Positions 1 through 64,000 of a stretch of DNA of 64,000 nucleotides are shown one piece after another. The stretch comes from Azolla caroliniana (Eukaryota > Plantae > Polypodiophyta): the NCBI GenBank assembly GCA_043228905.1, contig JBHGNT010000008.1, positions 558,001-622,000 of the forward strand. The letters are read 5' to 3'. The position numbers and the translations under genes were made by a program. The stretch's first letter is position 1, and the number at the start of each line of letters is the position of its first letter. The notes beneath the pieces were generated by a model. It was given only the letters and a program-made list of their open reading frames with translations. It searched no databases and had not been told where the DNA came from.

Positions 1-71
1 CCCTCGCTTCGGAGACATTTCCATTCTGGATCGACCTATGTTAGAAATCTTTCGAAGACAAAAGCTACAAT

Positions 72-636
72 CATAGTTCCTAATATTCGCGTACGTCCAA
101 TTTACTGGACGTACGCGAACGTTTGCAAACGTACATGTATGATACATGATATTCGTTTGGCTTTTTTTTTGGGGGGAGGGGGGGGGGGGGGGGGGGGTTA
201 ATTTTTTATATTCATAATTCTTTGTGAATAGAAGTGATGTCTGACACACATACACACACTCTCTCTCTCTCACACGAGAACTGATAGATTTTCTCTCTCT
301 ACAAAATCTAGATATCTAATATACATATTACACACTCCCTCACACAGACAAAACCCATAGCTCCTCTCTCTCTCTCTCTCTCTAGAGTCTAGATATACAC
401 TCAATCACTGTCTCCTCACACATGCAAAACAGGGCTTCTCTCTCTAGACCACACACGCTCTCTCTCTCTCTCTCTCTCCCCCTCACACACACACACACAA
501 TGTACACCATATACACCATATGTATATATATCTATGTACCGCGTATGGATTTCAATCATACTTGGAACACGTATGAGTATGATACGAATATTGGCGTTTG
601 AGTATGACACAAATGGGACGTATGGCTAGAACTATG
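72..636. mobile_element. Non-autonomous hAT-type MITE in PNG1 intron 6
   Basis: Terminal inverted repeat CATAGTTC (72-79) / GAACTATG (629-636), flanked by a perfect 8-bp TSD GCTACAAT (64-71, 637-644). Internal 14-bp hairpin at 86-119, plus poly-G and (CT)n/(CA)n tracts. Confidence 0.8.
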
Positions 637-734
637 GCTACAATATACCTAACTTGAGAATCTCACATGTGCCAAAAACCAGATTCCCTCGTTCCTTTTC
701 TTTTCATCTCATTTACTTTTATATTTACTGTGTA

Positions 735-900
735 ATATTATTTTATTTTGATTTGTTCTCAAAGATGAGACAACACTTAAGATGTAATCTCTTACTTGGT
801 CTTATAGGCCATTTTGGCCTCTTAAAAGACGTTAATATATCTTTCTTTCTTTCTTCTTTCTCTCTCTCGTTTCTTTCTTCATTCTTTCTCTCTCTCTCTC
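735..900 (+). mobile_element. 3' tail fragment of a LINE/SINE ending in (TTTC)n
   Basis: Inverted homolog at 6262-6390 (shared core GGCCATTT(T)GGCCTCTTAAAAGAC then a TTTC tail). Resembles the 3' end of the LINE at 5985-6040. Confidence 0.55.
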
Positions 901-904
901 TCTT

Positions 905-3900
905 ACTGCAAATGTATCAAATGTATCAAATAACCATAGCTTAGTCCGTGGCTCTTGGAACTGCAAATGTGCACATTGTCTCTCGAGAGCACCAAGGGCT
1001 GCATATGCACGAGAAAGTCGGGCACAAGCAGCCTCCTATAAGGAGAACCTAGGTCTTGTAAATGTTACTCCTCGGTATGTGTAGGAGCATGTGTATTCCA
1101 CCTTTTCCTCTCCCAAGAAGAATTCTGGTTTTGATCTTGTTACCCATGCTTGGGTGGTGTTAAACACCATCACTTTAGTTTTATTTATGTTGATTGACAA
1201 ACCTTTTCCATACAAAATAGTTTTAAGGGATTTAGATGTCTTTGTAGTCCCTCCGGAGAGTCACAAATCAGCACAATATCATCAGCATATAGTAATATTT
1301 GTATAGCTATACCTGCTAGGTGTGCTCCGGAACCCCCAAATCTCTTTATGTACTGTGATACCTCATCTATATAGAGACCGAAGAGTGTGGGGGATAGTGG
1401 GCATCCTTGCTTCACGCCAATTGTGCTAGCCACCACCTCTGACAAGCCCTTAGAAGACTGCACTTTTCCTGACACAGATTCATAGAGTACATAGATTCCC
1501 CATTGCATATCTATAGGAACACCAAGGGCTTCTAGCCGCTGCATAAGCTGAGCACGTGGCACAGTGTCAAAAGCTTTTCGGAAATCCACAAAGCAGTAAT
1601 AAATCCTCTTATTGTGGGCTCTGCCCTCCTCAATAAGGGCCCGGAGGGTGAATATGTGATCCAAAGTTGTGAACCCCTTCCGAAAGCCTGCTTGTCCAAT
1701 TGAACGGCAGCCATTTTGCTCTGCCCATATACTCAATTCTGATTCTAGAATTGAGCCATATAGTTTAGCCAAGTAATGGCCAATCATGATTGTCCTATAG
1801 TTGCTTGGCATCATGGGGTCTCCACTCTTGAGGATTGGCACAATGGTATGTTGAGTCCATCTAGTAGGAAAACCTTCACACATGGCTCTATTAAAGATGT
1901 GTGCTAGCAATGGGAGCAAGGTGTCACGGGCATAGATAAAGTGCTCACCCACCAATCCATCAGGATCTTGGGCCTTCCCAAATTGTAACCTATCAATGGC
2001 ATTTCTTACATTTTGTGGTGTAAAGAGGGTTCATTCATGTGGGCATGAGGCATTCGGGTGGGGAAGAGGAGGTTGCCCCGGGATATCATATAGAACCTTT
2101 GCATATTCCTGCCACACCTAAGGTGAGGTCAGTTGTGTGGTGGGTTGCCTCTCATTAAACATTTTCCATGCTCGTTTACTTTGTTTTCTTAGAAACAAGC
2201 GATACAAATGATCTTCAAATTTAGCCAAATACAATCTCTTCTTCTTCCTCACGAGGCGTTGGAAGGTTGCTCTCGCTTGGTTGTGTGTATAAATGCCCCG
2301 AGTTACATCATGCTGCAAGCATCTCCTTGTATCACGACATTCCTCATCATACCAACTATTTTGTATTACTCTACCGAGTTTGGGGGCATTGGCTGTTGTG
2401 TGAGGGAAGGCATTTGTGGCTGCTTTATGCAATGATTTGGATAAACCTTGGGTAAGTTCTTCAAGGGGTGCGAAAGGATCCAAATCTAGCATGCCATTGC
2501 ATCCAATCTTCGTGAGCGAATAGATACTTAGCCAGCCCACTCTCCTTAGCATATACATCCTTTGTGCATCCATCCTTTACCTCAAAGCGTAGATATGCAT
2601 GATCAGCTGCCAAGCCAATTGGTCCTCCCGATATAGTGAACACTTTTATTTCAAGTATAAGAGATGGAGATCCCATTAGATAATCGACTGTGCTACACCC
2701 CCTTTTGGGTTCCAACATGTCAAAGCATCTGATCCAAGCCATTGTGACAAGCCATTATATATCACAAATCCATGCACGCTTCCCATGGCTAGAAAGTGTT
2801 TTCCATATTCAGTTATAACACTCATATCTTGAGCTTGTCGCTTTAGACCAACCTCTTCCGCCATAACTTCTCCATAAACAGCCTCGTTGGTGTTAAACAT
2901 AGTTGTTTGTTCATCCTTGGTTCGTGCATTAAAATCTCCTAATAGTATTATGTCCCCCATAGTAGCAAATCTTATGATATCATCATATAGTGGTAGATGT
3001 GGTGAATAACCTAGAGGTGCAAACCTTGAGTAGGCAGGTGGAAAGTAGCAAATTGCAATATATAACTCCCTAAGATCCCCTCTTTTTATTCGTATCCACA
3101 TGTAGCGTGCATCTACATCCTTATGGACAACATGCACTCTACCATGGAGCTCCTCTTTGTATAGCACAGCCACTCCTCCCGAACCTCTAGTGCTTCCTCG
3201 TGTCCAAGGTTGGGGGCGACATATTGACTCCCATCTATTTTATCCTTGTACCTCGGGGAGTTTGCTAACCATGCATTGGTGAGTCTCTGTATACATAGCA
3301 ATATCTGTGTTTTTCAATGTATCTTCAAAATATCTAGCATTTGTCCGTAGAGAGCCGTTGCAATTCCATATGGTCATGCGTAGGGTCTCATAGGCCATAT
3401 ATCGTCATGTAGTTCTCTTCTCTATAATAATGACATTGGCGTCTCTATATACGGCCCATTTACCTTCCTTTCTTGCATCAAACACTCGTGGCATGTTTTC
3501 GTTGCAGTGTGCCACTTGGGCTGGAGTCAGATCGTCGTCTAAGTATATTTTTTCACCCTTGAGTGCCTTTCTTTTAGAGAGGAAAGCTTTTTTCTTTTCC
3601 ATGAAGCGGATGATAAGGGCTTTAGCTCTAGACTCATCTCTTCCCACCCTCCGCCGAAGCAAATGGAATATCTGATGCTCCAATCTTTGTTTTGAGATTC
3701 TTGGCATCTTCTTGTGGACTTCCCTTTTCGGCCCAACCAACCACTCGTAAATGGAACGCACGAGCTTTCCTCTTGGCTTCTTCTTCTAAAGTAGCATTCA
3801 TCATTGCCACCCTATCCATGGATGTTCCTTTTTGCTTTTTTACTACCTCTATCCAAGGAGCATTTGCTTTAATTTCGTTTTGGGCATGCTCAGCTTGAGC

Positions 3901-4795
3901 TTTGGCATCTTTGGCCATGTCTGCCCATGTTTGCATTTCCTTCGTGACATTGGCTTCCACTGTAGAGATGCATCTTTCCACTACTTCTTGCCCTTTTTCT
4001 AAATCCACTTTTATAGCTCCTAACTCAACCTTACTTGAGGACATTTCATCTTTAAGGTATTGTGCCATGTCATCCTTGAGCTCTAAGTGTGATTTCTACA
4101 CATGGCTTATTATGTCTTTCCACATTTCTTCTAATAACTCAGCCTTGAGAGAGGCATACAATTCTGTTTTCTGTTTCTCTATCTCCTTTTTCATTTCTTT
4201 TTTAGTGCTATTTCCATATCTTCTCTAATAAGATTGATCTCTTGCGCAATCAAACGGCGTAATAAATCATGTTTCCCATTTTCGACATCAAATGGAATGT
4301 CGGATGGGGCTTGCGTTCTAGGTGCCTTGTGCGCCCTTCTAACACTATTCAAGGTGCTTCCATCCCGCCCTTTTCATCTATGATATCTTCTTGGGGTCTT
4401 CCATGGATCTGGACCATCGTCATGCATGTTAAGATCCATCTTTTCATTTTCGGTCCATTCAGATTCCATGGTGTCTTAGGACCGCAACTATAGGAGATGT
4501 TGAGGGCAGAAAGAACAATATAGATTCTAGAGATTTCTACTAGTCAGAAAGCATAGAGGAACAGATTTGGCAGAAGATACAAGGAATCAAATTTGGCAGA
4601 AAATGCACAGGGTCAGGCATTGCAGAAAACAAAGAGGACAGACATTGCACAGAACGCAGACCAACATTCACATTGCAGAAAACACAGGACAAACATTGCA
4701 GAGAACGCAAAGACAGACTGAGCTTAAACCCTAAACGCAAAGAGAGAGAGAGAGAGCGAGAAACAAAAACAGTTCCAAGAGCCTAAACCCTAAAC
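905..4795 (-). mobile_element. Non-LTR retrotransposon (LINE) with ORF1, APE endonuclease and RT; 3'-truncated and degenerate
   Basis: Coiled-coil ORF1 pieces (3405-4068, IYLDDDLTP). Endonuclease motifs MTIWNCNG, LLGDFNART, VDY, ADH (2461-3390). RT motifs PSNYRTI, QAGFRKG, FVDFRKAFDTV, GVKQGCPLSPTLF, LLYADDIVL (1185-1955). Several stops and frameshifts. Confidence 0.93.
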
Positions 4796-4829
4796 GCAGA
4801 GAGAAAGAATGTAGAGAAAACAAAAACGA

Positions 4830-6040
4830 TGGTAGTACAAACCATCCAACCTCATCATTACCCTATGCTCACATATAGAGGTGAACATATACAATTTGTT
4901 TAAAGCTTTAAATATCTTGGTATTGATGTACCTGCCACAAATAAATGGAGTGCATGCTTTGATTCTAGGCTCCAAGCCGGTTGGAAATCGTATTACCTTT
5001 TAGAGAACCAATGCAACCAAAGTGATAATTGTAGATGGGACGTAAAACTAATGTTATTCAATGCCATGGTAACTCAAGTATTGCTTTATGGAGTAGAGAA
5101 GTATGGGGTGGCGCCATCTCTCTTAATGCATGGAATGAGATTGAGAAAATTCAAAAGATGTTTTTAAGGAGGAAATTAAGAGTTAAATGCACTACTTCTT
5201 ACCAGGCTATGCTCTTGGAAACATGTGTTCAACCCATAGAAATATTGGCACTCCAAAGAGTATATAAATACATTACAAAAGTCAAGAATATGCGAATCAT
5301 CGATTACCACATCTTGCTTAGAATGTTGGATGTAAGCTAAAAAATAATCATAAAAGTAAGATTCTCTCATCCGGTTGGGTTGTTGACATAAGGAAATGGT
5401 TTAGAAGATGGGGTGTGGATGATCTTTTAGAGCTTTCGGGCAATGCTATGCATTATGTAATAATTGAGGAAAGGTTGGTGGAATCATTAAGGATGAAGTG
5501 GGAAGATGCTAAGAGGACAAAGCTAGAATACTACATTGCAAATGTCAACCCTGAATGTTGGTCTCAATATAAAGCAAGAATGCCTATTGATCGTATCCAA
5601 CCTTATCTCATTACCAATATGAGTAGTAATGCTCGTAGAGCCCTTACACTACTTCGTACTCGATCTCACAAGTTAGGTATTGAAGTTGCATCATGGTATC
5701 AAAATGTAAAAAATTTGAAGACATGTAAAGTATGTAATGAAGGCATGGTAGAGGATGAATGTCACTTGCTCTTCACATGCTCGACATATAGTGCAATTCG
5801 TTCAAGATCATTCAAGATATGCTGACATACTAAGAGGGAGTGATAACTTAAGTGCCATACTTAAGACACCACCTGGAAGGTTGAGCTCATATATGTATGC
5901 TTTATTCATGCATAGAGACTTTGTGCTTCAATGCATGAATACCCCTTCTTAGGAAGGAGACATATATCAAGAACACATGTATACTCTGGTCCCATAGGTC
6001 AAAACTAGCCTCTTTATGGACGATAAAAATTCTAATTCTA
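4830..6040 (+). mobile_element. 5'-truncated LINE (post-RT region, C-terminal CCHC knuckle, 3' UTR)
   Basis: FKYLG, LLYG.EVWG, EIEKIQKMFLR, RTRSHKLGIE and CKVC...EDECHLLFTC. Ends in a short AATTCT-repeat tail. It overlaps the coding region retained in the adjacent LINE, so it is a separate element lying head-to-head. Confidence 0.88.
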
Positions 6041-6170
6041 TATGCCTATCTAATTGATTCTCAATATTTCTAACAATTCTATTCTCACATTGTAATTTTC
6101 ACCCATAAATTTTTAAAATTCCATGAATGATGAGAACCACGTGTAAAGATGCAGGAAATAAACAAAATAC

Positions 6171-6253
6171 CTGAAGAAAGTTTTGAACCACATGAGAAGC
6201 TCAAAAAGAATTTGGTGTTCAACTTCATTCTGCTTCGGATCTCTCTTTCCCTC
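6171..6253 (-). CDS. PNG1: PNG1 exon 6 (83 nt)
   Basis: CAG|GAG ... AG|GTATTT; encodes EGKRDPKQNEVEHQILFELLMWFKTFF. Confidence 0.88.
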
Positions 6254-9200
6254 CTGAGATCATAAAGAAAGAAAGAAAAATATTTTAATGTCTTTTAAGA
6301 GGCCAAATGGCCTAAGATACCAGATAACAGATTAAATCTTAAAATGTTGTCTCACCTTGATAAATAACGAACCAAAATAAATATAACTAAATAGCGAGTA
6401 CTAAAGAATACAATTATCTAAGCACTTAAGATTCTGAACATAGATAGACTGAAATAATCCTGACTTTGAAAGGTCTCTAGCCTAGGCCAATCCAAGATGG
6501 ATAGATATTTGAAGCAAGGAAAGCACCTTTAATGCCAAGTGATAATAGCATTTACTAGTCAATAACCAAGGTGACCAGACTATGGTCCAATTCACCATTT
6601 CCTAAATGCATAACACATTGCTATTGCCCGATCTATTGTAAACCATTTTGAATGTTTTGGTCCAGATCCCACTTTTGTAGCCCTTGATTTACTTGTAGCA
6701 TGATGAGCAAAAATTGCGAAGGTTCTTTCTTGATGAGCTGTTGTAGTTGTATTGTTATCATTCAACGCCTGTTTATATCTCAATTTCCATCAAGAACAGC
6801 ACTAGGAATTGGCAAAAAGTTCGGTTTTGGTTTAACCGGTTTGACCTTGTCCAAACCAAACCAGTTAAGCCTAAACCAGTTTGAGAGTTTCCAAACCTGA
6901 ACCAAACCGTTTCCTAAACCGATTATGGCTAACTGGTTTGGCCAAATCAGTTTAGCCAAGCCGATTAACCCTTAACCGGCTTGGACACCGGTTTGGCCCA
7001 AATCGATTAGGTTCGGCTTGAGCCATCCCAAACCGAGCTCAAACCGGTTAAGGAAGCTCAAGCCTAAACCGAACTGCCGAACCATTTAAAATGGTTCGGT
7101 TTAGGCTTGAGTCGAGCTGTTGCCTATTCCTAAACAGCACCAAGCACTATTGGTCTTCACATGCCATTAGCTTGAATAGTGGGTCAATGCCATGTTTGAA
7201 ATAATGACGATATCTCCATCTTATTTCAAAAAACACAACATAATGGAAACCAATATGTTCTTCTGACGCTATCTCCGATAGGCCAATTTGCATGCATATC
7301 TGCCAATCTCAATCTCACTGATCTGAAGAGGTATTGAGCTGGCCTATCATATTGCGAAGTGCATGACATAGATGTGTACCCTGTGAAATGTGTAACAAAA
7401 TGTCTCATAACGGGTCATCTTCCTACCAAGGGATGTTGTGAGGCTTATCCGTGGTCCTTCGTTATCCAATTTAACGATATATGTTCTGATTCCTCTATTT
7501 GTCCCACTTTGGACACATTTTGGTGTGGACAATCCAAGATATGTTGAAATAAAGTTTGTGCATTTATACTTATGCCATGGGACTAGAACCATTCTTGCAT
7601 TTTAGCATGCCAGCAAAGGTTATCTCCATGTTCAGCAATTTATTTTTATGACCTAAGTGCCAGTCTGGAGTACCTTTGCTTAAAGTGCTCCCAAATCATG
7701 CCCGGTTTATATATCCTTGTTTTACTCTAATTGTGCGAGCCACAACCTATGACAACCCAATAGGATTACATGCGATTCATACAGTGCATAGATTCCTCAT
7801 TGCATATCTAATGGGACATCAAGGCTTCTAGTTGTTGCATGAGCCAACCATGCACGTCAAATATTAGGTCGCATATATCAGGCATGATATGGCATTTTGT
7901 ATATAACACTTCAGCTATATACTCCACCTCATCTTTTGCTGTTGGACGAGGTTTATCCAAACAAGAAAAGTTGTGAAGCTAATCTTTACAGATATAGTAT
8001 TGAGCGTACCAAACGTTTTTGAAACTTTCTTCGTGTGACTTCTTTGAATGAACCACAAGTTTGAATTCATTGTTCTGTATGTTCTTCACATGGCATCTCC
8101 AAGATCAATCATTTTTCAATATGTTCTGAAGTTCAACGATGTGAGAATTACTCTTATCAGCAATCGGTCCATCATCAACATGAAGAGTCAAATAAATGAC
8201 ATAACCATCATTTAGTCTTATAGTACAACAAATCATGCTCCCAATGGTTGTATCCACAAGATACCAAAAACGAGTCGAAACACATGTAGCAACGCTTAGG
8301 TGATTATTTGACATTGTATAATGACTTCTTCAGTCTATATACTAGGCCCTTCCATGGTTCTTTGAATCCTTTTAGTTGCTATACGTAGATCTGCTGGTCT
8401 AGTTCTCCTTAAGAAAGCTGTTTTCACATCTATTTGCCCCAACCCCAAATTGTACATAGCTACAATCATTCAAATTACTTGTATGATGGAGGTGTGTTTG
8501 ACTGCTTACGAAAACATTTTTTTTGTGGTACACTTATTGAAACTGAGAAAGCTCCTATCACTTCCAGCAAAATGCTCCGGTTCCACTTAGTCCCAGGTAA
8601 TTTGTTGAGGTTTTGCACTTCTCCCTAATCCTTAGTTGAAGTACAACTGGAAGAGACCAGTTATCCTATCCGGACATGTGACTCACACAAACACTAGTTG
8701 AGCTTTGAACTTCTCTTTGTTGTGCTTGCTTCGTTTTTCAGGTAAACCCATTTACAATCCATTGCCTTCTTTCCCTCCCTCAATGATTCCATCTCTTCTC
8801 CCATCGCCACTGATAATTGTCCAAAGCAGTCTGAACGACCTCAAAACTAAAGAGACCATATTCCCATAAATCTTAGGTGTTCTAATAATAAGCCTTTCTC
8901 AACCTAGCATTCACTTATGGCCCTTCTTGTGCTCTGAGTCTGACTTGTTATTGGAGTATGCATCTCTATGAACTACATCTGAATGGCTGGTTTCTTTGTT
9001 CAATCTTTTGTGAGAATCTACTCATTAAATTCTTTCTTCCAAATCAAAGAAGTCTCTACTCATGGCCTTCTTTGATTTTCACTCCCAAAATATACACTTT
9101 AAAACCTTTGGAGTAGCCAAGAAACACATGTTTTTTACTTTGATTCTAGCTTCATCCATTCATCACCTGGTATATGTTTATAGGCTGACACCCAAAAATA

Positions 9201-11862
9201 CACAGATTGGAGAAGCTGACTGGGCTTCCAGTCGGAACCTCCTCAAGAACTCTGAAATAGATGCTTATCTAACATGCGGTAGCATACAATGGGTCACAAC
9301 ATTTTCGAAAAACATTTATCTTAATTGAAGCCACACCAGGAGCATTAATTAACACATATCTAAGCACACTCACTAGACACTCAAATATAGCCTGTAATAG
9401 ACTTCATGAAGGTCCTAACCTAAAGTGACTTAGTTAAGCACACATTTCCGATTGGATGCATACTCCTCCAGAAATCAAACCCTAATGCTAACTGGACTGA
9501 GCATGCATCAATCCTGGGGTCTGTCACCTGTTGTTGCAAACTTAGGAACCATTGGCCTTCAGTCATTTTATACTGTCCATACAATGTTGTCTAGCCCAAT
9601 TTTAAGAGTTCCGAAAGAGCATATATATAAATTGAAATCAAATAATGATTAAAAAATGTCATAAAAGAAGAACGAAAATAACATCTCCTGATCATAATTC
9701 ACCTTGTTGAGATTCAACTTATAGACTGCTATAACCTATCACTAAATTCCATGGTTGTGAATTTTATATAACAACTATTTGGAGTCTAGATCCATGCCAT
9801 ATATATTTCTTCAAATATAAAGCATGAAATAGAGAATGTGATGCTAATTATTGTAGCCTCTCTAAATATATGTGATATTTTCATCTCACCTTAGCAAGAA
9901 CAACAACTGCTTTTTCTTCAAGTTCCTCCAATTGCACTGTAGCACGAGCTTTCTGTTGGCGCAGTGGATCCTCATACTATAGTTCAAAAATAAATGCTCA
10001 TCAGTGCAAAGTAAAAAGTGTTAAGAATAACACAAACCAGACGATCTTATTTCATCACTAGTACATATTTCTCAGACACAAACCTTTAATACTTGACTAA
10101 TGAATCCTTCTAATCTTGCAGAAAAATTTTGTCGGCCATCCAGACCTGATTTCTGCGCCAGAAAAATGGCTTCCTCCTCAGCCTGTTTATTCCACATTTT
10201 TTAAAATGGTTAAACTACTCCAATCAAAATCAAAACTGATATTTTAAAATATGAACAGATGTTTTCAATAAAGATACCATAAGGTCACTGCTCTATAAAC
10301 TATATGACATTGCACGCAATTTTATAAAGGATATCACATGGGTTCACGCATGATATGAACTACATTTCTTGTTTTCAAAAATAAACTAGTTTAGATCTAT
10401 TGTCTAAAGTGTGGTTGATGACTATCAGTTTACTAAGACGTGTTGATGAGTAGCCAACATAAATTTGATTATAGTATGGTTAAATAGTAGCATTTAAAAA
10501 GTGATCCTAAGATATACATAACAGAACAAAAATGTGCAAGCCATTGATTCCAAACTTATTACATCTGCCAAATACTCATAACAGCATTCTGTCATTTACA
10601 GCACTAAAAGTATCATTCAGTTCATATTGCAGCAAAAGTAGATTAGAGAATTCTTTCACCAACCTTGTGGCAAATGAGCATGTCAAATTACCTTATCAAT
10701 ATATACTTTGCTCTAAGGTTACATGAACAATGTCATCTGAATCACTACTTGATCGAATATTTCCAGGAATTTAAACCAACAAATTCAGATTCCAAATCAA
10801 CACCACCAATTTATAATCTAGTTATCTCAAATAGTACACAGCATGGTCCATATGAAAGTCAATTGAAATGCCGTTCAATGGGATGTTTTCCGAACATTTT
10901 TTCCTCATACATGCAAAAAGCTACACAATGGTGGCATTTTTATTGCAAAACGAGTTACATTCCCAAAACTCAATGATATGTTGAAAATTTTAGAATCTTG
11001 CCTGCAACAATTTCGCTAATGCCTCATCGGCTTTTTCAATCTCCGCAAGGGTGCAAAGAGAAGCATTTTCCTCCCCACTTTTCTCCACACTTTCAATCAA
11101 CATTATTGTATATGTGCGATTTTCCGATGAGAGTTTGGTAAAAAAATCCATCTCACTCTCAACTGGAGAATTTGAACTGTCAAGAAACTGGTAGTAACGA
11201 AATTAGCATTAGCAGTGTAAAAATTCATTATGTTACATGTCAAACAAGAATCAATGAAACTGAAATGTGATGTAGTTTTTTACGCAAGTTGTAATGCATT
11301 TAAATTTCATCTCAACAACAATCAATCTGGTAACAACTTTCCATATTTACAAAGTTGTGATAAATTTCCATTTCATGTTTACGATATCAACAAAACTCAA
11401 ATGCAGGAAAATTTAGAGGTGTAATCCATTTCCATTCATGTAAACAAAGAATTATTCAAACTGAAATGTGACAGATTTTAACATTTCAGAGAAGTTATAT
11501 TCCCTTTCAATATCAAATGCAAGAAAATTTAGAGGCGTAATCCATTTCCATTTCATGACAGCTGTAAATTTTGTGATCTATTTCAATATCAAGTTGTGAT
11601 GAGAATTTCTTTCTCAGACTTACTGTTTGATTCTCTGGAGAAACCATGGTAAGCGAGAAAACTTGAAATTTGAAAACCTGGAAAGGAAAAACATGAAATA
11701 CCATTGAGATAAGAATGGATACACATCGCAGAGAGAGTGAGAGGCAGAGAGAGAGGGAAAGAAAAAGAAGAGAGGAAAGGTTACCTCAAATCCATCGTCT
11801 GTGTCGAATTCCACTAGATGGGAGACGCCATCGTGCTTCACTGTGATGTGGTGAAGCACCAT
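6171..11862 (-). CDS. PNG1: Peptide:N-glycanase (PNGase), 5' part, six coding exons; the rest lies left of the window
   Basis: Spliced translation MVLHHITVKHDGVSHLVEFDTDDGFE/VFKFQVFSLTMVSPENQT/FLDS...ADEALAKLLQ/AEEEAIFL...ISQVLK/YEDPLRQQKARATVQLEELEEKAVVVLAK/EGKRDP...LFELLMWFKTFF(R). This matches the plant PNG1 N-terminus as I recall it (SDEELARMLQAEE...YEDPVRQ..ARKTVP..ELEEKA...LLFWFK..FRW). All exons stay in frame. Confidence 0.93.
6262..6390 (-). mobile_element. LINE/SINE 3' tail fragment abutting the exon 6 acceptor
   Basis: Reverse-complement homology to about 735-857. Confidence 0.55.
6803..7132. mobile_element. hAT-type MITE in PNG1 intron 5
   Basis: TIR TAGGAATTGGCAA / TTGCCTATTCCTA, perfect 8-bp TSD AACAGCAC (6795-6802, 7133-7140), dense AAACCG/CGGTTT subterminal motifs. 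Confidence 0.88.
7200..9560 (-). mobile_element. Highly degenerate Ty1/copia relic in PNG1 intron 5 (boundaries approximate)
   Basis: Minus-strand remnants DVKTAFL (about 8410-8430), VYRLKKSLY (about 8315-8345) and LHVDDG (8105-8314). Confidence 0.6.
9890..9976 (-). CDS. PNG1: PNG1 exon 5 (29 codons)
   Basis: TAG|TAT ... AAG|GTGAGA. Confidence 0.9.
10084..10182 (-). CDS. PNG1: PNG1 exon 4 (33 codons)
   Basis: CAG|GCT ... AAG|GTTTGT. Confidence 0.9.
11002..11187 (-). CDS. PNG1: PNG1 exon 3 (62 codons, GC donor)
   Basis: CAG|TTT ... CAG|GCAAGA; joins in frame to exon 4 as LLQ-AEE. Confidence 0.85.
11624..11677 (-). CDS. PNG1: PNG1 exon 2 (18 codons)
   Basis: CAG|GTT ... ACA|GTAAGT. Confidence 0.9.
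11785..11862 (-). CDS. PNG1: PNG1 coding exon 1 (26 codons)
   Basis: ATG at 11862, donor GAG|GTAA. Confidence 0.9.
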
Positions 11863-13772
11863 TTCTTCCTCGATCGATCCGCAAAACTTTTGACACAATT
11901 AATGCTTAAACGCAGAGAGGGCCGCTACTGAATCCCACGCATTCTTCTTTCGATGTGAAAAATGTTCCACCCGCGAGGGTCTTAAAAGCAGCGCGCGTGG
12001 CCACGAAGACCGAAAAGCACAGATCGGCAGCCCGTTGACATGAAGGCCTTGACTTGATCCCACGATACCTCCCTCGATTGTACAACTGGTCTTTGACACA
12101 TGAATGATGAGACCTTGAATAAACGAAGACTTTGTTCAAAAGAAAGATTTCTTGTGTTGATTTGAGCTCTATCATAGACATCTCGTTACTTTGGGTTGTT
12201 GCACAACAAATCGACAAGATGCATTGTTGGTTGAAGCATTGTGATATGCCACATTGGTTTGACAACATGCCGAGCAACAAAGAAATTCACCTACAATGCC
12301 GAAAGGGTGCTAGCACTTCATGCAAACAAATGCCTTTCGAAAATGAAAACTCACATGCGAGGAACTCACCACCCTCCTCGTGACTTTTTCAAATTTTGAG
12401 TTGCAACATCATGAGAAGGAACCTATGTGTAGGTCCCATATGAATGAGTTTGCAGTACATGAAGAACTTTGTGAAAGAAACAAAACAATATTTGATGCAA
12501 CATGAGTACACATGACACCACCACATCACATTGCCCCCATCCCTCCATAAATGAAAGTTCCTTCAAATAGCCAAAGAAGATAGAACAAAGACATAGCACT
12601 AGCTCATCCATTGAAGACATCATACGTCTCACCACCCTACACACCACTAATCCCACCATGACAACACATCACCATACGAAAGTGTGTTAAATCCATGCAT
12701 GCAAGGATGGCATCTTCAAAGTTTTGAATTAGGAGACAAATGAGATATACATCATTCGAGAAGAAGAATTTGGATAAGAGAAAGGTATGTAGAAGCTTAA
12801 GGTGAGGAAAATAAGACACTAATGAGATATTTGAACCCAAGACCTTCATACAGCAAAAGGTTAAGATAACCACAAGAACACGAATTGAGCTAGCAAAAGT
12901 TATAATCAATAGCTCAATTGCATTCAAGTATTCCTGATTTACTCATTTTTTGGTGAAACAATTATTTACAATATAGTTATTGCACCTTTTGGTATTTATA
13001 TTGGTTCACAATATATATGTGCAAGGTTTATCTACATTTACAAAGTATAAAATGTTTATCCACATTTACAAGATATAGAAATCTATGTGATTAAGAAGTG
13101 ATTCACATCGTGTGCCATTGGCAATGTATGTACTCACACCCACAATATGTATGTGTCTCCTCATTGGCAATCCATGGTGCATTGGTGGTGATAACCATAC
13201 TCCAAGACAAAGCAGAGACATTGGAATTAACAATTATGGGTGGCCAACAACATGTACGACTCCTCAGAGAACCCAAACCGGACCTTGCAAGCTAGCTTGA
13301 CAAAGGGTATGAATGGGCAACTGACTCACATTGTCACAAAAGTATCTAACACCAACCTACGCAAGTCACTCAAAGATAAATATGTAGAATCTGGAGAAAC
13401 AAAAAAAGAGCACCCAAAAGTGGAACTCAAATGCCTTTGAAGAAGAATTGTGGGGTCATCACCACCAAATAGTCATATGAGAAAAGAAAGAACTGACACA
13501 TAACCTCCACGACCGCAGTGAAGGACTCCTTGGGTAACCAAAACGTTTGAGACTGAGCACTACATTCATCTGGAGCATGACACATGCCTCATGCATAGAT
13601 GTTATTGGCGCTACAAGGCTCGCTTGTAGATCCATCGTAATGGCTAGTACTGGACCGTCCTCATGCATAGATGTTAATGTCGTCGTAGTGGTCCTAGTAA
13701 GAGTAGTAGAATGCAAACATAGAGAGAGATGGGCTAAAAAGGGGCAGGGGAGGGAGGGGGGATGGTTGACTA

Positions 13773-14233
13773 TAACAATCAGCAACAGTTCGGTTCGGTT
13801 TGAGAGGGTCAAAACCGAGCCATTTAAAATTTTTGAAACCTGAACCGAACCGAACTGAACCCCGAAACCGTTAAACCAAATCGTTAAAACAATTTCACAC
13901 TGTTAAACCATTAAACCGTTAAAATCGTGGTTTTGCGGTTCGGTTTCGGTTGTCAAGTTAGGTCAAAATTCAATTTTTAAATTTTTAAAATTAAAATATT
14001 TCATTATTTTAAAATTTCAAAAATTTAAAGATTTTCCTAAAATGTGGGAATAAAGCCTAGAAACGAAAAGATTGTTTAAAAATCATTTTAATTTTTTTTT
14101 TTTAAATTTAAAAAATAAAAAATAGTTAAACCATTTAAACTATGGTTTCTAACTGTTGAAACCGAACCAAACCATTCAAACCATAAGCCACGGTTTCGCG
14201 GTTCGGTGCAAACCGAATCGTTGCCGACTATTA
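13773..14233. mobile_element. hAT-type MITE
   Basis: Imperfect TIR TAACAATCAGCAAC / GTTGCCGACTATTA, TSD GTTGACTA / ATTGACTA (7 of 8), AAACCG-rich ends and an AT-rich core. It is absent from the paralogous sequence at about 63680. Confidence 0.75.
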
Positions 14234-14338
14234 ATTGACTAGACGAAATCAATAAGAAGAGAAATTGAGAGTGAGAGAGGTATCTGTGTTGCTACAGGAA
14301 TCGGAGTGGGAAATTGGGAAGGAGACGGAGAGAGAAAG

Positions 14339-15130
14339 ATGCACAGAGAGAGCCATGAAGAGGGCGGGATGTTGGTCCATGCACAACCAGTAACTAGCGG
14401 CAATGAAGTAGAACTAGCAAAATTAGGTGCCTTGAATCCAATATTGCCCCTCCTACAAGATCTCTCTGACACCTGGAGAAGAGCTTAGACTACATAACTA
14501 CCATAAACAGTTCCCACGGGAATCGAATCGAGACCTTACAATTGAAGATAAATGAACTCATCGACATTTAATTAGTTTTCCACGAAGTCATTTTGATCTC
14601 AGTGGCGCAAGGCTCATTCCTACAAAGCCATAATTGGTGACTTCCTTTCACCATCTCCTGCATCATGGCAACAATGCTCCACATTGTTGTTAAGTTGTTG
14701 CATTTGAAGATCAAGCTTGACAAGAACTGATGGCAACATGACCAACTCTAATGCCGCCATCATGATGACAGTGCTCAACATAGTTGTTAAGTTGTTGCAT
14801 TTGAAGATCGAGCTTGATAAGAACCCAATGGCAACATGGAAAACTCTAATGCCGCCATCATCATGACAGTGCTCCACATTGTTGTTAAGTTGTTGCATTT
14901 GAAGATCGAGCTTGATAAGAACCGATGGCAACATGACCAACTCTAGGTTATGATAATGGTTAGGACGCAAAGAACAATCCTTTGGCTATCTATTGGAAAT
15001 GTGGGGTATGTTTTGAATCATTCTTATCAGAGTCTACATGATGTGAAGATGCCTTCATTATCCTTCTTGGAGCACATATATCAAGCTAGCGACCCGATCA
15101 TTGTGCTAATAACACTTCTTTGGCTCTCAT
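14339..15130 (+). pseudogene. Decayed paralog of the gene starting at 63805 (probable small membrane protein)
   Basis: About 13720-14515 aligns with 63645-64000 (MHRESHEEGGMLVHAQP vs MHRGSHDEGRMLVHAQP). It carries a frameshift, stops and an internal triplication. Downstream hydrophobic remnant LVFHEVILISVAQGSFLQSHNW*LPFTIS. The 3' limit is uncertain. Confidence 0.65.
14660..14946 (+). repeat. Tandem triplication, unit about 97-98 bp
   Basis: GTTGTTAAGTTGTTGCATTTGAAGATC(A/G)AGCTTGA recurs near 14686, 14783 and 14881. Confidence 0.9.
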
Positions 15131-15459
15131 AGTTGTTGGAAAGATTGTGGTTATGTGTTGCAACCGCGAGGGTTTTGTGACTCGGGGACGATCGGTATGA
15201 CATTGTGTAATTGCAGATGGTGTGATAGCAAGACAAGACAAATGCGACGTTGTCGAGGAAAAAATTTTAATTGATTCAAAAAACACTTACAAGATTCGAT
15301 TCCCAAAAGCTCCTTTGTTGTGGTAAACCAATTCAATCTTTCTCTTTCTCTTTCTCTATTTATTATTTTGTCCTTTCTATTTAATATTTGCTATTTTTAT
15401 TTTACAAAACTTGTTTTGGCAAAACTTGAACTCATAACCTCTTTTTGGGAAGAAGAGTC

Positions 15460-15774
15460 TTTGAGTCTAAAGAGGCTTCGAGCTTGAAGAGTCAACGACT
15501 CTTATCTACCTTCGACTCTAACTTACCTTCAACTCTATCTTATGTTCAACTCTGACTTATTGTCAACTTTAGATTACCTTCAACTATGAGGTGCTTTCGA
15601 CTCTGCAGAGCTTTCGACTCTAATGACCTTTTGACTCCTAGGAGCTTCCAACTCTAACGATCTTTTGACTCTGACCATCCTTTGAGTCTAACTACCTTTC
15701 GACCCCTGTGAGCTTTTGACTATGGTGATCTTTCAACTTTAGCAATCATTCAACTCTAACAAGCCTTCGAGTCA
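15460..15774 (+). repeat. 19-unit array with an exact 17-bp period (core TTCGACTCT plus variable 8 nt)
   Basis: Cores start at 15460, 15477, 15494 ... 15766 with no indel. Confidence 0.85.
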
Positions 15775-18700
15775 CACATCCTCTCTAGTTCTAGTCCCTA
15801 GTGGCCCCACTCAAGTAGCACAATTATGCATATAACTTCACGAAAATGGTGTCGACATTTGAATCCCCCCTCGCCCACAAGAAACCAATCATCCCCAAAA
15901 TGTCCCTAAGTATATTCTGGTGGGAGCCAACGTTTAATTTATTCTCGAGTTTGGACCAAAGAAAGAAATTTGAGTGGAGGTTAATCCCTATGTCGATTCA
16001 TCAATGCTTAACCAAAATAGAAAGAAGAAATAGGGGATCTATATTCATCTATATTTGGATGAAACTTTAACACTTACTAGAAAGATTGTAATTAATGAGG
16101 ATTGCAAGTATCTGATGGTTTCTCACTAGATACCAAAGGGAGGTTGATGATATTTTCAGTCCTTTACCTGTTCATGTCCTCAAGTCCAAAAAGCTCTAAC
16201 TACATATTAGAATTTGATAGTCCATCTTATGTTCATATTTTCTTTTCTTGTAGTATGAAAAAATCATTCGATTCTATGAACACATACGTGCTTGTCAAAC
16301 AAAGCCGAACCAACACTGAAATTCCATTTTTTCCTTCTCAAATCGACTAGAAGGCTCTCTTTGGGTTTGGATAAAGCCCCTCGACTTTCTCCAACACTCA
16401 TTTGTTGCCTCTCCATGACAAGGCCTTAAATTATCTTGCCCAAAAAGGTTATATGGGATTTGATTCCCCCATAGCCTACAGTTGAGAATCGAACTCAACT
16501 TCCCATAGATAGGTTTCACACTAGCTCATGGACATTCCAGGCTAGTTTTGTGAATAGTAGAAAGGGCGCTTGCCCTAGCTTAGTTGGTATATAAACCAAC
16601 TCATTGTAATTGAGTTACTATTGGATGTATTTCGTTTTGTTAATATCATATACAATTTTGTCTATCTCTCTCTCTCTCTGCTGTTACACACACACACATA
16701 CGTTCACCTTCCGTTGCATTGCAACCACTCTTGCCTTCCCATTTCTTAACATGGTATCAGAGCGTGTGGTTGCCTAATCAAGCATTTTTCGACTGTGTTG
16801 TGTTGCATGCCGACGATCAACAGAACTGGCCCATTGACAGAGAAGAAATCACCATGAATACTCAAATGGGAAGCGCTCTTCCTACTGAGAAGCTCAACAG
16901 AACGAACTTTGCATCTTGGGAATACAAGATGCATCAATATCTTGTCAGACAAGGCTATTGGAGCTACATCGAAGGGGCTCAAGAATCACACCCCAACCCA
17001 ACACACGCCGACTATCTCGATTGGGCGCAGGCCTCAAGCCGTGTGTTGTATTGCCTTGCATCATGCATTCATGATCACATGCTTGGCTACATTCGAGAGG
17101 CAAAAACGCCAAAGCAAGCGTGGGAAAATCTCAAAAAGATTTTCGCAGCTAGCACGGCCGCACGCAAGCTCCAGCTTCGTCAAGAGCTGAATAGCATCCA
17201 ACAGAGGGACATGTCAATCTCAAGCTATACCTTGAAGATCAAGAAGCTATGTGACGCCCTCAGATCGATCAACGTCGTCATTGACGATGACGAACTGGTG
17301 CAAATATGCCTCGGAGGCTTAGCACCGCGTTTCGGCACGATTAGATCGGTTGTTCTCGCAAGAGAGAACCCTCCCTCCTTCTTCGAACTTCAGTCGATAT
17401 TGTTGGTCGAAGAGAATCATGCCCGACAGAGGAGCAACGCACTAGATGGACATATGCTTTACTCCCAGTCGGATGATAGAAGGAATTTCGGCCGAGGTCA
17501 CAAAGGTCGCTTCGGACAAGGTCGTAATGATCGGCAAAATCAAGAGCGTAACTCTCACAAATGGCAATTGGATAGAAATGGTCCCAGAGAGTTTGGCGGA
17601 AGGGGGAGTCATAACACCGGACCGAGCAATCGCCGAAACCCAGTCGTGTGTGGGTATTGCCGAAAACCCGGCCACTACGAAGAGGAGTAACAGAAGAAGA
17701 AACGTGAAGCAGGCCGACAACTGACAAATTACGCCACGAACTTCGACTACGGTGATCGTGGCGGAATGTTCATAATGAAGCACGAAGCACACTCGATGTC
17801 TGCATTTGCGACAACCAGTGCCACCACTCCTAATAGTGTATGGTTTGTCGATTCAGGAGCTTCCAATCACATGACTTCCCATGAAGATTGGTTTCAGGAA
17901 TTACAGAAGTCCGAACGTCCCGGATATGTCGAAACAGGCGATGATATGATATGACTCATCCAATACAACATATCGGGAATGTCCCATTCGGAAACGACGG
18001 CGAACAGACCTACCTCAAGAACGTACTACATGTTCCCACCATCACGAAAAATCTGGTCTCGGTCGGCCAAATTGTAGAACAAGGAATGCAGGTACGCTTC
18101 AACAACGATGGGTGCTTCATTGAAAAAGGCGATCAAATCGTAGCTCACAGCAAATGAGAAGGCTGTATGTTCATCCTCAAGTCGAGCGAAGTAAGGTCGG
18201 CTATGTACGCAAAAGGCCAGAAAGTCGAAACCGACTTAAAATTGTGGCACAAGAGAATCGGCCACATCAATCTCCAGAAGCTTCAGAACATGCAGACAAA
18301 AGGAGTCGTAATCGAACTCCTGAACTTTACGGCAAAGGAGATCACAGGCGTGTGCGAAGCATGCCAATTTGGAAAGCAACGTTGTCATCCATTCTCAAAA
18401 GAGTGGAATGTAAGCAAAGGGATCCTGGATGTCATAAATTCAGATGTGTGGGGACCAGCCCAAACAACTACTTTCGGCGGATGCCATTACTATGTCACGT
18501 TCATCGATGACTTCTCTTGAAATACCTGGATTTCTCCGATGAAGCAAAAGAGTGAAGTGTTTGGCCACTTCTAGAAGGTCAAAGCCAAAGTAGAAAAAGC
18601 TACGGGCCGTCATGTATGTTGCCTTCGATCAGATGGAGGTAAAGAATATTTTTCGGATGAGTTCTCGGCGTATCTCCGCAAGGAAGGAATTCGACGAGAG

Positions 18701-19601
18701 TTCTCGTGTCGACATACACCTCAGCAAAACGACGTAGCTGAGCGTAAAAACCGTCACATAGTAGAAGTCGCACGAGCCATGATGAATGAGAAGAACCTGC
18801 CGAAATCGTACTGGGTAGAAGCAGCGAACACGGCCGTATACCTCATGAATAGGTGCACAACCTTAGGAGTACACGACATAACTCATGAAAAGTTCTTTGG
18901 AAAGAAGCCGGACTTATCACATGTCCGCATTTTCGGCGCTATCGCCTATGTAAATATTCCTGACGATACTCGGCAAAATCTTGACCCAAAGTCAAAGAAA
19001 TGTATCCTTGTAGGATACTCACTTGAACAAAAGGGGTACAAGTGCTACAATTCATCTACCCATAAGGTTCGAACAAGTCGAGATGTAGTCTTCGACGAAT
19101 ACACATCCTGGTACGCACTAGAGAATACTTTGACTCCACTCGACGCTGATGACACCAAAATAAGAATAGAAGTTGAGGATCGGCTCACATAGATGTTCGA
19201 AGACAACCCAACTTCGACACGGCTGAGTGGACCGCAAGATCCCCCAAGTGATAAAAGCACATCTCGGGCAAGTCCACTGTTAGACAAAGGCAAGGCGAAA
19301 ATGCGGGAGTATGAAGATCATTTCGATCTCGACAGTGAGTTCGAAGGCCTTAACATCCACATGGACGGCGTGAAGAAACCCCTAGAATCCACAAATGACA
19401 AGCCACGTCGATCCAAGCGCGAGAAGAACCCCGTAAACCGTTGCGGCTACGATGAGTACATGGCGTATCATTACACATTCATGATGAAGGTAGCGTCAGT
19501 ACGGGAACCAGAAACGCTTTTCGAAGCCACAAAGGATCCGTGATGGGTCAACGCGATGAATGAGGAGATGGAAGCGTTATGCAAAAACGAGACATGGGAT
19601 C

Positions 19602-22600
19602 TGAAAAGAATGGCGTGCGGAAGCAATATAGGAAAACCGAACAACAGAAAATGCAGGTTTAATGGAAAGCTTAGGTCTTCACAGTATGCACAGGGGAAGA
19701 CAGAGAGAGAGTAACACAAGAACTTAAATTCGAAAAATAATACTCAATTTGTACATAGGATGTGCTTAGTGAGCACTTTTATACAAGCCCTGACAGTGGG
19801 CTGACACAAGTACTGACAGTACTTGACAGCTCATAAATGAGCCTCGACACTTACTCCCAAAACTATTCCTTACGAGGCATATCTTTCTAACGGCCTTTCG
19901 GTCTACGCACCGATACGGCCTTTCTATGCACCGGTTTTATGCACCCAGACTACACACCGGTTACGCATCGTATTATGCACAAATGTTGAGCTTGTCTCTC
20001 AACACTCCCCCTCAAGCTCAACTTGAGGTTTCGCCTGCTCTGCCGGACCTACGCTCCGGCTTCTCCTAGCTCCACGCCTCGCTCGTGCTCCTCGGCCTGT
20101 TCGACTCCGTGCACTTTGACCCTTCTGGTCGGCTTGTCTACTCCCACGGCCCTTCACAGGTCCCTTGCTATCGCGGTGTTGGTGCTTCTCCTGCTGCCCT
20201 TTTTTTTTTCCGCTTGGCCCTCAATTGATTCAGTGTATCTGAATCAAACATCCAAACCGACTCGGCTACCTCCGATCGGTTTTCGCTCTCGTCCGAGCTC
20301 TCATCCGAGTTGGCTGTCTCCAACTCATCTCCGGTCTTCTCGCCCTTGATGGTGTCATCTCCCCCATGCCTGGTTGGCTTTGGCTCTTTCTTTCGGCTAC
20401 TCCCCTTGTGTCCACTTTCGGACTCTTCTACGGATCCGGACTCGGCTTCTTCAGCCGATTCGAGGTCTTTTCCGCTCTTTTCCTGCTCCCTTTCGTGGTC
20501 ATCTGGGACGTTTCTCCCCCTCAAGTTCGGCATGTAGAAGTGACGCAAGCCAAGCGCACTTGAAAATTGCCGCAACTTGTCAAGACCAAGATGCCTTGTG
20601 AAGATGTCGACGGTCTGCCGATTTGTCGGAACATATTGAAGTTCGATTTCATTAGAAAGGACACGCTCACGGACAAAATGGTAGTGCACCTCAATGTGCT
20701 TGGTCCGTGCGTGGAAGACGAGGTTCTTCGCGAGTTGGATGTTGCTGAGGTTGTCGCAGTAGATCGTCGTTGGATCAGACACCTCCTCCTGCAGATCCTT
20801 AAGTAGCCGCTTCAACCAAATGGCTTCGCATGTTGCGACAACTGCTCCTCTATACTCGGCTTCGGTGCTCGACAGTGCAACTGTCGGCTGCTTCTTGCTA
20901 CTCCACGCTATCACAACACTCCCAAGAGAGAACGCATGTCCGGACGTGGATCGGCGATCGGGGACATTGCCGGCCCAGTCGGCATCAGTGTAGCCGACCA
21001 ACTACGGGGCTGTATCGGTTCGATATAGCAGTCTGTGGTCCTTAGTGCCGCTTACGTACGACAGTACGCGTTGCGCACACTGAAGGTGCTCCTCGGTAGG
21101 TCGCGCCATGAACTGACTGATCACCCCGACCGGATAACTGAGATCGGGTCGGGTGATGGTCAAGTAGATAAGGCTTCCGACAACTTGTCGGAACCTTGTC
21201 GGATCGCAAACCTTGCCGGAATTGGGGCGAAGCTTGACAGTTCTGTCCAAAGGAGTCGAGACGGACTTACAGTCTGCCATCCTGAATTTGAAGAGCATAT
21301 TCAGCGCGTAATGATGTTGGCTTATTAGTATGCCTTCGGGGGTGCGGATCACTTCGATCCCGAGGAAGCAATGAAGGTCCCCCAAATCCTTCATGTCGAA
21401 TGATGCTGCAAGCTGGAGCTTCACGCGGTTGATCTCACCTAGGTCGGCGTCGGTGATGACCAAGTCATCAACATAGAGTAAAATACTGATCGGCCTGAGT
21501 CGACCTTTCCGAATGAACAACGAGGAGTCCGATTTTGACGTCGCAAAGCCCATCCGATGCAGCCGATGCATGATTTTTGCATTCCAGGCACGCGGGGCTT
21601 GCTTCAGTCTGTAAAGAGACTTCTTCAATCGGCATACTGCCGACATGTTCGGTCCGGAGTGAAATCCGGGGGGCTGTACCATATACACTTGGTCCTCAAG
21701 CTCACCTTGCAAGAATGCATTCTTTACATCCATTTGATGTAGGTGCCACCCCTTGGCCGCGACTACTGCGAGCAAAACACGGACGATCGTCATCTTTGCG
21801 ACCGACGTGAACGTCTCATCGTAGTCGATGCCGTGTTTCTACGCGTAGCCTTTTGCCACTAACCGGGCCTTGATCGGTTGACCGAGCCGTCGGTGTTGTA
21901 CTTGACCTTGTACACCCACCTACATCCGATCGGCTTCACACCCTTCGGTGCGTCAACCAGATCCCAGGTCTCGTTTTCCGCCAATGCGTGCATCTCTTCC
22001 TCCATCGTGGCGCGCCAATTCGTGTCCTTCGCCGCTTCTGCGTAGCTCCCCGGCTCACACACTTCCGCTACACGGGTCATGTACGTATAGTGATGCGCCA
22101 TGTACTCGTTGTATCCAAACCGCACAACTGGGTTCTTTTGGCGGGTAGATCGGCGTAATCGGTTATTAGCCGATGTCGAGGTCTTCTCGGCCAACGCGGA
22201 CTTCGTTCTTGAAGGCCCGTCACCGCCTCCCTCGGAGTCGGACTCGTGTCAGTCTGACTCATTCCTTTCCGTGCCGGAATCCGACACCTTCTTCTTCCCT
22301 TTCTCTTCGCGCGTAAGCCGTCTCCTCAGCTTCCTACACGGGGAATGCACGACCGAGTCTCCACTACTCGCCGACTCTTCATCAGATTGGTCGTATCGAC
22401 TCAATTGTCCATTCGGTCCACTTAACCGAACCGAAATCGGACTCTCTTCAGGGGTCCCGATTTCAAGCTCAGTCGAAGGCACCTCAGCCTTGTTGTCGTC
22501 ATCGTCAGAACTCGGATTGGAGGTGAGGTCCGGAGTCGGAGGCAAGTACCAGGACGCAGACTCATGAAACACAACATCGCGGCTCACGCGCGGTTGTTTG

Positions 22601-25301
22601 GTACGCGGGTTATAGCACTTATAACCCTTCTGCTCGTCCGAATAGCCGACCAAGATACACTTCTCGGCTTTTGCATCCAACTTCCTCCTTTTCTCCTTCA
22701 GCACATGTACATACGCAATGCTACCGAAAACTCGTAAGTGTCGCAAGTTCGGCTTTGTTCCAAAGTATAGCTCGTGCGCCGACACTTTTTCTCCGATCCG
22801 GTTCTGGATGTATACAACGGTTCTTACCGCCTCGGCCCAATAGAACTTGGGCAAGCTCTTCTCCTCCAGCATTGCGCGTGTAGCTTCCACAACTGATCGA
22901 TTTTTTCTCTCGGCCACGCCATTTTGCTCCGGCGTGTATCTACAACTTAATTCGCGCCGAATTCCCATCTGTTGTAGATAACCGTTGAATTGACCGGAAA
23001 AGTATTCTTTTCCGCCATCCGACCGCAGGCACTTGATCTTTCTTCCTGTTTCCGTTTCCACGAACCCTTTGAGGTCCCGGAAACAGTCGAAGACTTCGCT
23101 TTTCCTCTCAATGAGGTAGATCCACGTGTGCCGCGTGTAGTCGTCGATGAAGGAGACAAAATATCGGCTCCCGCCAAGACTAACGTTTTGTGCCGGCCCC
23201 CACACATCAGAGTGTATCGAGTCTAGCTTATTCCGGCTCCGATTACGCTCGTTTGGGAAAGGAAGTCAGTGTTACTTCCCAAGCTAGCAGGCTTCACAAA
23301 TTTGTGCCTTCCGGCCACTAAATTTGGGCAATCCAAACACCACTTGTTTTGATTGCAAGTCTTGAAGCCGCTGGTAGTTGACGTGGCCTATTCGTTTGTG
23401 CCATAAGTCGATGTCTGACTCGACTTTTTGTCCCTTCGCGAACATTGCGGTGCCACGGTCAGTAGAGTCGAGGATAAACATCCTCCCATCTCTGCACCCT
23501 TGCGCAATAATACGACCTTCTTCCTCAATGAAGCACCCAAGATGCGTAAACCGAACCTGCATCCCCTGGTCGACGATCTGCCCGACCGACACCAGATTCT
23601 TCGTGATGGTCGGGACGTGTAACACATTCATAAGTTTCCCTTTCTGCCCGACATGGCTCAAGGGAACTTCACCGACATTCGCGATCGGATGCAGAGTGTC
23701 GTCTCCAGTTGCGACTACTCCTGCTTGCGCCGGTTTCTCAAGGTATGAGAACCACTCCTTGTGGCATGTCATCTGGTTTGACGCGCCGGAGTCGACATAC
23801 TACACCTCGTCTGATTTTGGGGCGGACTGTTTCATTGAGTTTGCTTCGTGTCTCGTCACGAAGACTGACCCTTTTCTGGCTTTTCCGGATCCTTCGATGT
23901 AGTGCGATCGCCGCCGATTTCCTTTGTCGGTATGTCCGGAGCCAGACCTCTCCGACTCGGCGCGCTTTTTCCAGCACTTGCTCTCCCTATGGCCTTTCTT
24001 GCCACAGTACCAGCATTCCGTGGCGGATTTCCCTTTCTGGTTCTCGTCGCCTCGACTCCTCTTGTTTCTGGAGGGTCTGGAATTGCTGTCGGCATCTCTT
24101 CGATGCGTTCTTCCTTGATCCCGTCGGCTGCCTCCATTGCGTACCGATTCGCCTCATCCGCCACGACCACGGGGCCTTTCTCCCTCCGTGTACAACATCT
24201 TGCTGTCAGTGTGCGTGCTCGTCGACACACCCGCGTGGTTCTCGTCTACCAGGAGCATCGACTGTAAGTCGAAAAAGGACGACATATTCTCCCGGGTACA
24301 CACTGCAGTTCAGAACGCGCCGAACTTTGACGCCAAACCCCCGAGACAGACCTGAACCATCTCGCTTTCCTCGATGTTCACATCGATGGAAGCTAAGGAG
24401 TCGCATATGTCCTTAATCCTCGAGGTATAGTTAGCCGCCGACAAATCGCGTTGTCGTAGGTTGTTCAACTCCTGTCGAAGCTGAAGCTTCCTGACTGTAG
24501 TGCTCGCGGCGAAAATCTTCTTTAGATTTTCCCATGCACCCTTCGGCGTTTTTGCATCCCAAACGTAGCTTAGCAGTTGTTCACCCACACAAGACGCGAA
24601 GCAGTATAGCACTCTACTCGCCGATTGTTCCCATGCCGGGAAGTCTTTGTGTGTCGAATCGTGTGCTGTGTCATTTGCTCCATCGACATAGCTCCAGTAA
24701 CCATGTCCGAGCAGGTACTGGTGCATCTTGTAGGACCAAGATGCGTAGTTGGTTCTATCGAGCTTCTCCGTTGGAAGCGAGCTAGCCATTCCTCTGTCCA
24801 TCATTTTCCTTGTTCTTCTTCGTTGGTTTTTCCTTCAAGCAAAGTCAGCTGCAGAGGTTCTCAACCCTCGTGCTCTGATACCATGAAAAGAATGGCGTGC
24901 GGAAGCAATATAGGAAAACCGAACAACAAAAAACACAGGTTTAATGGAAAGCTTAGGTCTTCACAGTACGCACAGGGGAAGACAGGGAGAGAGTAACACA
25001 AGAACTTAAATTCGAAAAATAATACTCAATCTATACATAGGATGTGCTCAGTGAGCACTTTTATACAAGCCCTGACAGTGGGCTGACACAAGTACTGACA
25101 GTACTTGACTGCTCATAAATGAGCCTCGACACTTACTCCCAAAACTATTCCTTACGAGGAGGAATATCGTTCTAACGGCCTTTCGGTCTACGCACCGATA
25201 CGACCTTTCTACGCACCGGTCTGCGTACCGGTTTTATGCACCCAGTCTACGCACTGGTTACGCATCGTATTACGCACAAATGTTGAGCTTGTCTCTCAAC
25301 A
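19602..25301 (-). mobile_element. Ty1/copia element B inserted in the RT of A
   Basis: LTRs 19602-20004 and 24884-25301, TSD GGATC/GGATC, Met PBS 24872-24883, PPT at 20005. gag-PR-INT-RT-RH with a few stops and frameshifts. Confidence 0.96.
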
Positions 25302-27014
25302 GGATCTCGTTCCTCACCCCCCGAACAAGAAACCAATTGGTTGCAGGTGGATTTACAAGGTGAAGCACAATGCCGATGGTTCCGTAAATCGCTTCAAAGC
25401 ATGGCTCGTTCCAAAAGGCTACGCACAGACACACGACGTAGACTACGAAGAAACCTTTGCCCCAGTGGCAAAGATGACGACAACACGGATCGTAATCGCG
25501 CTAGTAGCAGCAAAAGGGTGGCACCTCCATCAGATGGACGTGAAAAACGCTTTGCTCCAAGGAGAGCTAGAAGAAGAGGTGTATATGACACAACCACCTA
25601 GATTCGAATCGCCTAATCATCCGCACACCATATGCTGACTCAAGAAGACACTCTACGGCCTCAAACAAGCACCGCGTGCTTGGCACTCGAAGATCACGCA
25701 GTATCTTCACCCAGTCGGATTTTGGATGTCAAAATCCGATACATCTCTGTACATCTGCAATGAGTCAAATAGCCCGATCGTCATCATTCTATACGTGGAT
25801 GACTTGGTTATTGGAGGAAAGGATCTCACTGAGATTAACAAAGTTAAATCACATCTTTCCAGTAGATTCGAAATGAAGGACCTGCACGAACTTCATTACT
25901 TCCTAGGTATTGAAGTAATTCGGACACCAGTCGGGATCATGATCTCACAACGGCACTACATTCTCAACTTACTCTACAAGTTCAGAATGATAGAGTGCAA
26001 ACTTGTGACTACCCCTCTTGAACATAATCTCAAGATCGATGCTAGTTCTGGCACGACCGCGAGTGAGTCGACTCAGTATCGTCAACTGATTGGCAGTCTA
26101 ATCTACCTAACCATTACACGACCCGACCTCAGTTATTCAGTCGGCCTACTTAGCCAATTCATGCAGAATCCAAGAAACCTTCACCTCGGTTGCGCTAAGA
26201 GGATACTACAGTATGTCAGCACAACAGTGGATTATGGCATCTTGTATAAGTCAAATACGACCATTCAACTTGAAGGGTACACAAATGCGGACTGGGCAGG
26301 ATACAAAGTGGATAGACGATCCACATCCGGATTCGTCTTCTCCTTCGGCAGCGGAGCGATCTCCTGGAGCAGCAAGAAACAACCGACAATTGCACAATTG
26401 AGCACGGAAGCCGAATACAGGGGCGCGGCAATCACCGCATGTGAAGCTGTATGGCTTAAGCGTTGTCGTGTGGCGCATGACACACGTGCCAAACGTCGTG
26501 ATGTGCGTGTAACAAGTGCGGACAAGCACCGGGCCTCTATCCACTAGTGGTTATGGAGGATTGATGATGGGATTGTTCAAGATAACGGAACCACGGAAGG
26601 ACTAGCGCAAGCAATGAAATGACGGAAGGACTAGCGCAAGCGAGAAGTATTAAAGATAAATTGATAGATAAATACAAGCGGGAATTCCTATTCCCGGTTT
26701 GAACCATTGACTTCAAAATTAAGATAGAAGACACCTTACCAACGAGATAACTAGAACTTATTAATTATTATTGATTGCATACATTGTCTCCCCCTTTTCT
26801 TTCCCTTTCTCTCCTTCTTATATAGATGCCCCCATGCATATGTGCATGTGAGGGTGTAGTACATGCATACAATGCATGAGATGCATGCGATGCATGATCG
26901 CCATTTGGCACTCATGCATCACATGTGATGCATGATGACCATGTACCTTATCTAAGCTCTCAGTTTCGTGTGAAAAAGTACAATGAACAAAAATAACTTT
27001 CAAATAAAACAACC

Positions 27015-27068
27015 TAGTCTAATGGTATGTCTATTGCCTCCTATCTTTGAGGTGTAAGGTTCAAAACC
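27015..27068 (+). promoter_or_regulatory. tRNA-like Pol III type-2 module (A box plus B box) in LTR K
   Basis: TAGTCTAATGG ... GGTTCAAAACC, starts 43 nt apart. Confidence 0.6.
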
Positions 27069-27145
27069 TTTACTTGCAGCTCATTGTATGCGTTAGGCTT
27101 ATTATATATATATGTGTAATGATCACCTAAAAACACATCACACGT

Positions 27146-27798
27146 TGTCGGTGAAGAAAACCGTCCACAAGCGGAATCGGTGCACCGGAGCGTAGGAACC
27201 GGCTCTTCATACACGTGCGCCTTATGTTGTACATAGAAGATCCTCGGTAGGTAGGAAGTTAATAGGAAACGGCTCCTTCCTTGCATATAAAAGGAGGGAG
27301 ACAAGGAGGGGAGGGGGGATCGCGAAGGAAGGGAGGACGAAGTGCTGTCGGATTGCGGGCCGAAGGCTTCTCTCTCTTCCAAACTTCATAGCTTCTTTCT
27401 GTGCAAGTTTCGGTAGGCTCGCACTGTTCTGAGGAATGCCCGAGTGCTTCCGGCAGCACCTCCAACCTACTTCTTCCTTTCTGTACGTTTACGAACAGGC
27501 ATCGGCATCTGTTCGCCGGCCTGTTCGAACAGGCATCGGCATCTGTTCGCCGGCCTGTTCGGTTGTAACCGACTTCGTGCTTGTTGTTTGTCTTGTTTAT
27601 ATATATTTCTACATACATTCGTGTCTCTCTGTGTCGCTGTCGCACTCACGTCTTTGTGTCGAAGGGCCGTGTCCCTGTGAATCTACGCTCGCACCTTGTG
27701 GGTCTCTTCCCCTCCCCTCCCCTTTTCTCTCTTGCTCTTCGGTACAGGACCCCCGAGGTCCCGCCTCATTCCACGCATCCGCGAGGGATACCTCGACA
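27146..27798 (+). mobile_element. Gypsy solo LTR L (H-related family) nested in K
   Basis: TGTCGGTGAAGAAAAC...CTCGACA, TSD ACGT/ACGT, homologous to the H LTR (ACGAACAGGCATCGGCATCTG). Confidence 0.9.
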
Positions 27799-28486
27799 AC
27801 GTGCACATTAACCATCACCCCTTCCATACATGTGCATATTACACCTTCTCGATTTTCCTCGTTCCACGTGATTTTCACACCGTTGCCGAAAATCTTCACG
27901 ACAGCGTATACTAAAAGATATGGGTGTACCCATCATAGATCCAATATGCCTATACTGCGACAACATGAGCAGTATCTACCTCGCACATAACCCCGTATTT
28001 CATGCATGGACTAAACACATCGAAGTGCACTACCACTTCATCCTCGAGCGCGTCCAGGCCGGACAAATTGACCACCAACACATCAGCACGCATCTACAAG
28101 TTGCTGATATCTTTACGAAGGCCTTAGGCGTCGACAAGCTCGGGCAATTTGCATTGGCTCTTGGTCTCATGTCGTCCACATTGCCGAGCTTGAGGGGGAG
28201 TACGCAGACGCAACAGGATAGGCTACGCAATACGCAACAAAGCCGACTAGACAAGTCGAAGTACGAACCGAACGACTTTCCGACAGATGAAAGTAGTGTT
28301 CGAAGGGGCGTGTTGAGAATCGAACTCAACTTCTCATAGATAGGTTTCGCACTAGCTCATGGACATTCTAGGCTAGTTTTGTAAATAGTAGAAAGGGCGC
28401 TTGCCCTAGCTTAGTTGGTATATAAACCAACTCATTGTAATTGAATTACTGTTGGATGTATTTCGTTTTGTTAATATCATATACAA

Positions 28487-28541
<55 letters not shown>

Positions 28542-28771
28542 GTTACACACACACACACACACACATACATTCACCTTCTGCTGCATTGCAACCACTCTTG
28601 CCTTCCCATTTCTTAACACCTACAATCAATCATTCCCAAGGGGGTAATCAAGCAATTGTCTCTTCTTGCATAGGATTTTATCACAAATTGACAAGCAAGC
28701 CCACACCTCTATCGTGATTAAATATTTTCTTCGGAATAGTAGTACTGATGAAGGAAAAGCCTTTTTTCCAT

Positions 28772-29203
28772 TGTCGTGAAGATTTTCGGCAACAACATAA
28801 AAATCGCGCGGAAGGGACAAAATCAAGAAGGTGCAATGTGTGCACATGTGGAAGGGGTGATGGTCACACATGTACACTAGCATGTTGTACATAAGATTGA
28901 AATGAGAATAGTAAAAGGAAGGCTAGGTGTAAGGTTAAACATATGCACATTTCTCAAACACTTGTAAATATAAAAATAAGACTAAAGCCTAATAGCATTT
29001 GAGTACATACAGAGGGGTGCAAGCAAGGTTTGAACCTTGCAACTCCAAGATAGGAGAGAATTGACTTACCATTAAAGCTACTATTGAGTGATTTAGATTT
29101 TGTATATTTTCTTCTCATATTCTGTATTCCATAAGAAATAAATGTATAAAACCGTGTGCACAAAACCATGGTTTAAGCCTATGGTTTTGTGCATGTCATA
29201 AGC
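28772..29203 (+). mobile_element. Partial gypsy LTR J (K-related), interrupted by copia D
   Basis: Starts TGTCGTGAAGATTTTCGGCAAC, the reverse-complement homolog of 27810-27903. Confidence 0.75.
29026..29080 (-). promoter_or_regulatory. tRNA-like A/B-box module in LTR J
   Basis: Minus strand TAGCTTTAATGG ... GGTTCAAACCT, 44 nt apart; T-arm stem GCAAGG/CCTTGC. Confidence 0.6.
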
Positions 29204-31483
29204 TGTAGGGAATGCGGTCCCTCCGGATGGCGTAGGACGAGGCGGATCAGGTGAATTTGGAAGGATATATGGAAGCCGAACCGGATGGACCCGGAAGGAG
29301 TCCGACCAGATCCGATGTGAACCATGAGAAGGGACATATTGGTAAATATATTCCTGTTAAGAATCAAGCTCAACATAGTGCAACGTGTTAACGCACCTTT
29401 TGAGAATCCATGATTACTCAAAGGTCAAGAGTCACACCACTACTCTCTACACATTAACTATGTATCATAGAATCATATTCTATGACACATAACTAATGAG
29501 TTACATATTCCCCATGACTATGAGTCTTCACATTCCCCAAGAGAGAGAGTGGTTGTTGTAAAGTTAATGAAAAGAGAGGGTGACTCTATATAAAGCACCC
29601 TCCTCATACTTCATACTAAGTCGGTTGTGACTCCTTGTAATGCTACATTTTTGTATTTCCTATTCTACTTGTGAATATACACCCTCTTCTTGAGTATTCC
29701 TTTTTCTATCTATCTTGTGTTCTCTCTTCTCTCCTCTAATTCCTTTCACACATACACATAGCACACATCTCTTCCGCTACACAAGAATCATGCCCGATTC
29801 TTTACATGGTATCAAAGCGATTTGGTAGCTTGATCTAACGCACTCGCCTCATCGTGATTGTGTGTTGTGCTCTACGTCGACGTTCAAGAAGAACCGGCTC
29901 ATCGCTATCGTAGTACCACTACATAGCTCGCGTTCGAGAGAGAAGGAAAAGAAGAAAGGAAGCTTAATAGACAATGAATACTCAAATGGGGAGCACTCTC
30001 CCTAGCGAGAAGTTGGACCGAAACAACTTCGCATCTTGGGAGTACAAGATGCACCAATACCTTGTCGGCCAAGGCTATGGGGGTTACATCAAGGGAGCAC
30101 AAGAAAACCGACCTGACCCAGAAGACGCTGACTATGCAACGTGGGAGCAAGCGACAAGCCGAGTGATATATTGCTTGGCGACATGTGTTCACGACCACAT
30201 GCTCGGGTACATTCGAGAAGTCGAGATGCCAAAGGAAGTGTGGGAGAATCTACGAAAGATTTTTGCCGCCAACATTACCGCAAGAAAGCTTCAACTCCAC
30301 CAAGAGTTGAACAACATCCAACAAAGGGATATGTCCATCCAACAAAGGGATACGACTCGCTTGGCTCGATAAGTGTCAATGTGGACGATGATGAGATGAT
30401 GCAAATATGCCTCGACGGCCTTGTACCATGATTCGGCGCGATGCAGACCACCCTACTAGCACGGGAGAATCCACCCTCCTTCTTCGATCTTCAATCTATG
30501 TTGTTGGTCGAAGAAAACCATGTTCGAACGAGGAGCAAAGCCTCGGAAGGTCACATGCTCTACACGCATTCGGACGGAGGAAGAGGACGCGGCAAGAAGA
30601 GGCCGATTCGGCCAAGGACGAGGCGGACAAGGGCTAACTTACGAAAACAACTCATAATTTCGATATCAAGATGGAAGCCATCGAGGAACCTTCAGAAGAA
30701 GGGGGAGCTTCTATTCCGGTCCGAATCGACAAAGCTCGGTCAAATGTAGATATTGCGGAAAAATCAGTCACCATGAAGAAGAATGTCGTAAAAGATACGT
30801 GAGTCGGATTCCACTAGCTGACAACTCACCAACTACGCCATCAATTCCGACTATGATGATCGCGGCGGAGTGTTCGTGATGAGACATAGAGCGAATTATA
30901 TGTCGGCCTCTACTTCTACTAGTGCCTCCGGTCTGGAAGATGTAAGGTTCGTCGATTCCGGTGCCTCGAACCATATGACGTCGCATCAAGAATGGTTCCG
31001 AGAACTTCGAGAGCTGGACCGACCCGGCTATGTCGAAACCGGAGAGGACACTACGCACCCGATTCGGCACATCGGCAATGTTCCGTTTCGAGAAGAAGGT
31101 AAGAAAAATTATATTAAAAATGTCTTGCATGTACCAACTATCACGAAGAATTTGGTCTCGGTCGGCCAAATTGTAGAGTAAGGAATGCAAGTACGATTTA
31201 ATCAAGGCGATTGCTTCATCGAAAAAGAGGGCCGACTCATCGCTCGTGGACGAAGAGAGGGCCAAATGTTCATTCTTGACTCACACGAGATGAAATCGGC
31301 CATGTTCGCAAAGGGCATGAAAGCCGATTCCGACATAGAGTTATGGCACAAGCGGATTGGCCATATCAACCTCCAAAAGCTCAAGGCAATAAAATCGAAA
31401 TGAGTCATCATCGGACTCTCGACATTCACGGAGAAAGAGATTGAAGGCGTATGTGCCGCTTGCCAATTCGGCAAGCAACATCG

Positions 31484-34400
31484 TGTTGGGAAACGACCCT
31501 TCTATTAACCTTCACCGCTCGGCCACAACCGAGTGATCGCGAATCAATGGAGCAGAAAATGGGAAATACAAAGATTAGAGAGGACACACGATTTATCGTG
31601 GAAAACCCTGTACGGGAAAAAAACCACGGGAGTACGAGACTCCAAACCAACACTATGCACAGAAAGGTATACAATGGCGAGCTACAAGGCGACGACCTTG
31701 AGCTCGCTGTCCTCGCCACAGGCGGCGGAAATACACAGAGGCGTCGTCCTCTTCCTCTCTCGCGCTTTATCTCTCTCTCTCTCTCTCTCTCTCTCACGGC
31801 TGCTCCCTCGTCACTCCTCTTGAGTGGAAAAACAGAAAAATGATAAGCAACAACAAAACTGTTTGCCCTAAGTCATATTTATACATATATGACTTTAGGG
31901 CTATTTACAACTATGGCCTCAGGGGCCCTTAGCAGACATATTCACGGATATGTCCCTGCATCCGGATCTCTCTCCGGGTACATTCGTCATCCGACTCCGA
32001 AGTCGGGGTCTTCATCATCCGGTTCCGAAACCGAAACCGGGCTGGTCGGCATTCATCTCCGATATCCGACCATCCCATCCGAAGGGACCGTAATCCCAAC
32101 AAACTCCCCCTTCACTTCGGCATGGGATGTCTTTCCAATCCGATCCTCTTCCGGCATGCTTCCAGCTTGTCGGGTGTGAGCACCTTGGTCAGCATATCCG
32201 ACCCATTCTCGTCCGTGTGGATCTTCGTCAGCACGAACTCCTTGTCTTCTATCCTTTCCCGAATCCAGTGATATCTTCGCTGGATGTGCTTCGTCCGGGA
32301 GTGATAGGCCGCGTTCTTCGCAAGGTGGATTGCACTCTGACTGTCGCAGTAGAGTCGGTACTCCTCCTGCCGGATACCGAGCTCTCTAATGAAGTCCTTC
32401 ATCCATATCATTTCCTTGCCGGCTTCAACAGCTGCCATGTACTCCGCCTCCGTGGTTGACAACGCAACCGTCTTCTGCAGCCTCGACTGCCATGAAACAG
32501 CTCCCCCTGCATACGTCATCACATACCCTGATGTGGACCGGCTGGTATCTGCATCAGCCGACATATCCGAATCAGTAAAGCCGTCAAGTTCGGGCTTACC
32601 GGAGCCGAATCGGAGGCACACATTTGCCGTGCCCTTCAGGTATCGGAGTATCCACTTGGCCGCGTTCCAATGCTCTTTGCCGGGATTGCTCATGTACCGG
32701 CTCACCACTCCGACTGCATATCCGATGTCCGGTCTCGTACACACCATGGCGTACATCAAGCTCCCGATGGCTGAGGCATATGGTACTTTCATCATATCCT
32801 CCTTTTCAGCCTTTGTCTTGGGACTTTGCTTGTTGGACAGCTTGCAGTTTGCCGGGAGGGTCGATCCGACCGGTCTTGCTTCCGACATGTTGAACCGGTG
32901 AAGCACCTTCGTCACGTACTTCTCCTGTGACAGCCACAACTGCTTCTTCTTCCGGTCCCGGATGATGTGCATCCCTAGTATTTGTCTCGCCGAACCCAGG
33001 TCCTTCATTGAGAAGGTTCGGTGAAGAGCCTTCTTCAGCATCCGTATCTTGACCTGGTCCCGTCCGACGATCAACATGTCGTCCACGTACAGGAGGAGTA
33101 TTAGAAAGTCTCCTCCTTCGAACTTCTTCACAAACACGCAGTGGTCGGACTGCGTTTTGAGGTACCCTTCGTCGGTCATGAAGGAGTCGAACTTCCGGTA
33201 CCATTGCCGGGGAGCCTGCTTCAGTCCGTAAAGGCTCTTCTTCAACCGGCATACCAGGTGCTCCTTCCCTTTCTTCTCGAATCCTTCCGGTTGCTGCATG
33301 TAGATCTCTTCATCGAGGTCACCGTGAAGGAATGCCGTCTTCACGTCCATCTGTTCTACCTCGAGGTCCATGCTTGCCGCTATGCTCAGCACCGTCCGGA
33401 TGGAGGTCATCTTCACTACCGGGGCAAATATCTCGTCGAAGTCGACGCCCTTCTTCTGCTGAAACCCCTTCACCACGATCGTGGCTTTGTATCTCGGGGG
33501 GTTTCCGGCATCTCCCGGTTTCAGCTTGAACACCCACTTGTTTCGAAGTGCCCGCTTTCCTTTCGGCAACTCCACAAGTTCATATGTGTGGTTCTCATGC
33601 AGGGAATCCATCTCGTCCTGCATGGCACTAAACCACCTGCGGCTCTGGGTGTCGTGCTTTGCTTCTTCAAAGCTCTCCGGCTCCCCCTCGTCGGTTAGCA
33701 GCACGTGCTCTGGATCCGGAAATCTCCGGGGGGCCCTCCTCTCTCTTAGAGGGTATCTCCGTTCGGGAGCTTCGGTAACCGGTTCTTCCGATTCTTCTTC
33801 TTCATCCGAATCCATTTCGGGATCGGGGCCGGTTTCGGTATCATTTTCATCTTCTTCGGCCGGTTCTGTTTCTTCACCGTCTTCGGCCGGATCCTCGAGT
33901 GATAACCGGTCCCTTGCCGGTCGGGACTGCTCCTCGTAGAGTTGATCCTCACCGGTCGACTTGGAGCTCTTCATCTTCTTCTCCGACTCCCAGTCGGCGA
34001 GTGTCTTGTCCTCCATGAAGATGATGTCTCGACTCCTGAATATCTTCTTGTCGACCGGGTCCCATACTCGGTAGCCGAACTCGTCGTCGCCGTAACCGAG
34101 GAATATGCATGGCCGGGTCTTTGGATCTAACTTTCCTCTCCGGTCCTTTCCCACATGCACGTATGCGAGACACCCGAACACCTTCAGATGCCGGTAGGAC
34201 ACTTCCTTACCGGTCCACACTTTCTGCGGCGTGTCTCCGTCCAAAGGTACTGAGGGTGATCTGTTTATCACGTATGTCGCCGTCGACATTGCCTCAGCCC
34301 AAAACCCCTTGGGTAATTTCGCATGCGCCAGCATACTCCGGACCCTCTCCATTATGGTCCGGTTCATCCTCTCGGCCAGCCCGTTCAGTTCCGGCGTCTT

Positions 34401-36501
34401 CGGCACAGTAAACTCGAGCCGGATTCCCTTCGAGCGACAGTACTCCTGGAACTGCCCCCGGTATTCCCCTCTGTTATCCGCTCGTATCGCCTTCAGCTTC
34501 TTGCCGGATTCCCTTTCCACTCTCGCGTGAAGTTCTTTGAAGACGCACAACACTTGGTCCTTTGTCTTCAACGGTGCCGTCCACAGCTTCCGACTGTAAT
34601 CATCAATGAATGTTACGAAGTACTGGGCTCCGCCATGTGACTTCGTTTCTACCTGACACACATCAGTGTGCACCAACTCCAATGGTGCGCTACGTCTCGT
34701 CGGTGGCCTTGAGTGGAAAGAGGCTCGGTTCTGCTTACCGGCCAGGCAATCGGTGCACTTCTCCAGGTGCACATGCTTCACTGGAATGAGGTTGTCTTCT
34801 GCAAGCCTCTTCATCCCCTTCTCACTCATGTGGCACAGTCTCTTGTGCCACAGCTCACCGGCAGTGTCGGCTGCCACGTTCAGCTCTTCCGGACATAACC
34901 GGGCATTCATCAGGTACAGTGTGTTGACTTTCCGAGCCCGAGCCACTATCAGGCTCCCCTTGCTGAACTTCATTCCGCCGTTCCGGATGCTACCTGTGTA
35001 GCCTTCATCGTCTAGCCTCCCGGCCGAAATCAGGTTCAATCGAACCTCCGGAACGTGTCGGACATCCTTCAGCAGCATTTTGCATCCGGTCGGGGTTGTC
35101 AACCACACGTCTCCTATGCCGACAATCCGGCACGTACCTTCATTCCCCATCCGAACACGGCCATGCTCGCCGGCTGTGTAGGATGAGAAGTATCTTCTCT
35201 CCGGGGTCAGGTGGAACGATGCTCCCGAATCGACCACCCAGGTCGTCTCATCGCCGGCAATGTTTAGTTCACCTTCTTCGGTGATGAGCATGATTTCTTC
35301 CTCACTTGCTGCGAGTGCCGTTGTTCCTTTCCGGTCCTGCCCTTGCCGATCCGAACCTCTCCGGTCCGTGGCTCCCCGGTATGCACCGTTTCTCTCCGGT
35401 GACTTCTTCGAATCGGTGTCGTCGGCTCCGTTGTCCTTTCGGTAATGCCGACAATTCTTTCGGAAGTGCCCCGGTTTCCCACAGTGGAAGCATGTGGGCC
35501 TTCCTCTTGACTGCGACCGGGTCCCCGACTTCTCCCGTCTTTGCGGACTCCGGTTCCATTGTCTTCCCCGATCCGATTCGGTAAGCAGCGCCTTCGGGTC
35601 GGAGGCCGGTTCTTTATCTCTCCGACGCGCTTCTTCGTTCAAAATACTTGTCTTTACCGTTTGCAAGGACAAGTTATCTTCTATGCAGGAGGTGCTGAGA
35701 GTCACCACCAAGTTCTCCCAGCTTTCCGGCAATGTACACATCAGGATGATGGCTTGCATTGCGTCCTCCAACGGGAACTTGATCGCCGCAAGCTGATTCA
35801 CGAATCCCATGAACGTGCTTACGTGTTCGACCATACTCTCGCCGTCCCGATACTTGAGGTTCACTATCTTCCTCATCAGGGAGGTCCGGTTCAACGCATT
35901 CTTCCTCTCGTAGAGGCCCGACAGCTTCTTCCACATCTCATATGCGTTGGTGTCGTTCGCCACGTGTTGTAGGACGCTTACATCGACATATTGTCGGATC
36001 GTCGCTACGGCTTTCCGGTTCAGGAGCTTCCACTCCGACTCAAGTACCCCCTTCGGTATTTCCGACCTGTCAATCGGTTCGTACAGGTCCCGAACAATCA
36101 GAAGATCCTCCATCTTGATCTTCCAGTCGGCGTAATTCTGTGCATTCAGCACCATCATCCCCGGCTGCCCGCTGCCGCCGCCTTCCATTTTCTGCAGCAG
36201 TTCGCTCTGATACCAGATTGTTGGGAAACGGCCCTTCTATTAACCTTCACCGCTCGGCCACAACCGAGTGATCGCGAATCAATGGAGCAGAAAATGGGAA
36301 ATACAAAGATTAGAGAGGACACACGATTTATCGTGGAAAACCCTGTACGGGAAAAAAACCACGGGAGTACGAGACTCCAAACCAACACTATGCACAGAAA
36401 GGTATACAATGGCGAGCTACAAGGCGACGACCTTGAGCTCGCTGTCCTCGCCACAGGCGGCGGAAATACACAGAGGCGTCGTCCTCTTCCTCTCTCGCGC
36501 T

Positions 36502-36538
<37 letters not shown>

Positions 36539-36842
36539 GGCTGCTCCCTCGTCACTCCTCTTGAGTGGAAAAACAGAAAAATGATAAGCAACAACAAAAC
36601 TGTTTGCCCTAAGTCATATTTATACATATATGACTTTAGGGCTATTTACAACTATGGCCTCAGGGGCCCTTAGCAGACATATTCACGGATATGTCCCTGC
36701 ATCCGGATCTCTCTCCGGGTACATTCGTCATCCAACTCCGAAGTCGGGGTCTTCATCATCCGGTTCCGAAACCGAAACCGGGCTGGTCGGCATTCATCTC
36801 CGATATCCGACCATCCCATCCGAAGGGACCGTAATCCCAACA
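31484..36842 (-). mobile_element. Young Ty1/copia element E (Tnt1/Tork-like) with near-identical LTRs
   Basis: LTRs 31484-32101 and 36219-36842 (2 substitutions plus a 6-bp (CT)n difference), TSD CATCG/CATCG, Met PBS 36204-36215, PPT about 32104-32114. Confidence 0.97.
32112..36188 (-). CDS. Uninterrupted gag-pol polyprotein of E, 1358 aa
   Basis: CCHC knuckle CFHCGKPGHFRKNC, PR WVVDSGAS, HHCC plus DDE integrase, RT YVDDMLI, RNase H; copia domain order. Confidence 0.96.
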   Translation of the reverse strand: MEGGGSGQPGMMVLNAQNYADWKIKMEDLLIVRDLYEPIDRSEIPKGVLESEWKLLNRKAVATIRQYVDVSVLQHVANDTNAYEMWKKLSGLYERKNALNRTSLMRKIVNLKYRDGESMVEHVSTFMGFVNQLAAIKFPLEDAMQAIILMCTLPESWENLVVTLSTSCIEDNLSLQTVKTSILNEEARRRDKEPASDPKALLTESDRGRQWNRSPQRREKSGTRSQSRGRPTCFHCGKPGHFRKNCRHYRKDNGADDTDSKKSPERNGAYRGATDRRGSDRQGQDRKGTTALAASEEEIMLITEEGELNIAGDETTWVVDSGASFHLTPERRYFSSYTAGEHGRVRMGNEGTCRIVGIGDVWLTTPTGCKMLLKDVRHVPEVRLNLISAGRLDDEGYTGSIRNGGMKFSKGSLIVARARKVNTLYLMNARLCPEELNVAADTAGELWHKRLCHMSEKGMKRLAEDNLIPVKHVHLEKCTDCLAGKQNRASFHSRPPTRRSAPLELVHTDVCQVETKSHGGAQYFVTFIDDYSRKLWTAPLKTKDQVLCVFKELHARVERESGKKLKAIRADNRGEYRGQFQEYCRSKGIRLEFTVPKTPELNGLAERMNRTIMERVRSMLAHAKLPKGFWAEAMSTATYVINRSPSVPLDGDTPQKVWTGKEVSYRHLKVFGCLAYVHVGKDRRGKLDPKTRPCIFLGYGDDEFGYRVWDPVDKKIFRSRDIIFMEDKTLADWESEKKMKSSKSTGEDQLYEEQSRPARDRLSLEDPAEDGEETEPAEEDENDTETGPDPEMDSDEEEESEEPVTEAPERRYPLRERRAPRRFPDPEHVLLTDEGEPESFEEAKHDTQSRRWFSAMQDEMDSLHENHTYELVELPKGKRALRNKWVFKLKPGDAGNPPRYKATIVVKGFQQKKGVDFDEIFAPVVKMTSIRTVLSIAASMDLEVEQMDVKTAFLHGDLDEEIYMQQPEGFEKKGKEHLVCRLKKSLYGLKQAPRQWYRKFDSFMTDEGYLKTQSDHCVFVKKFEGGDFLILLLYVDDMLIVGRDQVKIRMLKKALHRTFSMKDLGSARQILGMHIIRDRKKKQLWLSQEKYVTKVLHRFNMSEARPVGSTLPANCKLSNKQSPKTKAEKEDMMKVPYASAIGSLMYAMVCTRPDIGYAVGVVSRYMSNPGKEHWNAAKWILRYLKGTANVCLRFGSGKPELDGFTDSDMSADADTSRSTSGYVMTYAGGAVSWQSRLQKTVALSTTEAEYMAAVEAGKEMIWMKDFIRELGIRQEEYRLYCDSQSAIHLAKNAAYHSRTKHIQRRYHWIRERIEDKEFVLTKIHTDENGSDMLTKVLTPDKLEACRKRIGLERHPMPK

Positions 36843-38501
36843 CATCGGCACCCATTTCCGAAGGAGAGGAACATGAGCAGAGGAATACTCGACGTAATTC
36901 ATTCCGATGTATGGGGTCCGGCTCAGACGGCGACATTCGGCGGATGCCGATTCTATGTGACCTTCATCGATGACTTCTCTAGGCACACTTGGATCTTCCT
37001 GATGCAGCAAAAGAGCGAAGTGTTCGAACACTTCCAAAAATTCAAGAATGAAGTCGAGAAAGCCACGGGCTGACATGTACGATGTCTTCGGTCGGATGGA
37101 GGCAAGGAATATTTCTCGAATGAGTTTACAGTGTATCTACGGAAAGAAGGAATTCGGCGAGAGTTTTCGTGTTGACATATGCCACAACAAAACGGAGTGG
37201 CCGAACGAAAGAATCGACACATCCTCGAAGTCGTACTGGGCAAAAGCAGCTAACACGACAATATACCTCATGAATCGGTGTACGACATCGGGTGTGCACG
37301 AACTTACTCCGCATGAGAATTTTTTCAGAAAGAAGCCGAACCTATCACAGGTTCAGATATTTGGCTCCATTGCGTACGTGCATATCCCCGATGAGAAGCA
37401 ATAAAAGCTTGACCTGAAGTCTGAGAAATGTATCCTCGTAGGATACTCACTGGAGCAAAAGGGGTACAAGTGCTACAACCCCTCAACTCGAAAATCTCGA
37501 GTAAGTCGAGATGTTGTTTTCGACGAATCCGCATCCTGGTACGGACGAGAGAAAACGTCGAATTTGATTCCGCTCGACCCGGATTCTGCCAAAATAGAGA
37601 TAGAATCCAAAGATCGACTCATGCGCATGTTCGAAGAAAGCCCAATTACGACAAGGCTTTAGTGGGCTACAAGAGCCCCCGAGCAATCAAAGCACATCTC
37701 GGCTGAGTCCGAAGATAGATAAAGGGAAGGCGAAAATGCCGGAGTATGAAGAAGACGGCAACGAATCGACTCACTCCCTCGATAGTAAATTCGAAGGCCT
37801 TGAGATCTAGACAAATGAAGCAGAGAAGCGGTGTACATGGTAAAACCTCCTGGTTTCGAATCGCGCATTCATCCGAAAGCCGTGTGCCGACTCAAGAAGC
37901 CACTCTACGACCTCAAGCAAGCATTGTGTGCTTGACATTCGAAGATTACGCAATATCTTCATCAAATCGGATTTCGAATGTCGAAATCTGACAACTCCCT
38001 CTACGTACGCCACGACTCTAGAAGCCTAATTGTCATCATCCTCTATGTGGATGATCTGGTTATTGGAGGTCAGCATTTAGTCGACATCAACAAGGTGAAG
38101 TCCCTCCTCTCCAACAAATTCAAGATGACTGACATGAAGGAGCTTCATTACTTCCTAGGCATCAAGGTAATTCGGACTCCGGCCGGCATTATGATCTCCC
38201 AACGACACTACATCCTCAACTTGTTATACATGTTCGGGATGACTGAGTGCAAATCGGTTGATATGCCTCTCCATCGAAACCTCAAACTAGATGTTGACTT
38301 CGGCATAGACGAGTGCAAGCCGACCTAATATCGTCGACTGATCGGGAGCCTCATCTATCTCATGATCACTCGACCTGACCTTAGTTACGTAGTTAGACTC
38401 CTTTGCCAATTCATGCAAACCCCGTGAGATATCCATTTTGATTGCGCTAAGCGAGTATTATGATATGTGAGCGGCACAATTGATTACGATGTTCTCTACG
38501 C

Positions 38502-39361
38502 TGTCGTGAAGAATGTGCTTCACGATATAAAAATGAACTAAAGTATTGTATTTAGTAGTATTTGAGACACTTGAACCCACAACCTCATAAACCAAGCACA
38601 ATGTATATACCACTAGGGTAAGCTATTTGTTTTTAGAAATGAGAATGTGCTTCACTATATAAGAATAAACTTAAATATTGTATTAAGTAAAATTGAGGGA
38701 CTTGAACCCTCAACCTTGTATATCAAGCACAAAGCATACACCACTAAGCTAGGTTATTTGTTTCAGGGTTATATCCATCATTATACTTATCCCATATATA
38801 TTTTCATACATGGGAGCTCAAATGAGCATGATGGCTATCATGCATCACATGCAATGCATGTGCGCCAAATGGCGATCATGCATCACATGTAACTCATGCA
38901 TTACATGCATGCCATTACCATATGCATGGAAATACTTATAAAAAGAGGGGAAAGGAAAACAAAAGGGAATCAATCAAGAAGAGAAAGTTAGAGAATAATA
39001 TAATTAAATAAATAAATTAGCTTGTTGGTGAAGAGGCTCGTGTTTCCAAGTTGGAGTCAAGGGTTTGAATCAAGAGTTGGTAGAGAAAGAGATCATATTG
39101 CTATCAAGCATTGTAAAGTTTGTAAAATCATGTATTCGTAATATACATCATGTTCATATCATATACTTTTTTGTCTTAAATCATACATTGTCTCTATCTT
39201 TTATCTATACCAGTCTCTCTCTCACACATATTACTTTAAACTCTTATTCTTCTTATCCTTAATCTTCCTAACATTTGCGCACAAACCTTATAAAAGTTCC
39301 TTCAACTCCCCTTAACCTTAGTCCCTATGACTTCGTCGCACGAACCACAACTACCCCGACA
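38502..39361 (+). mobile_element. Gypsy-type solo LTR M inserted at the RT/RNase H junction of C
   Basis: TGTCGTGAAG...CCGACA, TSD ACGC/ATGC, internal tandem duplication of about 131 bp, CATG-rich block shared with K. Confidence 0.85.
38567..38751 (-). promoter_or_regulatory. Two tandem tRNA-like A/B-box modules in LTR M
   Basis: Minus strand TAGCTTAGTGG (38751) ... GGTTCAAGTCC (38708) with a perfect T stem GAGGG/CCCTC, and TACCCTAGTGG (38620) ... GGTTCAAGTGT (38577). Both 43 nt apart. Confidence 0.7.
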
Positions 39362-42300
39362 ATGCATCGGCCCCACCAATACGACTCAAAGGGTACACAA
39401 ACATGGACTGGACAGGCTACAAAGCTGATCGACGACCGGCCCCCGGATTTGTCTTCTCGTTCGGTAGCAGAGCAATATATTGGAGTAGTAAGAAGCAGCC
39501 TACTGTCGCACTTTCGAGTATGGAGGCCGAATACAGGGGTGCAGCCGTAGCTGCATGTAAAGCCATATGGCTCAAGAGGATTTTGAAGGATTTGGGCGTC
39601 CCCATCAAGGATCCGACTCCCATTTACTGCGACAACATGAGCAGTATATATCTGGCTCGAAACTCGGTGTTCCATGCACACACAAAGCATATAGAAGTGC
39701 ACTATCACTTCATTCGAGAGTGCGTATAGGTCGGAGATGTCGACCTTCAACACATCAACATGAATCTTTAGACGATCGACATCTTCACCAAAGCCTTAAA
39801 GAGCCAACAAGCTTCGGCAATTCATGTTAGAACTCGAATTGATGATTCTTGACTTGTCAAGCTTGAGGGGGAGTACAAGCGAGAACCGGATACCGTCCAA
39901 ACCGGTGTTGTGTTGTTTCGCTTTCACGTGTGAAATAAGGCGGGACCACAGGGGCCCTGAACCGAGGAGCAAGAGAAACCAGAGGAAGCGAAGAGCGGGC
40001 ACGCGTAAGGCCTGTTAGACCCATTTGCAACCGACAACACTTGCCGGCCGAATGAACCACCAATGCGTATACCGACTTATCCAAGAAACACCCTCGCGGG
40101 AAAAAGGGAGAGTCCCAGAAACACATATAGACGAAAACAGGAGATTCAATTACAATAACAGTAACGATTACAGAGATTGCAATATTACAACCGGATAGCC
40201 GGCGACAAACCCAACCCAAACAATCACACACCCACGCACACACGCAGTAGAGCCTTTGCCGGAAGCGCACGAGCTTTCCTCAAAGTAGAGGCAACCGACT
40301 CCGAAAAACTTGCAGAGAATGATGACGATAGACGGAGGAGGAGAGATCTCGATTCCCAATCCGACAATACCTCGTCCTTGCCCCCAAACACGATAGCCCT
40401 TTTAGCCTTCTCCCCTTTCCTTTTTATAAGTTGCCGGGGAGGGACTGTTACATCCTATCACATTACCTTTATTCTCTGTTTCTTTAGATAGGGATCCGCC
40501 TCGATTTACTAGCCTACTATTACACCCTTCCTAGGATATGCACATCATGCCAGCCTATTCTTAATTATGTACTCCTTATCAATACTTGTGCCCGCGCGTA
40601 AGGGCCGGTTCATACACCTTTTTCACCGATTTCGCCTAAGGCCAGTTTTCTTCACGACATCCACCCCCACCAAACCGCGCATCCACCGGTATGCGCCAGA
40701 GAGGGACAAATGTTGGAGGAAACCGGCTCGCGTTCACCCATCCCTCTCCGAAACTTCATCCACTCTGAACCGGTTGTCATCGTTGTCCTTGTTTCCTGGG
40801 TCCAGCTCGTCTTCATGCCGCTTCTTGAAAGCCTTGATCCTCTTCCCGGCTACCGGCACCGCTATCCGCGTCCCGTCGAGCTCCGCAAGGTGGTAAGTAC
40901 CGTTGTCATTTGCACTTGTTACGGTGTAGGACCCGAACCACATCCTCACAAACTTCCGCATCGCCTTGTGCTGATTGTCGAGGCTGCTGTCATAAACCGG
41001 AACCTAATCGCCTTCCTTAATTTTCTTCGGCTGTAGCCGGTGCGTTCGGTCGAACCGGCCTTTGTTCCTTTCCCTTGCCGCATGCAGCTTCGCCCTTGCC
41101 TACTCCACATCCTCCGGTCTTCGCTCGAGCTATCGAATCCGTGCTGCCAACAGCTCCTCCCGGCTCATCTCATCCTTCCAATCCACCGTGGCCCTGGAAG
41201 AAATCGTTTGCTCCACCGGCATGATCGGCTTCTGCCCATACATTAGCTCCGCTAGCATGAACCCAATCCCAAACTGTGCGTAGTTCGGTCTGCCCGTAAC
41301 GCGTAAGGTAGGAGCCGCGACCAACTCCCAACTTGACCTTCACACTCGCGTACTAATGCCTTCACGATCGACCCGGGCCCACGCTCTATCTTCCCGTTAG
41401 CCTCCGGGTTGTACGCCGTAGTGAGGGAGAGCTTAACCCCTAGACGTCCAAACCGCTCTTCTGCTTCCTGTGCATCCAGCTCTCCCTGGTCAACCACGAT
41501 CTTCCCTACACACCCATACCGGCATACCACCTCTTCGACCAGGAACCGGCACACAACTGCGGTCGACTTGCTCGGCAATGCTCGGCCCTCCACCTGATCC
41601 GTCAAGTCCTCTTGCACTAGCACCAGGTACCGCATCTGCCCTACTCCCATCGGCATCCATCCACTTGAAGTGGACGGTCGACGGGTAAATCGGGTGCAGC
41701 TCATCCTAATGTCGGATTATGGAGTGCATTTGGTAGCTTTCACAAGTAGTCACGAACTGATCCACGTCCCGGTATAGTCCCGGCCACCAATACTTCCCCT
41801 TTAGCTTTTCGAAGGTGGCCCATGTCCCGCGGTGCCCGACCCAAGGACTCTTGTGATACGTTGTCAGCAACGCGTCTTGATCTTCCTTCCTTGCCACTAC
41901 CCAGAGTGGAACACCGCCTCTCTTTTTCGGGAGCTTCCATATGTCCCCATCCCGTAGGAAGAATCGATACGACTTCTTCTGGATCCGGTTAGCCTCTTCC
42001 TTTGTCCACGCTGCATCCGGCGCATGCGTCCTCAAGAATCTGCTGATCTGGAGCCACTCCTCGTCGTACTCTCCCTTGTTGAACTTGTTATGCGCCGGAG
42101 TGCTCCCTGCCCTCGTTGTCACGTAAGCCGACTCGAAGAAGTCCACGCCGACTTCTTCATCCTCCGAAACCATGCCGTCCTCATCGTCATACCGTGCTCT
42201 AGAAAGTATGTCGGCCATGGTGTTGTCTTTCCCGGAAATGTGTCGTATTTTCGGATTCAGGGACTTAATGTACGTGATCCACCTAAGCATTGCCAGGTCT

Positions 42301-42916
42301 GGCGTCGCGTATCCGGAAACCATACCAAGGATCGGTAGGCAATCCGTCTCGATTATCACCTCCATCCTGATCAAATAGTCTCTATTGGCCTTGACTGCCG
42401 AAACGATACCCCAGAGTTCACGCTTAATTTGGGTGTATCCCCATTGTTGCTCACTTAGCACCTTAGCTCTGAACCGGATGGGGAACCTCGTGCCGGCTTC
42501 GTCCTCCTAGTTGACCACCCACCCTATCCCCATCGAGCTCGTGTCTACCGTAACGTAAATTGGGAGTCCTTGCCGTAAATTGCTTTCCGGAGTGCCGATG
42601 CCGCGGTTAACGCCCCTTTCAGTCTATGAACCGACTCCACATGCTCCTCACCCCACTCGAATTTATGCCCCTTCTTCAACAACCCGTAGAGCGGCTCCGT
42701 GACGTGCACGTAATGCAAAATCTAGATGTGGTAGAACGCGCACGCGCCCAGGAACCTCCGGACCTCCGTAACCGACTTGCATTCTTCCTTTATTACGGAG
42801 ATGGTCTCTACCTTCGTAGGAGACGGTTTTCGGCTGTAAGACCCGCACAAATGCCCGACCACTAGGATCTCCGGCTGCCCGAAAGCCGATTTCTCTCCGG
42901 AGAAGGTGAGTCGCAC

Positions 42917-43585
42917 TGTCGCGTTGCTACGCGCGTGCATGGAGAACAAGGCGGGACCATTGGGGTCTTGGACCGAGGAATAGGTGAGGAAGCGAAAGGG
43001 GGGGGAGAGAGAGACATGCTCACACACGGATAGACAAAGAAGCGCGCGGGAACGCAGCCCAATCAACACAAGAGACACGAGTTGGGCAGGAGATAGAGTA
43101 TAAGAACGCGTATATAAATATATGTATGTAGATGACTCGAACTGATACAGCCGACCAGGTCGGCGAGACGGATGTCGGCGCCTGATCACCCACGCACACA
43201 GGAGAGCAAGATGGAGATTCTGCCGGAAGCACACGGACCAAAATCAGCCTCTCGAGGACCTGCGTAAAGAAAGCTATGGAGAGGAGAAGAGCTCGGTTCC
43301 TGTCCGACAGCACTTCGTCCCCTCTAGCGCGCGATACCTTCCTCTCCCCGTCTCCCTCTCTTTTATAGCTCAAGGAGGGAGGCCGTCTTACCCGTTTACA
43401 TCACATTAATTCTCTGTCCTTTCGGACAGAGATACTCCTCGATTTCCCTTACAGAATATTGCTACCTAGGATTTAACCTTTTGTGCCTACCTATCTATTA
43501 TACGACAAGGGACGTGCCCACGTGTAAGGGCCGGTTCACACACACTATACACGGTTTGCGCCTGGGGACGGTTTTCTTCACGACA
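42917..43585 (-). mobile_element. Gypsy solo LTR N inserted in the RT of F
   Basis: TGTCG...CACGACA, TSD GCAC/GCGC. Removing it restores LEDARLTFS. Confidence 0.88.
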
Positions 43586-45495
43586 GCGCGTCCTCAAGCC
43601 TTTGAAGCACCTTCTCACAGTCGCCGATGTGGTCTACTATGAATCTTCGGCAACCGTCCGACCCAACCGATTCATCCTTCTCTTCCACCGGGCATCCCTT
43701 GATTGGGATGTCGTCCAAGAACAACATGGTGATGTTCGGGATGTAGTGCCTCAGCACCTTGTTCATTGCATTCACCATGTGTGCCACTGAGTTGGTCCCC
43801 CCTTGCAGTAGGGTACACATCCGCACTATCCCGAGAGGAGTCCGCATCGTCGTGATATCCCTGCTCTCCAAGGCTAGTTGGAACTGATCATACCCCCAGT
43901 ACAGATCATCGACCAAATAGATCAACCTTCCAGCGAAGGCCTCCGCGAACTTGTCAATGGCCGGTCCAACACATGCGTTCTGAATGATCACCTTGTTGAC
44001 CGACTGTAGGTCCTGAATGAAGCGCAACGTGCCATTCTTCTTCGGCACAGTAAACCACTGGTGTGAATATGGAGCACTCGACGGCTCGAGGATGCCCATC
44101 TCCACCTTCTGCTTGCACAACTCCATCAACTTTGGGATGTGAGCTCTGGGTACCGGAATTGGCTTGAGATTCCACAACACATGCGGTACCGTGAAGATCA
44201 CCATTGGTTCCACGATCGTCGAGTCCACGCACCCATTCTCACCCGACGTGAATGCGAAGGTCTTCCCGTGCCTTCTGAGCATTCCCCGAAACCTCTCCTC
44301 CTCTGCCGGTAGTAGGAAGCCACCCGCCACCGACCTTGAGCTCCCGTAGCTTTATGTCGGTGAACCGGTGTCCTATGCCGGCCGGATCTCGCAAACTTGG
44401 GTCCCACGTGACCCCTTTCATCCGTTCCTCGCTGCCCTCCGGCAAGGGTGCTACGACTGGCCTCACCTTCCGATCCACAATCTTGTACCTCGTATCCACG
44501 TAGGTCGTCCGATCCGACCTGACCCTTTCCCCGAAGTCGGCAATGACTTCGTACATTCCCACAGAGTTAACCGGAATCATCCGGTCTTCACTGAGGCCTT
44601 CTTCCATCACCTTCCCGATTTCCCCGAGGGTGTTGTCGAAAGAGACCGCCTCCACGGTGCCACTAATTTCCTCATCGGGGGCGAGGACTCCGCATGTCCT
44701 CAGTCATTCCTCTACCCGCTTCTTCTCCCGGCCAATGATGCCGGTTATCGTACAACCTCCGCTATCGAAGAACCAAAACTTCCTACCTATGGTATAGGTG
44801 TGGGGATCCTCTGGGGTGTCCGGAGTAACGTGGCACCACGCTGTCGTGAAGAAAACTGTCCCCTGGCGTAATCGGTGAATAGCACACAGGAACCGGCCCT
44901 TCACGTGTGCGCGCTCTTAATGTATATAATAGAGTATTAGGTACAGAGAGAGATCCGGGGTAGTTAGATTCGGTAGGTAGGAAGTAAATGAGGGAGACGG
45001 CTCCCCTCTTGACGCTATAAAGGAGAGGGAGACGCAAGGAAAAAAGGGATAGCGCATTAAGGAGGACAAAGTGCTGTCGGACCGGAACCGAACGCTTCTC
45101 CTCTGTCTGTTCTCTATTGCCCTTCTCTGCAGGTTTCGGGAGGCTCGCGCTGCTTCGAGGAACGCCCGTGTGCTTCCGGAAACACCTCCATCCTATCCCC
45201 ATTTCGTGCGTAGACGAACAGGCATCGGCATCTGTCCGTCGGCCTGTTCGGTTGTAGCCGCTCGCGTGTTCTGCTGTGTACTCGTTATTCATTAATATAC
45301 AAACACTTGATTCTTCCTGTCTCTATGTCCATTCGCGTCTTCTGTGTTGACGGGCCACGCCCCTGTGTTTCTTTGCTCATACGTGATCGGGCGTCTCTCT
45401 CCTTCTCTTTCCCCTTCTATCACCTGCTCTTCGGTTCAAGACCCCGATGGTCCCGCCTTGTTTCCCCACGCACGCGCGTAACAACGCGACATCTT

Positions 45496-45513
45496 TGGTG
45501 AACCCGACGTGAA
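45496..45513 (+). other. Primer-binding site complementary to the tRNA-Trp 3' end
   Basis: TGGTGAACCCGACGTGAA, 4 nt after the LTR end. It is the reverse complement of ...TTCACGTCGGGTTCACCA (plant cytosolic tRNA-Trp 3' end as I recall it). Confidence 0.8.
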
Positions 45514-48500
45514 CAGGCGGCAGAGGAGCAGAAGATGAGGGGGTCAGATCTTGCAGAGGCCATGGCTTCGGCCGTGGACCGGATAGTGAGCGCGCGCGAG
45601 GGCACCGACGCCCTTGACAGGGCTATTGAGGCGATCGTCGGTACGATCGGCCGGTTCAGTGGAAAGGATGCCACGAGTTATTTGGCGTCCTACCGGGCGG
45701 AGATGTTGATGAGGGATTCCCTCGAGTGGCAATGCCGGGCATCCATGCGGAGGTGCTCGAGATCTGGGCGGAGAGCCGGACCTGGGAACAGTTCGAAGGA
45801 CGGCTCCTGGAGAAATACGGGCTGGATGACGCGCTTCGACTTACGAAGCGAAGCTTCATGGAATGGGTGGAGTCCCCCAACAAAGGAAGAAATGCGTCGG
45901 TACTCCTCCGGGAGTTTGAGGAACGCTTTACGCGCCTTTCGGCGCTCGATCGGACTGTTCTGGACACAAGTCGTGTCCTACTGTTTGTGAAATCAGTTGA
46001 CACACGGGATCGGGGGCAAGTTGGCTCCTTACTGGAAACTGAAGACGGGCTGAAGACCGACTGGGCCGCGGTAAAGAGAGTCTGCGGCCGTTTTGACAAA
46101 CGGTGGGAGTGGGCTGATACAGAGGCAACCGGGGCGGGACCTGTCGCAGCAACAAAGCTCAAACCGATACCGCAGGCACGAAGGGAAGAGACCCGGGAGT
46201 GGCTCGAAACCAGTTCTTCTTCGACCGGTGTGATCAGAGGCTCGTCCGGGGGAACAGCTCTGGAGGAGTTGACACGAGCGGTAAAGGATCTCCAGATCGC
46301 CCAGGCTCGGAGGGAAGGCGGCGATCAGGCTCGTGACCGACAGCCTCCAGCAGGAAGTAGGTGCATGTGGTGCGACGAGGTCGGCCACATCCGGAAAGAC
46401 TGCGGGGACTTTATGGAGGCTTTGAGAAGCCGAGTAGTGTACCTGTGGGAGGGTCGGGTGCACGCCAGCGATACCCGGAGGGCCTTGAACCGAAACGACG
46501 GAAGAGGAGGAATGAAAAGGCTGATGGAAGAGGCGGCAGCCTGGCACGCGGAGACCGTCCACTACTCAGCGTCAGCCGGTATTCGGGTCGGGGGCAGCGG
46601 GGCCCGGAAGGAGAGCATAGCCGAATTCTGGCCGACGGTGCTGGAAGGCCTCGCCGGTGCCCGACTGAAGAGGGACGAGGCGGACCGCGCGGAGAAGCGG
46701 AGAAGCGGAGAAGCAGGTCCAGGAGGTAACCGGGTGGAGTAACCCGGTCGAAGAAAAGACGGGTTTCATCGATGCAGCTTGCCAGAACTACGAGGCTCTG
46801 GTTGAAGACAAACGGGTGGGTAGAAACGGAGGAACCGGACCCTCACAGAGATTCGGGCCAAAACGGAACGAGGTCGGTGAGTCCAGTGCCCGGGATAACC
46901 ACAAGAAGGGCGGATACCGGTTGGGCACGGAGATCGAAAAGACCACGAACCTACGAAAGGTCCTGGAAGAATGAATCCTCGACAGCAAGGTGGAACTGTC
47001 GTTGCGAGAGGTGCTCGAGATAGCCAAGAAGGAGTTCCACGACTCCATCGTGGACTTGGTGAAGAGGAAAAGGCTGTCGACGGAGGTAGAACTGGAAAGG
47101 CCGGTGGAAGTGCGGACGGCGCACATAGAGGACATGGCGCTGGAAGACGAGTGGGCGGAGAGCCACTATTCGAGGCCACACTGAGCCCGAGCGACCACGG
47201 AAAGCCCGGTGAAAATCAGAGATGTTCAGGAACCGGTGGTGGCACTGGTGGACCACGGTTCGGAAATAAACCTTATGTCCATGGACTTTTACAAAAAGGG
47301 GAAATGGCCAATCAACACTAAGCACGGGTGGAAAATACGGGCGGCGACGCGCGCCACCGAGGAACTACACGGGGCCCTTCCCAAACGTACAAGTCAAGAT
47401 CGGCGATGTCGAAATAGACCAGCACTTCTTTGTGCAGGAAACGTCCTCGCACCCGGTCATTCTAGGGGAACCGTACATTACGGCGGCGCGAATGGAGACC
47501 AAGGTGCTGGACAACGGGTCGGCTTACGCGAGGGTCAAGAGCCAGGACGGGCGTCATTCAGTCCAGTTCCTGACGGTACGACCCAACCACGAGCGAAACC
47601 GCGAGTCCCTCGGTGGCGAGAACCGAGAGGTTTTGTAGAGAGGGCTGCCAAGGCGTGAGGCCGCGACAGTCCGAACACTTCGGGAAAACCCCACAAATGT
47701 ACGATAAAATCGAAACCAAAGAATCCTTGTACCATAAGTAGGAAGTTTGGTTTCTCCGACAACGGAGGGTGTACGATAGTCGGCGTCGTAGGTTGAGAAA
47801 AGACAAGGGCGGAAGAGCAACTTCGGCCGTGCGGAGTTCTCGGGCCCAGCAAGGAAATCAACGGAGCCGTGGAGGTGGTCTCCTTCGACGATACCTTTGG
47901 AATACTGCGAGAGGTGGTCGGAGAGGGCCTTAGACAAGACCGGACGATACCGGTTTGTTCAGAAGAGATGTATGGAGTCATCACGGACTTCAGTCGGGGG
48001 CTCGAGTCGGATCGGACGGCCCAGGTTAACACGAAGTACAAGACTGTGGACCGGAAGGTAAGGCCAGTAGCGGCACCCTTACCGAAGGGCAGCGAGTTGC
48101 GGATCGAAGGGGTCGCGTTGGAGCCCAGTTTACGTGATCCGGCCTGCATAGGACACACCTTCACCGACAGAATGCTACGGGAGCTCAAAATCGGTGGGGG
48201 CGGGTTCCTACTGCCGGCGGAAGAAGACCGGTTTCAGAGAATGCTCGGAAGGCACGGGAAAGCCTTTGCATTCTCGCCGGGAGAGATCGTTTGCGTAGAC
48301 CCGGCAGTCGTGAAGCCGATGGTGATATTCACGGTACCACATGTGCCGTGGAATCTCAAACCAATTTCGGTACCGAGAGCTCACATCCCGGAGTTGATGG
48401 AGCTATTGAGGCAGAAAGACGATATGGGCATCCTCGAACCGTCGAGTGCCCCGTACTCGAACCGATGGTTTACCGTACCGAAGAAGAACGGGACGTTGCG

Positions 48501-50975
48501 CTTCATTCAAGACCTGCAACCGGTCAACAGAGTGACCATTCGGAACGCAGGAATCGGACCAACGATAGACGAGTTCGCAGAGGCCTTCGCCGGAAGGTTG
48601 ATCTACTCGGGGTACGATCAGTTCCAACTAATCGTAGAGAGCAGAGACATTACGACGATGCGGACTCCTCTCGGCCTAGCACGGATGTGCACCCTACCGC
48701 AATGAGGGACGAACTTGGTGGCCCACATGGTGAATGCGATGAACAAGGTGCTGAGGGATTGTATCCCGGATGTCACCATGCCATTCTTGGACGACATCCC
48801 GATCAAGGGATGTCCAGTGGAGGAAAGGGACGAAACGATCGGACCGGACGGATGCCGGCAATTCGTGACGACACACATTGACGACTGCGAGAGGGTGCTG
48901 TAGAGGCTAGAGGACGCGAGGCTCACCTTCTCCAGGGAAAAATCGGCCTTCGGGCAATCCGAGATCATGGTCGTCGGACATCTATGCGGACCGTATGGCC
49001 GGAAACCGTCTCGAGCAAAGGTGGAAGCCATCTCCGCAATGAAGCCCGACTGTAACTCGGTCACGGAGGTACGGAGGTTCTTGGGAGCATGCGCGTTCTA
49101 CCACATATGGATCCCACATTACGCCCACGTTGCAGAGCCGCTATACGGGTTGCTGAAAAAGGGGCGAAAATTCGAGTGGCGAGACGAGCATGCGGAGTCG
49201 GTCCGAAAGATGAAGGAGGCTCTTGCTGCAGCTCCGGCACTCCGGAAGGCTATCTACGAGAAAGGCACTCCCATCTACATAACGGTAGATACGAGTCCGA
49301 CCGGAATCGGATGGGTCGTCAACCAAGAAGATGAGGATGGCATTCGGTTCCCAATCCGGTTCGGCGCGAAGGTCCTCAGTGAGCGACAACGAGGATACGC
49401 CCAGGTCAAACGCGAACTCTGGGGTATCGTTTCGGCGATGAAGGCCGATAAAGACTATCTGATTGGGACAGAGGTGATTATCGAGACGGACTGCCTGCTG
49501 ATTCTCGGCATGGTTTCTGGATGCGCAACCCCGGACCTGGCAATGCTCAGGTGGATAGCGTACATCAAGTCCCTGGATCCGGAAATACGACACATTTCCG
49601 GGAAAGACAATGCCATGGCCGACATGCTTTTGAGGGCGCGATTCGACGACGAGGGCGGCATGGTTTCGGAGGACGAGGAAGTCGGCGTAGACTTCTTCGA
49701 GGCGGCTTACGTAACAACCGAGGGGGGAAGCACTCCGGCGCTTGACGATTTCAACGAGAGCAAGTACGACGGGGAGTGGCTGCAAATTGGGGGATTCTTA
49801 AGGACAACGATGCCGGACGCATCGTGGATAAGGGACGAGGCCAACCGGATCCGGAAGAAAGCGTACCGATTCTTTCTCCGGGACGAATACTTGTGGAAGC
49901 ACCCGAAGAAGAGGAACGGCATCCCGCTCTGAGTAGTGGCGATGAAGGAGGAACAGGAGGAATTGCTAAAGGCCTACCACGACAGCCCCTGGGCTGGATA
50001 CCGTGGGATGTGGGCCACGTTCGACAAGCTAAAGGGGAAGTACTGGTGGCCGGGACTGTACCGGGACGTGCATCAGTTCGTGACAACTTGCGAGAGCTGT
50101 CAAATGCACTCCATAGTCCGACATCGAGACGAGCTTCACCCGACTTACCCTCCGGCCATCCACTTCAAATGGATGGTAGATTTGGTGACGATGCCGATGG
50201 GTGTAGGGCAGATGCGATATCTGGTGCTGGCCCGGGAAGACCTGACGAACCAGGTGGAAGGCCGAGCCCTGCAGAACAAAACGACCGCGGCCGTGTGTCG
50301 GTTCCTGATCGAGGACGTGATATGCCGGTACGGGTGCGTCGGAAAGATCGTGGCTGACCGCGGGGAGTTGGACGCCGAAGAGGCCGAGGAGTTGTTCGAC
50401 CGGTTGGGGGTCAAGCTCTCGCTCACCACAGCGTACAATCCGGAGGCAAACGGGAAGGTAGAGCGCGGGCACGGGCCAATCGTCAAAGTGCTAGTCCGGG
50501 CATGCGGAGACCAGGTCGGGAACTGGTCGCGGCTGTTACCTTACGCCCTATGGGCGGACCGGACAACGCACAGCTCGGTAACCGGGTTCATGCCGTCAGA
50601 GCTCATGTTCGAACAAAAGCCGATCATGCCGATGGAACGGACGATCTCCTCTTGGGCGACAGTAGACTGGAGTGATGAAATGATTCGGCAAGAACTACTA
50701 GCGGCGCGTATACGACAGCTCAAGCGAAGGCCAGAGGACGTGGAACGAGCGGCGGAGAGACTTCGGACGGCAAGGATGAGGAACAAAGCCCGGTTCGACC
50801 GAACGCACCGGCTCAGACCAAAGAGAATCGAGGAAGGCGACTGGGTGCTAGTCTACGACAGCAGCCTCGACAACCAGCACCGAGCAACACGGAAGTTTGC
50901 AAAGCGGTGGTTCGGGCCTTACGTGGTAACGGGAGCCAACGACAACGGGACGTATCACCTGGCGGAACTCGACGG

Positions 50976-52425
50976 TGTCGCGAAAATACGACGAGGATAC
51001 GCGAACTTTGAGGCAGGACCCCGGGGCCTCCGACCAGAAGATATCGGATTCGTATGATTATATTAAACAATTAATGCAAAATGATAAAGATTCACAAATT
51101 TCATTAATAAAGGGAAAAGAAATTACAATATGTCCCAAGATTGGGATTTAGAAGTTTTAGGTTTACTAAGATTAATAGAAAAGAAAAATTAGGGGTTTTG
51201 GTAGATATGGCTTCCGTAGGGAAGATTAGGATTCGGTCCTATGAGTATTATGGCTTCCTAAGATAAGGGAGTTGAGAAGAAAAAAAAATCCAATAATATG
51301 GAGAGTCTATTCTAGTGTAGGGAAAAAAAATGCAATAAAAATGGAGTTCTCTCTTGATCATAGCCTTTTCACTTTTTGTTGCATGGCCTCTATTTTTAGT
51401 TGCTTAGCTTTTTCTTTTGGTTGCATGTGATTGTCCACATGACCTTTACTTTTTCCATGCACTCCCTTCTTTAGTTGCTTGCGTCCACATGGCCTTTACT
51501 TTAGTTCTCTTCACTTTACTTTAGTTTGTTGCATGATCCAATCTTTCGTCCGTCCGCGTCCAACATCGTCCGGTAGCCGGTTCCATTTTGCTTGCCGGTC
51601 GGTTCCGGTTCCGATTTTGCTTGCAGACCGATTCCGGTTTGCTTGCCGGTTTCGGTTTCGGTTTTGCTTGCCGGCCGGTTTCCGGTTCCGATTTTGCTTG
51701 CAGACCGATTCCGGTTTGCTTGCCGGTTTCGGTTTCGGTTTTGCTTGCCGGCCGGTTTCCGGTTTTGCTTGCCGGTTCCGGTTCCGGTTTTGCTTGCCGG
51801 CCGGTTTCCGGTTTTGCTTGCTGGTTCCGGTTCCGGTTTTGCTTGCCGGCCGGTTCCGGTTTGCTTGCCGACCGGTTTCGATTCCGGTTTGCTTGCCGGT
51901 TTCGGTTCCGGTTTTGCTTGCCGGTTCCGGTTCCGGTTTTGCTTGCCGGCCGGTTCCGGTTTGCTTGCCGACCGGTTCCGATTCCGGTTTGCTTGCCGGT
52001 TTCGGTTCCAGTTTTGCTTACCGGCCGGTTTCCGGTTTTGCATACCCGTTCCGATTCCGGTTTTGCTTACCGGCCCGTTTCCGGATTTGCTTACCGGACC
52101 CGTTTCCGGTTTTAGGGATTTTGGCCACCATCATCCATCAAGACAAAGTGGCCAAAGTTCTCTCAGCACAAATGAAAAATGAGGGAGCTCAAGGTGTTTA
52201 TATAGCCAGGGCCTTAACTTTCCTATCTATGTGGGATAGTTCTAATATCTCTATCTAATCAAACTTCATTTTCCCATAACTTGATATGTATTTCTCCATT
52301 TTATATATAGTAAAATACATTTTGAAGCTCTTGAGTATATTCATCTTTCTATAGTAAGCTACCAATCTAATCTATAATAATTATTTCATTATTTTTTTAC
52401 ATAGTGTGTGAAGATTCACACGACA
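50976..52425 (-). mobile_element. 1.45-kb gypsy-type solo LTR I inserted in the integrase tail of H
   Basis: TGTCG...CGACA termini, TSD ACGG/ACGG. Removing it restores LAELDGTRMAIP. Minus-strand TATA (CTATATAAA) near 52196-52204. Confidence 0.88.
51575..52112. repeat. Compound GC-rich minisatellite (TTGCTTGCCGG and TTCCGG modules) inside LTR I
   Basis: About 20 TTGCTT modules interleaved with CCGG-rich hexamers. Confidence 0.95.
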
Positions 52426-55400
52426 ACGGTACGAGGATGGCGATACCAGTGGCGGGAAAGCGGATCAAAGCGTTCAAGAAGCGCCACGACGGCGAATCGG
52501 ATCTAAGAGGCCTAGACAACGACGATGATCAGTCCAAGGCGGAGGACGAACCGATGGACGAGGAACCGGAAGCGGGGCCGTTTTTCTCCAACCAGAACCC
52601 AATTTTGGCGCATACCGGTGGATGCGCTGTTAGGTGGGGGCGGATGTCGTGAAGAAAACCGTCCCCTAGCGTAATTGGTGAATAGTACACAGGAATCGGC
52701 CCTTCACGTGTGCGCGCTCTTAATGTATATAATAGAGAATTAGGTACAGAGAGAGATCCGGGGTAGTTAGATTCGGTAGGTAGGAAGTAAATGAGGGAGA
52801 CGACTCCCCTCTTGACGCTATAAAGGAGAGGAAGACGCAAGGAAAAAAGGGATAGCGCATTAAGGAGGACAAAGTGTTGTTGGACCGGAACCGAACGCTT
52901 CTCCTCTGTCTGTTCTCTATTGCCCTTCTCTGCAGGTTTCGGAAGGCTCGCGCTGCTTCGAGGAACGCCCGTGTGCTTCCGGCAGCACTTCCATCCTATC
53001 CCCATTTCGTGCGTAGACGAACAGGCATTGGCATCTGTCCGCCGACCTGTTCGGTTGTAGCCGCTCGCGTGTTCTGCTGTGTACTCGTTATTCGTTAATA
53101 TACAAACACTTGTTTCTTCCTGTCTCTGTGTCCATTCGCGTCTTCTGTGTTGACGGGCCACGCCCCTATGTTTCTTTGCTCATACGTGACCGGGCGTCTC
53201 TCTCCTTCTCTTTCCCCTTCTATCACCTGCTCTTCGGTTCAAGACCCCGGTGGTCCCGCCTTGTTTCCCCACGCACGCGCGTAACAACGCGACAACGCCT
53301 TGATAGCCCTCTCTAAAAATCCCTTCGTTCGCCACTGCCGAGGGTTTCACAGTTCCGCTCATGGTTCGGTCGCACGGTCAGGAATTGGACGGAGTGTCGT
53401 CCATCTTGGCTCTTTACGCGCGCTATGCCGAACCGTTATCCAGCACCCATGTCTCCATACGCGTCGCCATAATGTACGACTCGTCAAGTATCACCAGGTG
53501 CGAGAAAGTCTCCTGCACGAAAACGTGTTGATCGATCTCAACGTTGCCAATCTTGACGCGTACATTCGAGCACGCCCCGTGCAGCTCGTCCGTAGCACGG
53601 GTCGTCGCGCGTATGTTCCAACTATGCTTGGTATTGATCGGCTACTTCCCCTTTTTATAGAAGTCCATGGACATCAGGTTGATCTCCGAGCCATGGTCTA
53701 TCAATGCCACCATTGGCTCCTGGATGTCCCCGATCCGAACAGGGGTTCCCATAGTGGCTCTGACCCAGTGCGACCTCGAATAGTGGCTCTCTACCAACTC
53801 GTCTTCTAGGTGAGTGGTTCGCACCTCCACCGGCTTCTCCAAGTCCACGATGGAATTGTGGAACTCCTTCTTGGCGATCCTGAGCACCTCCCTCAGCGAC
53901 AGCTCCACTTTGTTGTCGACGATCTGCTCTTCGAGGACCTTCCGCAGGTCCGTTGACCTCTCAATCTCCGTGTTCAACCGGTAACCGGCCCGCTTCGTTT
54001 TGTCCGGTGCGCCGGGGTTACCAACATCGTTTTGCTTCTACCCGAACCGGGTCTCGTGCCGTTGTGAGGGCCCAACACCTCCAGCTTTTCCCGCGCGCTT
54101 GTCTTCTACCAGAACCTCGTAGTTCTGGCACGCGGCTTCCACGAAACCAGTCTTCTCCTCAACCGGATCATCCCGTCCAGTGACCTCCCGGACCCACGGC
54201 TCCGCGTGATCCACTTCTTCCCTCTTTAGTCGTACGCCAGAGAGGCCTTCTAGCACCAAGGGCCAGAAGCCAGAGTCTTTCGTTTTCCAGTCTTCGTTAC
54301 CTCCTACCCGGATTCCGGCCGATGCCGAATAATGGATGGCCTCTGCATGGCGCGTCTCCACTTCTTCCATTAGCCGCTTCATCCCGCCGCACCCGAAATT
54401 TGTCTCCGTGGCTCTCCGGGTATCACCAGCGTGCACCCGTTTGTTCCATAGGTACACCACATTACCCCTGAGGGCTTCGGAAAACTCCGCGCAGTCTCGC
54501 CGGTTGTGTCCGACCGCGTCGCACCACATACACCGTTGTCCAGCCGGTGGCCTCCGGTCGCGTGGCTGCCCTCCACTATCTCTCCGGTCCTGCACGATCT
54601 GCAGGTCGCGCACCATTTGTGTCACCTCCTCAAGAGCCGCTCCTCCGGATGGGCCCTTGACCGCGTCAGTCGATGTTGAGCCCATGTCAAGCCAATCCCG
54701 GGTTTCCTCTTTTCTTGTCGGCGAAGGTTCATCGAACTTCCTTGCCAGGACGTGTCTCGCCGCCGCCAATCCCTCGTCGCCCTACTCACGCCGCTTGTCG
54801 AAACGGATGCAAAATCCTTTGACCATGGCCCAGTCGGTCGTCAGCCCATCATCTATCTCCAGTAGGAGACCATCGCTTTGATGAACAACAGGACATGGCT
54901 AGTGTCTAGCACGGTCCTATCCAGTGCCGAGAGCCGCGCGAAGCGTTCTTCGAACTCCTGGAGGAGCGCCGACGCGTTCCTCCCCTTTCCGGGGGTCTCC
55001 ACCGACTCCATGAAGTCCCGCTTCGATAACCAAAGTGTATCATCAAGCCCATACCTTTTGAGGAGCCGTGCTTCGAATTCTCCCACGGTCCGCCATCCAG
55101 CCTCTACCTCGAGCACCTCTGCGTGAATTCCTGGTGTCGCCACCCGAGGGAACCCGGTCAGATGCCTATCCTCTGGAATGTCCCTCATCACCATCTCGGT
55201 TCGGTAGGCCACCAAATAGCTCGTGGCGTCCTTCCTACCGAACCGGCCTATCGTGTCGACAATTGCTTCAATGGTCCTGTCGAGGGCACCTGTGCCCTGG
55301 CGAGCACTTACTATCCAATCGACTACTGCCGCCATGGCTTCGGCGAGCTCCGATCCCCTCATCTTCGACTCCTCTGCCGCCTTTCTCACATCGGGTTCAC

Positions 55401-58375
55401 CAAATATGTCGTGTTGTTTCACTTTTGCGTGTGAAATAAGACGGGACCACGGGGGCCCTGAACCGAGGAGCAAACAAGAGGAAGCAAAGAGCGCACACGC
55501 GTAAGGCCTATTAGACCCGTTTGCAACCGACAACACTTGCCGGCCGAATGAACCACCAATGTGTATACCGACTTATTCAAGAAACACACTCGCGGGAAAA
55601 AGGGAGAGTCCCAGAAACACATATAGACTAAAACAGGAGATTCAATTACAATAACAGTAACGATTACAGAGATTGCAATATTACAATCGGATAGTCGGCG
55701 ACAGACCCAACCCAGACAATCACACACCCACACACACACGCAGTAGAACCTTCGCCAGAAGCGCACGGGCTTTCCTCCAAGCAAAAGCATCCGACTCCGA
55801 AAAACCTGCAGAGAATGATGATAATAGATAGAGGAGGAGAGAGCTCGGTTCCCAGTCCGACATCACCTCGTCCTTGCCCCCAGACGCGATAGCCCTTTCA
55901 GCCTTCTCCCCTTTCCTTTTTATAGGCCGCCGGGGAGGGACCGTTACATCCTATCGCATCACCTTTATTCTCTGCCCCTTTAGATAGGGATCCGCCTCGA
56001 TTTACTAGCCTACTATTACACCCTTCCTAGGATATGCACATCACGCCGGCCTATTCTTAATTATGTACTCCTTATCAATATTTGTGCCCGCGCGTAAGGG
56101 CCGGTTCATACACCTTTTTCACTGATTTCGCCTAAGGCCAGTTTTCTTCACGACACCGGGTACGAGCCAAAGCGGACACCGGAGATCGTCCGAACCGGAT
56201 ACTAGCCGAAGTGGACATCAATCAAAAGGAACCGACCCGAGTTGAGCTTGAGGGAGCATGTTGAGAATCAAGGTCAACATAGTGCAACATGTGAACACAC
56301 ATTTTGAGAATCCATGATTACTCAAAGGTCAAGAGTCACACCACTACTCTCTACACATTAACTATGTGTCATAGAATCATATTCTATGACACATAACTAA
56401 TGAGTTACATATTCCCCATGACTATGAGTCTTCACATTCCCCAAGAGAGAGAGTGGTTGTTGTAAAGTTAATGAAGAGAGAGGGTGACTCTATATAAAGC
56501 ACCCTCCTCATACTTTATACAAAGTCGGTTGTGACTCCTTGTAATGCTACATTTTTGTATTTCCTATTCTACTTGTGAATATACACCCTCTTCTTGAGTA
56601 TTCATTTTTCTATCTATCTTGTGAGCTCTCTTCTCTCCTCTAATTCCTCTCACACATACACGTAGCACACATCTCTTTCGTCACACAAGAATCATGCCCA
56701 ATTCTTTACAGTTCCTATGTGCCATTGAGGCCATACTGTAAATAGCCCGAAAAGTTATATGAATATAAATATAACTAGGGCAACTAAATGTATTGATTTA
56801 TGATAACATTTTAGTTGGTTGTTGTTGAAGTATAGATAGACAGAGAGAGGGTGAGAGAGAGATACAGAAAGTCATTTTTGTTGTAACCGCCGGTTGGCGA
56901 AGATACAGAGCTCAAGGACGTTACCTTTGAGACTCTTAGTGAAATACCTCTTACCTATAGTGACCCTATTTGGAGTTTTATGAAATCCTGTGGTTTTTTT
57001 CCCGATTAGGGTTTCCAGGTTAATATTCCGTGTGAGACTCGGTTGTCGCTTTCTATCAATCTGGTATTAGAGCATGGAAGGTCCATTCGGCAGCATGTTC
57101 AAGCTCACCGGCTCCAACTACTCTATGTGGAAGTCGAAGATGAGGGACATGCTAGTGGTTAAAGATCTTTGGTTGCCGGTATAGTTCAGGGACATAAGGC
57201 TAAACCAAGTTGATGCATCAACATGGGAGGTGATGCACATGAAGACAACAACCTACATTAGATGCTTCATCGACATGAGCATGTACAACAACTTCAATGA
57301 GGAGAAGAAAGCGCACGAGCTCTAGGAAAAGATAGGCATCATGTTTGAGAACAAGAATGCCGTAAATCGAGTCTCGGTATTTTGGAAGTTAGTGAAACTC
57401 AAACATCAAGACGGCTCCAGCATGGCAGAGCACATGAATGCCTTCAAGGGGCTTATAAATCAGACTACCTCATTGGAGGCATCCTACAAAGCCGAAGACC
57501 ACAACTTTGTGAGGATGGGGAATGAAGGTGCATGTCGAATTGTTGAAATAGGAGACGTGTTACTGATGACATCAACCGGGTGCAAGATGCAACTGAAAGA
57601 TGTCTGACACGTTCCAGATGTTCGGTTGAACCTGATATTAGCTAGTCGGTTGGATGATGAAGGCTACAAGGGTAGCATTCGGAACGGAATCATGAAGTTC
57701 AACAAAGGGAGCCTGATCGTGGCCCGAGCCGGAAGATCAACACATTGTACTTAATCCATGCCCGGATATGCCGAGAGGAAGCAAACATAAGATCCGACAC
57801 TGTCAGTGAGTTGTGGCACAAGAGGTTGTGTCACATGAGCTAGAAAGGGATGAGAAGACTTGCCGACGACAACCTCATTCCGGAGGTGAAAGACGGGCAG
57901 CTTGAAAAGTGCACCAATTTCTTGGCCGGCAAGCAGAACCAAACCTCTTTCTTGTCGAGACCACCGATGAGGTAGAAAGCACCGTTGGAACTTGTGCATA
58001 CTGACGTATGCTCCGTAGATACGAAGTCACATGTCGGATCATTGTACTTCGTGATGTTTATAAATTACCACAACTTCCAGTTGTGGGTATCCACACTAAA
58101 GATGAAGGATCAGGTAATCCATCTTCTAATATCGGGGGCAGTTCGAGGAGTATTTCCGGTCAAAAGGAATCCGGCTCGAATTTACCGTGCCGAAGACGCC
58201 GAAACTGAACGGAATGACCGAAAGGATGAACCAGACTATGATGGAGAGAGTACGGAGTATGTTGGCACATGCTAAATTGTCCAAGACGTTTTAGGCTGAT
58301 GATGGCGACCTATGTGATAAACATATCACCCTCAACATCCTTGGAAGGAGATACACCACAAAGAATATGGACCGG

Positions 58376-61180
58376 TGTTGTGGTGTGGCTTGCCCATAAG
58401 CGTAGCATTGCGTAGACGAAAGATAACGTGAAAGTGAGGAAGGAATCGTTGGGATTTTGGACGGAAGAGACAAAATAGTAGAAATAGATCAATAGTGATC
58501 AAGAAGATATGACAAGATAGGATATAGAATGATATTTGAAGGAATGAAAGAGATTTATAATTATTTGATAAAATGGTTGCGAGCCGTTGAACGTTCGAAC
58601 TTTGTCTCATAAGGTAATCACTCTTCTCTTTCTTAATAACAATCTTCACTTCAATATTTCAATGAAGATAAGAATTGAACCGTCGCCCTTTCATTGCGAG
58701 TTGAGCACCACAACCGCCAAGCTAGCTCTTCTCTTGTTTTTTCTTTTTCTCTTGCTCTTTTTATCTTATGATATCTCTTATGTAATATAATTCTATTTGA
58801 TTCTCTTGATATATCATATAATATAGTTCTTCGATTTCAAATCCTTCCATATCCTTGTGACTATACTCCCTTCTCCTTTTATAGGAAGGGGAAGGTTTTG
58901 CATGTGGGCCATATGACACACATGCAAAGAGGGCTCTTGCATGTGTGCTATATGGTGCACATGTAGTACATTACATGGTTTAGACTATATATTAGAAATT
59001 CAAATAATATACCATACATAGATATACAAATCATGGATGTTGGGTAAATGGTAAGGTTTGAGACTTGTAAGGTAGATGTTGTTGGTTCAAGTCCTCTCTT
59101 GCCAATGTAATATGCTATATGGTCCTTATGTAATACATTATATGGTTTTATGGCTTAAACCATACAATACTACTACAAATAAAACAATACATTTATATAT
59201 AATATAAATATAGGGTAAATGGTAAGGTTTGAGAGTCGTACGGTGGGGCTTATTTGTTCAAGTCCATGTAATATAATATATATACTTTTTAGTTGTCTCT
59301 ACATATAATGTTTAATGTTTAATATTATCTTTATAAAATATTATCAAGATTTATTTTATTTTAGTTATGTATTTATCTTATTGTAGACTTTTAATGTGAA
59401 GCTTTCGTACTTCATGACATCCACCCGCTCTAGACCTACACATCACCTGGCATGTTCCACTATCTTTCATCTTCATGTTGATCTATTGGAGGAGGTTCAA
59501 GCTCAAACCTTTTCTTAAATAATTTATCCTCTTTCCAGCTACCACGTCTAGGATTAGTGTTCCATCCAATTCACTAAGCTTATAAGTAAAGTTATCATAT
59601 ACTTTTTTTTACTATGTAGGGCCCAAACCATCTTTCAACAAACTTGCGAACAGTGATATGTTGATTATCTAAACTGCTATCATACACAAGCACCCAATCC
59701 CCCTCTTCTATTTTCTTAGGCCGAATTCTATGAGCTTTATCAAAACGAATTTTATTGTTCAATCGAGCCTGTTGTAATCGTTGGGCTGCTAATTCTATAT
59801 CTTTAGGTCGACGCTCTAATTGTTGAATTTGTAAAGCAAGCAATTCTTCTTTGCTCACCTCTTCTCTCCATGGAATAGATGTCCATGACATAATTGATTC
59901 TTCTATTGGCATGATGAGCTTTTGACCAAGTATCAATTCGGCTAGAATGTATCATGTTGTCGAACTATGCATTGTCCGATTCGCCCATAGTGCATAAGGT
60001 AGGATGCGTGGCCAATCTCTAATTTTACCTTTACAACTTTTCACAATTGCCTTAACTATTGGGCTATGTCCTCTTTCAATCTTTCCATTAGCCTCTGGAT
60101 TATAAGCAGTTGTAAGTGATAATTTGACCCCTATGCGACTGAAGAATTCTCTAGCTTCATCAAAATCAAGTTCTCCTCTATCCGCAATTATTTTACCAAC
60201 ACACCCATAACGACATATTACATCTTCTAACAAAAATTTACATACAACTCTAGTTGTTTTTTGTCGTAGCGGTCTTCCTTCTACTTGGTTTGTAAGGTCT
60301 TCTCTTGCTAGACCTAAATATCGCATTTGACATTCCCCAAGTGGCATTGTCACTAGGTTGACCATCCATTTATAATACATTGATGGTGAATATGTTGGTT
60401 TTAGCTCATCTCAATGTCGAATAGTTGAGTACCTCTAGCAGACCTCACAAGTTTCCACAAATTTCATTACATCTTTATACATATGTGGCCACCAATACTT
60501 CTCTTTCAACTTCATAAATGTCGCTCAAATGCCTCTATGTCTTGCCCACAAACTATCATGGAATTCAATATTATAATTAATTTTCTCTTAATATCATCCT
60601 TACCAATGACTCGAAGAGGATTCTCAGTTGGCCTTTTTGGATGCTTCCATAAACACCCTTCTTGTAAAAAAAAACGTGAATGCCCGTCTTCAAAATTCAT
60701 TTAATTGTTTCTTTGACCATGATGGGTTGGCTTCTTGAGTCTTTAAAAAGTTTCCTATTTCTAACCATTGACCTTCATACTCCGTCCGTGTCTTTGAACA
60801 TTATGCTTACATTAAATTCATCATGAGGCTCAATAGATACTTGATGAGTAACTTGATGGCTTATAGTTGCCCAATTCTTATCTTCAGTTTCCATCACCTT
60901 TTCATTTATGAACCTTGCCCTTGACAGCATATCTGCAACTAGGTTCTCTTTGCCCTTTATATGCCTCAATTCTAGGTTCATGGTTTTGATGTATGCAATC
61001 CACCGAAGCATTGCAATACTTGGTGTCGTGCAACTTGTTATCATCCCGATGAGTGGCAGACAATCTGTTTCAACGACTACATTTGCTCCAATCAAGTAAT
61101 CTCTATCTGTTTTTAGTGCAGTAAGCAAACCCCACAATTCTCGTTTAACTTGCACATAATTTCTTTGTCTACACTGACAC
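58376..61180 (-). mobile_element. AT-rich Phygy-like gypsy element G (3' LTR plus INT/RH, 5' part lost)
   Basis: LTR 58376-59419, PPT-like tract at 59420. INT (AREDLTNQVEGR, YNPEANGKIERG, WFGPY) and RH (VKRELWG, ETDCLP) homologous to F and H. Confidence 0.88.
59041..59265 (+). promoter_or_regulatory. Two tRNA-like A/B-box modules in the LTR of G
   Basis: TGGGTAAATGG (59041) ... GGTTCAAGTCC (59084) and AGGGTAAATGG (59212) ... TGTTCAAGTCC (59255). Both 43 nt apart. Confidence 0.6.
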
Positions 61181-61488
61181 TACCTTCTAGCGAAAATTGT
61201 TTAATACCTCAAAATCTTTTAGCAAGTGTAGAGTGAGTTGGAAACATTGACACCAATAGTAATGGCTTAGGAAAGGTTATCTACAGACACTCTGGTTAGG
61301 TAAATGTCCTACGGTGCGAGGTGTAGCTATGAACCGTATGGATCATCCACAAGGGAGGGGGTGGTAGGACATTGATTGGGAGGGAAAACCCATAAACACC
61401 TTGGGGATATACTACATTAGGTTAAAGAACCAGGAAAACAAAGAAATACAATAACCCATTTATACTTCGCTAGTGCAAAAGTGGTTGA
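61180..61488 (+). pseudogene. rpl2: NUPT: 3' part of plastid rpl2
   Basis: [29 protein letters not shown]; disrupted. Confidence 0.85.
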
Positions 61489-61529
61489 CAGGTGGGGATA
61501 CCACGTAGGAGGGTAGTTAGTTACGAGTC

Positions 61530-61818
61530 ATGACACGTTCATAAAAAAAGTCCTTTTGTAGTCAATCACTTAAAAAGAGAGATCGAAAATCTTAATGTGC
61601 GGAGAGAAAAAAAGTTAGTAATAACTTGGTCTTGCGCCTTTGCGTTAGCCCCCATCATGATGGGTAATACTGTCGCTACTCACAATGGGCGGGAACACTT
61701 GCTTATCTATGTAATTGATCGTATGGTAGGTCACAAATTGGGAGAATTCACAACTACCCAAAATTTTTGGGGACATGTTAAAAGTGACAAAGGATCTCAA
61801 GATCCCAGAGATGATTAG
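61530..61818 (+). pseudogene. rps19: NUPT: plastid rps19
   Basis: AGGAGG Shine-Dalgarno at 61507, MTRS..., ITWS...[31 protein letters not shown]; 5' part disrupted. Confidence 0.9.
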
Positions 61819-61832
61819 GAAATCACTTTTTT

Positions 61833-62204
61833 ATGGAGAATGAAAAAAATTGAATATAGGAGTGCAAGCTTCAACAAAGGATATTCGTATGTCAACTACT
61901 ATGGTGCGAGGTGTTGTCAAGTAGATCCAAGGGTGTTCATATAAAGAAGCACTTGTATCACTTGGATTTATGCCTTACATAGCATGTTATCTGATATCAC
62001 AATTGGTTCATTCCACAATGCCAAACACTACTAGTAATCTTGGATTCAAGAAAACGCCAAGAAAACCAACCTCTTCATTAGTGAAATATTAGTAGAGAAT
62101 TCCACTTACCTCAAGTGATTTTCACCCTAAGCTCAGGGTCGTGGTTATCCGATAAAGAAACCCACATGTCAAATAACTATTAAGTCGAAATTGAGCTCGA
62201 TTAA
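61833..62204 (+). pseudogene. rpl22: NUPT: plastid rpl22
   Basis: IRMS, SYKEALVSLGFMPY, AQGRGYPIKKPTCQITI; stops present. Confidence 0.85.
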
Positions 62205-62330
62205 AGAGGGGACTAAAGTTTAAAGGTAGACAAAGTAGTTAGTTTTGGAGACGTGTCAACAAAATTGAAATAGAAAGTTCTTTTAGAAAGAAATTTATTT
62301 AACACTAAGTCGGGGAATAAGTATAAACGT

Positions 62331-62893
62331 ACAGGACGAAAAATTCATCCACTCATTTTCGATTCTGTGTAAACTAGAAGTATTATTCTTCTTGGTTTGC
62401 ACAAATTGGAAGATTATCCAAAATTCCTTGAGGAAGATAGAAGGGTACACATCTTAATTGAAAAGTACATGAAAGGTAATTTGAAAGACTCCTCAAACTA
62501 TGGTAGAATCGGGCATATATAGATTCAACGCGAAACGGATCTTATTAAAATTGAAATTACACCATATATTCCCGATTTGAAATTGCACTATATTGATAGA
62601 AGAACATATTAGTCTAAAGATTGATCAATTGAAAAGTTACTATGCTAGGTATTGGAGATCAAAAAGTTCGAATAACTTTAAATAACATTATCCAACCATT
62701 GTATTGATAGAAGAACATATTAGTCTAAAGAGTGATCACTTGAAAAGTTATTATGGTTGGTATTGGAGATCAAAAAGTTCGAATCACTCTAAAGAACGTT
62801 ACTATTAAACCGTATGGGGAACCAAAGATCCTAGTGGAACACATTGCTCCACAATTAAGAAATAGAGTTGCTTTTGGAAGGACGATCAAAATG
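62331..62893 (+). pseudogene. rps3: NUPT: 5' part of plastid rps3 with an internal duplication (period about 111 bp)
   Basis: GRKIHP, YSSWFAQ, KPYGEPKILVEHIAPQLRNRVAFGRTIK; gene order rpl2-rps19-rpl22-rps3. Confidence 0.85.
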
Positions 62894-63424
62894 TCCTGAA
62901 GCCTATGTATACTTTTTGCCGAGAACCAAATATGTAGTCGTAGTAGTAGGCTGTAGCATTGTCTACCAATTGTCAATGTGTATATATGTATGTACATGAA
63001 ATGCTCTTTTTAGGGAAGTAAAAAATCAGCTTTTTCTCTGTAGTTTCACATGGATACGTCTCTCCTTCTCTTTGCCCATTTGGAGCGTGAATTAGACTCT
63101 TGCTCATCTCGTAAGCGTTTGACACATTTACACACACACACATATATATATGTACGTACATACATACATACATACATACATTCGATATACACGTACGTAC
63201 GTACGTAGGCATGACATTCAACGGCACATTAACGACATGGCGTAAGAGATAAGAGAGAAGAGATAAGCGGGGTGCCGTGGGGTGGTGTAGGTCAATCTAA
63301 TGGAGACAGACGATGACCTACCATGATGCTATTCCTCGAGAAGAGCAATGATTGCAAAGTGCAAAGTGCCTCTTCTCTTCTCACACAAAAAGTAGTGGCT
63401 TACGTTCGATATATCATATGATAT

Positions 63425-63482
63425 ATGTATACATACATACATGATACATACATACATACATACATACATACATACATACATA
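63425..63482. repeat. (ATAC)n microsatellite
   Basis: Direct reading; a shorter copy lies at 63155-63182. Confidence 0.9.
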
Positions 63483-63804
63483 GCTCGTGTATAGGTGGTG
63501 TTGTGATGGTGATGGCGGCCCATCGCACCTACCTCTCTGCTCTGTAGGAGAGAGAGAGAGAGAGAGAGAGAGAGCAGCTTTCTTAATTACTCTACTCTGT
63601 CTGTGGGGAATTAGAAAAGCTAGATATCAAGAACTGAAAGGCAGAGATAGAGAACGATGGGCTGAAAGGGGTGCTGCTGATTGAATAGACGGAATCAATA
63701 AGAAGAGAAGTTGAGAGTAAGAGAGAGGGGTGTGTGTTGCAACAGGAATCAGAGAGTGGGAAATTGGGAGGGAGAGGAAGAAAGAGAGAGAGAGAGAGAG
63801 AGAG

Positions 63805-64000
63805 ATGCACAGAGGGAGCCATGATGAGGGCAGGATGTTGGTCCATGCACAGCCAGAGACTGGGGGGGGCGGGGGCGGGGGCGGCTTTACAGAACTAGCC
63901 CAATCAGGAGCCTTTGAATCAAGTAATGCCCCTCCTGGAACATCTCTCCGAGACCTCGAGAAGAGTTTGGACGACATAACTAACATAAACAGTCGCCAAG
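63805..64000 (+). CDS. 5' end of an uncharacterised gene running off the right edge
   Basis: ATG after a (GA)n leader, open for 65 codons: MHRGSHDEGRMLVHAQPETGGGGGGGGFTELAQSGAFESSNAPPGTSLRDLEKSLDDITNINSRQ. Paralogous to 14339 onward. Confidence 0.6.
   Translation, partial: MHRGSHDEGRMLVHAQPETGGGGGGGGFTELAQSGAFESSNAPPGTSLRDLEKSLDDITNINSRQ

What the first reader, a model, noticed from the sequence alone, without database searches (positions are those of the whole stretch)
26460..58376. A gypsy clade that inserts into NCGN: every 4-bp TSD is centred on CpG
Seen: all seven gypsy-type insertions with both flanks visible have 4-bp TSDs with CG in the middle: GCGT (K), ACGT (L), ACGC/ATGC (M), CCGG (F), GCAC/GCGC (N), ACGC (H), ACGG (I). 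One-sided junctions agree: CCGG (G) and CCAT (J, a plausible deaminated CCGT). The two TSD mismatches are the expected 5mC deamination products. The four copia TSDs (CCTAC, GGATC, CATCG, ATTCC) share no such pattern. Even at 10% CpG per site, 7 of 7 has probability 1e-7. The integrases end after the GPY/F module with no chromodomain. Inference: the integrase reads CpG, possibly methylated CpG, directly. That would steer copies into CpG-rich young TEs and could explain the deep nesting. I am not aware of this being described for plant LTR elements.
Basis: partly seen in the sequence, partly recalled or inferred. Interest (0 to 1): 0.85.

Follow-up and report, generated by a model that had tools for sequence, protein, structure and literature searches.

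The report
CpG-targeting Phygy-type gypsy retrotransposons
These jumping genes almost always land in the middle of a CG pair, most often at ACGT, likely because their own cutting enzyme reads that sequence; the habit is real but was already reported for the Phygy group of moss retrotransposons, and whether the CG has to be methylated is untested.

Summary
All seven two-sided gypsy insertions have 4-bp target duplications centred on CG; five are perfect and two have one copy changed to TG or CA. Empty paralogous sites confirm the 4-bp length for three of them. In contigs of related hosts, 77 of 79 unique 5'-LTR junctions have a central CG against a 3.4% background, and both exceptions read TG. 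The motif is tighter than NCGN: ACGT makes up 35 of 79, and T before the CG is strongly avoided.

It is not new for plants. Neumann et al. 2019 report that Phygy elements prefer NCGN, with 4-bp duplications, a tRNA-Trp primer site and no chromodomain. These elements match on every one of those features. Placement on a tree with Phygy could not be tested.

The likely mechanism is direct, symmetric sequence readout by the integrase on bent target DNA. No methyl-reader domain was found, and nothing here tests methylation. CG targeting alone does not explain the nest: copia elements nest there too, and many insertions lie in CpG-poor DNA.

The parts
44842..53294 (+). Element H: full-length Phygy-type gypsy (650-bp LTRs 44842-45491 and 52645-53294, gag-pro-RT-RH-INT with stops and frameshifts), TSD ACGC/ACGC, inserted in F; 6999 bp without I
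45496..45512 (+). Primer-binding site of H, tRNA-Trp type
   Evidence: 16 of 17 bases identical to the printed reverse complement of a human tRNA-Trp 3' end
52633..52644 (+). Polypurine tract of H, shared with 3' LTRs of related families
49933..50975 (+). Integrase of H (zinc-binding HHCC, catalytic core with the ADRGELD motif, most of the C-terminal SH3-like GPY/F domain), interrupted by I
52431..52643 (+). Rest of H's integrase: last strand and acidic tail, no chromodomain
39906..56155 (-). Element F: full-length Phygy-type gypsy (5' LTR 55407-56155, PBS from 55402, 3' LTR 39906-40659), TSD CCGG/CCGG, holds N and H, inserted in copia D; about 7120 bp without nested insertions
42917..43585 (-). 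Solo LTR N (H/F-related), TSD GCAC/GCGC, in F's reverse transcriptase
50976..52425 (-). LTR-only insertion I, TSD ACGG/ACGG, in H's integrase C-terminal domain
27146..27798 (+). Solo LTR L (H/F-related), TSD ACGT/ACGT, inside K
26464..27903 (-). LTR-only insertion K, TSD GCGT/GCGT, in copia A's RNase H
38502..39361 (+). LTR-only insertion M, TSD ACGC/ATGC, in copia D; in other copies this LTR end runs into H's primer-binding site
   Evidence: (joint 39361-45494)
28772..29354 (+). LTR J (K family), one-sided junction CCAT; other copies of the family mostly show CG there
58376..61209 (-). Element G: truncated member of the same clade (3' LTR 58376-59419, PPT, RH-INT 59463-61209 with ADRGELD), one-sided junction CCGG
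16479..28618 (+). Copia A (host of B and K), 5-bp TSD CCTAC; control without CG centring
19602..25301 (-). Copia B, TSD GGATC; control
29355..56710 (+). Copia D (host of E, M, F), TSD ATTCC/GTTCC; control
31484..36842 (-). Copia E, TSD CATCG; control

Best explanation
These are likely Phygy-type non-chromovirus Ty3/gypsy retrotransposons that insert with a 4-bp duplication centred on CG, most often ACGT, likely because their integrase reads the CG step directly as sequence, without needing methylation. Shown here: the 4-bp duplication, the near-absolute central CG, the palindromic outer preference (A before and T after the CG, T before it avoided), no orientation bias, and no chromodomain or methyl-binding domain. 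Inferred: a two-fold symmetric integrase complex bends the target at the central pyrimidine-purine step, as retroviral integrases with 4-bp staggers do, and adds base-specific contacts that accept CG and reject the other flexible steps. Candidate contact points are the clade's conserved, one-residue-shorter ADRGEL motif after the second catalytic Asp and the conserved Gln-His loop of the C-terminal domain. Later deamination of methylated C in the silenced copies likely accounts for the few TG and CA sites.
For: Window: 7 of 7 two-sided sites. Related hosts: 77 of 79 unique left junctions are CG against 3.4% background (p about 5e-110); G sits at position -2 in 79 of 79; no other offset from -20 to -4 exceeds 5 of 79. 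Right junctions: 28 of 30. TG, CA and TA steps are each about twice as common as CG in the flanks (0.060-0.074 vs 0.034), yet central CA and TA occur 0 times and TG twice in 79, so bendability alone is not enough. 5' neighbour of the CG, both strands pooled: A 140, C 39, G 24, T 7 of 210; enrichment 2.8, 0.79, 0.67 and 0.09. Mirror pairs are balanced (ACGG 11 / CCGT 8, ACGC 5 / GCGT 5). The rule holds in CpG-poor flanks (28 of 30). Pfam finds no chromo, MBD, SRA or CXXC domain in H's ORFs or in 12 homologues. The model is an ordinary integrase whose best matches are PFV and Ty3. ADRGEL: D 140, R 130, G 133, E 134, L 138 of 142. Precedents: retroviruses with 4-bp duplications favour a central YR step and disfavour T first and A last (PMC4422553, section 6); ZAM integrase of Drosophila binds its CGCGCg target directly in vitro (PMC2527525, abstract). 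That flies have very little CpG methylation is recalled, not from a call.
Against: No biochemical test exists here, and the determinant residues are proposed from alignments only. The abstract of PMC4005685 puts the effect of the Ala188/Ser119 position at bases outside the duplication, so the ADRGEL motif may not read the central CG. Ty3 integrase has a C-terminal loop of similar length, so loop length is not special. These TEs are evidently methylated (LTR differences are mostly CG and CHG transitions), so a preference for 5mCpG would look the same in sequence. No Phygy reference sequence could be obtained for a tree.
Confidence: 0.7

Rival explanations
1. The integrase prefers or needs methylated CpG (5mCG), which steers new copies into silenced DNA without a chromodomain.
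For: The target is exactly the symmetric dinucleotide that plants methylate. The host DNA is methylated (LTR divergence is dominated by CG and CHG transitions). At least 24 of 79 flanks have a TE-like hit within 200 bp of the junction. The element lacks a chromodomain.
Against: No methyl-reader domain was found. A CG-containing target read by an integrase alone is known from ZAM. Three flanks carry host-gene domains (PIP5K, UDP-glucosyltransferase, a weak PPR match), though their methylation is unknown. No direct evidence either way.
Confidence: 0.15
2. Indirect readout only: CG is chosen as the most bendable step for this integrase's sharp kink, or a host factor bound at CG tethers the complex.
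For: Central YR selection is general for 4-bp-stagger integrases, and the avoidance of T first and A last matches them.
Against: In retroviruses the YR bias is about a 63% rise over background. Here other YR steps are all but unused (CA 0, TA 0, TG 2 of 79) although more abundant. A tether would not normally fix the register to a single base.
Confidence: 0.12
3. Artefact: the CG is part of the element's end, or arises from selection after insertion or from how the junctions were called.
For: The independent junctions come from short-read metagenome contigs, and 14 of 20 contigs with both LTR ends have non-matching flanks, as expected of assemblies that are chimeric through the repeat.
Against: The same LTR start is preceded by the polypurine tract, not CG, at 29 internal junctions. 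The five perfect window TSDs are five different 4-mers. Empty paralogous sites carry one copy of the 4-mer. The search pattern did not constrain the flank.
Confidence: 0.03

Closest known systems
Phygy clade, non-chromovirus Ty3/gypsy of Physcomitrium patens (Neumann et al. 2019, PMC6317226; passages and supplementary table 5 read)
   Same: 4-bp NCGN target duplication, tRNA-Trp primer site, no chromodomain, no extra RNase H, no extra ORF, coding region filling the internal part.
   Different: Here from another, unnamed host; named homologues are in Riccia, Ceratopteris and Adiantum, so the lineage is not confined to one moss. The motif is resolved to ACGT-biased VCGB. F and H (7.0-7.1 kb) are shorter than the P. 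patens range (7656-9968 bp). Tree placement untested.
ZAM and Tirant errantiviruses of Drosophila (PMC2527525 abstract; PMC5408687 passages)
   Same: LTR retroelements with a strict CG-rich palindromic target; ZAM integrase binds it directly.
   Different: Target CGCG (central GC, longer consensus CGCGCg), AGT...AnT ends instead of TG...CA, and a different lineage; a functional analogue only.
Prototype foamy virus and other retroviral integrases with 4-bp duplications (PMC4422553 abstract and section 6; PMC4005685 abstract)
   Same: Same fold, 4-bp stagger, central pyrimidine-purine step, T first and A last disfavoured.
   Different: Their bias is weak and accepts any YR step; here it is about 97% CG, and the motif at the Ala188 position is Glu with one residue fewer.
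TatI and Selgy clades (PMC6317226, supplementary table 5)
   Same: 4-bp duplications; TatI also uses tRNA-Trp.
   Different: TatI always has an extra archaeal-type RNase H, not found here; Selgy uses tRNA-Ala. Neither is listed with NCGN.

Membership tests
Phygy (non-chromovirus Ty3/gypsy) | Placement in the Phygy clade on RT, RH and INT trees (the primary criterion) | not testable with these tools
   The REXdb FASTA and element table are too large to read here; no Physcomitrium protein appeared among the 120 hits listed in each (265, 197 and 145 found).
Phygy (non-chromovirus Ty3/gypsy) | 4-bp TSD with NCGN motif | tested here: met
   7 of 7 in the window, two with one copy decayed; 77 of 79 and 28 of 30 junctions elsewhere.
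Phygy (non-chromovirus Ty3/gypsy) | Primer-binding site for tRNA-Trp (81% of Phygy) | tested here: met
   H's PBS matches 16 of 17 bases of the printed human tRNA-Trp 3' complement; F's has one further change; 12 metagenome LTR ends show the same site. The host's own tRNA-Trp was not available (searches found none).
Phygy (non-chromovirus Ty3/gypsy) | Gypsy domain order, no chromodomain | tested here: met
   RT-RH-INT order and acidic tail; no Chromo hit.
Phygy (non-chromovirus Ty3/gypsy) | No extra archaeal RNase H and no extra ORF; polyprotein fills the internal region | tested here: met
   One RNase H region in H, F and homologues P0121 and P0122; gag begins just after the PBS and integrase ends at the PPT.
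Phygy (non-chromovirus Ty3/gypsy) | Length 7656-9968 bp (descriptive; the paper calls size of little use for classification) | tested here: inconclusive
   H 6999 bp and F about 7120 bp without nested insertions fall below the range; families with the longer LTRs of G (1044 bp) or I (1450 bp) would fall inside it (inference).
TatI | Extra archaeal-type RNase H | tested here: not met
   No second RNase H domain.
Selgy | tRNA-Ala primer site | tested here: not met
   The PBS is of the tRNA-Trp type.
Chromoviruses (Tcn1, Galadriel, CRM, Tekay, Reina) | C-terminal chromodomain on integrase | tested here: not met

The most novel reading that the evidence does not exclude
The catalytic complex of this integrase itself senses 5-methyl-CpG, so the element homes to silenced DNA with no chromodomain and no host tether: an LTR integrase that is its own DNA-methylation reader, spread across liverworts, ferns and mosses.
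Probability: 0.15. Interest if true: 0.75.

Novelty: new member of a known kind. Interest (0 to 1): 0.3.

Why it matters
Most plant LTR retrotransposons show no strict target sequence; this lineage is the reported exception. What this work adds is modest: the rule is nearly absolute (about 97%), it is ACGT-biased rather than flat NCGN, it covers several LTR families, and homologues extend to liverworts and ferns. My searches of the held library found no mechanism for the Phygy preference. A simple integrase with one-dinucleotide specificity is a clean system for asking how integrases read target DNA, and whether one can read methylation.

Tried and rejected
No whole genome is held, so no genome-wide TSD logo or genomic background could be made for the window's own species. 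No relative of the integrase was found in viral contigs. A tRNA-Trp gene complementary to the PBS was not found in viral or prokaryotic contigs or in the window. Pairing left and right flanks in metagenome contigs failed: 14 of 20 did not match and the 6 matches were all ACGT/ACGT, so they were counted as single junctions only. Laying contigs on 38300-57000 did not list flank sequences at LTR ends. CG density near the site (0.039) versus 600-1000 bp away (0.033) did not differ significantly (n=32, p=0.16). Cluster look-up gave no organism names. The Atlas gave only generic integrase clusters. PMC7466625 (passages) did not tie RLG2 or RLG3 to Phygy or give TSDs. PMC5890265 (passages) gave nothing on target sites. 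PMC12477314 (passages) does not mention Phygy or CpG targets. Three look-ups in earlier scan notes returned nothing that bears on this clade.
Full report
Observation. The window holds a nest of LTR retrotransposons between about 16.4 and 61 kb. All seven two-sided gypsy-type insertions have the stated ends and flanks: K GCGT/GCGT, L ACGT/ACGT, M ACGC/ATGC, F CCGG/CCGG, N GCAC/GCGC, H ACGC/ACGC and I ACGG/ACGG. None matches at 5 or 6 bp. J (28772) is preceded by CCAT and G (58376) by CCGG. Contigs from public runs join across F, N and I with skips of element length plus 4 (16254, 673, 1454), so host paralogues carry a single copy of the 4-mer; the listed joints at H are offset and do not test this. 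The four copia elements have 5-bp duplications with no central CG rule. Using local CG densities, 7 of 7 has a probability of about 1e-9.

Anatomy. F (minus strand) and H (plus strand) are full-length elements with gag, protease, RT, RNase H and integrase, broken by stops and frameshifts. H and N sit in F, I sits in H's integrase, and F, M and copia E sit in copia D. L and N are solo LTRs 68-76% like those of H. K, J, M and I share little more than their termini with H, but three links tie them to the clade. Copies of the J/K LTR are preceded by the same kind of polypurine tract. M's LTR end runs into H's primer site in other copies. An I-type LTR in locus L040 is flanked by GCGG. G is a truncated further family whose integrase has the clade's ADRGELD motif. 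The primer-binding site matches a printed tRNA-Trp 3' end at 16 of 17 bases.

Independent test. I dropped 3 chance matches that are not LTR-like, 29 internal junctions preceded by the polypurine tract, 1 with too little flank and 8 duplicates, leaving 79 unique outer junctions. Of these, 77 have CG at positions -3/-2 against 3.4% in the flanks; the other two read TG; no other offset exceeds 5 of 79. LTR 3' ends were found in 46 loci. After removing PBS-followed, short and duplicate ends, 32 remained, 28 with CG. Two of those are internal junctions (L079, L056); without them it is 28 of 30, the exceptions being ATGC and TCCA. L012 and L070 may be one insertion, and left and right junctions may share insertions, so the pooled 105 of 109 is not fully independent. 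These LTRs are 66-89% identical to the window's (median 77%), so they come from related hosts, probably few. In runs that hold the window's own DNA and two other organisms, the consensus loose ends before the J/K LTR start end in CG-centred 4-mers in 5 of the 7 listed rows at 28771-28772; one reads TG and one is the polypurine tract (small consensus rows, weak evidence).

The motif. ACGT accounts for 35 of 79 left junctions (4.6 expected); TCGA and TCGG for none (9.6 and 7.0 expected). Pooled over both strands, the base before the CG is A 140, C 39, G 24 and T 7 of 210 (enrichment 2.8, 0.79, 0.67, 0.09). Mirror-image tetramers are balanced, as a two-fold symmetric complex predicts. Outside the duplication there is only a mild bias (C next to it in 41 of 109, background 22%). 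TG, CA and TA are each about twice as common as CG in the flanks but are almost never central.

What is known. Neumann et al. [quoted passage not shown] The present elements meet each of these features. TatI (extra RNase H) and Selgy (tRNA-Ala), the other clades listed with mostly 4-bp duplications, do not fit. Tree placement, the primary criterion, could not be tested: the two large supplements could not be read, and they would also show whether P. patens Phygy has the same ACGT bias. Named homologues are from Riccia (up to 67% identity over the whole integrase query), Ceratopteris and Adiantum. PMC6911290 (passages) also reports GC-rich centres in 4-bp TSDs and Phygy nesting in P. patens; PMC12885004 (passages) reports Phygy in a liverwort. 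Searches found no mechanism or methylation test for this preference; subscription journals are not covered.

Mechanism. The integrase folds as an ordinary retroelement integrase (pLDDT 85.5; best matches PFV and Ty3) and ends in an acidic tail. Pfam shows no chromo, MBD, SRA or CXXC domain. Retroviral integrases with a 4-bp stagger favour a central YR step and disfavour T first and A last (PMC4422553, section 6), which matches the outer pattern here, but their bias is weak. A 97% CG rule needs base-specific contacts on top of bending (inference). In the profile alignment the clade's ADRGEL motif is one residue shorter than those of PFV and Ty3 and puts a conserved Glu opposite PFV Ala188 (PFV numbering recalled). 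The C-terminal loop with conserved Gln-His (116 and 108 of 125) lies where I recall PFV Arg329 to be. Both PFV residues contact target bases (PMC4005685, abstract). These are candidates only. ZAM integrase binds its CGCGCg target directly (PMC2527525, abstract), a precedent for CG-rich sequence readout.

Methylation and nesting. LTR pairs differ mainly by transitions, many at CG and CHG, so these copies were methylated and the decayed TSDs are expected. That says nothing about the state of the target at the time of insertion. The nest has 0.034-0.084 CG per base in most segments against 0.018-0.023 outside it, so a CG rule would give it two to four times more targets. But copia elements nest there without the rule. 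Among the independent junctions, 30 of 77 measurable flanks are CpG-poor (observed/expected under 0.6) and 28 of those still use CG. At least 24 of 79 have a TE-like hit within 200 bp, with a limited library. Three of the 69 flanks scanned carry host-gene domains. CG targeting may tilt insertions towards young TEs but does not by itself explain the depth of this nest.

Verdict. A real and strong signal, correctly seen, but an instance of the published Phygy NCGN preference, refined here to an ACGT-biased palindrome. The open part is the mechanism, and methylation reading remains a minority possibility.

Noticed in passing
protein P0233: A distant relative (42% identity in integrase) ends in a PHD finger after the integrase, a chromatin-reader domain where chromoviruses carry a chromodomain.
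   Followed up: partly
window 31484-36842: Copia E has an intact 1374-aa polyprotein ORF and LTRs differing by only 2 transitions in 618 aligned bases: the youngest element in the nest.
   Followed up: partly
window 51570-52113: LTR I contains a tandem array of short CCGG-rich units, a dense patch of CG sites inside an LTR.
   Followed up: no
LTR pairs of A, B, F and H: Transitions in CHG context are about as many as, or more than, those in CG context (H: 10 CHG vs 5 CG), pointing to heavy CHG methylation in this host.
   Followed up: partly
L040, L047, L059, L062, L076, L100, L103: Insertions of this clade into copies of the same clade, including next to the polypurine tract (L040) and next to the primer site (L062).
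   Followed up: partly
window 1185-3239 (minus strand): Broken LINE-like element: reverse transcriptase and endonuclease fragments.
   Followed up: no
window 56900-58375: A decayed copia fragment (tRNA-Met primer site at 57062) that G interrupts at a CCGG; J's far end was not found before it.
   Followed up: partly
L017 and L060: A 3' LTR end followed by TCCA, the one right junction that is neither CG nor a deaminated CG; possibly a real exception or a rearranged junction.
   Followed up: no

Follow-up and report, generated by a model that had tools for sequence, protein, structure and literature searches.

Pol III boxes in LTRs are known from Cassandra, Helenus and Ajax, tiny non-coding elements in which these boxes replace the Pol II promoter. 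In the available part of Kojima 2024 (PMC10886601), Helenus/TRIMp3 is described as non-coding and 311-1263 bp long, with a single module thought to drive its genomic RNA, and its autonomous partners are expected to use Pol II without such LTRs. In chromatin, TFIIIC binds A and B boxes and relieves nucleosome repression, and ETC and insulator roles are described in the accessible text of PMC11346459. Evidence for tDNA/TFIIIC barriers comes from yeast and animals; the literature searched, available in part, yielded none for plants. Here we analysed a window of 64,000 nt from Azolla caroliniana (GCA_043228905.1 JBHGNT010000008.1:558001-622000), in which tRNA-type box pairs enclose the Pol II promoter of gypsy LTRs. 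Conserved boxes alongside a Pol II promoter call for another function than promoter replacement, and the literature searched contained no precedent for a two-module bracket around an LTR Pol II promoter.

Host LTRs and the layout of their modules

The solo LTR K (26464..27903, minus strand) has TGT...ACA ends and the 4-bp TSD GCGT, and sits inside a copia RNase H region. It is Phygy-like by its TSD and domain layout; the labelled rows of the integrase tree are from Riccia. Its length is ~780 bp without a nested solo LTR (27146..27798, plus strand; TSD ACGT), which is module-less, GC-rich, of a related family and similar to the LTRs at 44842 and 52645. Among the sampled loci, a copy 96% identical to K (L020) is followed by the PBS, and a K-like copy (L022) is preceded by integrase and PPT. 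LTR J (28772..29200, end approximate, plus strand) consists of the 5' part of a K-like LTR, with an identity to K of 79% over the module and 81% over the first 93 nt; a search for its 3' end found none. The 860-bp solo LTR M (38502..39361, plus strand) is inserted at a copia RT/RNase H junction, with flanks ACGC/ATGC and empty-site joints, and has 151 nt in common with K at 75% identity; its relatives are L009, L005, L018 and L025. LTR G (58376..59419, minus strand) measures 1043 bp, compared to 703-893 bp for the sampled copies; it is a 3' LTR and belongs to a gypsy element with PPT and integrase at 59420-60410. The preliminary description had treated these LTRs as four unrelated families, which proved wrong: J belongs with K, K can be aligned with M, and only G is unalignable.

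ORFs of 330-401 aa adjoin the LTRs, with integrase in L022 and G and a protease motif in L009. The K and G types carry the integrase; RNase H, H2C2 and rve follow in that order, the integrase of L022 and G stops just before the PPT, and a domain search of the element gave no chromodomain match. M represents a gag-protease-only family in which gag and protease are followed directly by the PPT and 3' LTR, as in TR-GAG elements. Examples of TR-GAG come from flowering plants, and they are not known to carry Pol III boxes. Pfam did not recognise the gag and protease of this Phygy-like lineage, and the protease call is based on tblastn to polyproteins of Riccia, the liverwort that provides the nearest named protein relatives, and on a shared DHGSE motif. 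Normal PBS and PPT are present. The target sites follow NCGN in 14/17 5' flanks and 4/6 3' flanks (GCGT/GCGT for K, ACGT/ACGT for the nested LTR), and the preliminary guess of insertion into methylated DNA fits these CpG-centred sites.

A box scan recovered the six A/B-box pairs of the preliminary description at the same coordinates and strands, all with a spacing of 43-44 nt. The U3 module of K (27015..27068, plus strand), antisense to the LTR, consists of an A box, 43 nt and a B box with 0/0 mismatches (profile E=7.5e-10), and that of J (29026..29080, minus strand) is likewise antisense (box scan; profile E=3.6e-7). M has two modules on the minus strand, a proximal one (38698..38751; 0/0 mismatches) and a distal one (38567..38620; box scan and profile) that belongs to the second copy of a 131-bp unit. 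Against the Rfam tRNA model (positions 8-63), the proximal module, M2, reaches 25.1 bits, under the gathering score of 29. The two modules of G are on the plus strand, antisense to the LTR for the proximal one (59041..59094; 1/0 mismatches), and the distal one (59212..59265; box scan) lies in the second copy of a ~170-bp unit. The weakest pair is M1, with two B-box mismatches. Allowing at most one mismatch per box, the whole window contains three matches (K, G1 and M2), all with spacing 43, compared to a mean of 0.33 and a maximum of 1 in 12 block-wise dinucleotide shuffles of the window. At <=2/1 mismatches, nine matches were found, six of them with spacing 43, against a shuffle mean of 2.0 and a maximum of 3. 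Another 43-spaced pair, at 12827-12880, lies outside any LTR with a module-profile E=0.18, and was taken as chance.

TATA boxes are present in the sequence of K (26817..26824, minus strand), M (38937..38944, plus strand) and G (58877..58884, minus strand), and both their positions and the distances of the modules, ~150-370 bp upstream, agree with the preliminary description. The six listed pairs are all antisense and within U3, as stated there, but one extra A/B pair per LTR was overlooked in K, M and G, in sense orientation and 70-160 bp past the TATA box on the downstream side. These sense modules are located at 26695..26749 in K (minus strand; box scan; E=9.8e-6 with a profile from other copies), at 39018..39072 in M (plus strand; box scan; profile E=5.1e-11) and at 58671..58724 in G (minus strand; 2/1 mismatches, spacing 43). 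At position 39066, in the sense B box of M, other copies have the canonical C in >90% of depth in 4/4 runs; at 58674 and 58676, in that of G, other copies have the B-box-consensus letters. Upstream of its TATA box, K carries an array of CATG/TGCA palindromes (26833..26945, limits approximate, minus strand), common to M (38804..38929, limits approximate, plus strand).

The order along the LTR is a 5' end, one or two antisense modules, the CATG array, the TATA box, a sense module and the 3' end, and the Pol II promoter of K, M and G is enclosed by two outward-facing modules. Layout and spacing are the same in G, although it is unalignable with K/M. The unit that is duplicated in M and 9/30 loci, and separately in G, spans the entire module.

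Fixation and conservation of the boxes across copies

Other copies were taken from a comparison set of 30 loci picked via one exact 21-nt motif in 10 assemblies, which may be one series; the set contains no G-type copies. In a viral contig collection, neither the 21-nt motif nor integrase relatives were found. Summed contig depth, which cannot rank the parts of the LTR, places the bins of the M proximal module among the higher and those of the G modules among the lower. A profile search located the U3 module at the expected place in 25/30 loci and the sense module in 22/30, most of the misses being truncated contigs, and gave no hit at E<0.01 outside the LTR modules in the window or the loci. 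A generic scan, whose samples include K and M, found a pair with <=2 total mismatches in 20/31 U3 intervals, against 0/31 on the wrong strand, where the best pair had 5, and with <=3 total mismatches in 21/26 downstream intervals, compared to 1/26 on the wrong strand. The modules are not sporadic SINEs: their position and orientation are fixed in independent copies, and no free-standing module occurs in ~120 kb (the 64-kb window plus 59.5 kb of loci). An ordinary SINE insertion was rejected on this fixed place and on the absence of an own TSD, a tail and free copies in the window and loci. Against a bracket, the sense module is missing from L021 and, along with the U3 B box, from L017, and single contigs of G-like copies join across both U3 modules.

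Rates are given as parsimony changes per sequence-site, estimated from an alignment of 25 rows whose anchors lie outside the boxes. Near-duplicates (L002, L003, L020, L027, L028 and L030) and the short L006 partner were excluded, and L017, L021, L023, L025 and L029 were trimmed at the homology end, so that module losses are tallied apart from the rates. The boxes are conserved beyond both the flanks and the sequence between them, by parsimony as well as by ML site rates (p=3e-5 against the flanks and p=0.003 against the between-box sequence). The B boxes change at 0.021 (U3) and 0.038 (sense), the A boxes at 0.086 and 0.070 and the TATA core at 0.087, compared to 0.17-0.20 for the flanks and, within the B boxes, 0.125 and 0.342 for the free NN positions. 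The consensus-defining B-box positions are 4-9 times slower than the flanks and slower, too, than the TATA box, and a G/C letter outside the boxes changes about twice as fast as one inside them. On the opposing side, the boxes reach only the 78th-85th percentile of 11-nt windows, under the CATG array; most M-type boxes have T instead of C at the last B-box position; and many A boxes have 1-2 mismatches.

A functional tRNA gene was rejected, as ARAGORN reported none in the window or in any of the 30 loci, and there is no acceptor-stem cloverleaf. Pairing is at the level of slid controls in the D stem (44%) and in the acceptor stem (47%), and amounts to 76% in the anticodon and T stems of the U3 modules. 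RNAalifold gave three pairs for the U3 module and none for the sense module, whose mean folding z is +0.34. Rfam scans returned no 5S rRNA match, tRNA being the only relevant one. As the B-box positions remained slow while the cloverleaf was lost, the data point to selection acting on the modules at the DNA level.

Six related LTRs in the window are module-less, with best total mismatches of 4-6, which also speaks against a bracket. The integrases of the module-less families stand at 80-82% to the K type, and that of G at 71%. Since these relatives are nearer to the K type than G is, the lineage can amplify without modules. Rooted at its midpoint and with no clade test, the integrase tree accommodates two gains of the modules at the same cost as one gain and one loss.

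A possible TFIIIC bracket and its rivals

Our preferred reading, to which we assign an even chance on the pattern of conservation and layout, is that the fixed antisense and sense modules bind TFIIIC and keep the enclosed Pol II promoter open. The modules would derive from captured tRNA or SINE heads, and TFIIIC would occupy them, with or without TFIIIB/Pol III. Their outward orientation would put the upstream, TFIIIB-side flanks within the ~270-bp promoter, around which a two-sided nucleosome-poor bracket would form and check the spread of heterochromatin from CpG-containing repeats at the insertion site. Pol II would then make genomic RNA from the TATA box, and the M-type U3 unit might release, as a side product, a ~100-nt antisense Pol III RNA. 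With their length and abundant T runs, the coding interiors are unsuited to Pol III. The two conditions checked on sequence that would have refuted the preliminary interpretation, sporadic modules and boxes as variable as their surroundings, both turned out in its favour. With the sense module, a shield on both sides gains plausibility over the one-sided shield of the preliminary description. More tentatively, and at somewhat less than an even chance, this protein-coding, CpG-targeting lineage may have captured a portable TFIIIC boundary pair to bracket the Pol II promoter, not to transcribe themselves, which would allow activity inside methylated repeats and scatter thousands of boundaries genome-wide.

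We consider it unlikely that Pol III transcription or a short RNA is itself selected in place of a chromatin bracket, for example the ~100-nt antisense U3 RNA or a regulatory sense R/U5 RNA. Both boxes and their spacing are retained, the upstream flanks are AT-rich and often contain CAA (a motif given in the available part of PMC13578239), K-type modules give better folds than their shuffled versions (mean z -2.0, n=5), and a T run follows 32-34 nt past the B box in 13/15 M-type proximal and 7/8 distal units. The candidate terminator of M (38529..38533, minus strand) lies 33 nt past the distal B box and reads TATAAAAA on the LTR strand. However, the same run doubles as TATAAAAA near the LTR end and may be retained for other reasons, the sense module and K-type units are without a fixed T run, and RNA structure is not conserved. 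A neutral origin is improbable and already disfavoured; by this account, tRNA or SINE heads were inserted once in an ancestral LTR, and conservation reflects recency or general LTR constraint. It finds support in the related families without modules, the loss of one module in some copies, the anticodon and T-stem pairing expected of a partly decayed tRNA, and the tRNA-like pieces in not a few Repbase LTRs (Kojima, available part of PMC10886601). Nevertheless, the B-box consensus is several-fold slower than the flanks while the NN positions change at the flank rate or faster, two to three modules occur in one layout in the mutually unalignable K/M and G LTRs, and no trace of a TSD, tail or free copy was seen in the window and loci.

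A role in integration or recombination, whether the modules serve Pol III-targeting elements as landing pads or tether the insertion of the element itself, seems very improbable. In L002, L006, L025 and L023 the homology ends between -86 and -136 relative to the anchor motif, close to the A-box start at -113, but these four breaks, possibly assembly chimeras, show neither an LTR end nor the second half of an interrupted LTR; the nested LTR in K is located 78 bp beyond the B box rather than upstream of the module, and the element's own insertions use NCGN. Still less probable is that the modules act as tRNA-like structures of the genomic RNA in priming, packaging or processing. The sense module would fall in the 5' leader, and the T-arm hairpin of K-type U3 modules is extended; yet the sense module has no consensus structure, the PBS and PPT are normal and the U3 modules are antisense. 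Self-priming was rejected, the longest complementarity to the PBS being 7 nt. Least probable of all is synthesis of the genomic RNA by Pol III from the sense module, as has been shown for Cassandra and put forward for Helenus. The sense module does lie at the transcript start, facing inward, but a T4 or longer run occurs within 160 nt in 16/17 copies, the interiors are coding and kilobases long, the LTRs retain a conserved TATA box as well as an enhancer-like array, and the antisense modules would be left unexplained.

If the TFIIIC bracket is real, it would amount to an anti-silencing device encoded in cis and would supply evidence from nature that plants have tDNA-type insulators: by recruiting TFIIIC, the element would bring its own chromatin boundary and evade silencing without any protein. 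The LTR would then offer a compact natural construct (~400 bp), with module-less relatives as controls, for the question of tRNA-promoter barriers in plants. A high copy number would provide a large pool of TFIIIC sites, together with false tRNA or SINE calls in annotation.

Comparison with known elements and insulators

In the 4-bp TSD with NCGN preference, the short element, the frequent nesting, the gypsy domain order without a chromodomain and the polyprotein reaching nearly to the PPT, these elements resemble Phygy as presented in the accessible parts of PMC6317226 and PMC6911290. Those parts mention no tRNA-like LTR modules, and the elements described here include a gag-protease-only derivative, M. 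Like Cassandra (available text of bioRxiv 10.1101/2023.07.14.548913), they are plant LTR elements with conserved Pol III boxes, fixed spacing and variable sequence in between, whereas Cassandra is a non-coding TRIM that has 5S (type 1) instead of tRNA (type 2) boxes and a Pol III promoter in place of that of Pol II.

Similar to Helenus, as far as the available part of PMC10886601 describes it, the LTRs contain tRNA-derived sequence with conserved A and B boxes but no functional tRNA, both PBS and PPT occur, and insertion of a SINE into the LTR has been proposed as the origin. Unlike in Helenus, the LTRs alone are 700-1040 bp long and have retained a TATA box, the interiors between them encode gag-protease or bear integrase, and the K, M and G types carry 2-3 modules in opposite orientations. 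A functional parallel may be the tDNA/ETC insulators of yeasts and animals, in which A/B boxes are likewise conserved without a tRNA product and stand at domain edges (accessible text of PMC11346459). Those insulators are chromosomal sites, whereas the putative TFIIIC sites described here form an outward-facing pair borne by a transposon LTR in a plant.

A- and B-box pairs around the promoters of Phygy-like LTRs

All six A/B-box pairs of the preliminary description are present in the window, in the Phygy-like gypsy LTRs K (27015-27068), J (29026-29080), M (38567-38620 and 38698-38751) and G (59041-59094 and 59212-59265). Scanning the window with general box consensus patterns, at most one mismatch per box yielded three matches, all reported modules and all spaced by 43 nt, against 0.33 in shuffles (n=12); 2/1 mismatches yielded nine against 2.0, six of the nine with spacing 43. 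ARAGORN found no tRNA in the window or in any of 30 metagenome loci with K/M-like LTRs (30/30), and Rfam none in the 18 of these loci scanned; M2, one U3 module of M, aligned to positions 8-63 of the Rfam tRNA model, its 25.1 bits falling short of the cut-off (29).

That the modules are antisense and lie in U3 holds for the six pairs but not for the whole picture, since the box scan adds a sense pair on the downstream side of the TATA, at 26695-26749 in K, 39018-39072 in M and 58671-58724 in G. Together with the antisense U3 pair, the sense pair therefore leaves the promoter enclosed by outward-facing modules, with an A box to A box distance of 237-287 bp in K and M types (resembling LTRs K and M) and 317 bp in G. 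The M sense module is worn in the window copy, other copies having the canonical C at 39066 (>90% of depth, 4/4 runs); for the G sense module, other copies carry the consensus letters at 58674 and 58676 (4/4 runs).

Elements carrying the modules and their relatives

The window, from a seedless land plant, is composed of nested plant retrotransposons, including copia, gypsy and LINE pieces. The gypsy polyprotein has its nearest named relatives in the liverwort Riccia, and its closest matches overall are environmental contigs. K (26464-27903, minus strand) is a solo LTR with the TSD GCGT that holds a nested 653-bp LTR; J comprises only the 5' part of an LTR resembling K; the solo LTR M (38502-39361) sits within a copia element, as confirmed by contigs joining across the empty site; and G (58376-59419, minus strand), a 3' LTR, comes after a PPT and integrase. 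All four LTRs start with TGTCRTGAAG. The same PBS follows the LTR in five loci, with L020 as a sixth, and presumably matches tRNA-Trp. The flanks read NCGN on 14/17 5' sides and 4/6 3' sides, which is the target preference that Neumann et al. report for Phygy alone (PMC6317226); the Phygy TSD is given as 4 bp in PMC6911290.

The K-like locus L022 has the order integrase, PPT, LTR. As M-like 5' LTRs open into gag (L018, L025) and 3' LTRs come directly after protease (L009, L005), M is a gag-protease-only family; in M-type elements (L009:1904-3019, also L005, L018 and L025) the protease frame extends to the PPT, and RT, RNase H and integrase are absent. The M type is an abundant non-autonomous Phygy-like family.

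Six related-family LTRs in the window are GC-rich (0.49-0.54) and carry neither modules nor CATG arrays. In an integrase tree of 34 rows, two module-less elements cluster with the K type (99/98), and G stands apart; the LTR and modules of G are unalignable with those of K/M. The bracket, i.e. the promoter between two outward-facing modules, would be either ancestral and then lost with LTR replacement, or have arisen twice. Both histories imply selection, and both show the bracket to be dispensable for some families. At 39903-56155, a plus-strand Phygy-like element, its LTRs at about 44842-45491 and 52645-53297, and a solo LTR at about 42917-43591 are nested in a minus-strand Phygy-like element with LTRs at 55407-56155 and 39903-40659. 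The LTRs of this nest are all GC-rich and module-less. A tandem array of CCGG-rich 22-28-bp units (51570-52113) lies between integrase and 3' LTR of the nested element.

Compared with their own coding regions and with the GC-rich related LTRs, module-bearing LTRs are strongly depleted in CHG and CpG. Their CHG o/e is 0.17-0.43 in 10 loci, that of module-less LTRs 0.79-0.89, and 16 copies together have 13 CHG between their A boxes where 113 are expected. The copia LTR at 29355-29806 is also depleted, and CHG poverty is not specific to module-bearing LTRs, because one copia LTR is equally poor. Elsewhere in the window, a copia element (32115-36236; LTRs 31484-32101 and 36219-36842, 98.7% identical) with an uninterrupted 1374-aa reading frame is a recent insertion. 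A decayed stretch (61280-62880), which contains a 100-bp tandem duplication (62591-62801), looks by eye like plastid ribosomal-protein genes in the order rpl2/rps19/rpl22/rps3, and is a candidate organellar insertion.

Conservation and position across copies

The boxes exceed their flanks in conservation. In box-anchored alignments, the identity of U3 modules (n=21) is 0.79 for the A box and 0.86 for the B box, compared to 0.64 between them and 0.60-0.67 in the flanks; that of sense modules (n=19) is 0.73 for the A box and 0.74 for the B box, compared to 0.66 between them (p=0.08 for boxes versus this stretch) and 0.57-0.60 in the flanks. In an alignment of 25 rows, anchored on a 21-nt motif of K and M, the boxes have lower ML site rates than both the flanks (p=3e-5) and the between-box sequence (p=0.003), the latter two not differing (p=0.13). 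Parsimony changes per sequence-site, counted over seven positions per B box and eight and five in the A boxes, are 0.021 (U3) and 0.038 (sense) for B boxes, 0.086 and 0.070 for A boxes, 0.087 for the TATA, 0.081 for the CATG array and 0.167-0.201 for flanks; the B-box NN positions have 0.125 and 0.342. As whole 11-nt windows, the boxes lie at the 78th-85th percentile, the TATA box alike and the CATG array higher. No other part of the LTR is as conserved as this array, in which CATG/TGCA palindromes are densely packed on the upstream side of the TATA (38804-38929 in M, 26833-26945 in K). K and M have eight CATGCA/TGCATG matches each, module-less LTRs 0-1. B3 factors, among them ABI3, bind CATGCA, the RY motif.

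The 30 loci, retrieved by an exact 21-nt motif common to K and M and outside the modules, come from 10 assemblies, possibly one series, and include no G type. Place and orientation are shared across them: a profile search matched the U3 position in 25/30 (one partial; a partly circular count, as many loci trained the profile) and the sense position in 22/30. Generic boxes match the U3 antisense interval with at most two mismatches in 20/31 sequences (wrong strand 0/31, best 5). For the sense interval past the TATA, 21/26 sequences show at most three (wrong strand 1/26), compared to 0/23 farther downstream. The U3 misses comprise a contig end (L010), a deletion (L017) and homology lost at or before the A box (L002, L006, L025); the sense misses comprise five contig ends, an interruption (L029) and a different short 3' part (L017, L021). 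The LTR homology of L002, L006, L025 and L023 ends near the start of the U3 A box, in a stretch of ~50 bp at -86 to -136 from the anchor motif; these breaks may be assembly chimeras. Two U3 units occur in 9/30 loci, and contig joints of M-like sequence reveal one- and three-unit forms. No free-standing module was found at E<0.01 outside LTR modules in the window or 59.5 kb of loci. M-like and G-like sequences cover all 30 bins, in runs with three and four organism labels, respectively. A limit is that joints in three single contigs span the two U3 modules of G.

Possible roles and known systems

Altogether, the A/B-box modules are a real feature, larger than first reported and constrained at the sequence level, whose function we infer as follows. 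TFIIIC binds A/B boxes in chromatin, relieves the repression exerted by nucleosomes and, in the absence of Pol III, marks ETC sites (PMC11346459); it also recruits TFIIIB to upstream AT-rich DNA (PMC13578239). On an outward-facing pair it would bracket the enclosed Pol II promoter of a CpG-inserting element, often inside other repeats, a reading for which we consider the balance about even. Pol III transcription itself is an unlikely role, though favoured by the T run that lies 32-34 nt after the B box in 13/15 proximal and 7/8 distal M-type U3 units. That Pol III makes the genomic RNA is the least probable of all, because in 16/17 copies examined the sense module has a T4 run no more than 160 nt away, at no fixed position.

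A role as RNA structure is scarcely more probable. The acceptor and D stems of 27 distinct U3 modules are 47% and 44% paired, similar to slid controls, and the anticodon and T stems 76%, largely through G-U drift. With RNAalifold, U3 modules yield three pairs (about 0 kcal/mol) and the sense module none; the mean folding z-score is -0.36 for M-type, -2.0 for K-type (n=5) and +0.34 for sense modules. What is selected is the sequence and spacing of the boxes rather than a tRNA fold. K-type modules (27015-27085, 29009-29080; L008, L016, L022, L024) fold better than shuffles, and an extra inverted repeat past the B box extends their T arm. Neutral relics are improbable, and a landing pad for insertion is more improbable still, at nearly the level of RNA structure.

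A mostly title-level search of openly available papers found no report of tRNA-type boxes, either paired or antisense, in the LTRs of coding plant elements; the Helenus supplements and Repbase entries may bear on the novelty of the paired layout. Similar to the modules here, Cassandra keeps its boxes and varies the sequence between them (10.1101/2023.07.14.548913). According to PMC10886601, not a few other Repbase LTRs contain tRNA-like pieces, left undescribed, and Helenus, with a single plant member from Selaginella, has tRNA-derived LTRs, as here. However, Helenus elements are short, non-coding and presumed to be Pol III-driven, whereas the elements here bear gag-protease or integrase.
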